From a virus (taxonomy: Duplodnaviria > Caudoviricetes): a DNA stretch of 48,771 bases. The position numbers were made by a program, and so were the translations under genes. Under the pieces are notes generated by a model. That model saw nothing but the letters and a program-made list of their open reading frames with translations, was not told the DNA's origin and searched no databases. The first letter of the stretch is position 1, and every line of letters begins with the position of its first letter. Location: positions 1 to 48,771 of the IMG/VR virus record IMGVR_UViG_3300030104_005458. One strand, 5' to 3'. Shown here piece by piece: positions 1-48,771 of the stretch.

Positions 1-184
1 ATTCTTCTTGATGCCATCCATTTAATATATTTCTCTGCTTTTTTTTATCTGGTTCAATAATTTTTATCATTTTGTTTATTGCTTTTTGAAGTGGCATCGC
101 TCTTTCTGGGGAATCCATAGCAATGGCTTTATTTTCCTCAATTAATGCTCTAACTCTAGCATGATTTGATTTACCATATTTAGA
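1..184. repeat. Terminal direct repeat, copy 1 (probably circular assembly overlap)
   Basis: Identical to 48588-48771. Confidence 0.95.
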
Positions 185-421
185 AAGTAAAAAGTCCAAT
201 GGTCTATTATGTATTCCCTGTTTTATTTGTTTAAAAACATGACCAAACCTTCTAGCTAAAACAATAGGTGAAGCAGAAATATCTGGAAAAGTTCCAGTTA
301 TTGGCTCTGGTGACTTTTCTAAGTTGCCATATTTTGAAACTTCATTCAGTGCTTTTTCCCACTTTTCTGTATCTGTTAATTTTTTATCTTTATTTTTTAA
401 AAAAGACAATAAATTATTCAT
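1..421 (-). CDS. Hypothetical protein spanning the circular join (156 aa; continues 48587 to 48538)
   Basis: ATG at 421 overlaps the upstream stop (TAATG); MNNLLSFLKNKDKK... stays open through base 1 and ends ...KKRLLELF-TAA at 48538. Confidence 0.8.
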   Translation of the reverse strand, partial: MNNLLSFLKNKDKKLTDTEKWEKALNEVSKYGNLEKSPEPITGTFPDISASPIVLARRFGHVFKQIKQGIHNRPLDFLLSKYGKSNHARVRALIEENKAIAMDSPERAMPLQKAINKMIKIIEPDKKKQRNILNGWHQEE

Positions 422-687
422 TATTTAGCCTTCATTGTTAAATCTACGTAGACCTTTAAATCGGACTTAATCTCTGCATTCCACTTTTTTATCTTGCCAA
501 GCTCATCCATAATAATATCCATCCTATGCTGTAAGTTTTCGTGTTTTTCGTCAAATCTTTTTAAAGTATCCTCTACCTTTTCTTTTAAAATAAATCTTAC
601 TACGCTGTATAAAGCAAAAGCTAATCCAACACTAAGAGCAACTGGAAATCCTAATTCTTGTACTAATGTTATAATTTCAGAAGTCAT
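421..687 (-). CDS. Small membrane protein with coiled coil (holin-like)
   Basis: ELGFPVALSVGLAFALYSVVRFIL TM segment followed by heptad-rich tail. Confidence 0.6.
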   Translation of the reverse strand: MTSEIITLVQELGFPVALSVGLAFALYSVVRFILKEKVEDTLKRFDEKHENLQHRMDIIMDELGKIKKWNAEIKSDLKVYVDLTMKAK

Positions 688-963
688 TTAGAATCCTTTT
701 ATTTCAACTTTTTCGCTTTTTGTTAATTTAAAAATAACTTTTTCATCACCATTATCTGTTTTAATTATTTTATGTTCATAATTCTCATCAAGAGCCATTG
801 GGTAATCTTCATAGATAAGAGGAGTTGTATGGCAAACAGGCATACCAGAGCTTATACAAGCATTAGCTATTGAAGGTCTTACAAGCCTACCATTTTGAGT
901 TCCACCTAAATACATAACTTTGTCTTTTGCAGTAATTTTTTTCATTTCTTTTTCTTCCTCCAA
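688..963 (-). CDS. Hypothetical protein
   Basis: Tightly packed ORF in the minus-strand operon. Confidence 0.6.
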   Translation of the reverse strand: MEEEKEMKKITAKDKVMYLGGTQNGRLVRPSIANACISSGMPVCHTTPLIYEDYPMALDENYEHKIIKTDNGDEKVIFKLTKSEKVEIKGF

Positions 964-1259
964 CTAAAAGGATTTAAATTAAGTTCTCGCTCAAAAAACG
1001 ATATACGTTCTTCCATTTCTGCTCTTGTTTTCTGTTCTTCAATCATATGTTTATTGACAAGTTCTTCAATGCTGGTAGAAGCGAGTTCCATTCCTCGTTC
1101 AAGTTCTGCAATTCGATTCGTAATCTGTAAGTATCCATAAATAATACCAGCGATAGCCACAAACAACTGAATAAGCCACTTGATATTAATATGGAGGGAA
1201 AAATTATCATCAATAACTCCCGCCCTGTAACTGCGTGCTGTCTTTGGTTTCTCACTCAC
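942..1259 (-). CDS. Single-TM coiled-coil protein (lysis/spanin-like candidate)
   Basis: WLIQLFVAIAGIIYGYL TM then coiled coil. Confidence 0.6.
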   Translation of the reverse strand: MSEKPKTARSYRAGVIDDNFSLHINIKWLIQLFVAIAGIIYGYLQITNRIAELERGMELASTSIEELVNKHMIEEQKTRAEMEERISFFERELNLNPFSWRKKKK

Positions 1260-1530
1260 TTTTCTTTCTCACATCTTCCCAAATATGATGTTTATAACAA
1301 TAATTATCTCCTGTTTCAATATTAGGCTCATACCAATGTTGTGAACTGTCTTGGTCTACTATTATTAAATAAGCTATATGAATAGAATCAGATGGAGAAA
1401 TTTCCAACCCACCTACAGACCAACCACTTTTACACCCAGTTACAGTAGTAATTACTCCTAAAATCATTAACAACATTACTATCCACCAAAATAATAACTT
1501 TCGCTCATTAGCTTTCACCAGACCATTCAT
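1252..1530 (-). CDS. Putative lipoprotein
   Basis: Basic N-terminus, hydrophobic stretch, lipobox-like VTGC. Confidence 0.55.
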   Translation of the reverse strand: MNGLVKANERKLLFWWIVMLLMILGVITTVTGCKSGWSVGGLEISPSDSIHIAYLIIVDQDSSQHWYEPNIETGDNYCYKHHIWEDVRKKSE

Positions 1531-2053
1531 CCTTTTTCATTTCTTCTATAGCTTCACTATGACTCATCGCAGTAATACCACTTACTCCACTAACTGCATC
1601 TAGTGTTCCATCTTGAATAGGCAGTTCATACTTTACAATTACTTTACTTTCATCGTTATTCCATCTCGGGCTGCCAAGTTTACCATTTTGAAATGCTGAT
1701 TCTTTCCAAGTTGGGTCTTGTAATGTAGTGGTATCTATTTCTTGGTCTGTGTATGTATACTCCTCTTCAACTTGAGGCACAGAAGTAGGCTCTGCATTAA
1801 GTTTTTCTAATAACTCAGCTTTGGTATCGCTTGATGAATAATCTACGCTACAATCGTCCATATAAGCCTTTATTTCAGCTTTTGTGTTATCATCTGATGG
1901 GTAGAAGTCGTATTTGTTTACCATTCTCTTTGCAGTCTTTTCCACATCTTTATATGTGTACTCATTCCAAGACAATCTATCAGCAGTCTTTAGTTTAGCT
2001 GGGAGTTTACCTTCCCAGATTGCTTTTGTTAATATTAAATAAGTTGGATACAT
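1508..2053 (-). CDS. Fibre-associated hypothetical protein with HeH/LEM-like motif
   Basis: NTKAEIKAYMDDCSVDYSSSDTKAELLEKL helix-extension-helix pattern; directly follows fibre genes. Confidence 0.6.
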   Translation of the reverse strand: MYPTYLILTKAIWEGKLPAKLKTADRLSWNEYTYKDVEKTAKRMVNKYDFYPSDDNTKAEIKAYMDDCSVDYSSSDTKAELLEKLNAEPTSVPQVEEEYTYTDQEIDTTTLQDPTWKESAFQNGKLGSPRWNNDESKVIVKYELPIQDGTLDAVSGVSGITAMSHSEAIEEMKKDEWSGES

Positions 2054-2064
2054 AATGTTACCTA

Positions 2065-5000
2065 TTAGTTTTTGTGTTTACCTTTGCCATGTTTATAGTT
2101 TTTAGATACTTCTGTAGCTGATAATGCTTTGTTATAAATTTTTACTTCATCAACAGCTCCTTTAAAATATTGAGCTGGTGTCATATCTGCTCCAATTCTG
2201 CAAAAATCCATATCAGATAAATCCAATGCAGATGCAGTTCCACCAGTTAATGATGACAAAGCTGTTCCATCTATATATAATCCACAATTAGCAGATGTTC
2301 TATTACCACCAGCATATGTTACAACGAGATGATACCAAGTATCTACAGCAAGTAATGTTGTATTTTTATATACATCATTACCCCAAAATGCTAAAGTTAG
2401 TTTTCCAGCATTTGTTATATACATAGCTACTCTTTTTCCTTCTGGAGAAGAACTTGTATCACTTCCAAAAGCAACTATAATTTGAGCTGTTACTTGGTCT
2501 GGTTTAATCCAAGCTTCTATTGAAAATGAATCATCTCCACTAAACCCAAAGCCACCACCCATTGGAATATCTACATATTCATCAACTCCATTTAGTCTTA
2601 TTATATCCCTATTATCAGTCTTAAAAGGAAATCCTAATCCATCTTTTCCCGAGGTTAATCCCTCACGAATTGTAATTGAGTCTGGTGTACCCGCAACTGT
2701 GCCATTGTTGCCAGAGTTAAGTGTAGCATTTGTAACTGTAAGGTCATTAGAACCAACTAAATCTTTGACTGTACTTGCATTATCCATTACCCAGTAATGA
2801 GCAAGATTACTATTACCGATTTCAGAAGAGTTAATTCCATTATTGTAAATAGATTGTATTTCAGATGCAGAAAGAACAGCAGTATAAAAAGATGCACTTT
2901 TTACCTGTCCATTAAGTTCATATTGACCATCCCACACAGCTCCACCTACTTGTACTTTAGTGCCTGTAGGTGTTACAATACCGCTCAAGGTTTGACTATA
3001 AGCAGTCCCATCAACATAAACAACTATACTTGTTCCATTCCAAGTCACTGCAAGATGATACCAACGACCAACTACAACACTTGCAGTACTATTCCAATCC
3101 TGTACACCTGCTGAACCATAATTAATAGACCAAATATTACCACCATCAACTTCTATTGACCTTGTTGCACCATATGTAGTGCTTCCACCTACTCCAAAAA
3201 ATCTCTGTTGAGTACTAACATCATCAAATTTAAACCACCCAGATATTGTTCCTGTGTCTGATTGATGCGTAGTAAAAGAAGTATTTTCTGTTCTATCTCC
3301 ACTTCCATCAAAATCTAAATAACTCCACCCTCTTCTATCTACCCAACTACTAATCCCATCATTACGCCAGTAACCCATAAGATAATCAGCTTTACTATGA
3401 GTAGTAGCATCTAAAGCAACGCCATCGTTGAATAGTTCTTGTACTTCTGTAGCAGAAAAAGCAGTATTAAATACTGAGCAATCATCTACTACACCTTGAA
3501 AATAATTTCCTTTTTCACTTGCATTACCAGACCTACCCATCATCCAAAAATCATAAGTGTTGTCATATCTTGGATTAATAGAACTACTATACGAGTCAAC
3601 TAATACTCCGTTAACATATAAATAGTAATAATCATTGGTAGCATCTCTAACAAAAACTCCATGATAGGTTTTTCCAACAGATAATGTCCCAGATGTAAGA
3701 TTATCATATACAGTAGAAGCTCCTTCTCCAGCAACCCCATGCAACACAGCACTACCTAACATTAAAGCGGGTCCTCCAAAAGATGTTATCGCACTATAAT
3801 GTCCAGCTCCAAATATTACTTGATTGCCAGTTAAGTCAGATGCATTAAACCAAGCACTAAGTGTTTGGTCACCAGTTCCAAAAGCACCTGCACCAAGTCC
3901 CATACTACATTCATCATCAACTCCATCAAACACCATCTTCTCATTGTATCTCAACAAAGGTACTTGTGGTATCGTTGGTTCTAAATCAGCAGTAGCAAAG
4001 CCAGATGAGGATATTCCTACTTCTCTGACTGCTATATGGTCAAAATATGCTGGTTCATTATTTCCACCACTTAATTCTATAACCAAATGCCCAGTTGTAG
4101 CTTGTGCTACAAAATCAAGATTAACAGTTCCACCAGATGCTGTAAGGGATTGTGTTGCCCAATTTGTATAATCAGAGGCACTTGATGGAGCAGATGCTCC
4201 TACTTCTACATTAACTGTTGAAGATGAGTCGCTATGATATGCACCAGAAACATTATAAGTTTTTCCACTTTCAAGAGTTAATGGATGTGATACAAATTCA
4301 TAAGTACCACTACCTTTTCTTAAATATAGTTGGTCAGCATCACTTTTTCTTTTAGCTCTATCTATATTGGTTGTTTTAACCCAGTCTGTATCATCAACAA
4401 GTGATGTTGTATCATCGTACCCAGTCCATCCAGAGGTAGTAAATGAAAATCTATTATTAGTAGCATCCCATATTTCTGAATCGTTGCTTTCATTAATTAA
4501 GTCAGCCATACTTCCAAAGAAATTTGTAGTAGCGTGGTTGCCCATTTTAATTTCTTTGACTGAAACATCATCAATTTCTAAATATTTACCCGCACCAGAT
4601 GCAATAACAAATCTTACCTCTCCATTTCCTTGACCAACTACATATTTTGTATATTCTATAGCATTACCTGTATTTGCAGAAATGTTACTTTGAACAACAG
4701 TTCCACCACCATTTGTATAAAAAATCCATTCGTTACTTGCACGATATTTTAAACTAATAAAATATGTTTTGCCAGCTTCCATAATCCCTGTGTTATAAAG
4801 TTGTAAAGTTGCACCCGAACCACCAGAGCCTTCATCTCTTTGAGCATTTCCCGTAAATCCATTGCCTGTAACAATAGAGGGGTTATTTGCACCACCCCAA
4901 TCATCTGCTAATCCATCGCCATTACTATCTGTCCAATCACTTCCATTAGCTACTAAATTAGCACCTAACCCTTTTTCACTATGGTCATACACTATACTTT

Positions 5001-5640
5001 GAGGAGAATCTGGATTACCCGCACACATAGGAAACCATTGTTTTAAGTTTGCTTGTACAGCACTTGGAGCAGATTGTTCTGGCTTTAAATAAAGTTCTTG
5101 TATTTGTGCTTCGGTAAGAGTTGCATCAAAAACTTTTACATCTGATATAGTTGCATTTATTAAACTTCCATAATCCCACGCAGAACCACCTATTGAAATT
5201 TTTGTTCCAGTTGGAGTTACAAGTCCCCCTACTGTTTGAGTGTATGCTATACCATTTAAATAAAGAACAACACTTGTTCCATTCCAAGTAATTGCATAAT
5301 GATTCCAAACATCAGCAGTTACTGTTGCACTTGAAACCCAATTTGCACCATATCCAGCAAAAAAGACACTTCCGTTTTCAAAAGCTATTGACCTCGTTGC
5401 TCCTGTTGTAGTAGTTCCCCCTACACTAACAATATATTGATAACCAGAAATATCACCTAATTTTGCCCAAGCAGATAATGTTCCCGTAGTAGTTTGGTGA
5501 GCAGTGAATGAATCATTATATAAATAATCAGTAACACCATCAAATATTAAACCACGACCACCATAGATAGTGCCATGGTCTGCGATATTAGCAGTAAGTT
5601 TAGGAGAACTTGCTCTTCCAGATGAAATCGTTGTAGCCAT
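2065..5640 (-). CDS. Tail fibre/receptor-binding protein with four LamG (concanavalin A-like) domains and two CBM-like inserts
   Basis: Repeated FDGxxD...SAW...WxHxAxT...YxDG...IxDVKIYxxALS pattern, 1191 aa. Confidence 0.85.
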   Translation of the reverse strand: MATTISSGRASSPKLTANIADHGTIYGGRGLIFDGVTDYLYNDSFTAHQTTTGTLSAWAKLGDISGYQYIVSVGGTTTTGATRSIAFENGSVFFAGYGANWVSSATVTADVWNHYAITWNGTSVVLYLNGIAYTQTVGGLVTPTGTKISIGGSAWDYGSLINATISDVKVFDATLTEAQIQELYLKPEQSAPSAVQANLKQWFPMCAGNPDSPQSIVYDHSEKGLGANLVANGSDWTDSNGDGLADDWGGANNPSIVTGNGFTGNAQRDEGSGGSGATLQLYNTGIMEAGKTYFISLKYRASNEWIFYTNGGGTVVQSNISANTGNAIEYTKYVVGQGNGEVRFVIASGAGKYLEIDDVSVKEIKMGNHATTNFFGSMADLINESNDSEIWDATNNRFSFTTSGWTGYDDTTSLVDDTDWVKTTNIDRAKRKSDADQLYLRKGSGTYEFVSHPLTLESGKTYNVSGAYHSDSSSTVNVEVGASAPSSASDYTNWATQSLTASGGTVNLDFVAQATTGHLVIELSGGNNEPAYFDHIAVREVGISSSGFATADLEPTIPQVPLLRYNEKMVFDGVDDECSMGLGAGAFGTGDQTLSAWFNASDLTGNQVIFGAGHYSAITSFGGPALMLGSAVLHGVAGEGASTVYDNLTSGTLSVGKTYHGVFVRDATNDYYYLYVNGVLVDSYSSSINPRYDNTYDFWMMGRSGNASEKGNYFQGVVDDCSVFNTAFSATEVQELFNDGVALDATTHSKADYLMGYWRNDGISSWVDRRGWSYLDFDGSGDRTENTSFTTHQSDTGTISGWFKFDDVSTQQRFFGVGGSTTYGATRSIEVDGGNIWSINYGSAGVQDWNSTASVVVGRWYHLAVTWNGTSIVVYVDGTAYSQTLSGIVTPTGTKVQVGGAVWDGQYELNGQVKSASFYTAVLSASEIQSIYNNGINSSEIGNSNLAHYWVMDNASTVKDLVGSNDLTVTNATLNSGNNGTVAGTPDSITIREGLTSGKDGLGFPFKTDNRDIIRLNGVDEYVDIPMGGGFGFSGDDSFSIEAWIKPDQVTAQIIVAFGSDTSSSPEGKRVAMYITNAGKLTLAFWGNDVYKNTTLLAVDTWYHLVVTYAGGNRTSANCGLYIDGTALSSLTGGTASALDLSDMDFCRIGADMTPAQYFKGAVDEVKIYNKALSATEVSKNYKHGKGKHKN

Positions 5641-8582
5641 TAGTATAAATCTCCATTATTATTGTTATCGGTAGAATCATAAACTGATGCGTTGTCAATA
5701 AGAGTTGCCCCATTAACTGTTCCATTATTACTATTGCTACTTAAATCTGTAACTGTTGAAGCATTGTTTAATTTCCAATATCCAACAAGATTTGCATCTG
5801 ATGACCAATCTGCATTAGAACCATTTTTAAATTGAGTTAAAATTTGAGCAGTTGTTAAGGCAGTATCATAAATAGCTACTTGAGCTATTTCACAAGCGGG
5901 ATATAAACTTGCTGACCTTGCTATGTATAATGGGTCTGAATTATCTACATTTAAACTATTTACTCCTGTCGTGCTACCTTCTTGAGAACCATCTGTATAT
6001 AGATATAAATTATCTCCACTTCTTACCATTGTAGTTAAATGCCATTTTTCATCATTTACAGCTACAGAACCAGCAGAAACTGCAACATTAGAACTTCCAC
6101 CACCAATACGACACCTCATTTGGTTTGCACCATTTTCCATATATATTGTCCATCCAGCAGTATTATCTGAAAATGTTGCTTTTTTATTTACAAAAGGTTG
6201 GTCGTGTTGAGCATCGCTTTTATGCCAAAAACTTACTGTAAAATCATTAGTGCCTTGGTCTAATATGTCTGAATCTGAAATTTCGACATAGTCATTAGTG
6301 CCATCAAAACTCAATGCTTTACCAGATGTTGAATTGCTACTATCAGCATCCAAAGCCCAGTATCCTACGAGGTCGTTAGTGACTTCTTTGACTGAAAACT
6401 GACTTATAGTAGCATCAGTATGATAACCCATTTCAAGATAAAGTCTTCTTACGCTTCCGTGTTTAGATACTCCATAAACACTATGAGTACCTACTACATT
6501 AGGAAAAGTACCACTACCTCCAGATTCTGAAAAAATAATAGTTCCTGTTGCATCTCCACCATCTGTAGAATCAATAGTTATTGTTGCTTTATATAATTTA
6601 TTTTGAGTTAAAAGAGTTGTACTTGTAGATTGTAATTGAGCAGAACCACCACCAACTTTTACAGCTTTTCCCCCAGATATACTCATATTAGCATTACTTG
6701 TTATCCAATGTGTACCTGTGCTTGAATGAGCAAGTGTTGATTGTTTTGAAAAATCAAAATCTGGAGATAACTCACTACCCAATGTACTCTTAACATCTGC
6801 GGGTATCTTGGCATAGGAAGTGGATTCCATGACGGATTGGATTTGTGCTTGAGTTAATTCACCATACCAAATTCCTACTCCCGCAATATTGCCTTCAAAA
6901 AATTCTCCATAATAACTTTTACCAATTAATAAAGTAGAATTAGAAAATGCTACTAAACTATTAGAAAAAGTACCAGAACCATCTAAAATGCCATTCATAT
7001 AAATTTTGTATGCTTTAGTTGATGGGGTAACTGTTATAGATGCATGAGTCCATTCTCCCTCTGTAACAGTTGTAGCACCTTGAGGATTGTCTCCATTTGT
7101 ACTTGCTACTAAAGTCCAATCAGAACCACCGCCACCATTATATATAATTAAAGCTCTTCTTTCATAAGCTGTTTGGTCACCCCAAAGCACTATTGCTTGA
7201 GTTTGGTCTACATCTGTAGTTTTAATCCAAGCGGTAATAGTATAAGGTTCAAGATTTGGTAAGGTAATATTATCAACTTGTATATAATCATCTGTGCCGT
7301 CAAGCAAAGCACTACCATCCCCAATCGCCTCTGCTTCACCTTCTCTTGCAACATCTACTGCCCTTGGAAGAACTGGAGCATTACCACCATATACTGATGT
7401 GGTAGTTGTTGCATCAACATTACTTCCATGATTAGAACCATGTTCATCTTTCATTTTTAATTCTTTTAAAGAAACCTCGTCAAACTCTATATAGCTATCA
7501 ACAGAATTGCCATCACTAATTCTAAATCTAAATGAACCCCCTCCATTTGCTTTATGAGTACCAGATACACTTATTACTTCAGATGATGAAGAAAGACCGC
7601 TACCTATTCCATCTGATGAACCATTTAACAAAGTAACACTTACATTACTTCTATATTTTAAAGACCATTGATAAGTTATATTGTCCGTAAAAACACTACC
7701 TGATGTTTGAATGCCTCTCCATCCAGTACCACTACTACCCATTTTTTGAGCATTTCCTGTAAATCCATTTCCAGTAACAATAGAAAATGCTTCATTTCCA
7801 TATATAAGACCAAAATTATCTGCTAGACCATTATCATCAGTATCTACAAAATCGGTTGTTCCACTTGCACCACCATTTGTAATTAACTCACTTCCTTCTT
7901 GAGTTTGGCTATCCAACGCCCACCAACTAACTAAACTTGTTTTTTCTACAGAGCCTAACTGACTGTAGTTCTTTCTCATTACAGAGTTGATTTCTTCAAT
8001 GGATAAGACTCTATCCCAGATACCAACATTTGCTATACTGCCTTCCCAATAATTTGTTTCATCAATTTTTTTACCCATAATAGTACTTGTTGAATTACCA
8101 ATAGCAGAAGAATAAGTATCTGTTGTAGTCCCTAAAACTCCATCTAAATATATTTTCATTGTCGTTCCATCATAAGTACCCGCAACATGACTCCATACCC
8201 CTGTTGATGTATAAGCAGTTGATGCCAGATTGGTAGAATAATGATTTATTGAAAATTTTAACAAATTACTACTCCAATATAATGCCCATCCATCTTCCCA
8301 ATTACCCCCAGAGGCATTTCCAATTATAACAGACCAATCATTTAATACATCTGCCTTTATCCAAGCAGAAACAGTAATCGTTTTTCCTGTAATTTGTAAA
8401 GATGAGGAATTGCCAAAATCTATATAATCATTGTCTCCATCAAATGATGTTGAACCATCACAAGGAAACTTGAGGGTGTCTGACTTATTTGATTTAAAGT
8501 CTAAATAAAGCTTTAGATTGCTCTTAACGTAAGTTAAAAGGGATGCTCCCCCTTTAGCTAGGCTTGCTCCTAATCCAAGCAT
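5640..8582 (-). CDS. Tail fibre/receptor-binding protein with three LamG domains and two CBM-like inserts
   Basis: MLGLG N-terminus, repeated FDGxxDY/SAWIK/WxH/LVGYW motifs, 980 aa. Confidence 0.85.
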   Translation of the reverse strand: MLGLGASLAKGGASLLTYVKSNLKLYLDFKSNKSDTLKFPCDGSTSFDGDNDYIDFGNSSSLQITGKTITVSAWIKADVLNDWSVIIGNASGGNWEDGWALYWSSNLLKFSINHYSTNLASTAYTSTGVWSHVAGTYDGTTMKIYLDGVLGTTTDTYSSAIGNSTSTIMGKKIDETNYWEGSIANVGIWDRVLSIEEINSVMRKNYSQLGSVEKTSLVSWWALDSQTQEGSELITNGGASGTTDFVDTDDNGLADNFGLIYGNEAFSIVTGNGFTGNAQKMGSSGTGWRGIQTSGSVFTDNITYQWSLKYRSNVSVTLLNGSSDGIGSGLSSSSEVISVSGTHKANGGGSFRFRISDGNSVDSYIEFDEVSLKELKMKDEHGSNHGSNVDATTTTSVYGGNAPVLPRAVDVAREGEAEAIGDGSALLDGTDDYIQVDNITLPNLEPYTITAWIKTTDVDQTQAIVLWGDQTAYERRALIIYNGGGGSDWTLVASTNGDNPQGATTVTEGEWTHASITVTPSTKAYKIYMNGILDGSGTFSNSLVAFSNSTLLIGKSYYGEFFEGNIAGVGIWYGELTQAQIQSVMESTSYAKIPADVKSTLGSELSPDFDFSKQSTLAHSSTGTHWITSNANMSISGGKAVKVGGGSAQLQSTSTTLLTQNKLYKATITIDSTDGGDATGTIIFSESGGSGTFPNVVGTHSVYGVSKHGSVRRLYLEMGYHTDATISQFSVKEVTNDLVGYWALDADSSNSTSGKALSFDGTNDYVEISDSDILDQGTNDFTVSFWHKSDAQHDQPFVNKKATFSDNTAGWTIYMENGANQMRCRIGGGSSNVAVSAGSVAVNDEKWHLTTMVRSGDNLYLYTDGSQEGSTTGVNSLNVDNSDPLYIARSASLYPACEIAQVAIYDTALTTAQILTQFKNGSNADWSSDANLVGYWKLNNASTVTDLSSNSNNGTVNGATLIDNASVYDSTDNNNNGDLY

Positions 8583-8583
8583 T

Positions 8584-8910
8584 TTAGCCTAAATAGCAAA
8601 TACAAAGACCAGTCGCTAGCGTAACAGCAGACCAATTACCAAAAACTGTAACACCTTGAGGAAATGTATCAGAATTTGTAACTGAGTTTCCATGCGTGCT
8701 AGTTCCGGTTCCGGTTATTGCTGCGCTTGATTGAGTCATTGTGGTAAACGTACAGTCTTCTAGCATAGTAATTGCTACAACTTTATTAGTTCCCATGCTA
8801 GCAACTGATTCTCCATCATCTAGCACAGCTGAACCTACTTGTCCAAGACCGACGTTATTGGCTTCTACTACAGAATATTTCTGTGTATTTGGTACATCAT
8901 AGTTAGCCAT
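8584..8910 (-). CDS. Putative small virion protein preceding the fibres
   Basis: AGGAG RBS; beta-rich, ends FPQGVTVFGNWSAVTLATGLCICYLG. Confidence 0.7.
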   Translation of the reverse strand: MANYDVPNTQKYSVVEANNVGLGQVGSAVLDDGESVASMGTNKVVAITMLEDCTFTTMTQSSAAITGTGTSTHGNSVTNSDTFPQGVTVFGNWSAVTLATGLCICYLG

Positions 8911-8997
8911 ATATTCTCCTTTTTTGTTTGTGTATCTTACCGCCCAAGAATAAGTGACATGGATACATCATTAGATTACGTCTATAATTTAATAAAA

Positions 8998-9016
8998 ATG
9001 TTACAATAATGTTACA
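8998..9016 (-). promoter_or_regulatory. Tandem TGTAACAT-TAT-TGTAACAT element upstream of the fibre genes
   Basis: ATGTTACAATAATGTTACA on + strand, identical at 22702 and 25711. Confidence 0.8.
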
Positions 9017-9032
9017 TTAAAAATAAAAAAAG

Positions 9033-12000
9033 TTAATCTACTATATTAAAAGTTTTGTTAAACGCTTCTTTATCTCTATCTGAAAAATATTCTTCTTCAG
9101 CTTTGTATTTATTTAAAAACATATTTTGCAATTCCTCTACGCTATAAGATGGTAAGGTCTTTTTCACTTCTCTTACAAAGTCTACTCTTTCTTCTTCCGT
9201 TGTAATTTCATCATTGAATTCTGCATCATATAAATCAAATAAAAGAGGGCTGTATAATTCATTAAACAATTTATTTCTTACATATTTTTGAATATTAGTT
9301 TTTATATGCCTTATTTCTTTTCTCTTTTGAAAATCAGTTTTTGATTGGTAGTTGGGGTCATTTAACAAACTATTTATAATATTGTAAGTTGTTTGTCCTG
9401 AAATTTTTATAAGAGCATAATGTTCTTCTTGAGTAAGATTTATTTGGCTTTGCTCTTTACCATATAAAATTGGTCTAACGCCAGTAAACTTTTTTTCTTG
9501 GTCAAAAAATAATCTTTGTATTTCAGAATATACAGGGTCTTCTGTTTTTTTAGTAATTCTAAAAGCGTATAAACCGCCAACAGGGTCTGGTTTAGGTATC
9601 TCATTACCAAAAGCATCTAGAGCTGGTAAATTTGTTTTTCCTTCTGTAAACCAAGGTAAGTTTTTTTCAATATTACTATTTATATAGTCTAAAGTTGTGT
9701 TATTTTCGTTTATATCTCTTTTCTTTAAAGACTTTCTTCTTACGGGGTCAATAATGCTGTCTATTTGCCTTGAAAATCCCGGTATAAATGTTCCAGATAC
9801 AGTCCTTATTGCCCAAGTTTCTAAATCTTGCCTAGAATCTAATATTTTAAAAATATCCCCTACTCCTGTAAAAAATGGATTCTCAGCAAATGACAAGAGC
9901 ATTTCTTTTGTCCCATTATAAGTTTGTTTATATATGCGATTTGCAGCAGTATCTGATATTTTACCCTTTCTTACATTTTTATCAAATTCTTCATTTGTCC
10001 TATGATAAGAGTGTATTAATGTTATATAAGAAGATAGTGGTTCAAAACCCCTATAAGAAACAACTGTGCCATCATTTAATTCAATAGAATATTCTTGTTC
10101 ATTCATTACTGTCTTCATGTCTCTTTCTTCTGGGGAAAGTTGAGACCAGTCTCCATTAATTTTACCAGCAGATTCTTTTCCAATAATTTGATTTAATAGA
10201 TATATAGATGCTGCTCCTGTAGTTACTTTAGATAAATTTTCAGCCAAAGCCCTTGGACCTTGACCTTTTGGAGAAAAAGCATCTTTATAGGCATTTCTAG
10301 TTCCCTTTGTAAATGGTAAAAGATTTAATGGGGTATGTTCGTATGTGTATTTTAAAAGATTTACTGATGTATTATAAAATGGCACAATTATTTGAGCTAT
10401 TGCTCCAAGATAGTCATTTCTTAGCCTAATAGAATTAAATGAGCCTAATGGTCCTTCTATTTTTGATTGGAATGTAACTGCCTCACCGCCTTTTATTGCG
10501 CTTTCTAATAAATCAGGACTTAACATTTCTCTATCTAATATTTCTATTGCTCTTTGTTTTATTTCTAATTGAGTAGTAAGCCCCTCTCTTTCAATAGCCT
10601 GTCTTACCGCATTTTTTTTCATATAAGCATTTGTCATTGGTACTCTAAAAAGAATATCTAACATTCCTTGCAATCTTTGAAAAGTTCTAAGTCCAACCCC
10701 AACGAGTCCCGGAATATCTTTATTTGTAAACCCTTCTCTTCGGAAATACTTTGACTCTCTTAATGCAGAATCTTTTTCAAAAAGCATATCTAACATTAAC
10801 CTGCCAACATCACCGTTTCTAAAAGGTTGAAAAAATCCATTTACTTGCGCTCCAAGTTCTAATTTATTCATTTGACTTCTTGAGATATTTCCAAATTTTC
10901 CATTGGTAATCACATTTAAAACACCACTTCCGCTTCCAAGTATGTGGTTATATCCATATTCTATTGGCATTCTAACAAAAGAGTCTATTGTAGATATAGT
11001 GTTTCCAGCTAAACTTCTTACTAAAGAAGAACCTGTTGCTAATTTCATATTCCGACCAAGCTCTGCTAACATATGTAATTTACTTCTGTTGCCTTCTTTG
11101 GCTTGCTTAGTTAAATCATCTAGCATAGCAAGAAAATCAGGATAGTCTGCTAGATTTTCTTTGTATTTCTCAAAAGCAGGTAATTTTTCAGCTAACAACT
11201 CTCTTAGGTATCTCATGTTTCTAGCAGGTTCTGATATATACGCTTTTACAAAATCCATTGAGCGCATTACATTGTCTAGTTGTTTTTGGCTTGCAGTTTT
11301 ATTTAGTCTCTCCATTAAGCCAAACATTAAATCAAGCCCCGCTGCTGTTTTTTCCGGCAAAGCATTTACTGAAAGTTTTTTTTGTCCAGCAACTTCAGAT
11401 ATAACTTCCTTTAAAATTCCAGCTTCTTGACTACCTCTTTTAATATCTTCAATAGTTCGAGTCCCTTTTGCCTTAATAGACCTTTTCCCACCGCCATATT
11501 CAGATAAAGACTCAAGTAAATCAACCATTGCCAGTCTTTTTTTATCTGGAGTTTTACCACTTATAGCTTCAATTCTTATATTATCAATATATTCATCTCG
11601 ATTTTTTCTTTTTGTCCTAGTAGGAGAAACTGACCCTTGTGAAGTCGGAATACTAGCATCTAACTCCCTTGAAAGCTCAAAAGCATTTTCTACAAAAGCC
11701 CTATCCGCTAAATCTTTATAGTTTTTACTAGCATATGCTAGCATTTCTTTTGGTGCGCCTTCTTCTTTTAGTCGTTTAATTAAATTTTTCTTACTAAGCT
11801 TTAGCTCAGTTTCTCCACGCTTCCATATTTCTTTTATATTTCTAGAAAGCTGTGCGTCTATTGCTTTTTGCTTTGCAGATTTTTTTATTTTTCCACCAAT
11901 TTGACCACTTGACGTTTGACTGAGTATTAATTTAGCAGAATCTTTAATTAACTCTTTTGTTGTCATTATTTCTGCTATATTTCTTTGAGAGCGCTCCATA

Positions 12001-14162
12001 GTATTTACGATAGAATCTATGGAGTTTTTTAAAAGTTCAATTCTTTGCGACCCTACCCCAGTTTCTTTAGCTTGTTTTTCTAATAAACTAAGCTCTTTTC
12101 TTGTTGAAGTAAGATTTCTGTTTAATTCGCCTATTTCAGCTTCGTATTTTTCTAATAAAACTTCTCTGTTTTGTATTCTTCTTTTTCTATTTCGAGGGTC
12201 CCTCATTGAGGTTACTAATTCTTTTTTTGGTTCTGGACCTATTTGCTTTTGCCCACCCTTAACAGCAATCTGCTCCTTTGGTTGTTTTTTATTATCTTTT
12301 AAAACCTTGACAATAAAATTTCCATTTGAAATCTCGCCCCATTTAATAATTACCGGCTGACCGGCATATTCTTGTATTTTATTTGATATAAAATCTTCTA
12401 AATTTTCTTTTATTTTAAATCTTTTTGCTGGCTCTCCTTTTATTGGTTCAAACCTTTTGTTGTCTTTTACTAAATCAGTAGATTTTTTTAATTTTACCTC
12501 TTGAACTACTTCTGATTCTTTTGATTTCTTTTTGCTTTTTACTTTTTGTTTTTCTATAGAATCTTTTAAAGTCTTTTTAGCTTTTTCTCTTTTAACTTTT
12601 TCAGTTATTTTTTCAACTTTTTTTTCTGTTTTTTTAACTGATTTTTTAATATTATTTTTATTATCTAAGACTTTTGTAGGCATATCCCTAGACAAGTCAA
12701 GCTCTGTTATTACTTCTTTTTCTGCTTTTTCTAATATTTTTTCTGCTTTTTTTGGTTCTATAAAATCTAATTCTAATTGTTCGCTAACTGCTTTTTCCGC
12801 TTTCTTTTTTAAATCAGGACTTTCTTTTAAAGATTCTGCTGCTTTTTGCATTTCTGGAGTAACTTTACCTTTTGCTGGTCTGTCATTTGCTAGCTCAACA
12901 ACATCAGAAAATTGTTTATTTTTTTCTGCAATGCTAGCATTTTTCTTCCCCATACTCGTTAATCCGTGAGCTGCAAAAAAGACATATGCTCCACCAGTTT
13001 TTTGTATTTCTTTTTGAGCATTTATTTTAGCTTTTTTTATTCCTTCTCTAGTAAAATCAACGCCAAGCATACCAAGCACAGGAGCTAAAACCTCATCTAA
13101 GTTTGTAGCCTCCAAAACTGGAAATAAAACATCAACAGAATTAGTGGCAAGCAAAGCATTAAAGCCTTGCTCTGGTAAAAACCTTACTAAACCCTTAACT
13201 GTCTCCCAAGGCTCTGTTGCTAATGATTTTGGTATATCTATTGCTAAGCCCGGAGCTTCTGAAATATAACTTGCAAAGTTTGTAGCTGTATTAACGATTG
13301 GTTTTAAATCTTTAAACTCAGGCATATCATATAAATCACTGTATTGACCTGTAAACCCTTCTAAAAAGAATTGAGATATTTGTTGTATTTGAGGAGCTAT
13401 AGCATCTTGAGATAAAATTTCTTGAGTAGATTTTTCTATAGGGTCAATAACTCTAGATATGTCAGGCTGAAACATTGACTGAGAGTCTTGCAAAAGTTTT
13501 TGAGACTGTTGCAATAAATCAGAACCAATAATTTCTTTTCCTTCTTCTTGCGGGGTATAATTAACATTAACAGCATCTACCTTACCACCAGACTCTGCTA
13601 GCATTACTTGTTTTGCTAACTGAGGATTGTCAAAAGATTGGTTAATTAATTCAACGACTTCTGGTTGAACCCCATAATTACTTACAATTTGCTCATCTGT
13701 TATGCCGTCAAATTCTTTATGTTTTTGCTTGTTAAAAGCGACCCAATTATTCATACCTCTTGGGTCATTTTTTTGAATATGTGAAGCAAGAGCTATATTT
13801 TCTTGAACATTTAATTCAGCTACTGGCTTTCCAAACATTGACATAGATGTATCATTCCAAACCCTGTCATTTATTTGAAATAAACTATAATCTGTACTAT
13901 GTACTTTTTGTGAGCTTTCAAAATCTGGATTTGTTATTGATTCTAAGGTTTTAAAACTAGAACCGGGTTCATTAATTTCGTTATTTAATATATCATCAGA
14001 AGTTTCTACTGTGCTTATGGAAAAATTTGAATCTGGTGGCAGGGTATCTATAGATGTACTATCTAAGGAAATAGATGCGCTATCTACAGGTAAAGTGTCA
14101 TCCCAAGACGGAATTGCAAATGTGTCTTCCCATTTTGGGACCTGAACACTTTTATCACTCAT
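9033..14162 (-). CDS. Large internal virion (ejection) protein with N-terminal lysozyme/transglycosylase-like domain
   Basis: 1709 aa, helical; STDYSLFQIN and AESGG motifs; position after the nozzle; C-terminal DAFGNEI motif typical of large polyvalent ejection proteins. Confidence 0.75.
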   Translation of the reverse strand: MSDKSVQVPKWEDTFAIPSWDDTLPVDSASISLDSTSIDTLPPDSNFSISTVETSDDILNNEINEPGSSFKTLESITNPDFESSQKVHSTDYSLFQINDRVWNDTSMSMFGKPVAELNVQENIALASHIQKNDPRGMNNWVAFNKQKHKEFDGITDEQIVSNYGVQPEVVELINQSFDNPQLAKQVMLAESGGKVDAVNVNYTPQEEGKEIIGSDLLQQSQKLLQDSQSMFQPDISRVIDPIEKSTQEILSQDAIAPQIQQISQFFLEGFTGQYSDLYDMPEFKDLKPIVNTATNFASYISEAPGLAIDIPKSLATEPWETVKGLVRFLPEQGFNALLATNSVDVLFPVLEATNLDEVLAPVLGMLGVDFTREGIKKAKINAQKEIQKTGGAYVFFAAHGLTSMGKKNASIAEKNKQFSDVVELANDRPAKGKVTPEMQKAAESLKESPDLKKKAEKAVSEQLELDFIEPKKAEKILEKAEKEVITELDLSRDMPTKVLDNKNNIKKSVKKTEKKVEKITEKVKREKAKKTLKDSIEKQKVKSKKKSKESEVVQEVKLKKSTDLVKDNKRFEPIKGEPAKRFKIKENLEDFISNKIQEYAGQPVIIKWGEISNGNFIVKVLKDNKKQPKEQIAVKGGQKQIGPEPKKELVTSMRDPRNRKRRIQNREVLLEKYEAEIGELNRNLTSTRKELSLLEKQAKETGVGSQRIELLKNSIDSIVNTMERSQRNIAEIMTTKELIKDSAKLILSQTSSGQIGGKIKKSAKQKAIDAQLSRNIKEIWKRGETELKLSKKNLIKRLKEEGAPKEMLAYASKNYKDLADRAFVENAFELSRELDASIPTSQGSVSPTRTKRKNRDEYIDNIRIEAISGKTPDKKRLAMVDLLESLSEYGGGKRSIKAKGTRTIEDIKRGSQEAGILKEVISEVAGQKKLSVNALPEKTAAGLDLMFGLMERLNKTASQKQLDNVMRSMDFVKAYISEPARNMRYLRELLAEKLPAFEKYKENLADYPDFLAMLDDLTKQAKEGNRSKLHMLAELGRNMKLATGSSLVRSLAGNTISTIDSFVRMPIEYGYNHILGSGSGVLNVITNGKFGNISRSQMNKLELGAQVNGFFQPFRNGDVGRLMLDMLFEKDSALRESKYFRREGFTNKDIPGLVGVGLRTFQRLQGMLDILFRVPMTNAYMKKNAVRQAIEREGLTTQLEIKQRAIEILDREMLSPDLLESAIKGGEAVTFQSKIEGPLGSFNSIRLRNDYLGAIAQIIVPFYNTSVNLLKYTYEHTPLNLLPFTKGTRNAYKDAFSPKGQGPRALAENLSKVTTGAASIYLLNQIIGKESAGKINGDWSQLSPEERDMKTVMNEQEYSIELNDGTVVSYRGFEPLSSYITLIHSYHRTNEEFDKNVRKGKISDTAANRIYKQTYNGTKEMLLSFAENPFFTGVGDIFKILDSRQDLETWAIRTVSGTFIPGFSRQIDSIIDPVRRKSLKKRDINENNTTLDYINSNIEKNLPWFTEGKTNLPALDAFGNEIPKPDPVGGLYAFRITKKTEDPVYSEIQRLFFDQEKKFTGVRPILYGKEQSQINLTQEEHYALIKISGQTTYNIINSLLNDPNYQSKTDFQKRKEIRHIKTNIQKYVRNKLFNELYSPLLFDLYDAEFNDEITTEEERVDFVREVKKTLPSYSVEELQNMFLNKYKAEEEYFSDRDKEAFNKTFNIVD

Positions 14163-14859
14163 CTTCGTACCTTATAAATTCTTTTGTTTCAGCATTAAAT
14201 ATCATACTTCTACCATTTTTTGGGTCAATTCTTTTAACTTCTTTAACTGTTTTTTTGAACGTAGGCAATTTAGCATCTGGATTCTCCCTAATCCACTTTC
14301 TAGGGTCAGATAGTACTTTGTCGTAAAATTTAAGCTGGTCAGAATGAGTGGGGTCACTTTTCCATGTTATTCCGGGTCTTTTTCCCGAATATATATCTAT
14401 ATCTTGATTTTTTATTGACAACAGCCTATTTTTTTCACGCGTTGCTTTTTTTACTACAGCTTTATACACATCACTTGTTTGCCCTTTTTTAGCTATTTGT
14501 TTTTTAGTTTTACTTAACCCTTTTAAATCTGATGATTTTATTGGATTACCATCTAAGTCAGTTCTTATTCCATTCACATTTTTTATTAAAACAGATTTAT
14601 TGTCTTTATCAAAAAACTCTTCAATAGTTGACGATATTTTTTTTTCATTTTTAACAACATTAGGTAAGGCTCTGCTTCCAGCCTCTCCTGATTCGGGAAG
14701 ATAGTATAGGTACCCATCTGCTCCCTGCCTAATAACTGTTTTATTTGCCTTTTCGGCAGCTTTGTAATACTTCTCTCGCTCATCTGATTTATGCGTTAAA
14801 TAAGTGCTTAAAAGGTCAGTGAGGACGTTTGCGTTAAATGTTGGGTCTCTGTATGCCAT
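14155..14859 (-). CDS. Putative internal virion protein
   Basis: Position in the ejection-protein block, Lys-rich. Confidence 0.6.
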   Translation of the reverse strand: MAYRDPTFNANVLTDLLSTYLTHKSDEREKYYKAAEKANKTVIRQGADGYLYYLPESGEAGSRALPNVVKNEKKISSTIEEFFDKDNKSVLIKNVNGIRTDLDGNPIKSSDLKGLSKTKKQIAKKGQTSDVYKAVVKKATREKNRLLSIKNQDIDIYSGKRPGITWKSDPTHSDQLKFYDKVLSDPRKWIRENPDAKLPTFKKTVKEVKRIDPKNGRSMIFNAETKEFIRYEDE

Positions 14860-14861
14860 TG

Positions 14862-15323
14862 TTAATTTCTCCCTATTTCAATCTTTAATTGATTAATTAA
14901 ATCTTCCATAGCAAAAACATCTTGTTTTTCTTTTTGACCCCTATTAATAATATCTAATTGATTACTTAAATCCATTACGTCTTTTTTGCGTTTATAGGTA
15001 TCTGTTAAATAGTCTTTTTTTCTTTCCCCTGAAACATCTTCAGCTGTAGCAAAATTTGTTCTAGCTATCTTCTCATCTGATTCCATGTTAATTGAATAAG
15101 ATTGATTTAAAAACTCATCTAAAGCAGTAAGTTGATGACTCTCTACTATTTGGTCTTGTATATTTCCAATTTCACTATAATATTGTTTAACTTGAGGAAT
15201 TCTACTTTCAACTGTGCCTACCATATCTTTTAAAGCACCAGTATTTTTTCTGGCTTGTTTAGAACCTTGAGTTTCACCAAATATACCCCACTTACCTGAC
15301 GCTGGATGCCATTTTGTAGCCAT
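14862..15323 (-). CDS. Putative internal virion protein
   Basis: GGAG RBS; helical, Q/E/K-rich. Confidence 0.6.
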   Translation of the reverse strand: MATKWHPASGKWGIFGETQGSKQARKNTGALKDMVGTVESRIPQVKQYYSEIGNIQDQIVESHQLTALDEFLNQSYSINMESDEKIARTNFATAEDVSGERKKDYLTDTYKRKKDVMDLSNQLDIINRGQKEKQDVFAMEDLINQLKIEIGRN

Positions 15324-15334
15324 AATATTACTCC

Positions 15335-16354
15335 TTAATTGTATTTACCTAATATTCCAGATAAAAATTTTAATGCCATTCCCGGCAAAGCTAATACTTG
15401 CGCTCCCGGAATTGTTTTTGATGCTAATGTCATTCCGCTTCCAGCGGTATTCATTGCGGTACTAGGAGACAAACCTTTTGTTCCTAAATCTTTTAATGAA
15501 GAAACTGCGCCAATCGCAGCTCCGGCAGTACCAAGTTTTCCAGCAGCTGAATCTGTGCTAGCAAAATCCGCTGCTGCACTAGCAGAATCAGTTGCTGTGC
15601 TAGCAGATTCAATAGCTTTATTAGCGTCAAGAGCTGGAGTAGGAGCAACAAGCACTTCTTCTAGCATTTGCGGGTTTTGCCTTGTTATAAATTCAAGGTT
15701 TTCTGGTTTATTATATCCAATAATAGGATTTTCTGGCAATTTTCCATATTTATTAAGATGCTCTATTTTCATTTCTTGCAAAGTTTTAGGGGGTTGCACT
15801 CCTTGCATAATATTTTGATTTAAAGGCGCCGGCTTTGCAACCGGAGGTGAAATAAAATTTCCATAATTAGATTCTTCCAATATTTTATCTACGTTAAATT
15901 CAGGAACATTAACGTCTTCAGGAATAAATTCTTCTTGCAGAGTACTTATTGGTGCAATTTTCATCATCTCATCAAATTCTTGTTTTGCTATTGGATTGCC
16001 TTGGTACCTACTTTTATCAAACCCAAGTACTTCTTTTAGGGTTATAGGTTTTCTTGTTTTGTTAGTAATCCTATCTACGCCTTGCTCCATATATTTAGCA
16101 GAAGTTTTATCATCAAGTAAAAAATCTTTAAATGATAATTCGGGGTTTTCTCTTATAGCCAATAAATAATCTCTTCTTGTTTTAATTCCTTTTAGTCCAG
16201 CTTTTCCTGTGCTTTCAATATTTTTAGCAAATTGTTTATCCCTTATTTGAGCGTCTCGCAAATCTTGTCTTAATCTTTGAATTAAATTTTGAACTTCCCG
16301 AGAACTGCGACCAGCTCCACTTTCTAAGTCTATAATTTCTTGTAATGTTGCCAT
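15335..16354 (-). CDS. Putative internal virion/pilot protein
   Basis: Ala/Gly-rich hydrophobic C-terminus typical of membrane-inserting ejection proteins. Confidence 0.6.
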   Translation of the reverse strand: MATLQEIIDLESGAGRSSREVQNLIQRLRQDLRDAQIRDKQFAKNIESTGKAGLKGIKTRRDYLLAIRENPELSFKDFLLDDKTSAKYMEQGVDRITNKTRKPITLKEVLGFDKSRYQGNPIAKQEFDEMMKIAPISTLQEEFIPEDVNVPEFNVDKILEESNYGNFISPPVAKPAPLNQNIMQGVQPPKTLQEMKIEHLNKYGKLPENPIIGYNKPENLEFITRQNPQMLEEVLVAPTPALDANKAIESASTATDSASAAADFASTDSAAGKLGTAGAAIGAVSSLKDLGTKGLSPSTAMNTAGSGMTLASKTIPGAQVLALPGMALKFLSGILGKYN

Positions 16355-16356
16355 AA

Positions 16357-16539
16357 TTATGCCCTATCTAATACTTTTTTATATAAAATTGAACCTTTTC
16401 GGTAATATTCTACTAAACCTTCTGCGGTATCTCTAACTACAGGAATTCCCTCGGTTAATTCGGATATAGCAGGTACTCCTTTTTTAATTTGCAAGCGCTC
16501 TTGTTTTTTGTGCAATGCTATTCTTTCCTGTCTTGTCAT
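16357..16539 (-). CDS. Small basic hypothetical virion-region protein
   Basis: Fills the gap between nozzle and ejection genes. Confidence 0.65.
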   Translation of the reverse strand: MTRQERIALHKKQERLQIKKGVPAISELTEGIPVVRDTAEGLVEYYRKGSILYKKVLDRA

Positions 16540-16544
16540 ACTTA

Positions 16545-19469
16545 TTATTTAACCGATTTTTCTCTGTAAATAATTGATATATCGTTAATTTCAAATGATG
16601 CACCAGCTGTTCCTTTTATTACAAATTGAAAGCTATAAACATTTGCAGTAACAGAAGAAACTGCTGGCTTTAATTCAGCGTGATGCCAAACACTTGTATC
16701 CCCCGACTTATCTTCAAGCGGGGTTGTGTCCGCGCTACCTGTTGGTTTTCCACTAGATGTCCCCTCAAAATTATTCCAACTATTTGTATCTCCATTTATT
16801 CCATAGTAAATATTAAGAGAACTAGCATCTCCCTTATATGAAATTCTAACTCTGTATATTTTTTTTCTTGTTGAAGGATTTCCAAAATCAATGTCTGGAG
16901 TCAATACTTTACATGCAGTTTTCGCAGAACTACTTGTGCTTAAAGTTTTTAACGAGCCAGTTCCAGTAAAATAAACTATATCTCCTTTGTGGTCAGTAAT
17001 TAAATTTGATATTTCAGCTCCATCTCCAGTAATAAATTCTCCATCTTGCAAAACCCAACTTTGAGTAATTAAATTATATATCCAAGCACTTTGAGCGCCA
17101 GCTGAAGCATCTTGACCAGAATGGTCTTTTGCAACAAGGAGTTGTCTCTCTTTTGGTAAATAAGCTATTGAAGGTTTAAATGTATGGTTATATACCCACC
17201 CGCTAGTAGTACTATTATATCCATTTGAAACAATTTTTCGGACTCCTTCTCGTTCTAATAGGTTTTTTACTTCTTTTCCATTATATAAATAACATCCATC
17301 AAGATTAACCCAAGCAATTCCATAATCGGTTTTACAAATCGCAGACGAATCAATAACTCCTTTAAATTGAAAGGTATCTTCTAAAAATTCTATTTCTTGA
17401 GAAACATTTATTAAATGCATTTTATTTTTTTTAAATTGAAGTATTCTATCGGCATAAGTGGCTAATGCAGTTATTTCATCCCCATCTTGAACACTTACTT
17501 CTATTTTTCTATTTAATGGGAATGTGTCAAATCTATTAGGCATAGATTTAAACATTGCATCTGCATGGTTTCTTACTACCCCGTCTTTGTCTGCATATTT
17601 AACATTTCCAATATAATGAGTTCTATTTGCAATTACTGAAGCAGAATAGCCCGTAGAAGATGCACTTAAATCTAAAATTTCCGTAACATCACTTTTAAAT
17701 CCATTTTTTGTCTCATATGTTTCAAATGTTAAAGGAGAATCAATATATATTTCTTGTAAGTGATATTCTGTCTTAGAGGTTATTTGAGTCCAAGTAATAT
17801 TAAAATCTTCTTCTCCAGATTTTCTAAGCCCTTTATTTAAGTCAATTTCACACAAATGATACCATGTATTTGTATTGTCAGATTCTTTTCTGTAATACAT
17901 GTTTGAAGCAGTTATTCTTGCTGTACTTTCAGTATCCCACCCGTGACCAGCAGCAATGTCTTGTATGTAAAAAGTAAAATTTGATATAGAAGGTCGATAA
18001 ATAGCTGTTCTATTGTGAATTAAGCTTTCTTGGTTCCCATCATATACCCAAGTAAACCCTAATTCGTAATAATCATATATCTGAAAAGTATCTGCCGTTC
18101 CACCGCTTGACCAAGTTAATGTCCCCGACTGAGTTGTTGAACTAGAATCTGAAATTATTTTACTACAATGAACTGTATTTGAATCTTCAAACCCAGTAAT
18201 AATAGCAGTAGCAGTAGTGTTGTTACTCCTCCTAACTCTCATTCCGACCATGCTAGCAGTAAAGGTTGTCCCGCTAGAAACTAATTTATCATTTCCACTT
18301 CCTCCGGTAGCAGTCCCAGTAACGCCATTTGGATTCCAGCCACCTGACTTAGCAACATTTGTACTAAACCCATAATCACTAGAAATTTCTATTTTCCCTT
18401 CATCTGGTAAGTAAGTGCTTCCAGTTGCAGATAAAACTATATCACTATCAGTAGGCGCAATTAGTGGGGATTGAGCATTAACCCACTTTCTACAATAAAC
18501 TGTGCTTGTTCCCCATCTATTCCTGTCAATATAAGAATACCATATTTTATAACAACTAGCTCCTTTCAACTTATCAACAACCCTTAAGACTCCATCTACT
18601 TGTGTAAAAATTGGTTCAGCAGCTGTTGTAACAGCATTAAATCTCATGCTATCAGAAGCAGAAGCCCAAGTATCGGCACTATACGAGTAGATTCCAAAAC
18701 CATAATTACTACCTGATGTATTTAAATACATTGCCAAATAATCATCGCCAGAAGAGTCTACAGAAACTAATTCTAATTTAATATCATCTAAGGTAATCGT
18801 CCATTGAGCGCCCGTATTTGCATGAATGCTAAATACATTTGAAGTAGCGCTAGGGCTTGAAACAAAAACTCTTTCATGTGTTCCGTTTGTATAAGTAAGA
18901 ATGGTATCATCTTCACCCCCATCATCCCCGTCAGCAGCAAATTGACCAGACCCTGTTAAAATTTTTAACTCAGGAGAGCCACTTGTTAAAGCATAGTTTG
19001 ATATTGTATAGGTTAATTTATATGTTGCTCCATTTACACCAGTAGTCAACCTATTTGCCGCTGTTTGTGTAATCGCGGCATCTCCAGTGACAGAACCAGT
19101 AAAAACAAAATTAGTAGAACTAGAAACCCAAGATTGAGGACCGCTTGTTGCGTGTCCACCCCAAATGCTACCAGAATTCATATTGCTAGAGCCATTTTTT
19201 ATAATATTACCACCCTGACCAGCATATTTGTAATCATGGCTAAATGCAAATAAAGAAGTACCGCTTCTATCATCAACAGAATCTGTTGTTGGTGGAGCCG
19301 GAGAAGCCGAGGCGTGCGCAACTATAGATGGTCCTGTTCTAATTCTTCCAATATTGTCAAGCATAACATCTCTTGCATCCGCTAACTCACCAACAGACAA
19401 ATCTCTAGGGTCTGAATTATTATTTATACCGCTATGAAATTGGTCAAGTTTATAAACCTGCTTAGGCAT
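16545..19469 (-). CDS. Tail nozzle/stabilisation protein (tail tubular B-like, beta-propeller)
   Basis: N-terminal FHSGINNNSDPRD, GDEITAL and DFGNPSTRKKIY motifs; position after adaptors. Confidence 0.7.
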   Translation of the reverse strand: MPKQVYKLDQFHSGINNNSDPRDLSVGELADARDVMLDNIGRIRTGPSIVAHASASPAPPTTDSVDDRSGTSLFAFSHDYKYAGQGGNIIKNGSSNMNSGSIWGGHATSGPQSWVSSSTNFVFTGSVTGDAAITQTAANRLTTGVNGATYKLTYTISNYALTSGSPELKILTGSGQFAADGDDGGEDDTILTYTNGTHERVFVSSPSATSNVFSIHANTGAQWTITLDDIKLELVSVDSSGDDYLAMYLNTSGSNYGFGIYSYSADTWASASDSMRFNAVTTAAEPIFTQVDGVLRVVDKLKGASCYKIWYSYIDRNRWGTSTVYCRKWVNAQSPLIAPTDSDIVLSATGSTYLPDEGKIEISSDYGFSTNVAKSGGWNPNGVTGTATGGSGNDKLVSSGTTFTASMVGMRVRRSNNTTATAIITGFEDSNTVHCSKIISDSSSTTQSGTLTWSSGGTADTFQIYDYYELGFTWVYDGNQESLIHNRTAIYRPSISNFTFYIQDIAAGHGWDTESTARITASNMYYRKESDNTNTWYHLCEIDLNKGLRKSGEEDFNITWTQITSKTEYHLQEIYIDSPLTFETYETKNGFKSDVTEILDLSASSTGYSASVIANRTHYIGNVKYADKDGVVRNHADAMFKSMPNRFDTFPLNRKIEVSVQDGDEITALATYADRILQFKKNKMHLINVSQEIEFLEDTFQFKGVIDSSAICKTDYGIAWVNLDGCYLYNGKEVKNLLEREGVRKIVSNGYNSTTSGWVYNHTFKPSIAYLPKERQLLVAKDHSGQDASAGAQSAWIYNLITQSWVLQDGEFITGDGAEISNLITDHKGDIVYFTGTGSLKTLSTSSSAKTACKVLTPDIDFGNPSTRKKIYRVRISYKGDASSLNIYYGINGDTNSWNNFEGTSSGKPTGSADTTPLEDKSGDTSVWHHAELKPAVSSVTANVYSFQFVIKGTAGASFEINDISIIYREKSVK

Positions 19470-20139
19470 CTTTACTGCTCTTAATAAATGGAGCTAAAGC
19501 ATCTTTGTATTTTTGTTGTAAATCTTGATATTGAGCGCGATGAAGAGCCACTAACTCTGAATCTTCATCTTCGTTGTAAAATGTTATTTGACGCTGTTTT
19601 AATCTTGCGCTAGCACCGAGAACAACAGCATGCTCTATCTCATTTGGGAATATAGATATTGCACTGTCTGTTTGAACGACTGTAGGCGATGTAACAGTAT
19701 ATGCTCTTGCAGCATTTGACGCATAGGTACTTCCAGACCCGGGCTCTGGATAAACTTCTAAATCTTTATTATTAATAAGCCAAACTGGGTCTTCTTTTGT
19801 TGCAAAATAAATGCTATTAGGATGAATTAATTTTGCCTTTAATGTATTGTCAACATATTTACATGTAATATATTGACTCGTTTGAGCATCGTCGCCATTT
19901 TTTCTTTCGGCTCCAACAATTCTAGCATTTTCTATATCATTAATTACGGGGTTGCTAGTAGCATCACTACTTGCTACCGCAAAAGGCAATAAAATATCAT
20001 CTGGTAATAAATTAAATATTTCGGCAGCAGTATCTGTTAAGGCATCTGTAACCGCTTGGTCAGTGGCGCTAGAATTATCACTACCTAAACTTAAAACTTC
20101 TCCAATAATGTCTTCTATTCTAATTCTAAAACTCGCCAT
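19462..20139 (-). CDS. Head-tail adaptor-like protein
   Basis: LEVYPEP and FPNEIEHAVVLGA motifs seen in podoviral adaptors. Confidence 0.6.
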   Translation of the reverse strand: MASFRIRIEDIIGEVLSLGSDNSSATDQAVTDALTDTAAEIFNLLPDDILLPFAVASSDATSNPVINDIENARIVGAERKNGDDAQTSQYITCKYVDNTLKAKLIHPNSIYFATKEDPVWLINNKDLEVYPEPGSGSTYASNAARAYTVTSPTVVQTDSAISIFPNEIEHAVVLGASARLKQRQITFYNEDEDSELVALHRAQYQDLQQKYKDALAPFIKSSKDA

Positions 20140-21062
20140 TAGTCATCAGCTCCGGTTAGATTCCCTATTGAACCATTTCTAGTTGTTACAAAAGACTGCA
20201 TTGGATTTGGAACCATATGAGGCATTGGCTCTTTTGCCCTAGATGTTTCAATATATTCCTGTTCTATTTTTCTTGCCAACCCCATATGCCCGCTACCAAC
20301 TTGAAGATTTCCTCCAAGGTTTACAAAATGCCCCAATGTTTGATGAATTGCTGCCGGAATTAGCTGGTCTGGCAAATCAATTCGACTCCTTACATTTTCT
20401 TTTCTCAGGGGCTTTGCATAATAAAAAACTTTTAATGTTGCTCCAGAATCAGGATTTTTTGTTAAATAAATTTGTTTATTATCTAGCTCCCAAATACCAC
20501 CACTTTGATAAGCGTATCCACCAGATGTATTTACTGCTGGAGTCATTGTAAAACTGTTTGAGCCAACGACGTAAACAAGCCCTCTTCTTCCATTTACAAT
20601 ATCATCGTCCGTATATTGCTCAGTAGCGCCATTTACTTCGCTAATAATTATATAATCATCTGTTGTTAAATTATGGCTAGCGCTTGTTATTGCAGCATTT
20701 GAAGCTTGAGAAACTCCAGTAATTATTCCAGTTTTAGAATTGTCAGTTTTTAAATAAAAACCTATTTGAGAAACATCATCATCTTCAACATTTGATATAA
20801 TTGCCGACTCATCTACAAAAGGAACATCTTTTTGGTCTAGTTCAACCTTATACACTTGACCAGAATAGTCTTCATTTGTAAACGTATAAGCTTTTCCATC
20901 TGTAGAAAAAGATTCAGTATTTTTTTTCTGAACAGAACGCATAGCAATTTGTTCTATTGCTTTATCAAAATAAACGCTTTTTAAACTTTCAGTAATCGGT
21001 ATTTCAATACCGCCAGAAATAATTCCTACATCTATAAGTTCATAAGCCTCTTGGTATCTCAT
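20139..21062 (-). CDS. Head-tail adaptor-like protein with inserted beta domain
   Basis: LKVFYYAKP...IDLPDQL adaptor motif; insert ITGVSQASNAAITSASHNLTTDDYIIISEV. Confidence 0.6.
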   Translation of the reverse strand: MRYQEAYELIDVGIISGGIEIPITESLKSVYFDKAIEQIAMRSVQKKNTESFSTDGKAYTFTNEDYSGQVYKVELDQKDVPFVDESAIISNVEDDDVSQIGFYLKTDNSKTGIITGVSQASNAAITSASHNLTTDDYIIISEVNGATEQYTDDDIVNGRRGLVYVVGSNSFTMTPAVNTSGGYAYQSGGIWELDNKQIYLTKNPDSGATLKVFYYAKPLRKENVRSRIDLPDQLIPAAIHQTLGHFVNLGGNLQVGSGHMGLARKIEQEYIETSRAKEPMPHMVPNPMQSFVTTRNGSIGNLTGADD

Positions 21063-21184
21063 TATTTTTTCCTTTTACGCTTATACTTTTTTTTAGGTTT
21101 TGACTTTTTTGACAATGTCTTAACTAATCTTGAAGAGCCGTCAGAATATTTTGTAGCTCCGGTTCCGTATGTTGTTTTGCTCAT
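21062..21184 (-). CDS. 40-aa peptide: capsid N-arm-like sequence plus polybasic tail (not in ORF track)
   Basis: MSKTTYGTGATKYSDGSSRLVKTLSKKSKPKKKYKRKRKK; stop overlaps next ATG (TAATG). Confidence 0.75.
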   Translation of the reverse strand: MSKTTYGTGATKYSDGSSRLVKTLSKKSKPKKKYKRKRKK

Positions 21185-21200
21185 AATTTTCTTTCTTATA

Positions 21201-21226
21201 CTTGGGAGCGGTTGCCCGCCCCCAAG
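21201..21226 (-). terminator. GC-rich hairpin after the capsid gene (GCAA tetraloop, no U-tract)
   Basis: CTTGGGGGCGG-GCAA-CCGCTCCCAAG on the minus strand. Confidence 0.6.
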
Positions 21227-21241
21227 CGATTAGATTACTGA

Positions 21242-22687
21242 TTAAACCAGCTTAAGAACTGCGTGTGTTTGTTCATTACGAATCTCAACACCAGCTTCCA
21301 TTAGCCATTCGTCAGTTTGACCATCACGACCATCTTTTACGATGTCAGAACGAAGTTGCATATCGCGACCAGCCAAAGGACGAACTGCAAAGTTCGCCGG
21401 GTCAATCGCAACCGCATAATCTTCATATGCACCTTTAAGATATGGATGTGGGATAAACTCAAGTTCACCAACAGCACCAAGATAAGAGCGAACCCTTAAA
21501 CCAGATTTTGTTATTTCACCTGTGTTAAAATTCCCAGTATCTCCAGCTCTAGTCATAGAAGCCATTTTTACGAGCCACTTATTTGATGCAAACACAGTTT
21601 TCTTCATCGAACCTGATACCATATCAGAAAAGATGTATTCACATACTGCATCAAACTGAGCAAGTGTTCCACTACTATTATTAAGCTGTAGATTAGAATC
21701 AGCATAGCCATTTAAAGAGGAAATAGAGCCAGCAGAACCCCCAAGACCAATTCCTTGGAATTTTCTACTTGGATTTTCTTGGCTAGCATCTAAAGAGATT
21801 GCGCCATTTGTTAAAATAGACCACTCAATATCACCTTTAATTTTTGCCAATTTCCTAGCCTGTAAGCGAGATAGTTCTGAACCACCATAATGCTTAGAAG
21901 CTTTAGCTGTACCAGTTACTGTATAAGGCTCGCGAAAAATTTGCGTACAGTTTTTCAACCTACGAACTTTTTTACGAGTTTCTACACCAACTGCTGAACC
22001 TTCAGCAATTCCTGCAACACCATTTTCACGCATGAAATAATCAGCGTCAGCAATATCTGCTAAAGTCATACTGCCTTTAACATTATGCCCGTAAAACGAT
22101 TTTGCAACGCCAGCGTCATAAAATTGACCGGCATTGGCAACGTATTCTAAAGTAAGAATACCCGCAGCATCAGGAGTTTTTAAGGTTGTTGAAGAAGCTT
22201 CAACATTATAAGCATCTAAACTAGCGTGAGCATGCGCGCCAAGAAACTGAACCATTTTATCAGTTGCACTAGCATGGTCTACTTGTTTTCCAACTGCAAT
22301 GCAAATAAGATGCGTAACATCAGTCTCAAGAGCTGCACTACCGCCAGAAACACTAGCACTATAGATTCCGCCAGCTTCAAACATTTCCATTTGAGCTTGT
22401 CGGTCAACTATAAGTATTGTCTTTGCGCCGTTTGCTCCACCTGTTGCTGTGTCAGCTACATTTGCAGTTTTGAAGTTGAACTTTTCGCTTTTTTTAATCA
22501 TGTACTCGTCTTCCATCCACTCAAAAATAGGGACTGGAGTCACAACTGACTTCATTCCGAACAGAGAGAAAATGGGAGTAACATTGGGGTTGTAGTAATG
22601 GATTTTTGACCCAAGTTCTAAGACTTGTCTTTGAGACGCATCAGAAAACTGTAGGGCAGTTCCAGTACCATAAGTAGTATTTGCCAT
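21242..22687 (-). CDS. Major capsid protein (SU10/DUF5309-like, HK97 fold) with large insertion
   Basis: FEWMEDE, NCTQIFREPYTVTGT, DGQTDEWLMEAGVEIRNE motifs; AAGGAG RBS; follows scaffold. Confidence 0.85.
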   Translation of the reverse strand: MANTTYGTGTALQFSDASQRQVLELGSKIHYYNPNVTPIFSLFGMKSVVTPVPIFEWMEDEYMIKKSEKFNFKTANVADTATGGANGAKTILIVDRQAQMEMFEAGGIYSASVSGGSAALETDVTHLICIAVGKQVDHASATDKMVQFLGAHAHASLDAYNVEASSTTLKTPDAAGILTLEYVANAGQFYDAGVAKSFYGHNVKGSMTLADIADADYFMRENGVAGIAEGSAVGVETRKKVRRLKNCTQIFREPYTVTGTAKASKHYGGSELSRLQARKLAKIKGDIEWSILTNGAISLDASQENPSRKFQGIGLGGSAGSISSLNGYADSNLQLNNSSGTLAQFDAVCEYIFSDMVSGSMKKTVFASNKWLVKMASMTRAGDTGNFNTGEITKSGLRVRSYLGAVGELEFIPHPYLKGAYEDYAVAIDPANFAVRPLAGRDMQLRSDIVKDGRDGQTDEWLMEAGVEIRNEQTHAVLKLV

Positions 22688-22701
22688 TAGGCTACTCCTT
22701 T

Positions 22702-22720
22702 ATGTTACAATAATGTTACA
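22702..22720 (-). promoter_or_regulatory. Tandem TGTAACAT element abutting the capsid RBS
   Basis: ATGTTACAATAATGTTACA on + strand. Confidence 0.8.
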
Positions 22721-22751
22721 ACCCGAATAAAAAAAGGGGGGGGCTATAACA

Positions 22752-23666
22752 CTATGTATTAGTATTATTAAATTCCATAATCCCTTTCCAAAAATCGTCT
22801 AAAGCTTTTTCTTCTGGTTCTGCGACGGCAGGTGCGCTACCGCTAACTGATGCAGCACTATTCTGCTTGTTCTTTACCTTAGGAGCTGGCTCTTTCGGAG
22901 TTTCCGGTTGAGAATTATGCCCATTAGATAAAGTTTTCCAGACGTTTACCAAGTTCTCCTGAGTTACATTATTTGGGTCAGCCATAAATTGTCTATAATC
23001 AACAATTTCTGTATCGCTTAACCCCATTTTCTGCAATTCTGCGGTTTCAGCGTCAAATGCCTGAGACTCACTTAGCTCAGACTTTAACTTTTCTACCTCT
23101 TGCATGGCTTGAACAGCGCCTTGACGAATAAGCCATTCATCTTGCTGTTTGCGCCATTGTGCGGAGCTAGAGTTATCAATGCTTTCATCGAGAATATCAT
23201 AATCTTCTGGCTTAACCGGAGGTGCATTTAAGTCCTGTTGTTTTTCTTGTACTGTTTCTGTGAGTTTTTGAACTACATCAGGATTCTTAGCAAGGTATTC
23301 ATCTAACTGTGCTAGCTTATCAAACTTTTGTTTTTGAGAATCCCATTCGTTTCTATCCTTATCGGATTTTGACTGTAGGGATTTATAAGCTTCTGCAAGT
23401 TTTTGAACGCCTTCCTCGTCATTCTTAAATTTATTCTCAATTAACCATTGCTCAATCTGTGATTGCGTTTCTGGTTCTTTATCTACTTTCTCATCAGATG
23501 TAGTTTCTTGAACTTCTTCTGCTTTCTCCTCTTTTGCAGTTTCTACCGCTTCTTGTTGAGGTTCTTCAACTTCTTGAGAAGAGCCTGAGTTGAATTCATC
23601 TAATTCAGCCATAAGGTTATCTTCATTCATTTCTTCTACCTGATTATTCTGGTCTTCTTTTGTCAT
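22752..23666 (-). CDS. Capsid scaffolding protein
   Basis: Acidic coiled coil, KLAEAYKSLQSK motif, between portal and capsid. Confidence 0.75.
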   Translation of the reverse strand: MTKEDQNNQVEEMNEDNLMAELDEFNSGSSQEVEEPQQEAVETAKEEKAEEVQETTSDEKVDKEPETQSQIEQWLIENKFKNDEEGVQKLAEAYKSLQSKSDKDRNEWDSQKQKFDKLAQLDEYLAKNPDVVQKLTETVQEKQQDLNAPPVKPEDYDILDESIDNSSSAQWRKQQDEWLIRQGAVQAMQEVEKLKSELSESQAFDAETAELQKMGLSDTEIVDYRQFMADPNNVTQENLVNVWKTLSNGHNSQPETPKEPAPKVKNKQNSAASVSGSAPAVAEPEEKALDDFWKGIMEFNNTNT

Positions 23667-23691
23667 TACGATGCTCCTTTAAAGTTATCCG

Positions 23692-25698
23692 CTATGCTTG
23701 CGAAGCTTTGGTTTCTGAGTTAACCGCTTGTTTTAAGCTAGACAAATCCTCGCTGACCATGCGGGTTTTGTCTCTCTGTCGTGCTTGCTCCAGCTTTGCG
23801 TTTGATTTAATGTTGCTAACCGCTTCCGAAACCGGCTTGGTAGCTTCACTAATTTCAGCACGCATATTAGCATGGAACACTTCACGCTCTCGAGTTTGCA
23901 AGTCGCCTTGCATTCTCTTAAGTTCTTCCTGCGCTTGTTGTAATTGCGCTTGTAAATTTGCTATTTCCCCCATTCTCTGCATTAAAGACGCTTTATCTAT
24001 GTCGCCTTTCATATTCATAATGACTTGCGTTTTATCATAAATACCTGCATTTAAGAGAGTTAAATCTTTTTGTAGTTCTGCCATAGGAGATTTAGACCTA
24101 GTAGAACCCACAACAACTCTAACATCAAATTGAGCCGTTTGCATATCATACAATCTTTTTACTGCTCCGGTCTTATCATCAATAACCGGAATATTTAACT
24201 GCACTTCACTTTCATCTCCAACTGGACTTACAATTCGCAATGTCCTTTGTTGGTCATACACGCTAGGCATCCATTCAACTATTACTTTAGCTGAACGCGT
24301 TAACATGTCATATATAGGCAATATCTTCCAGTTCTGTTTTCTAGAACTTGATTCATCCATTATTTGAGCTTCTCCAACAGTTCCCGGTGCGCCCTGAGAG
24401 TTACCTTGGAGGAATTTATATGCGCCAAAAACTGTTTCTATATCAATTTCATATCTTGATTTTTCAGTATACAACTGAGAGGAAACAGCTGGCGGTGCGA
24501 ATTCTTTTATTTTGCCAGAGGCGAGCGCACCGGGATTTGCACGGATGATAGCGTTAGGGATGTGCCATTTTTGAATTTCACTAGCGTCAATCGCTCCATC
24601 TTCATAAAGGAGCTTAAAGTTTGTAGTAGCGTTGGTATGTGATATAATTAATGCCTCAGTTCTATTTAACATTCTCTGAGGTGTTTTAGCATGCCGAACA
24701 TCTCCACTTGGAAATGGATTTCCAGCATGCTCATTGCAAGCAACTGCTATTGGATATTCTGAAATTGGAAGTATTTCATCATACAAAACTGTATCTCCAA
24801 CAACAAAAACTTCTCTTACCTTTGTTTGATAAGCTAATTGCTCTGTAATAATTCCTTTTTCAAGAAAATCCTCATATTGCTCATCTTTAATTAATTCTTT
24901 GTACTCTTCTTTGGTATATAATTGATTCTTTCCGGTATTTTGGTCAAGTATCAATGCGTGAGGTACATTAACTTTTGTAAAGTAACAATATTTACGAACT
25001 CTTTCTTGATGGTCCAAAGCCATGTCCCCAGAAGTTTCAATATGGTCTCTAGAATATTTTCCTGACGATTTTTCATTTCTATCGTCATCATCTTTAGCTT
25101 CTTCTATCTCTTTGGCATAGTTTGGAAATAAAATCTTTAAATGTTCTTTTGTGTGAATATCTGAATAAATAATTGCGCTAGCATCAGAAAAATCAGGCAT
25201 TGAGCAATTCGGGTCAACAAAAATTGACTCTGGAGGCATTCTCTTAGCTTTAATACTTCCAAGACCGCCATCTGCTTGCCAATCTGGGTAGATATACATA
25301 CAAGCTATCCCTTTTACGATAAAATCCTTACACGCTTGACGAAAATGAACATCTCCATCAGAATCATACCAAATTTTATCTAACAGTTGGTCAAAAACAT
25401 AGGCAACATCATTATCTGTTTTTCCCACAGAATGAACATCCCACTCAGGAGCGGATGCTGCGATGTTAGCTAGTACTTGCTCAACGGCAGGGCGTATTTT
25501 ATTGTTAGCTTCGGGGGGTTGACCCACGCTGAGCAAGTAGTTCTTTTGAGATTTCGTCAACTGAGAACCGAGATAAAACTCATGGTCTTCAGCCATTTGA
25601 TAGCGGTACTCACTAGAACTACTTTCAAAGAGTAGATAGTCCGAGCGAACTTCTTCCGCCGTAATCTCTTTTGTGTCTAGCTTAGCTAAATTTAACAT
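23692..25698 (-). CDS. Portal protein (P22-like)
   Basis: FYLGSQ, NNKIRPAV, QRMLNR, FDVRVVVG motifs and C-terminal coiled-coil barrel. Confidence 0.9.
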   Translation of the reverse strand: MLNLAKLDTKEITAEEVRSDYLLFESSSSEYRYQMAEDHEFYLGSQLTKSQKNYLLSVGQPPEANNKIRPAVEQVLANIAASAPEWDVHSVGKTDNDVAYVFDQLLDKIWYDSDGDVHFRQACKDFIVKGIACMYIYPDWQADGGLGSIKAKRMPPESIFVDPNCSMPDFSDASAIIYSDIHTKEHLKILFPNYAKEIEEAKDDDDRNEKSSGKYSRDHIETSGDMALDHQERVRKYCYFTKVNVPHALILDQNTGKNQLYTKEEYKELIKDEQYEDFLEKGIITEQLAYQTKVREVFVVGDTVLYDEILPISEYPIAVACNEHAGNPFPSGDVRHAKTPQRMLNRTEALIISHTNATTNFKLLYEDGAIDASEIQKWHIPNAIIRANPGALASGKIKEFAPPAVSSQLYTEKSRYEIDIETVFGAYKFLQGNSQGAPGTVGEAQIMDESSSRKQNWKILPIYDMLTRSAKVIVEWMPSVYDQQRTLRIVSPVGDESEVQLNIPVIDDKTGAVKRLYDMQTAQFDVRVVVGSTRSKSPMAELQKDLTLLNAGIYDKTQVIMNMKGDIDKASLMQRMGEIANLQAQLQQAQEELKRMQGDLQTREREVFHANMRAEISEATKPVSEAVSNIKSNAKLEQARQRDKTRMVSEDLSSLKQAVNSETKASQA

Positions 25699-25710
25699 AT
25701 GTCTGAGGTA

Positions 25711-25729
25711 ATGTTACAATAATGTTACA
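25711..25729 (-). promoter_or_regulatory. Tandem TGTAACAT element upstream of the portal gene
   Basis: ATGTTACAATAATGTTACA on + strand. Confidence 0.8.
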
Positions 25730-25735
25730 GTATTA

Positions 25736-26116
25736 TCAAAATTTTTTGTTTAATAAAATTAAAGTACTAATTGGCGCCAAAATTATATCGCTTGTATTAT
25801 TATCTCCGCCCTTAACTATGCTAGCTAATTCGTTTAAATATAAATACTTAACAGCTTTTCTAAGTTTATCAACTTTAAATAACATTGAAAACTTAATATC
25901 TCCATCTATGGTAAAGTTATGTACCCACCATTTTGCATCTGTAATAGATATTCCACTTGGTTTTCCCCGAGAACGTATTTCAATCGCCATATTTCCAGTA
26001 TCTGCCCATATATCTCGCTCTGTTTTAACTTCAATAGAACCATCACCCTCGAAAAGTTCTTTTATTTTTTGTTCATAAATTTGACCAAAGTCTAGGTCAA
26101 TGTCGAAATTGCCCAT
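25736..26116 (-). CDS. PD-(D/E)XK-like nuclease-fold phage protein
   Basis: IEVKTE...TGNMAIE...GKPSGI...AKWW motifs. Confidence 0.6.
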   Translation of the reverse strand: MGNFDIDLDFGQIYEQKIKELFEGDGSIEVKTERDIWADTGNMAIEIRSRGKPSGISITDAKWWVHNFTIDGDIKFSMLFKVDKLRKAVKYLYLNELASIVKGGDNNTSDIILAPISTLILLNKKF

Positions 26117-27783
26117 TACGCCTCAATAAAATCAGACGCAGTAAAAGTTTGCCCTGTTTCCCAATCTACTTCCATAACCGGAAGTGGAGCCATCCATTCT
26201 CCATGCTCATTTTGTTCTACGTCAGGCGCCCAAATATCGTCAATCGCCCAACGTAAAGCATCTAGGGTATCTTTTTTAAACGTACCATGTTCTTTGAAGT
26301 TCAATAATTCTGTCTCTAGTTCTTCATGGTCTTCTTTTAAAAATACTGAATGAGATGCAAAGTGAGGTTGCATCTGTTTAATTCTGTAATACTTAGTCTT
26401 AATTGCTTGCCTAGTATTAATATTATAAAATCTGCCTGTAAGTTTAGAATGTCTTCTCACATAATCTGCTAGCATGACATGCCCTGTTTCCTCGATTTTA
26501 ATATCTTTTGGATTATATCTATCTGCTAGCTCAAAAATTCTATCAGCACCATCCATAGGAGCTACTTGTCCTCGAAAATAATCTAGGACATAAATATTAT
26601 ATTCTTTATCTACTGCAATAACCATAATTACAGTATAATCGGCTTTTACATTTTCACTCGACGCGGGGTCAACTCCTAAAAAAATATTTACAGGTAGCTT
26701 TGCTCTTCTGCCCCCGTCTGTTCTTAGAATAAAACTTTGCTTATCTTCATAGATATATTTTCCTTCCCAATAGCGCATATCTTTTTCTTTAAAGATTCTA
26801 AAGCTATCATCCACAGGAATATTTTGATATTCTTGATAAAAATAAGCTATATCGCCTTCAGACTTTAATCTTTCTTTTTCTGCAATTAACCATTCATAAG
26901 GTCTTCTATCTTCCCATAAAACCTTTACTTTTCCATTCTTGTCCTTAAATTCATTTCCTGTTGTTCCAAATTTCCCTTTAGGCATATCTTGTGGGATTGC
27001 TTGAAAAAATAAAGACTTCCAACCCTTGACTTTATAATTACCATCCTTATCGTAAGCTAGTGGACCTGCAATTCTATTCAAATATGCGTCCGTATCAACT
27101 ATTGTGCCTATAAATACAAGTTTCGCATCCCCAGAACCCGGAATAACCGCAGCGTTTAGCCAGCGCCGGAATTTATCACGAGCTGTAGGGGTAGTACTAT
27201 TTGACTCGCCTTCCCCATCATCAATAATCGTCAATGTAGGACGATAAGCACCATACTTTAATCCACGAACCTTTTGACCAGTACCACGAATTAAACATTT
27301 ACACATAATATTTGGTCTACCATTATCATCAAACGCGCCGATAACTTCTTTTTCTTCTTTTCCCCAGATAGCGCCTTTTCTATCTCCAAAAAAATAATGA
27401 ATCTTAGGGTTAAATTCTATTTCGTTCCCAATCGCCTCTAGATTATACTTAGACTGCATCTCTGATTCTGAAATAAGTAATAAAAATTTCTCTTCGCCGA
27501 ATAATATCCTATGTAAAGGGTAGATAAGATTAATAAATGTTGATTTTGCGTGGTCTCTTGGCGCCACTACGGCTAGTTTATCGCCTGACGCCATACCTAT
27601 TAAGGTTTTTGCTATTTCGCGGTGAAATTCGGGCGATTTGGAGCGCACATGGTAGTGCATCGAATTTTCTTCATCGCCAAATAATATTTCAGCAAACGTA
27701 AAAATGTCCAAATACATTGCTTGAAGCATTTCTACTTTTTGTTTTTCGGACAGCGCTTTTAATTTTTTTTCAACTTTCGCCAT
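26116..27783 (-). CDS. terL: Terminase large subunit
   Basis: APRDHAKST Walker A, IIDDGE Walker B, IGT coupling motif, GVDPA and DTLDAL nuclease motifs. Confidence 0.95.
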   Translation of the reverse strand: MAKVEKKLKALSEKQKVEMLQAMYLDIFTFAEILFGDEENSMHYHVRSKSPEFHREIAKTLIGMASGDKLAVVAPRDHAKSTFINLIYPLHRILFGEEKFLLLISESEMQSKYNLEAIGNEIEFNPKIHYFFGDRKGAIWGKEEKEVIGAFDDNGRPNIMCKCLIRGTGQKVRGLKYGAYRPTLTIIDDGEGESNSTTPTARDKFRRWLNAAVIPGSGDAKLVFIGTIVDTDAYLNRIAGPLAYDKDGNYKVKGWKSLFFQAIPQDMPKGKFGTTGNEFKDKNGKVKVLWEDRRPYEWLIAEKERLKSEGDIAYFYQEYQNIPVDDSFRIFKEKDMRYWEGKYIYEDKQSFILRTDGGRRAKLPVNIFLGVDPASSENVKADYTVIMVIAVDKEYNIYVLDYFRGQVAPMDGADRIFELADRYNPKDIKIEETGHVMLADYVRRHSKLTGRFYNINTRQAIKTKYYRIKQMQPHFASHSVFLKEDHEELETELLNFKEHGTFKKDTLDALRWAIDDIWAPDVEQNEHGEWMAPLPVMEVDWETGQTFTASDFIEA

Positions 27784-28069
27784 TCCGCCCTGTAAATGTT
27801 TCTATGTATTCAATTTGTTCCTTGTAAGAATCTATATCCTCTAAAAGAGTTAAAATAAATCTAGCAACATGACCATCAATCTCGTAATAAACATTGTTAA
27901 TGTTCATTAAGGCAAGTTCGTTTACATTGATTTCATCACTTTGAGACTGAGGCTGACTTATGTACCCCGTTGTCTTTACTGTTTTGTTTTGCTCCATATG
28001 TGGTTTCCGCAATGGTTTTTCGTACAGAAGATAATTTTTTAATGTCGCCATCAGATAAAGCGAATACAC
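27770..28069 (-). CDS. Hypothetical protein (true start probably downstream of the annotated one)
   Basis: 3' part fills the gap between the TerS-like gene and terL. Confidence 0.45.
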   Translation of the reverse strand: MYSLYLMATLKNYLLYEKPLRKPHMEQNKTVKTTGYISQPQSQSDEINVNELALMNINNVYYEIDGHVARFILTLLEDIDSYKEQIEYIETFTGRNGES

Positions 28070-28742
28070 CTTCGATTTGCTCTTCTTTCTTTTCTTTGGT
28101 AAGATGTCCTAGCATATCGCTTACGCGGTTTAGCGCATTTAATTTTGTTGCTGCGGGAGTATCTCCTTCAATTAAATCGCGATATTTGTCAGCAACATAA
28201 TCATCATCCATTCCCATCGCGCTTAGTTTTTCTCTCATGTTCATTGATATATACTCCCTGATGTGTTTTCTTTTCAGAATTGTCAACCCACGACGTAAGG
28301 CTTGCTCTGGGTTATTATCTTTATAAACAGATTGGTAAGCAAGAATAACGGATTCGGTATCCCACATGCCAAGCTTGTTTGTAATCCCATGTAAAAATAA
28401 AAAATCAACGAATGTTTTTTGCTTTGCAGTCGGTCTAACATCCTTAATTAAATCTCCCACATAACGATTATCTAAATCCCAATCATGTTGTTTTTGTGCG
28501 TAATAATGCTTTTTATGGCAACCGCGCTCTCCATAGCCTGTTCTGATAAAAATATATGGTTTTTTTGTGTTAGCAAATTTTTTTGTCTTTCTCCCCGTGC
28601 ATTGTATTACTTTTTTGTCCGCAGTTAGTATCCAATCGCCAATTTCGGCGTCTCTCCAGTTATCTACAGGGGTAATTCCACGCTTTTTTGCCTCTTTAAG
28701 AGAAAATTGGTCGAATTCTTTACCCCTGCAAGTAACTTTCAT
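27936..28742 (-). CDS. Terminase small subunit-like protein
   Basis: PTAKQKTFV...AYQSVY...KLNALNRVSDMLG pattern, upstream of terL. Confidence 0.6.
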   Translation of the reverse strand: MKVTCRGKEFDQFSLKEAKKRGITPVDNWRDAEIGDWILTADKKVIQCTGRKTKKFANTKKPYIFIRTGYGERGCHKKHYYAQKQHDWDLDNRYVGDLIKDVRPTAKQKTFVDFLFLHGITNKLGMWDTESVILAYQSVYKDNNPEQALRRGLTILKRKHIREYISMNMREKLSAMGMDDDYVADKYRDLIEGDTPAATKLNALNRVSDMLGHLTKEKKEEQIEGVFALSDGDIKKLSSVRKTIAETTYGAKQNSKDNGVHKSASVSK

Positions 28743-28746
28743 TGGA

Positions 28747-28944
28747 TTATCCCTGATAAGCCCCTTTTTCTTCTACTTTGTACGAAACATAGTCTTTTCC
28801 ACCTTGAGAAGTCTTCTTCCAGCCAGCAATCTTTACTTCTTTTCCGTTTATCTTACCCTGACCCGTGAAATCAGGTTGATTTTCACTCGTTTTGTTATCG
28901 TTGTCAAAAATAGAGAATGTGTTATCTTTTGGTTCAAATGGCAT
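28747..28944 (-). CDS. DUF736-like small ssDNA-binding-type protein
   Basis: NQPDFTG...VKIAGWKK...DYVS motif; AGGAG RBS. Confidence 0.65.
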   Translation of the reverse strand: MPFEPKDNTFSIFDNDNKTSENQPDFTGQGKINGKEVKIAGWKKTSQGGKDYVSYKVEEKGAYQG

Positions 28945-29043
28945 TTAACGCTCCTGTTTTTTTGTTAAAAAATAATTTCAAGCCCCGATTAGAATATAAC
29001 GATAATGTTACAGTAGTTAAAAGAGAAAAATGGTTGAATTCGC

Positions 29044-29073
29044 AACCTTAGGTTTATAAACCTTAGGTTTATA
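29044..29073. repeat. Tandem 15-bp near-palindrome x2
   Basis: AACCTTAGGTTTATA at 29044 and 29059. Confidence 0.85.
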
Positions 29074-29128
29074 TATATTAGATTTATATATATACTTAAT
29101 ATATACTTCTACTTCTACTTCTATATGT

Positions 29129-29196
29129 ATGGCAAGGCTATAGCTAAGCTATAGCAAAGCTATGGCAAAGCCATTTTTAAAATATGGCTTGGCTAT
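29129..29196. repeat. Iteron-like array ATRGC-N3-GCYAT, 11-bp period (4+1 units)
   Basis: Units at 29129, 29140, 29151, 29162, 29184; same unit as inside the initiator gene. Confidence 0.85.
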
Positions 29197-29226
29197 TTAA
29201 GTGTTGATATTGTTAGATATAAAAAG

Positions 29227-29267
29227 CTACTCCAAAACTACTCCCTGCCTACTCCCTAACTACTCCC
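29227..29267. repeat. CTACTCC x4, 11-bp period
   Basis: Units at 29227, 29238, 29249, 29260. Confidence 0.85.
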
Positions 29268-29639
29268 TTGTTGTAATATGTCTATTTTTACACATAATAC
29301 GCATACTTATACACACTTAAAAACTGTGCGAAAAATGGATGGGACGTACTTTACGTAAGCACACCCCCTTCCGTTCGCGTTCGGTCTCGGCGATTTTCGT
29401 TGAGTACGCGTTTCGCGTTCGGTCTCCCTTCGGTGGCGCGCAATCCTATCTATATTGCCGGCTTTCAGTCCTATTTTTGCCTATGTTTGAACACTATAGC
29501 CGACGGTTATAACAAATTCGCTTGGTTTATGCTAGCTTGCAATGGTAAATTTGAGGGTCGCCGACGGACAGATTCAGTCGGATTTCAACTAACTAACAAC
29601 GCGAAGGACACCACCTTACGCGTAGGAAGCGAGAGCAAA

Positions 29640-29918
29640 ATGAGTATATATATAATAACACCCAACACCGACGACGTTGTCAACAAGAACGACAAGAACA
29701 CCCAGTACACCCTAAAGGGTGTAACCAACGACATTCCAACACCCGCGGAATTTAGCGCGTTGGATGCCTTTGCTGACCACTTCGAGAACGAGGAAGGACA
29801 AATCGGCGACTACGCACGAGACCACGCGATGAATAGCGCGCTGTCTGCCGGGTTTACTCTCGACGAGAGTACTGATTGCTACCACGAAGGTTGCGATTGT
29901 TCGCGTAACCACGCATAG
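29640..29918 (+). CDS. First early gene, acidic 92-aa protein with C-terminal Cys/His cluster
   Basis: ATG at 29640 within ORF 29400-29918; C-ending codon bias from this point. Confidence 0.6.
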   Translation: MSIYIITPNTDDVVNKNDKNTQYTLKGVTNDIPTPAEFSALDAFADHFENEEGQIGDYARDHAMNSALSAGFTLDESTDCYHEGCDCSRNHA

Positions 29919-29958
29919 AACTAGCTACGCTAGTTAATACACCGGCAAAGCCGGTCAA

Positions 29959-30015
29959 AGCCTAGAGTCGGCTCTATCCCTTTGGGATAGCTAGGTTCGA
30001 TTCCTAGCTAGGCTT
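29959..30015 (+). ncRNA. D-arm-less tRNA-like element
   Basis: AGCCTAG/CTAGGCT acceptor-like stem, CTAGG-TTCGATT-CCTAG T-arm, CTATCCC/GGGATAG middle hairpin. Confidence 0.6.
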
Positions 30016-30193
30016 CTATATCCTCGGCATAGACCGACAAATCGGAGCAATCCGGGGAGTAGCTAGGGAGTAATACGAAGTATTACACCCAGCTAAGACA
30101 AAAAATTGTGCTAGAACACCCTATAACGACGGCATAGGACATCCTAGCAAGAACACCCAAAACCATAGCCGTCATAAATGGAGTAAACACCCT

Positions 30194-30673
30194 ATGAAGA
30201 ATAACATAGAAGCAGTATTAACACCCAACAATAGAAGTGATAACCCCTCGAATTATCTTTATGATGTAAAAGAGGGAGATGTCGTCGTATCTGTCGAGAT
30301 TACCAATGGAGATTATACATGGCAAAGAAAGCTCGTCGGCTTTTCAACAGACATGGAGACTAGAACGGCGCTGAAAAGCAACCTTAATGTCGACCTATTA
30401 AAAGAGATAGCAAGGACTAATTGGGAGAACCATTACGACGAGGAAGGTGACCATTATATGACTGATATGGAAAGTAGACTATTCATTGAAAAGTCAGAAT
30501 GGAAAGAACTAGGATGGCAAAGCACTAGCTTTGAATTAGAGGATGCAAAAATTGAATATATTCAAGGAAAATGGTTTATTAACAACAGGGATTTAAACCA
30601 ACTGATAGTTTTAGATACAGAGACTAAAGACCGACCATTTTTAAGATGGGTATATAACTATTACCGAGGTTAG
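30194..30673 (+). CDS. Hypothetical early protein
   Basis: GGAG RBS, 159 aa. Confidence 0.75.
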   Translation: MKNNIEAVLTPNNRSDNPSNYLYDVKEGDVVVSVEITNGDYTWQRKLVGFSTDMETRTALKSNLNVDLLKEIARTNWENHYDEEGDHYMTDMESRLFIEKSEWKELGWQSTSFELEDAKIEYIQGKWFINNRDLNQLIVLDTETKDRPFLRWVYNYYRG

Positions 30674-30707
30674 CACTTAATGAACAACTATAAGCAAGGA
30701 GTATAAA

Positions 30708-30980
30708 ATGGGATATTCAAAATTAAAAAGCTATGAATTTTTTATCTTTGAAATGTCTGATGACATCGACATCAAACTAGCCGAAAACGGCGCTGATAGG
30801 GAATTAGACTTTGATAGAGAGAGGGAGTATCAAGAACATTACGACAGATATGTTGAAGAATGGACAAAGATAAGTAAAGCCTTTGGCTCTATGAAGAATT
30901 TTTTAGTGTATTTTGGAGAGTATTTCCTAGAAGATATGATTATTCGAGGGGAATCTTGGGAAAATCCATATACAGAATAA
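30708..30980 (+). CDS. Acidic hypothetical early protein
   Basis: AAGGAG RBS; D/E and aromatic rich. Confidence 0.75.
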   Translation: MGYSKLKSYEFFIFEMSDDIDIKLAENGADRELDFDREREYQEHYDRYVEEWTKISKAFGSMKNFLVYFGEYFLEDMIIRGESWENPYTE

Positions 30981-31294
30981 CTATAACTGAGGAGAATAGA
31001 ATGTTAGTAAAAGACCTAAAATATCTTAAGGCTTGGGTTAAGCAAGCCTCAAAACGACACTCTGACAAATATGTAAGAGGATTTGTTGATAGTGTGATAA
31101 TAATCGACGAAGTATTAGACAATATAGAGGAGCTTGTAGTGAAAGTGGCGCAAGAAACAGATTTGCTAGATTATAACGACGAAATAAAACATCTAGTAGC
31201 GGTAAGGCTAGAAAAAGACAAAATAAAAGAACGCCAAGCTTTAAAGAGGGCAAAAGCCAAGAGATTTGAAAGTAAAACCAAACCTAGCATTTAA
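30956..31294 (+). CDS. Hypothetical early protein (start probably ATG at 31001)
   Basis: GAGGAG upstream of MLVKDLKY. Confidence 0.65.
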   Translation: MGKSIYRITITEENRMLVKDLKYLKAWVKQASKRHSDKYVRGFVDSVIIIDEVLDNIEELVVKVAQETDLLDYNDEIKHLVAVRLEKDKIKERQALKRAKAKRFESKTKPSI

Positions 31295-31345
31295 AAAAAA
31301 GCTTTAAATGCTAGAACAACCAATAACAAACCATAGGAGAGAGCT

Positions 31346-31585
31346 ATGATAGATAACATAAAAAACCATAATGGGAATATAATTCCCAACCTAAAAGTTC
31401 AGAATGATGTAATAACATCATACGAAACCGATGTAGCAGTAATAGACCATAAATCGAAGACAATTAAGGCGCATAAATGGTACTCACAGACTACCACTAA
31501 ACACATAAAAGCGGTAGCCGAATTATACCAAGGCTATGCTATTGTTGTCGTCGATACAAAAAATAAAAGCGGATGGAGGAAATAA
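31346..31585 (+). CDS. Conserved phage early protein (SYxT...YSxTTxKH family)
   Basis: SYETDVA and WYSQTTTKH motifs; AGGAG RBS. Confidence 0.75.
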   Translation: MIDNIKNHNGNIIPNLKVQNDVITSYETDVAVIDHKSKTIKAHKWYSQTTTKHIKAVAELYQGYAIVVVDTKNKSGWRK

Positions 31586-31746
31586 TGGAAACAATAATCG
31601 AGAATATATTGTTCAGATTACACCTTAATAAAACCTTAAAAAAGGTTTTTGGATATGGATTCTTCGCGTCTAAGGCATGCGAACATGAAGAGCCGTTACA
31701 CTTCCACCATGATGGATGCCCGGCTTGCTATGTGGAGGGGAAATAA
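31585..31746 (+). CDS. 53-aa protein with Cys/His metal-binding tail (not in ORF track)
   Basis: METIIENIL...CEHEEPLHFHHDGCPACYVEGK; GGAGG RBS, coupled start and stop. Confidence 0.7.
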   Translation: METIIENILFRLHLNKTLKKVFGYGFFASKACEHEEPLHFHHDGCPACYVEGK

Positions 31747-31886
31747 TGAGGGTATTTAATGAAATAATGGACTTTATCGAATGGCTATTAATCGAGAATA
31801 ATACACAAGGCTTAAAAATACTCATAGCATGGATAGCGTTAGGATTACTCTTCGCGTTCATTCAAGTCTGGACTCAGAGCCTTTAA
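31746..31886 (+). CDS. 46-aa membrane peptide (not in ORF track)
   Basis: MRVFNEIMDF...ILIAWIALGLLFAFIQVWTQSL; GGAGG RBS. Confidence 0.6.
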   Translation: MRVFNEIMDFIEWLLIENNTQGLKILIAWIALGLLFAFIQVWTQSL

Positions 31887-31984
31887 TATTATTTCTAGCA
31901 TAGGAATGTAAATGACTATGCTAGAAATAATAAAACAATACAACCAACAACCAAAACCGCCGAGAGAGTCGGCAAGGAGTATAA

Positions 31985-33208
31985 ATGGGAGACTATAGCA
32001 GAAGAGAACTAAGGGCTATGAGACATAGCCGAATCAAAAAGCTAGCAATAGCTAAATGTCGGCAGACTAGCCAAGCTAGTTCATGGGTACAATCGTCAAA
32101 GCAAGACGAATTAATCGAGTTTTTAGTCGAGGGTAAAAAACCCGGTCAAACACCGCCACCGACAATGCCGGAGACGACACCAACAAAAACCCCCTATGAA
32201 AACCCGAATCCAAGCCCGCAGCCGAGTGCTAGCGCAGGTAGCTTAGAAGATATGCTAGCCGACAAGGTAGCAGAGAGACTAGGGGATGACATCTTCAAGA
32301 AAACCGAGGGTTTAAAGGATGCTTTTATAGAGAGTGTTGCCGAGGAAACAAAGAAAATGAAAACCCTAGTCGAAGATAAGATGAAGGACTTACAGAACCC
32401 GGTATATGTGAAGATTAACGACGTCGAAGTTAAAAAGACCGATGGACTGAAACATAAGCAGTTTCCATTTGTGCTAGAATGCTTAAAGCATTTCAAGCGT
32501 GTATGGTTATGTGGTCCGAGTGGTACCGGGAAGTCGTACCTTATCGAACAATGTGCTAATGCTTTAGGCTTCGAGAAAGAAAGAGGTGAATATGAATACC
32601 TAAAGGGTACAGGAGGAGTAACTGAGGCTCATATGACAGGGAGAATGACATTTGACGGAACATTTATTGATGGAGCAGTTGCTAGAGCCTTTAGAAATGG
32701 TACATTTCTATGCTTAGATGAATTTGATGCTTTCGATGCAAATGCCGGTCTAGTATTTAATAGTGTGCTAGATGGACAAGGTATTTTAGCGACTCCAAAT
32801 GACAAGGACAATCCGATGGTGCTAAAACATGACAATTTTCATGTTTCAGTAGCCACAAACACATGGGGAGATGGTACGGATTTTAATTATGCCGGTAGAG
32901 GACAGATTGACATGGCGACCTTAGACAGACTGCAATCGGTCAAGGTTTTTGTCGATTACGACAAGAATATTGAAAGAGCGCTAGTTGGAGACTTTACAGA
33001 TACGGCAGATGTATTATGGAATCTTCGCAGTAGATGTAAGGATGAGCATGTAAAGAGAATAATTAGCACGAGATTATTTGTCGATGCTCAAAAATGGAGA
33101 TTAGCCGGAAAATCAAATAAGCAGTTTCTCGATATAATAACTACAGATTGGACGAAAGAGGAAATTGCTAAAGTTAACATTAAACAAATATTAAAGGAGA
33201 GTAAATAA
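31985..33208 (+). CDS. MoxR/CobS-like AAA+ ATPase
   Basis: GPSGTGKS Walker A, LCLDEFD Walker B, ATNT sensor 1, ATLDRL Arg finger, ISTR sensor 2. Confidence 0.9.
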   Translation: MGDYSRRELRAMRHSRIKKLAIAKCRQTSQASSWVQSSKQDELIEFLVEGKKPGQTPPPTMPETTPTKTPYENPNPSPQPSASAGSLEDMLADKVAERLGDDIFKKTEGLKDAFIESVAEETKKMKTLVEDKMKDLQNPVYVKINDVEVKKTDGLKHKQFPFVLECLKHFKRVWLCGPSGTGKSYLIEQCANALGFEKERGEYEYLKGTGGVTEAHMTGRMTFDGTFIDGAVARAFRNGTFLCLDEFDAFDANAGLVFNSVLDGQGILATPNDKDNPMVLKHDNFHVSVATNTWGDGTDFNYAGRGQIDMATLDRLQSVKVFVDYDKNIERALVGDFTDTADVLWNLRSRCKDEHVKRIISTRLFVDAQKWRLAGKSNKQFLDIITTDWTKEEIAKVNIKQILKESK

Positions 33209-34095
33209 TGAGCAACAGATTCGATAGAATTTTAGAGCCTAAAATTATCAACGACAAATTCGAGGGTAAGCACGCTATTGTTCACATGACAGACATGCGA
33301 ACTTTAATTGAGTGTATATATGAGAATGAATTGTTTACCGACGAGAGAGGTAAAAAATGGCAATATGGTAAACATATTGTCGGCAGAGAAAATCTAAAGC
33401 GCGCTCTGACCATAGGCAGAACATCTGACTCGATGATGAGATTGTACCAAAAACTTCGTGCTAGCATAGATACTAGAATCGACGTTTCTAAGTTCGTAGG
33501 CAAGGGGTTATCATGTAAACGAAAGCGTGTTCGCAGAGATGATGGAGACGATTTAAGTATGTCGAGATTAATGGGTGGCTCCGACCAATATTGGGAGACT
33601 ACTATTCGGAAGTCTAAGCGTGCGAATGTGAGAATTGGTATGAATATGGCAATATCTCACGAACATAGAGAGCGTGATTTTGCAAGACTTGGAGCCACGC
33701 TAGCATGTATTTGTGATGTTATTACAAAGCTGGGATATGGTGTGGAAGTTATTGCCTATAACTTTGTTAGGTATAACGGAAAACATAAGTGGAAACATTG
33801 GGGTATGTCAGTACCAATTAAAATGCCTAACGAGCCTATGGATATACACAGACTTATGACCGCCGGCTTACCCGGACTATTCAGAGATTATATGTTCGGC
33901 TTAATGGAGAAAAAATACAAGTTCGGCTATGGTCTTGGTCGCCAATGTGAAACTACAGATACATATAAGCGCGAATTAAATCTAATCCATGCGGTAGAGC
34001 AACGATTCTGTAAAACCGATGACGACACTATCGACGGACTAGAAAAGGCACTTCAAACAATAGCGAATCCACCGAAATGGATGAGTATTAATTAA
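33208..34095 (+). CDS. vWA/CobT-like partner of the AAA+ ATPase
   Basis: DGDDLSMSR motif then beta-alpha pattern VRIGMNMAIS...GYGVEVI...IKMPNE; translationally coupled to the ATPase. Confidence 0.65.
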   Translation: MSNRFDRILEPKIINDKFEGKHAIVHMTDMRTLIECIYENELFTDERGKKWQYGKHIVGRENLKRALTIGRTSDSMMRLYQKLRASIDTRIDVSKFVGKGLSCKRKRVRRDDGDDLSMSRLMGGSDQYWETTIRKSKRANVRIGMNMAISHEHRERDFARLGATLACICDVITKLGYGVEVIAYNFVRYNGKHKWKHWGMSVPIKMPNEPMDIHRLMTAGLPGLFRDYMFGLMEKKYKFGYGLGRQCETTDTYKRELNLIHAVEQRFCKTDDDTIDGLEKALQTIANPPKWMSIN

Positions 34096-34154
34096 TTATT
34101 ACTTGAGCTTTAAGTGAAAGTAATAATTAATTAAATAAACCAACAGGAGACAAC

Positions 34155-34643
34155 ATGAGTGTCAAAAAATCAGAAATTGAATCAAAATTTGGACTGCCAA
34201 AACAAGCGAGGGATAGAATTTTAAAAGATGCGCTTAGTAAATGTGATGCAATTACGGATAAGATAGCGTGTGAAGAGATAATCCGGTTTTGCACAAACAC
34301 AATACTAATGTCGGTTAGTAAAGTTTTAAGCGGTGTTTCTGACGAAGATTTTAAGCAAGAACATCGAGTCCATTTAATCTCAACAATGGTTGCTGATATT
34401 GAAACTTTAATTATGCCGGTGGTATCTAGGCTACTAGATAAAGACCCGGCAAAAGGAACATTTGACGGAACTAGGCTCGCAAGGGAGACAAATACCATCC
34501 GAGAAAATGAAACATTTCATGTAGAACACATAATTACAGACAAGGGGCAAGAAATGCGAGTTAGTGTAGGTACAGAAATGCCTAGAGAGGTAGCTGAATT
34601 CATGGAAAGTTTTGACGAGAATACTATCGTCGGCAAATCTTAA
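34155..34643 (+). CDS. Hypothetical early protein
   Basis: AGGAG RBS. Confidence 0.75.
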   Translation: MSVKKSEIESKFGLPKQARDRILKDALSKCDAITDKIACEEIIRFCTNTILMSVSKVLSGVSDEDFKQEHRVHLISTMVADIETLIMPVVSRLLDKDPAKGTFDGTRLARETNTIRENETFHVEHIITDKGQEMRVSVGTEMPREVAEFMESFDENTIVGKS

Positions 34644-34670
34644 TCAATAACAAAACAAGGGAGCATAAAT

Positions 34671-34895
34671 ATGCACATAAGTACAATTAAATTATCAGAA
34701 AAAGCTGAAATCCGAGTATCTAAAGATACTGTAAATGAAAAAACTTTTGGTCAAGTTCGCACATGGATAAGAAAAAAAGATAGCGACGAATTTATCCCAA
34801 CAAGAAAAGGGATAGCGTTTGACCTTGCCTATACTGATGATATAGTAAAAGGTTTGTTGACTCTCGCTGATACTACGGAAGGTGCTAGTTCATAA
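34671..34895 (+). CDS. PC4/YdbC-like ssDNA-binding protein
   Basis: EIRVS...VRTW...PTRKGIAF motif. Confidence 0.8.
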   Translation: MHISTIKLSEKAEIRVSKDTVNEKTFGQVRTWIRKKDSDEFIPTRKGIAFDLAYTDDIVKGLLTLADTTEGASS

Positions 34896-34919
34896 TTCCG
34901 TAGTGAACACATACCACAA

Positions 34920-34948
34920 TGGGGGCGGTTTATGGTTTTCCGCCCCCA
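34920..34948 (+). other. GC-rich intergenic hairpin
   Basis: TGGGGGCGG-N11-CCGCCCCCA; no U-tract on + strand. Confidence 0.6.
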
Positions 34949-34983
34949 CAAACCATGAGAATTAACTTAGGAGAGCGAACATT

Positions 34984-35727
34984 ATGAATGTAAAACAAAA
35001 ACATAGTGAAATTTATATGACGACAGACTATTCGATGTTTTCTAGCATGAAACACAATCGAAATGTAAGTGAGGCGCATATTCATAGGCTTATGAAAAGC
35101 ATGAGCGAAAAACAATACCCTGTACCTATAGTCGTCAATGAAAAAAATGAAATAGCTGATGGGCAAAACAGATTCGAGGCAATTAAAGCGCTTAATTTGC
35201 CTGTATATTATATGGTAATCCCCGGACTAACTATTGACGATGTTAAAAGACTTAACCGAGATAATAAGACATGGAACGAAATAGATTATGCTGAAAGTAA
35301 CGCGTCTCAAGGTCGTTCTAGCTACAAACAATACTTGCTTTTCAGAAAAGAGTTCGGATTTGGACACATGATAACGCTCTCACTACTTGCAGACCACACA
35401 AGCGACCAAAAATTTGTAAATAAATTATTTTACGACGGAGCTTTGGAGGTAAAAGATTATGAGCTAGCACGAACTAATGCTAACAAGCTTAGAGCGTGTA
35501 GGGAGTTTTATGATGGGTGGAAGATGCGCTCGTTTGTATATGCTATGCTGAAATTATTCAAGTCGCCGGAATACGACCATAAAAGATTTCTGAAAAAGCT
35601 AGCACTAAAACCTAGAGAATATATACGAAACTTAAGGCTGATAAGAAATATTGTAGATGCGAATAGAGCCATCGAAGATATTTATAACTATAATACCACA
35701 AGCAATAAGAAAGTGAGGCTTTATTAG
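34984..35727 (+). CDS. ParB/Srx-like (DGQHR-type) domain protein
   Basis: NRNV...PIVVN...IADGQNRFEA motif. Confidence 0.8.
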   Translation: MNVKQKHSEIYMTTDYSMFSSMKHNRNVSEAHIHRLMKSMSEKQYPVPIVVNEKNEIADGQNRFEAIKALNLPVYYMVIPGLTIDDVKRLNRDNKTWNEIDYAESNASQGRSSYKQYLLFRKEFGFGHMITLSLLADHTSDQKFVNKLFYDGALEVKDYELARTNANKLRACREFYDGWKMRSFVYAMLKLFKSPEYDHKRFLKKLALKPREYIRNLRLIRNIVDANRAIEDIYNYNTTSNKKVRLY

Positions 35728-36002
35728 TGAAGAGAATAGAAGTTGGTACACTTGTTATATGTGATTTTTGCGGTCAAGAAAACGATTCAATGGGTGGTGT
35801 ATTAATTGGGAGCAATGCGGTGTGCGGTGTGTGTGTAGATAAAGATGGAAAAGACAAACCGGATTACATATATGCAGATGAAGTTGATAAAATATTTGAC
35901 AAGAAAAAAACATTTAAAGACAATGTTCTAGCATACCGAAAAGAAATGTCCGGCACAGAAAGGGGTTGGATAGAGATATGGGGCGAGGAAGAATTAAATT
36001 AA
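35727..36002 (+). CDS. Small Zn-finger protein
   Basis: CDFC...CGVC. Confidence 0.65.
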   Translation: MKRIEVGTLVICDFCGQENDSMGGVLIGSNAVCGVCVDKDGKDKPDYIYADEVDKIFDKKKTFKDNVLAYRKEMSGTERGWIEIWGEEELN

Positions 36003-36011
36003 GGAAATAAA

Positions 36012-36212
36012 ATGAGCGAAACAACAGATTGCATAGATAAAGAAAGTCAAATAGAAAGACTTGAGTACATTCAAGAAAAAACTAAATACAATGTTGTTTA
36101 TTGTGGAAAGTGCGGAATCGCTTTAATTGTATTAACCGCGCATGAATTAGTTAAGTGTGATGAGTGTGGATTTTGGTCTGACTATTGCGACTTTCCGGAC
36201 ATAGTTTATTAA
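36012..36212 (+). CDS. Small Zn-ribbon protein
   Basis: CGKCG...CDECG...CDFPD. Confidence 0.7.
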   Translation: MSETTDCIDKESQIERLEYIQEKTKYNVVYCGKCGIALIVLTAHELVKCDECGFWSDYCDFPDIVY

Positions 36213-36275
36213 TTATTACTTGATACTTTAGTGAAAGTAATAATTAATTAAAATAACAAAAAGGAAATAAACACC

Positions 36276-36407
36276 ATGAGAACAGAAAAAGAAATAAGAG
36301 AAGTTCTTGCCGTTGAAAAAGAAACTTGGTCAGATGGTAATCAGACCGACATGGTTATTAAGGGGTGGATTGAGGCGCTTGAGTATGTTTTAGGTGGAGA
36401 AGAGTAA
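36276..36407 (+). CDS. 43-aa protein, GxIEALxxVL family (not in ORF track)
   Basis: MRTEKEIREVL...KGWIEALEYVLGGEE; AAGGA RBS. Confidence 0.7.
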   Translation: MRTEKEIREVLAVEKETWSDGNQTDMVIKGWIEALEYVLGGEE

Positions 36408-36625
36408 TGAGCGAATATGGAAATTACCTTCGTGATAAAGATTATAAAAAAGTAGCCGAGTGGGTGGTTTATCAATCCGACGACCCCATAGGTGAAGTAG
36501 CGTACTTGCTAGAAAATTTAGACAAATTTGCAGTACTAGCGAATAAAGTAAACCGATTAATTAGCGTAGAATATGCCGATTTGCTAGAACAACTTAAAAA
36601 CAACCAACAACAAAAGGAGAAATAA
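36407..36625 (+). CDS. Hypothetical early protein
   Basis: Coupled start. Confidence 0.65.
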   Translation: MSEYGNYLRDKDYKKVAEWVVYQSDDPIGEVAYLLENLDKFAVLANKVNRLISVEYADLLEQLKNNQQQKEK

Positions 36626-36626
36626 C

Positions 36627-37109
36627 ATGGGATTAGACATGTATTTAACAGAGCAATTATATTATGGCGGTCAATGGCGCGATAGCGATTGGCACAATGA
36701 AGGACACACCCTAATAGTAAAAGGCGAATTCGCAGAAAAACACGACCTTAAAAAAGAGCAGATAAGTACGATAACAAGAAATCTAGCTGAATGGAGAAAA
36801 GCAAACTCTATACATGGATGGTTTATAAGAAATTGTGCTAACGGAGTAGATGATTGCAACGAAGTTGAAGTTACTCAAGAGGATATACAAGCGCTCTATG
36901 ATAATTGCCTAGAAGTCAAAAAAGCTTTTGAGAAAAATGATTTTGAGACTTGCCTAGCACTATTACCCCCTGTAGAAGGGTTTTTCTTTGGAGATACAGA
37001 AGTCGATAACGAGTGGTATTACCAAGATATAAAAGACACAATCGATATTTTAAAACCGCTTATAGAAAATCCACCTAAAGGATTTATGTACTACAGAGCA
37101 AGTTGGTAA
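36627..37109 (+). CDS. Conserved phage protein (MGLDMY...WRKAN...GFFFG...YRASW family)
   Basis: Recognisable widespread phage motif set; AAGGAG RBS. Confidence 0.8.
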   Translation: MGLDMYLTEQLYYGGQWRDSDWHNEGHTLIVKGEFAEKHDLKKEQISTITRNLAEWRKANSIHGWFIRNCANGVDDCNEVEVTQEDIQALYDNCLEVKKAFEKNDFETCLALLPPVEGFFFGDTEVDNEWYYQDIKDTIDILKPLIENPPKGFMYYRASW

Positions 37110-37121
37110 GGGGTGCTAGCA

Positions 37122-37280
37122 ATGAAAAGCAAAAAGAAAATAAAGTCGCGGTTAAAAAATCAAAAGCAATTATTAGAGATTCAAAATCCAAAATATAATT
37201 TAGACAGAGCATATTACGAAGGAACTATTGAGGCTTTAAAATGGGTTTTGAGCGATGAATCAATTACCGGATGGGATTAA
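37122..37280 (+). CDS. 52-aa protein, GxIEALxxVL family (not in ORF track)
   Basis: MKSKKKIKSRL...EGTIEALKWVLSDESITGWD. Confidence 0.65.
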   Translation: MKSKKKIKSRLKNQKQLLEIQNPKYNLDRAYYEGTIEALKWVLSDESITGWD

Positions 37281-37303
37281 AAACATAAAAAAGGAGAATA
37301 ATA

Positions 37304-37504
37304 ATGATAATACCAATAGACGAATATATAAAATTAATAGCTAGGTATATGGCTAGCGACGAAAGAGATAAAAACTACATATATGAAATGATTGTGTGGA
37401 TGCTTACGAAAATATATAAAGAAGAACCTCCGGCAGACGCTACTATGCCTAATATTCTAGCAGATTGGGATGCGGTTATTCAGCATGCAGAGGAGGAAGA
37501 ATGA
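37304..37504 (+). CDS. Hypothetical early protein
   Basis: AAGGAG RBS. Confidence 0.7.
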   Translation: MIIPIDEYIKLIARYMASDERDKNYIYEMIVWMLTKIYKEEPPADATMPNILADWDAVIQHAEEEE

Positions 37505-37647
37505 GAAGAATAGAACATTGGACGATTAAAGTAACTTGGGATGATTCTGAGGAAGAATATTTATATGAAATACCTCAATGGATTGCTGATGTAGTAGAAC
37601 CATATTTAGATGGTTTAGAACAAGAAAATAATGAAGAGGAAGAATAA
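37501..37647 (+). CDS. Small acidic protein
   Basis: MRRIEHW... with GAGGAGG RBS; ATGA overlap. Confidence 0.65.
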   Translation: MRRIEHWTIKVTWDDSEEEYLYEIPQWIADVVEPYLDGLEQENNEEEE

Positions 37648-37806
37648 ATGGGGCATAGCACATTTAGACCGGTAGCAAAATGTTTAGGGGCAACAGTTTG
37701 CGAGTATTGTATGGAAGATGTTGGGTATGCACTTAGTGAAGTAGATGATTATTATTGTGATGATTGCATTGAATATTTTAAAGAACAAGGAAAAGAGAGG
37801 GTGTAA
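37648..37806 (+). CDS. 52-aa Zn-finger protein (not in ORF track)
   Basis: MGHSTFRPVAKC...CEYC...CDDC. Confidence 0.65.
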   Translation: MGHSTFRPVAKCLGATVCEYCMEDVGYALSEVDDYYCDDCIEYFKEQGKERV

Positions 37807-37810
37807 ATAA

Positions 37811-38065
37811 ATGAGCAAACCAAAATTAGATTATGGCTATGGTTATAATGAATTAAATTCAATACGAATTGTATGGTGCATAGATGATGTTAGGCAATCT
37901 TTATCGCAGTTGCCGGATAAATACAAGAACGAAACACTTACAGATGATGAGTGCATGGATATACTTGATTATGTAGAGAGACAACACGATGCTAACATTG
38001 GAATATCGTGGGATAATATAGAGTGGGCAATTCAAGACCATATTGATGAGAGGAATTGGGATTAA
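37811..38065 (+). CDS. Conserved acidic phage protein
   Basis: IVWCIDDV...LTDDEC...HDANIGISWD motif. Confidence 0.75.
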   Translation: MSKPKLDYGYGYNELNSIRIVWCIDDVRQSLSQLPDKYKNETLTDDECMDILDYVERQHDANIGISWDNIEWAIQDHIDERNWD

Positions 38066-38099
38066 AACAATTTACCAACCAACAAAAAGGAGTGCTAGT

Positions 38100-38294
38100 A
38101 TGCAAGAAAATAGAGTAACCAAAGAAAAGTTTAAGGCTTATGTGAGCGTGCAAAAGTCCGGACAATTTAACATGTTTGACCCAAGAGCGCGCGAAATGGC
38201 TAATACACTTATGAAAGACGACCATATTGAAAGAGAAGATTGGATTTCTATAATTCAAAATTACAAAAAATATGAAAATGAGTTTAGCGCATGA
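38100..38294 (+). CDS. DUF5049-like protein
   Basis: VQKSGQFNMFD motif; AAGGAG RBS before ATG at 38100. Confidence 0.65.
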   Translation: MQENRVTKEKFKAYVSVQKSGQFNMFDPRAREMANTLMKDDHIEREDWISIIQNYKKYENEFSA

Positions 38295-38551
38295 GTGAGA
38301 CTAAAATACACAAATTCTCTGATAAAGAACTCACGCTAGAAGAAATGCAAGAACTTGTAGGCGGATATATACAAGTACTTACATCAAAAGATGGTAATGC
38401 AGACATTGTAATTGATGAAGAAGGAAAAATGAAGAGTAAGCCACCTAATTTTGAGGCTACGAGATTATGGCTAGGGGATAATCGTGATAAATGGTACGAT
38501 ATTATTGTAGGAGATGCGATTGTTTGTACAGACAAAGCTAGGCTGAAGTAA
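38291..38551 (+). CDS. DUF3846-like protein
   Basis: LEEMQELVGGYI...DEEGK...N..AT...IVGD. Confidence 0.8.
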   Translation: MSETKIHKFSDKELTLEEMQELVGGYIQVLTSKDGNADIVIDEEGKMKSKPPNFEATRLWLGDNRDKWYDIIVGDAIVCTDKARLK

Positions 38552-38560
38552 TATATAACA

Positions 38561-38588
38561 GAAAAGGGGGAACACCATCCCCCTTTTC
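38561..38588. terminator. Bidirectional intrinsic terminator at convergent operons
   Basis: GAAAAGGGGGA-ACACCA-TCCCCCTTTTC. Confidence 0.75.
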
Positions 38589-38666
38589 AACAACCAACAA
38601 CGTAACCATTAGTTCGCGAGAGCAAAATATTGGAGTGTTGTTAACCAAATTTACCCAATTAAATAC

Positions 38667-39026
38667 TTAATTATCTAATACTTTTTTTATATCGTTACGA
38701 GTAGGGTAAATCTTTTCATCCGCGTCTGCTTGAGATAGAATAAATTTATTCTGTTCTAGCTTTTCTTTTTCCCATTCTGATTCACTATCCATCACACCTA
38801 AAGGCGAATATTTATATGAAACATTCGCGGGTACATCATTCCATCCCCGCAGTTCTAGCGCAAGCTTCTCTATTTGCTTGAACGCACTTCCCTTTCCTAT
38901 CCTGCCGTTTCGTGCTAGCTTACAGGTCTGGATAATCCCGTCAGTTATCTGGTAAACCTTGCTAGCACTATTTTTCAGGTGCGCACCTAAATGGTCGCGT
39001 TGCTCTTTATAATGTTTTTTTAACAT
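38667..39026 (-). CDS. Hypothetical protein
   Basis: Last ORF of the replication operon. Confidence 0.65.
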   Translation of the reverse strand: MLKKHYKEQRDHLGAHLKNSASKVYQITDGIIQTCKLARNGRIGKGSAFKQIEKLALELRGWNDVPANVSYKYSPLGVMDSESEWEKEKLEQNKFILSQADADEKIYPTRNDIKKVLDN

Positions 39027-39190
39027 TTAACCCCTTTCTATAATCTTTTCTTAATCTTTTATAATTTTCTTTAAGCAAAAATCTTTTCTTACCATTCTTA
39101 TCCGTAATTTCCTCACGAATTTCTAAATGGCTATATTCAAATTCATCTGAAATATCATCTCTATTTAAAAAATCAAGAATCTCTGTTGCT

Positions 39191-39376
39191 CTAATGACTA
39201 TCCCTTCTCTTTTTTATCTTAAGTATTGCCGATGCAAGATATACACATCCATCTAGTAACTCCTCTAATGCCTCTAAATGCCAATCTCTACCATCATTTA
39301 CATCTAGCTCATCACTATACTCACCTTTACCTATTTCAAGGCGTTCTTCAACTAATTTTAATATTTCTTTATTCAT
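39191..39376 (-). CDS. Small all-alpha NTP-pyrophosphatase (MazG-like) protein
   Basis: G..EY...EALEELLDGCVY acidic helix motif. Confidence 0.55.
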   Translation of the reverse strand: MNKEILKLVEERLEIGKGEYSDELDVNDGRDWHLEALEELLDGCVYLASAILKIKKRRDSH

Positions 39377-39647
39377 CGTATAAAATCAATCCGAAATAAA
39401 TAATCGCTACAACTATGTATAGTATTATATAATAAATCATTTATTGATTGTTTTTCTATCGGCAAATCCATTTACTGCTATTACGAAAGCGACAGAACCT
39501 ATGCCTAATGAAAAAATACAAAAACAAGTTATCATTAAATAAATAATCCATTCAGCTATCCACATATATACTCCTTAATTTTGAGAGCGCACCTTATAGC
39601 GTGTCCAATATTCAATAAACCCGGAAAAGTTTTAGACAAGTGCGCCC

Positions 39648-39896
39648 TCATTTTTTTTTATTACATTTATTACATATTTCTTTTTTTTTACCATAAGAAA
39701 CAAAATTGTCATAATATAGAAAAGTATCACCGGAATCTTTCCTCATCATCTCCCAACAACATTTACATTTTGGGCAATACTTTACTCTATTATCGGCTCT
39801 CCTTCCATCAAAATCTGTATAAGTGTTTTTTATGGGAGTGTAGTCTCTTTCGTTGCCCTTAAAAAGGGTATCCATCATATCAACCTCTTCTTTCAA
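39648..39896 (-). CDS. Zn-finger protein
   Basis: CPKC...CNKC. Confidence 0.65.
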   Translation of the reverse strand: MKEEVDMMDTLFKGNERDYTPIKNTYTDFDGRRADNRVKYCPKCKCCWEMMRKDSGDTFLYYDNFVSYGKKKEICNKCNKKK

Positions 39897-39960
39897 AATC
39901 TTTTTCTAAAAAACTTTGTCAGAGACATTTTTTTTACTTTAGCGCCAACCAAGCAAATAC

Positions 39961-40965
39961 CTACACTCCCATTTCTTGAAAAACATCTGATAATTTTGTG
40001 CTAGAACCATCTTTCGCAGCTGCGTTACCAGCTTCGCTGGTCCTTGTGCTAGCTTGAACAGCAGGAGCTGTGGTAGTTTGCTCTGCTGTTCTAGCTTTCT
40101 TATCTCTTTCCAGTAATTCTAGTTCTAGTAAAGCCATTTTCTTTGACTGATATCTACCATCATTACATGATTCACATAATTCATTGGTTAAATTTTTAAC
40201 TTGTTGAGGTTTTTCATGTCTACATTCAGTACACATATAATCTATTTTTTTAGCAATTTTTAAATTATCTACGCCATTATCTCCAAACAATTTCTTAAAA
40301 TCATCATCAAATCTTTCTTGGTGTAGCCAAGTACTAGCCATTGGAATAAATTGTGAATCTGTTCCTTGCTTTTTCCAATATCGTATATAATTAATAAGTC
40401 CTTCTAAAATAATATCTTTTTTAATACCGCTTTTCCTAATAGATATATATTTCTTCATAGCACTTGCACGACCATCACTTCTAGGATATAAATCCCAAAA
40501 TTCATTTAAAAATTCTTTTTCTAATTCTTTATTTACATTAACCTTTTTTCTTTTTACTACTTCACCTTCTTCTTCTACTTCTTTATTGAATGGCTTAGCT
40601 ATAGCTTTGCTATGGCTTTGCCATCTTGTTTTTGCACCTTTTTTCCCATTCGCACTCATCCGTTCTCTATAAGCAATCATATTTCCGCGCTCTGTTTCTA
40701 ATCTATTGTTATATAATCTACCATCTCTTTCAATAAAGCAATTCATTACCACTTGCCAATCACTATCAAAATCGGGATGATTACCACACAATATTCTTAT
40801 TTTTAATAAATCACTTGGCAATGAGCCTTCTATCCATTCATAAGCCAAAAGAGTTATATACATTCCTCTCTGTGCCATAGTCATTGTTGTAACATTTAAG
40901 TCAGATAAAAAATCGCTAGCATAAAATTGGAATGCCGGCGCCTTTCCTAATTTTTTATTTTCCAT
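39961..40965 (-). CDS. Replication initiator (DUF1376/YdaU-like N-terminus, helical C-domain, Zn ribbon)
   Basis: PAFQFYASDFL, RGMYITLL, LYNNRL; FWDLYPR...FIPMASTWLHQERF; internal iterons. Confidence 0.8.
   Translation of the reverse strand: MENKKLGKAPAFQFYASDFLSDLNVTTMTMAQRGMYITLLAYEWIEGSLPSDLLKIRILCGNHPDFDSDWQVVMNCFIERDGRLYNNRLETERGNMIAYRERMSANGKKGAKTRWQSHSKAIAKPFNKEVEEEGEVVKRKKVNVNKELEKEFLNEFWDLYPRSDGRASAMKKYISIRKSGIKKDIILEGLINYIRYWKKQGTDSQFIPMASTWLHQERFDDDFKKLFGDNGVDNLKIAKKIDYMCTECRHEKPQQVKNLTNELCESCNDGRYQSKKMALLELELLERDKKARTAEQTTTAPAVQASTRTSEAGNAAAKDGSSTKLSDVFQEMGV
40590..40624. repeat. Iterons of the putative replication origin within the initiator gene
   Basis: ATGGCTTAGCT ATAGCTTTGCT ATGGCTTTGCC AT next to a purine-skewed AT-rich tract; lambda O-type arrangement. 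Confidence 0.75.
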
Positions 40966-41164
40966 TTGTGTTTTCTCCGGGTATTATGTTTTGTATTTTT
41001 ACTGAATGATGGGTTACTTTAGGAAATCTTGCTACTATAAAAACAATTTCTCCATTTATTGAGGCAACTTCTCCACTAACGTATGATTCTTCTCCATTGG
41101 CGCCCATAACTTTAGCAGTTACTGTATCGCCTATTTTAATCATTTTCTTGAATTCTACGCTCAA
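40955..41164 (-). CDS. Small SH3/KOW-like beta protein
   Basis: IKIGDTV...GEV..I pattern. Confidence 0.55.
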   Translation of the reverse strand: MSVEFKKMIKIGDTVTAKVMGANGEESYVSGEVASINGEIVFIVARFPKVTHHSVKIQNIIPGENTNGK

Positions 41165-41537
41165 TATCAGCCATCCTTTCTTGTTCTATTTCTCTTATTT
41201 CCTGTTCCCTGTAATTTGTTTTATCCGGGTCTTCAATTAATTCTAAAAAATCGTCAAAAGTAAGTATAGCATATATCGTGCCTCTGTCTTCTTTAACCAC
41301 TTGAACATCAACATTGTCTGTATTTGGTTTTAACCATTTTGCTATATTTTTTCTTACTTTGCATTGGACTCTCCACTCTTTATCTTTTCCATCTAATATC
41401 GCATCCACTTCTTCAGTATGACCCAATGAAAGACCGTTGCTAGCATAAGCCCTTTCAGCACCAATCTGGAGTTCTCTGGCTCTATTAACAACTTCTCTTT
41501 CAAATCGATTCCCCTTTTGCTTACTTCTACTAGGCAT
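41136..41537 (-). CDS. Holliday junction resolvase (Hjc-type PD-(D/E)XK)
   Basis: SKQKGNRFEREV...VD...VQCK motif. Confidence 0.75.
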   Translation of the reverse strand: MPSRSKQKGNRFEREVVNRARELQIGAERAYASNGLSLGHTEEVDAILDGKDKEWRVQCKVRKNIAKWLKPNTDNVDVQVVKEDRGTIYAILTFDDFLELIEDPDKTNYREQEIREIEQERMADIERRIQEND

Positions 41538-41621
41538 TATAAACTCCTATAATGGGGGCAAGCCCATGACGTTGAAAACTTGCCCCCGGATTTGTGTGAC
41601 CAAGAAGGAATGAGGATAAAA

Positions 41622-41870
41622 TCACACAAGTTCAAGATTGTAGTTATCTCCTATAGTAACTTGCTCAAGATAAATGTATTTAGCGTAAGTGCTATTTTTA
41701 CCATTTACCATTTTTGTAGCTATATTATGCCCCTCACGACGTAATCTTAATATTACATCCGACAACCTTGTTATTCTATATTCAGTTATAGCAGTCCAAG
41801 ATGTAATCGTTTTATTCTCCTTAAGGTGCTTTAAAACCTTCTCTTTTTGACCATTAGAACGGCAAGCCAT
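41622..41870 (-). CDS. Winged-helix DNA-binding protein
   Basis: QKEKVLKHL...IT...RLSDVILRLRREGHNI; AAGGAG precedes ATG at 41870. Confidence 0.75.
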   Translation of the reverse strand: MACRSNGQKEKVLKHLKENKTITSWTAITEYRITRLSDVILRLRREGHNIATKMVNGKNSTYAKYIYLEQVTIGDNYNLELV

Positions 41871-42570
41871 CGCTATCTCCTTCATCGATAAGAGTCTCGG
41901 CATCCACCATAGGCTCAGAATTAAAATCCATCTGATGCTGAATAGATTCATCTTCGTGTTTTTCATCTTTCGCAATGTTACTTGAACCATTTTCAAGGCT
42001 AGATGATGCTCTTGCGGTAATCTCTCCCATAGCCATCATTCTATACTTATCATTGCTTGAGTTATTACTTAGCCATGTAATGTAATCCAATGGTAAGTCG
42101 CACCACATTTCTCCCTTGTGCTTGCCGAAGTTTATAATCGAATTTCTCATATCATCAGTATGAATGTAATTACTTACATCTTCGCCATTGTTAGTCGTTC
42201 TAGAACTATTGCGCGCTGCGGGTGATTGTTCTAGCTTGTTTTGTTGTGATATAGCGTTGGCAACTTCATCAGCAGAGGCAAATTCAGTTCCACCAAATCC
42301 GGCACTTGCAAGCGCTCTACCAATAGCAGAAGTCTCGCAGTTTTCAAGAGCAGATGTTTTATTAATCATGCTACTATCATAAACCTCTTCAGCATGACCG
42401 GTATATACATTATCTCCAACAGAAATTGTAGCTTTCATTACCACTTTATTTTCTTCAGTAAAACATATTTTTGTCTTAACGCTTTTTACTGCATCCTTAT
42501 GCTCTTCGTGAAAAAGATTAACTCTTTCAGCGACTGTCCGGTATTCTTTGCCATGTATTTTTACAGACAT
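41854..42570 (-). CDS. Single-strand annealing protein (Rad52/Erf-like) with C-terminal FGKHKG domain and SSB-like tail
   Basis: ALENCETSAIGRAL, ASADEV, INFGKHKG...LPLDYITWL, ends DSDGLPF. Confidence 0.75.
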   Translation of the reverse strand: MSVKIHGKEYRTVAERVNLFHEEHKDAVKSVKTKICFTEENKVVMKATISVGDNVYTGHAEEVYDSSMINKTSALENCETSAIGRALASAGFGGTEFASADEVANAISQQNKLEQSPAARNSSRTTNNGEDVSNYIHTDDMRNSIINFGKHKGEMWCDLPLDYITWLSNNSSNDKYRMMAMGEITARASSSLENGSSNIAKDEKHEDESIQHQMDFNSEPMVDAETLIDEGDSDGLPF

Positions 42571-42572
42571 AG

Positions 42573-43106
42573 TTATTCCTCCGTTAGGTTATTGGTTGTT
42601 GTTTTAAATGAAAATTTTGTCTCCACTTCCTCTGAACATATGTCCGGAGCATCTCCCCATACTTTTATGTGTTCTGAAATAGCTTTTCTATCCGGTTTTT
42701 CTATTACACGAGTAGGAATAGAATTTTTAAATGAAAAAGCCATCAAAGCCTCATCGTCAGCAAATGTCTTCTTTGTTCGAGTAGTAAGTCGAAGAACTCC
42801 ATTAGGTAGTTTATTTGTTTTCTTGCCGGAGATTTTATTTTCTGATTGCATGTGGATTTCTAGTAAGTTTGCCCTATATCGTATTTGCCTTTCAACAGAG
42901 TCTATTCTTCGGTCATAAAACTCAGAAGATTCTTCTTGCCTAAGTTTTAATACTTCAATTTCTTTTTCTAATTGCCCTATCTTCCATAGCAGTTGGTCAG
43001 CGTGAATGTCTTTTATTTGGACTTGTTCCTCATTAATAACATATGTGTTATCTTCGGATTCTAATTCGTCAAGAGCAATTAATTGGCTATCAAGTTTTTC
43101 GCTCAT
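42573..43106 (-). CDS. Mu Gam-like DNA end-protection protein
   Basis: Long coiled coil followed by KTNKLPNGVL and EKPDRKAI. Confidence 0.6.
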   Translation of the reverse strand: MSEKLDSQLIALDELESEDNTYVINEEQVQIKDIHADQLLWKIGQLEKEIEVLKLRQEESSEFYDRRIDSVERQIRYRANLLEIHMQSENKISGKKTNKLPNGVLRLTTRTKKTFADDEALMAFSFKNSIPTRVIEKPDRKAISEHIKVWGDAPDICSEEVETKFSFKTTTNNLTEE

Positions 43107-43190
43107 TTAGCACCTCTTTTAAATGGGGATTCAAAAAACTTATATACACCACGAATAACTGCATCCATGAATAAATTTTTTGATTTACGC

Positions 43191-43391
43191 TTATAAGTTC
43201 TTTTTTTTCTCATTAGCCTTCTCCGTTAGTAAGATTAATTTTTGATTTGTTTCTTCCGGAGCAACAACATTAAATCCAAGATTTTCTGCTAATTTGTAAA
43301 TTGTGTAATACAAATTTTGAATATCATTATCGCTCGTTTTTTTTCCTCGCTCAATTCTTAACTGCAAAGCGTTCTCCTTAGTTGACATCAA
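43191..43391 (-). CDS. Hypothetical protein
   Basis: ORF in the operon. Confidence 0.55.
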   Translation of the reverse strand: MMSTKENALQLRIERGKKTSDNDIQNLYYTIYKLAENLGFNVVAPEETNQKLILLTEKANEKKKNL

Positions 43392-43578
43392 TTCCCTTAG
43401 TAACTATTTGGTTGAAGTATTGGCACTTTCCACAATCTGCTACACAATCTTTGTTAGCAAAATTTGAATCGTAGACCATGTTTAACTTTCCTTCTTTTCT
43501 GACAAACATAACTCCTAAACATTTTCCAACATTGTAATTAGCACAATGCTTACGAGCAACCGACTCTGTTTTCGTCAT
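43378..43578 (-). CDS. Cysteine-rich VLP-like domain protein
   Basis: CANY...C...C...CQYF..IV; AGGAGG RBS. Confidence 0.65.
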   Translation of the reverse strand: MTKTESVARKHCANYNVGKCLGVMFVRKEGKLNMVYDSNFANKDCVADCGKCQYFNQIVTKGIDVN

Positions 43579-43635
43579 CTCTACTGCTACCTCCTTTAAT
43601 TATTAGTTCTTTCATATACATTCAAGAACTAATAA

Positions 43636-43824
43636 TTAAATGGTAGCTAGTGGCTTGTATTCCGTTTTATTTACAAACTCAAATAACTCAGCTTTCATAA
43701 TGATAAAATTTTTACCATTTGGCTTGCTAGCTTTTAATTTTCCCGTTTGTATGTATTGCCTTACAGTTCCTTTTGAAACTTTTAGTTCGTCGGCAACTTG
43801 TGAAACAGTTAGAAAATCTTGCAT
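43636..43824 (-). CDS. xis: Excisionase/Cox-like HTH protein
   Basis: LTVSQVADELKVSKGTVRQYIQTGKLKASK; divergent from repressor-int. Confidence 0.8.
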   Translation of the reverse strand: MQDFLTVSQVADELKVSKGTVRQYIQTGKLKASKPNGKNFIIMKAELFEFVNKTEYKPLATI

Positions 43825-43994
43825 ATTTCCTCCATTTTTATTTGGTTTTTTGTGTAGTTTTGTGTATGTTTGTGTATTATTTAAAGCATTTAATTAAGTT
43901 TATTAACATTATGTGAATTTATATCACTTTTAGTTAATAAAAAAACACTTTTTGTTGTTTAAAACCACTTTTTGAGTTTTTTAGGAGTTACATT
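43825..43994. promoter_or_regulatory. Divergent lysis/lysogeny switch region
   Basis: AT-rich gap between xis and repressor; TTTGTGTA x3 at 10-bp period; CACTTTT x3. Confidence 0.75.
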
Positions 43995-44795
43995 ATGACG
44001 GAAATGGATGTCCATTTTATTATTAATAAAATAAAATTAGAGCAAAATATCTATTCAGATTTTCAACTTGCTGAACTATTTGGAGTTTCTGCTTCAGCAG
44101 TTTCTAATTGGAAGCAACGGAAAAAAATGCCTTTATCTGTTCTTCAAAAATATTGCAATAGTAACAATAAAGTAATTGACGGATATTTAAATAATGTTGA
44201 ATTTTTAAAAACCACATCGATAAATAAAAAAAATCAAAATGTAAATAGTAACATCACAACAAAAACTAAGGATACTAAAATGGACATGGAGTATGTAGTT
44301 GAGCTACAGAAAGAAAAAATTAAAAGGCTAGAAAGTGACTTGGCGAGACACCGACAAGCTCCTTTTCAGTCTTCTCAATGGGATGATTTATCGTATCACA
44401 TCTATAGTGCTGTAGAGCTAACTTTTAAAGGTCTTACTGTAATGGGAAGAAAAATGACCGAATTAAAAGGAAAAAATAACATTGAAAAATATATGGGTTA
44501 TAATTCTGATGAAATAGATGATTTATGGCAAATAGGACAATTTTATGAAAATTTTAATGAACACCCTATTGACACTATACTATCGAAAAAATCAGCAAAT
44601 GAAATTGGGCAAAAAAACACATTATTACCTCATATATTTGAAAACCTAAAACACATGATAGGTAATCATTATATTCCTATGCCAATTAGCTTTGTTTGCA
44701 AAGATAAATCAATTTTACATTCTATTTGCTACAATAAGGTTGATTGGCGAAATAAACAAGTTTATAGTAAAACAGAGTTTATAATAGATGAGTAG
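43995..44795 (+). CDS. Phage repressor: CI-type HTH, coiled coil, PAS-like C-terminal domain
   Basis: QLAELFGVSASAVSNWKQR HTH; no S24 peptidase motif; AGGAG RBS. Confidence 0.75.
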   Translation: MTEMDVHFIINKIKLEQNIYSDFQLAELFGVSASAVSNWKQRKKMPLSVLQKYCNSNNKVIDGYLNNVEFLKTTSINKKNQNVNSNITTKTKDTKMDMEYVVELQKEKIKRLESDLARHRQAPFQSSQWDDLSYHIYSAVELTFKGLTVMGRKMTELKGKNNIEKYMGYNSDEIDDLWQIGQFYENFNEHPIDTILSKKSANEIGQKNTLLPHIFENLKHMIGNHYIPMPISFVCKDKSILHSICYNKVDWRNKQVYSKTEFIIDE

Positions 44796-45795
44796 ATTAT
44801 ATAAAAGAGGCGATAGTCCAAATTGGTGGTACACGCATGGAACACCGCCAACTAGAATAATGCGTAGCACCGGAACCTCTTCGCTTAAGCTAGCAAATAT
44901 GCTGAAGCGAAAATGGGATGAGGAGTTGTTTTTTAAAAAACACAATATTCCTCAAAAACAAAGAATTGACCTACAAGATATATGTGAAAAATATAAAAAA
45001 TACATGATGGACAAAAGGCAAGGTGGCAAAGGTATTGACTATGTAAAACAAAAACAAAAATATATTGATAATTTTTGCAATTTTATGATGATGTCAAAAA
45101 ATAGAAAAGCATTTGCATCTATTGATGCGGAAGATATAGACAGATATATAATACATAGATTAAAAAATAATAAAGTAACACCTAAAACAGTAAAAGATGA
45201 TGTTAGAGTAATTGGCTTACTGTTTGAGTATGCTATTAAATATAAATACTTTAACGAAGAAAATCCTTGCAATAATCCAGATATACCCAAGCATAAAGGA
45301 GTTAAAAGAAGACCTGTACCTGTTCAATTTGTGTTAGAAGCTTTAAAAGCAAAAGATGTAAAGCAATCAGATAAAGTTTTTTGGAGTATTTGTTATTATA
45401 CAGGGCTTAGAGCTAGCGACGCTGGAACGCTTTCAGAATCTCAAGTATTAAAAGATAGAATATTAATACATGACACAGACAAAGCAGATGTCCCCGTAGA
45501 AATACCGCTACACCCAAATCTTAAAAAACAAAATATAATTAATGTTTACACAGATAAATACGATAGAGATAAGTCTAGGGAAAGATTTCAAGCTAAATTA
45601 ATCGAGCTTGGATACAATGAACCGGCTGATTTACATAGCCTTAGACATACTTTTAATACCGTTATGCTAGAATCTGGACTTGGCAGCAAAGATAGAAAAA
45701 AATTGCTAGCACACTCAAGTGAAGAGGTAAATGCAGATATTTATACTCACGAAAATTATGATTTAATAAAATCTGTAATTAAAAAAATTCCTTAG
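44788..45795 (+). CDS. int: Tyrosine integrase
   Basis: YTGLRASD, HSLRH, LAHS, IYTH catalytic motifs; N-terminal arm-binding-like LYKRG..WW...RSTGT. Confidence 0.95.
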   Translation: MSRLYKRGDSPNWWYTHGTPPTRIMRSTGTSSLKLANMLKRKWDEELFFKKHNIPQKQRIDLQDICEKYKKYMMDKRQGGKGIDYVKQKQKYIDNFCNFMMMSKNRKAFASIDAEDIDRYIIHRLKNNKVTPKTVKDDVRVIGLLFEYAIKYKYFNEENPCNNPDIPKHKGVKRRPVPVQFVLEALKAKDVKQSDKVFWSICYYTGLRASDAGTLSESQVLKDRILIHDTDKADVPVEIPLHPNLKKQNIINVYTDKYDRDKSRERFQAKLIELGYNEPADLHSLRHTFNTVMLESGLGSKDRKKLLAHSSEEVNADIYTHENYDLIKSVIKKIP

Positions 45796-45887
45796 ACTGT
45801 AACATTTTTGTATTAGCTGTAGCATTTTTGTAACAACGCAAAGCTCTACAAAGCAATGCAAACAAAACCAACAATAATTCTAGAAAC

Positions 45888-45918
45888 TAAAAAAGCCCTC
45901 GATAAACGAAGGCTTTTA
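45888..45918 (-). terminator. Intrinsic terminator downstream of the tRNA fragment
   Basis: AAAAGCCTTCG-TTTAT-CGAGGGCTTTTTT on the minus strand. Confidence 0.75.
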
Positions 45919-45920
45919 GT

Positions 45921-45965
45921 GTAGCGGGGGAAGGATTCGAACCTCCGACCTTTGGGTTATGAGCC
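45921..45965 (-). other. attP core: 3' half of initiator tRNA-Met(CAT)
   Basis: GGCTCATAACCCAAAGGTCGGAGGTTCGAATCCTTCCCCCGCTAC = anticodon loop, T-arm and 3' acceptor strand; 5' half absent. Confidence 0.9.
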
Positions 45966-46063
45966 AAGCAAACATCTAACAATATTAAGACTTAGAAGAA
46001 TTTGGCACATTTATGTAACATGTTTTATTCAAATGTTACAATTTTGCTACAAAATCACCCGTT

Positions 46064-47143
46064 TTATTTTTTATATCTTTTACGCTTATAAGTTAAATAT
46101 TCCGCAGCTTCATATGGATTAAAAAATAAAGTTATTAATCTATTATCGCTATCTTCGTATTGTGGGTCTATTACTGTAACCGGCGCATTAAAAATATTTT
46201 TATCATCTAATCCCAATTTATCAGCGTAACTATCCATATTTTTAAATGAAGCTACTTGTATAGCATGACTAATTAGTCCGCTAGCAGGGTCTTTTAATAC
46301 CTGATACCCTGATACATGAGTATGTCCAGCTGTTAAAATGTGGTCTCGCCAACCAGTTTGCACAGCTCTACTTATAGCGTGCGCTGTATTCCACATTGAA
46401 TTTCCTTTGAATTGATGCCTAGCGTTTATTCTAATTGCTTTACCATTAGGAAATTGAAGATTCATTCTAGCACCATGTTGTTGGTACACGGATTGTTTAC
46501 CGCGCATAATAAAATCAAGAGGGTCGCCATCACCGCTCCAAACATCGTGATTTCCGGCTATTAGATATATCCAAGGTAGTTTTTCTAAAAAATGTTCAGT
46601 TAATGCCCATGATTCTTTTGCGGTTGTTGATTGTTGACCATGTAAAGCTTGCAATCTACCTACCCAATTATTTTGTACATCTCCAAGATTTCCGGCAAAC
46701 ATACCATCAGTATTATTTATTAAATCACATAAAGCATATATTTCTGCTATGTCTGTGCCATCATCATCTACATGCGGGTCTCCAAAGTGACAAATTCCAA
46801 CAGGACCATGCACATTAATTTTTATATTAATTAATTTTTTATTTTTATGAGCTTCGTATTTTTTCTTATATCTTTTTTCTCGATATTTAATGATGTCTTC
46901 AATGTCCATTTCTCCGACATCTAATTCTTCTACTGAAAATTGATTAAGTTCTACAATGCGAGGAACAATAGTCTTACTACCGCATTCTGGGCAATAATAC
47001 CTTTGTCTTTTGCGATTGTTTTTCCAATAAGCCCATCCGTCTTTGCGAATATCGTTATTAGTGCATTTGGGACACCCTACAATGTTCCCATCTGGGTCTT
47101 TGCAGTCTCGTGCCTTTGTTTTTCCGTTTGGTTGTTTTGGCAA
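46064..47143 (-). CDS. Calcineurin-like metallophosphoesterase with N-terminal IS1-like Zn ribbon
   Basis: CPKC...KDG...RQRYYCPECG; GDPH, GD, GNHD, RH, GHTH motifs. Confidence 0.85.
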   Translation of the reverse strand: MPKQPNGKTKARDCKDPDGNIVGCPKCTNNDIRKDGWAYWKNNRKRQRYYCPECGSKTIVPRIVELNQFSVEELDVGEMDIEDIIKYREKRYKKKYEAHKNKKLINIKINVHGPVGICHFGDPHVDDDGTDIAEIYALCDLINNTDGMFAGNLGDVQNNWVGRLQALHGQQSTTAKESWALTEHFLEKLPWIYLIAGNHDVWSGDGDPLDFIMRGKQSVYQQHGARMNLQFPNGKAIRINARHQFKGNSMWNTAHAISRAVQTGWRDHILTAGHTHVSGYQVLKDPASGLISHAIQVASFKNMDSYADKLGLDDKNIFNAPVTVIDPQYEDSDNRLITLFFNPYEAAEYLTYKRKRYKK

Positions 47144-47145
47144 AA

Positions 47146-47544
47146 TTAATCAATAAGTTCAAAATGAACTAAGTCGTCAAAGCTATTATCTTTAGTTGTC
47201 CTTTTTCCTTGATATGTGCTAGAAGCATTCCAGTCTCCTCCCCAGCGCAGCTTTACGCCCATGCTAGCAGCTACACCCAGAACAAATCCACCTAAATAGT
47301 GAAAGTCATCTCTAGCATCCCAGTCTATTGGATAGGGTGCAATGTCAACAGCTTTTCCTTGCACATGTTTGCCAAATTTTGTTTTGCTTTTTCCTTGAGC
47401 AACAAGTTCGTTTTGCCTAGCTTGACTCCTCAGACCCTCGATTACTGTTATATCAAAGTATTTAACAACTTCATTTAAAACATTCACAAGGCGAATGTCT
47501 ACACCGCGAAGTCTATCTCTAGACCTTTTTCCAAATCTAGGCAT
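47146..47544 (-). CDS. Endolysin, M15 family L-Ala-D-Glu peptidase (T5-like)
   Basis: EGLRS..RQ, KH..GKAVD, RWGGDW, DLVHFEL. Confidence 0.9.
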   Translation of the reverse strand: MPRFGKRSRDRLRGVDIRLVNVLNEVVKYFDITVIEGLRSQARQNELVAQGKSKTKFGKHVQGKAVDIAPYPIDWDARDDFHYLGGFVLGVAASMGVKLRWGGDWNASSTYQGKRTTKDNSFDDLVHFELID

Positions 47545-47547
47545 TTA

Positions 47548-47796
47548 CTACCAAAGCTTCCATTTGCTTTGAATAACTGCTTTAGCGACATCCAATGCTT
47601 CTTTCATAACTCTATCTTTTTCAGATTTAGTTAGTTTTTTGTCTTTTAATCCATCTTCAAGCGCTTTAACAAGCTCACCAATTTCTATAACAATTTGTCT
47701 ATTTTTAGCAGTTACAGATGTAGCATACCCAGCTATACCTAGCCCAACCATATATAACAAGTTAGACCAACTTAACCATTCACTTATAAAGTCCAT
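47548..47796 (-). CDS. Holin-like membrane protein
   Basis: N-terminal TM, immediately upstream of endolysin. Confidence 0.6.
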   Translation of the reverse strand: MDFISEWLSWSNLLYMVGLGIAGYATSVTAKNRQIVIEIGELVKALEDGLKDKKLTKSEKDRVMKEALDVAKAVIQSKWKLW

Positions 47797-48040
47797 GTAT
47801 TTCTCCCTTTATTTGTTCTAAAGATTTTTTCATTTCAGCAATATCAGCAGTAATAACATCTAATTTATATGTAATTAGATTCCTATCTGCTACTGCTTCT
47901 TTTTTGTCAAGTTTTAATTCTAAATCTCTTTTAATCATATCTATATCATATTGCATAAACCCAAGCGCAAGTATAGCACCACATATAATAACTGCTAACG
48001 TAATCATATTGTCTATAGATATTGTTTTATTAATTTTCAT
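47780..48040 (-). CDS. Single-TM coiled-coil protein
   Basis: MITLAVIICGAILALGFM then heptads. Confidence 0.65.
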   Translation of the reverse strand: MKINKTISIDNMITLAVIICGAILALGFMQYDIDMIKRDLELKLDKKEAVADRNLITYKLDVITADIAEMKKSLEQIKGEIHGLYK

Positions 48041-48360
48041 TAGTGTTTTCCATTAATTCTACTTACGCTACCTTTTACTTCCATCATTACATCTGATAAA
48101 TCATTTATTTCACGAACCATTTCTTCATGCCTTCTGTCTCTAGTAGAGTCACTAGCATTCCATCTGTCTAATAATTTTAAAATAATAGCTTCAATATTAT
48201 CAATTTTTTGAGATTGCCCTTTATTTTCGACCTTTAAATCCTCTAATGCTTCTGCTTGCTCATCTGCTCTTTGGCTTTGTTTAAAATATCCATAAAAAAA
48301 TGCTAGCACGACTAACCCCATTGCTCCATATTCTGCGTAAACGTCAATAAATGATTCCAT
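48040..48360 (-). CDS. BhlA/UviB-like holin-type protein
   Basis: EYGAMGLVVLAFFYGYF TM then coiled coil. Confidence 0.6.
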   Translation of the reverse strand: MESFIDVYAEYGAMGLVVLAFFYGYFKQSQRADEQAEALEDLKVENKGQSQKIDNIEAIILKLLDRWNASDSTRDRRHEEMVREINDLSDVMMEVKGSVSRINGKH

Positions 48361-48418
48361 TAAGACTCCAAGTAAATGTATTTAAATTTTATATTATAAG
48401 ATGTGCTAGAACACCAAG

Positions 48419-48517
48419 TCATTCTTCCTCCTCAGTTGCTTTACACTCATCACAAACACCACGCAATGCTTGCTGAATTGGCTTATCACATTCGATACAA
48501 TGAAATGGCATTGGCAT
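48419..48517 (-). CDS. 32-aa Zn-binding micro-protein (not in ORF track)
   Basis: MPMPFHCIECDKPIQQALRGVCDECKATEEEE. Confidence 0.55.
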   Translation of the reverse strand: MPMPFHCIECDKPIQQALRGVCDECKATEEEE

Positions 48518-48587
48518 TTTATACTATATCCATATTCTTAAAATAATTCTAATAATCTCTTTTTAAGAGGCTCAATAAAATCACTAT

Positions 48588-48771
48588 ATTCTTCTTGATG
48601 CCATCCATTTAATATATTTCTCTGCTTTTTTTTATCTGGTTCAATAATTTTTATCATTTTGTTTATTGCTTTTTGAAGTGGCATCGCTCTTTCTGGGGAA
48701 TCCATAGCAATGGCTTTATTTTCCTCAATTAATGCTCTAACTCTAGCATGATTTGATTTACCATATTTAGA
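48588..48771. repeat. Terminal direct repeat, copy 2
   Basis: Identical to 1-184. Confidence 0.95.

Follow-up and report, generated by a model that had tools for sequence, protein, structure and literature searches.

Organization of the phage genome

The window, by which we mean the whole stretch of 48,771 bases analysed here, is the virus record IMGVR_UViG_3300030104_005458, a complete circular phage genome from seawater with a 184-nt terminal repeat. Its minus strand carries a P22-like portal, the terminases, the major capsid and laminin-G fibres, and a cassette of cI, int and attP lies opposite an xis-like gene. We read it as a temperate phage of a marine, podovirus-like group. No close relative was found among annotated phages. 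The 301 genomes examined from the candidate host phylum contained no close prophage, and no integrated copy was found in them or in contigs overlapping the window. Only small shares of the late region were present in RNA assemblies. The features discussed below are as follows.

2065..8910, minus strand: 108-aa ORF and two laminin-G fibre-like genes, downstream of the repeat copy at 8998
8998..9016, minus strand: paired repeat TGTAACATTATTGTAACAT, with a 1709-aa virion gene on one side and the 108-aa ORF/fibre block on the other; likely Int operator (predicted)
21242..28944, minus strand: head and packaging genes (65-aa ORF, terS, terL, 126-aa ORF, portal, scaffold-position ORF, major capsid), downstream of the late repeat copies
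22702..22720, minus strand: capsid-leader copy of the repeat, abutting the Shine-Dalgarno; its first half is the 3' arm of a predicted mRNA hairpin
22706..22758, minus strand: predicted mRNA hairpin from scaffold stop to capsid start, G-U rich, with compensatory changes
25711..25739, minus strand: predicted σ70-type portal promoter, TTGATA-17-TAACAT, with a short leader that has no Shine-Dalgarno; paired repeat 25711-25729 over spacer and -10
28993..29021, minus strand: predicted promoter of the 65-aa ORF/terS/terL operon, TTTAAC-17-TATATT; degenerate pair at 28994-29012
43636..43824, minus strand: Xis-like HTH_17 protein, kept in cassette-less relatives
43995..44795, plus strand: CI-like repressor with a PF07022 HTH and an 8-nt overlap with int; cassette-less relatives have lost it along with int and attP
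44788..45795, plus strand: tyrosine integrase, 335 aa, with R/HxxR/H/Y catalytic residues (PF00589, E 4e-13)
45798..45835, plus strand: attP left arm with two direct pairs, 45798/45809 and 45818/45829; putative arm-type Int sites
45921..45965, minus strand: att core, an exact match to the 3' part of a tRNA-Met gene
46003..46051, no strand assigned: attP right arm with a direct pair at 46003-46020 (46003/46014) and an inverted pair at 46034-46051

The att core matches 38 genome stretches exactly, two of which are titled Neomarinimicrobiota. Integrases of the window family are present in 11 of the 301 genomes of the phylum of these two records, and two were confirmed to adjoin tRNA-Met. The host phylum is tentatively taken to be the same, since the assignment is based on core matches and on same-family integrases.

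The repeat and its late copies

The sequence ATGTTACAATAATGTTACA is letter-perfect at 8998, 22702 and 25711 and is found with three mismatches at 28994, 45818 (minus strand) and 46033. These six matches compare with 0.06 expected, a number reached by none of 100 shuffles, and the octamer of the repeat occurs 12 times in the window against 2.3 expected. A first-pass annotation of this DNA had reported the 19-mer as exact at the first three positions and degenerate at 28994-29012, with every late copy intergenic, in one orientation and upstream of a fibre, capsid, portal or terminase block. All of these coordinates and placements were confirmed. The four late copies have TGTAACA on the transcribed minus strand, and they precede the 108-aa ORF and laminin-G fibres, the major capsid, the portal, and the 65-aa ORF ahead of terS and terL. 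The capsid copy does abut its Shine-Dalgarno, AAAGGAG following directly. The late copies lie 17–37 kb from att; counted the short way round the circular genome, the fibre copy is about 12 kb away. Of 13 exact 19-mer matches in IMG/VR, three are in contigs that cannot be linked to the group of the window, and two of these three are tandem arrays.

attP and the integrase

The same annotation described octamer pairs around the att core. Four pairs with 11-bp spacing are present, although their halves are degenerate (TGTAGCA, TGTATTA, TGGCACA) and the exact octamer is found in only three of the eight. The tRNA origin that it proposed for the core holds: the match to the 3' part of tRNA-Met is exact, and the three core-matching stretches run through ARAGORN were tRNA-Met.

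The repeats were also said to be arm-type sites, and comparison of integrases supports this. TGTARCA pairs are found on both att arms in all 10 integrases of 62–93% identity for which the downstream DNA was read (an eleventh was cut by the contig end), and in four of the 10 they flank a different tRNA-like core. At 25–30% identity, 11-bp pairs of other sequence were seen by eye just after int in nine of 12 cases, with words such as TGTGACC, TGTCCTA, TGTGGCG and CCGGTATT; four phages with 29–38% identical integrases likewise have 11-bp pairs of other words after int. Paired direct repeats thus lie on both sides of the core and vary with integrase clade. Arm-type sites behave in this way, and the comparison supports the reading of the attP pairs, TGTARCA-N4-TGTARCA, as putative arm-type sites of Int.

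The integrase has the full set of catalytic-domain residues (R, HxxR, H/W, Y). Its residues 1–56 are modelled as three strands and a helix, a topology of the arm-binding type (pLDDT 91.6), and the full model of a 38% relative (P0012) has full-length lambda Int as its best match. The isolated N-terminal domain gave no significant match in Pfam, PDB sequences or Foldseek, and one of 19 homologous N-termini matched Arm-DNA-bind_2 weakly (E 0.004). The 8-nt overlap of cI and int suggests that the two are co-transcribed. No repeat pair was found in the cI/xis switch region of eight int+ phages.

Predicted promoters under the portal and terminase copies

In both the portal copy and the copy of the terminase operon, half-site 1 lies in the spacer of the predicted promoter and half-site 2 overlaps the -10. 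The frame of hexamer, 16 or 17 bases and hexamer is kept in int+ and int-less relatives alike (16 lineage representatives per promoter). The spacer of a promoter needs no fixed sequence. Both promoters are predictions only, because the scan was not above chance for the region (31 sites against 26, with calls at 9/12 of the consensus) and because the portal -35 TTGA also includes the upstream stop codon. No minus-strand promoter was called at the fibre copy.

The first-pass annotation had suggested that Int acts as a silencer or roadblock of late genes. The silencing half of this proposal is retained below; since at least two late copies lie over predicted promoter elements, occlusion of initiation fits better, and the roadblock was dropped as the main mechanism.

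The capsid copy and a predicted mRNA hairpin

The capsid copy had been placed in one set with the others, but it does not belong with the copies linked to int. Among leaders that the script could score, it is intact in one of four int+ and three of five int-less cases. In int+ G003 the copy is respaced to 8 bp, and int+ L315 has none. The predicted hairpin folds at -20.7 kcal/mol against -12.1 for the antisense, and leaders fold better on the mRNA strand. Both partners change in five of its 13 base pairs, 96.9% of cells are paired, and there are 17 compensatory cells against 5.7 in shuffles; these counts come from 23 distinct hairpin-bearing leaders selected by the author, and relatedness inflates such counts. 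The second capsid half-site, ahead of the Shine-Dalgarno, is also kept.

With its presence not tracking int and a covarying hairpin to hold it, the capsid copy was dropped as an Int operator. In our reading it belongs to a hairpin with a processing or stabilising role, one that happens to include the repeat or was built from it. It would be kept mainly as mRNA structure, and Int may or may not bind it too.

Association of the late half-sites with the cI-int cassette

Do the remaining copies depend on the integrase? We told int+ from cassette-less phages by reading what lies upstream of xis. A family search found the integrase in only four of 35 related records; G010 is also int+, its int being cut by the contig end. 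The spacer half-site is kept with at most one mismatch in 6/6 int+ against 4/14 int-less portal leaders, and in 8/8 against 5/16 leaders of the terminase operon, counts that include near-duplicates and, for the terminase, leave out G004, whose leader is cut by the contig end. By lineage, half-site 1 at each promoter is intact in 5/5 int+ and 4/11 int-less cases (p=0.029), and at both promoters together in 5/5 lineages with cI-int and 3/11 without the cassette (p=0.013); the count is small, with one representative per lineage picked by the author. The bases flanking the spacer half-site vary among int+ phages, and the half-site itself is invariant in the int+ lineages. A quick terL tree places the int+ phages in two distinct clades, with the half-site lost only on int-less branches. 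The fibre copy is intact in int+ G003 and G008, eroded in the int-less sister G011 and absent in G005 and G009.

G011 is int-less and 94–99% identical to the window in most genes tested. Its fibre and terminase half-sites are eroded, with flanks almost unchanged.

It had been stated in advance that relatives without int which keep the late motif would count against a shared binding protein. Such relatives exist: three of the 11 int-less lineages keep the motif fully and two partly. For G001 and L329, both of them full keepers, int+ sisters stand at 96–98% and 88–94% nucleotide identity in early genes, whereas for the full losers the nearest int+ relatives stand at 62–78% in vwa. L271 and L333 retain a 43-aa cI relic, so in that lineage the direction of change was deletion. 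L333 keeps all copies and has no close int+ relative in the sample (68–84%). By identity and relic, the int-less keepers appear to be recent deletion derivatives, except for the partial keeper G009, which has kept the terminase copy with its nearest int+ relative at 70–84%. G025, whose portal protein is identical to that of int-less L329, keeps the fibre, capsid and portal copies and counts against the association.

From cassette-less relatives cI, int and attP have disappeared as a block, and the association therefore does not tell Int apart from CI. In one contig a joint from 43640 to 46151 skips the cassette. The overlapping contigs contained no assignable host junction.

Reuse of a different att word in an independent phage

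G348 is a complete genome in which int (38% identical) is all that tblastn finds in common with the window, while the gene order is the same and the portal is of the same PHROG family. Its att pairs are of the type AGTCACG/TGTCACA, and its att also holds one TGTAACA half. An exact TGTCACA pair lies between a 3117-aa virion gene and a fibre-like block, and a pair with two mismatches lies ahead of the terminase operon, so that the late copies occupy the same two slots, fibre and terminase, as in the window. The exact TGTARCA pair is absent from G348, and the exact TGTCACA pair is absent from the four genomes of the window clade that were tested. One shuffle in 200 gave an exact TGTCACA-type pair. 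This replicate is a single genome, and TGTAACA and TGTCACA differ by one base. The contigs of its capsid relatives stop short of the terminase and fibre leaders. The G348 copies are inverted in orientation and lie shortly ahead of a -35-like TTGAAA; from such a placement repression does not follow in that phage.

A script run blind recovered att pairs repeated outside att in G000, G003, G008 and G348. Among 17 further records with an integrase, 11 had candidate pairs (not all of them true arm sites), and in none was a pair repeated. The script found no copied pair in G350 or G351, and in G349 only a duplicated att end and one coding-region match. Three phages with integrases related at 29–34% did not reuse their att word. 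Matches with two mismatches in G356 and G357 were in another context and were not counted.

Int as a candidate repressor of late genes

Comparison among these phages supports the view that one protein, probably Int, binds both the att and the late pairs, and of the candidates Int would need the fewest assumptions. The presence of the repeat on predicted late promoters and its erosion where the cassette is missing suggest that a working Int likely doubles as a silencer of virion genes. We put the probability that Int represses the late promoters in the lysogen at roughly 0.55.

The mechanism that we propose is as follows. The N-terminal arm domain of Int would bind the paired TGTARCA repeat. 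The late promoters would be of the host σ70 type and hence leaky in the lysogen. Int, made from one transcript with CI, would sit over the spacer and -10 and keep host RNA polymerase out, which would close the promoters of the terminase operon and the portal and, probably, the fibre block. Once the lysogen is induced, less cI-int would be expressed, while replicating genomes and Xis-directed intasomes would titrate Int, so that late genes would open only after the switch.

A broader proposal, to which we give slightly less than even odds, is that an old marine group of podovirus-like temperate phages uses Int as a second repressor for its late operons. On this view the terminase and fibre promoters carry the arm word of the phage's own Int and have changed in step with it, between phages for which no other protein similarity was detected, so that titration would replace a late activator and couple assembly to the recombination state. 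If an intact Int does silence virion operons, lysogen stability, superinfection immunity and the timing of late genes hinge on the concentration of one protein. Integrases are regarded as enzymes of recombination, and the one regulatory role known for them is to throttle their own gene. The literature searched, which did not extend to subscription papers, contained no case of an intact or active integrase controlling late or virion operons.

Alternative explanations

Direct repeats at 11 bp are the architecture of the OmpR family, as in the PhoB, WalR and ArcA boxes. A host regulator of the OmpR/PhoB family could therefore bind the late pairs and tie virion genes to the state of the host, in which case the likeness to att would be partly coincidence and lytic derivatives would drop the control. 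We consider this unlikely, though it is the best placed of the alternatives. Of 29 pst-operon leaders from the candidate phylum, 16 were read as carrying repeats with 11-bp spacing, such as CCTAACA, CTTAACC, TTTAACA and TTTTACA; one (L494) reads TGTAAAA-N4-TGTAAAA on the reverse strand, within one mismatch per half, and one host genome has an exact pair upstream of a large secreted protein. However, the pst leaders carry words of the YYTAAC(A/C) type or TTTTACA and not TGTAACA on the gene strand, where none has TG at positions 1–2, with the host being tentative. The strict pair was found in one of the 301 genomes of that phylum, although the true host may differ. A loose pair gave 17 matches against 11 for the control in 121 genomes, at most two per genome and several of them att-like by eye; degenerate regulons would escape such a search. 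The literature searched held no matching parallel among Pho boxes or Marinimicrobia phages. Nor does a host regulator account for the agreement, phage by phage, between the late word and the att word.

Two further explanations seem improbable to about the same degree, each somewhat more so than the host regulator. The first is that CI binds the late pairs as distal operators, and attP too. In its favour, phages that have lost int have lost CI too, and the CI proteins of int+ phages have similar predicted recognition helices. The protein is, however, only 27–48% identical across phages in which the motif is invariant, no pair lies in the cI/xis control region of the eight int+ phages, and G348 has a different repressor of 106 aa with no tblastn match to the window CI. 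Binding of attP by CI would also leave Int with no arm sites.

The second is that Int binds the late copies and does not repress, the copies being sinks, looping anchors or activating sites. The G348 copies upstream of a -35-like hexamer and the lack of a called promoter at the fibre copy would both fit. In the window clade, however, two copies cover the spacer and -10 in a conserved register.

Could the Xis-like HTH_17 protein bind both sets instead, acting like Cox on recombination direction and on transcription? In P2, both attP and promoters are bound by Cox (PMC3936717), and G348 has a pair with three mismatches ahead of its xis-like gene. But the protein is kept at 53–96% identity in int-less phages, including those with no spacer half-site, the pairs flank both arms symmetrically, and the ACACAAA repeats before xis and the ACAAA(C/G) words in the left arm are better candidates for its sites. 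This explanation is poorer still than those involving CI or a non-repressing Int.

That the late copies are promoter and hairpin sequence only, matching att by chance, is very improbable: TAACAT does double as a -10 and the hairpin explains the capsid copy, but the spacer half-site is invariant in int+ lineages while its neighbours vary, and reuse of the att word recurs in G348 but in none of 17 background records.

Comparison with known systems

The late genes of lambda are controlled by Q antitermination. The phage of the window resembles the lambda family (Int structure 1Z1B) in its predicted three-domain integrase, its paired direct repeats on both arms of the core and its Xis-like partner; it differs in having copies outside att, on predicted late promoters.

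P2 Cox, a directionality factor, acts at the Pc switch and at P4 PLL (PMC3936717), so that one protein serves both recombination and transcription control; in the text available, it differs from our case, where the candidate is the integrase and the targets are the phage's own late operons. The stoperators of Cluster A mycobacteriophages are asymmetric repeats that lie between genes in a fixed orientation and keep lytic genes silent in the lysogen (PMC9262239). The late copies share the consistent orientation. As far as the consulted part of that source describes them, stoperators are bound by the repressor, are present in many copies and are proposed to stop elongation, whereas the window has three or four copies, with predicted promoters and a match to the att arms. 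There are four late copies and none at the cI/xis switch, unlike a repressor–stoperator system.

A close precedent for an active enzyme is IntS of KplE1, a tRNA-targeting tyrosine integrase that represses a σ70 promoter overlapped by its own sites (Panis et al. 2010, PMC2951348). The likeness would lie in an arm-type site over the -10 of a σ70 promoter, predicted in the window and found at one site in KplE1. There the promoter is IntS's own, inside attL; in the window the predicted promoters belong to virion and packaging operons 17–37 kb from att. Autoregulation of the KplE1 type, with att over the int promoter, does not apply, as attP is downstream of int and no pair lies upstream of cI-int.

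MrpR (YopR/SroF) of SPbeta is a dead protein of the tyrosine-recombinase fold that acts as lysogeny repressor at dispersed intergenic SPBRE repeats (PMC10516654). In the available text it is described as having CB and CAT domains only, with four of seven catalytic residues missing and no recombination, SPbeta itself integrating by a serine recombinase; its authors also mention integrases that repress their own synthesis. The window Int is not of this class, having kept its catalytic residues and an adjacent attP, and its proposed binding is through an extra N-terminal domain. If Int does repress the late promoters, it would offer a plausible step on the way from ordinary integrases to master repressors derived from recombinases, such as MrpR.

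Repeats at the xis-like gene and its retention without the cassette

43849-43875: three ACACAAA repeats, 10-bp-spaced, upstream of xis

These repeats, well preserved among the phages that carry the cI-int-attP cassette, are candidate Xis or CI sites. Most relatives (G001, G004, G005, G006, G009, G011, G012, G013, G022 and L333) lack the cassette yet have the xis-like gene, which implies that lysogeny has been lost repeatedly among them and that the xis-like protein has another role. In G348, an otherwise unrelated complete phage, an arm-like pair with three mismatches (G348:C1:35791-35808) lies immediately ahead of the xis-like gene; the G348 Int might also control xis.

Repeats around the initiator gene and the terminase operon

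29129-29188 and 40590-40627: iteron-like 11-bp repeats, terminase-side intergenic region and initiator gene
29207-29266: 12-mer plus CTACTCC repeats

Iteron-like repeats occur within the replication initiator gene and recur in the divergent intergenic region ahead of the terminase operon. Both sets are kept in relatives, and the latter is possibly a second origin or an initiator-bound control site. The 12-mer, which we take to be IHF-like, is also present in attP (45974). It is followed by four 11-bp-spaced CTACTCC repeats, found also in G001, G003 and G011 and absent from relatives more distant than these. The terminase match of the distant G352 (G352:C1:33673-35286) contains one in-frame TAG.

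Fibre and portal leaders

8925-8975: conserved GATG..CCATG...GGGCGGTAAG..CACA element, fibre leader

The fibre-leader element, which looks like an RNA structure, is common to relatives with and without int and is also present in G352. The predicted portal -10 is only 12-13 nt from the ATG (25699-25711), where close relatives have no Shine-Dalgarno sequence; translation of the portal gene is predicted to be near-leaderless.

Repeats in the candidate host phylum

Upstream of pst operons in sequences from the tentative host phylum, Neomarinimicrobiota (L551-L567, L493, L494, L516 and L521), there are 11-bp repeats of CCTAACA, CTTAACC or TTTTACA, which are probably the Pho boxes of that phylum.
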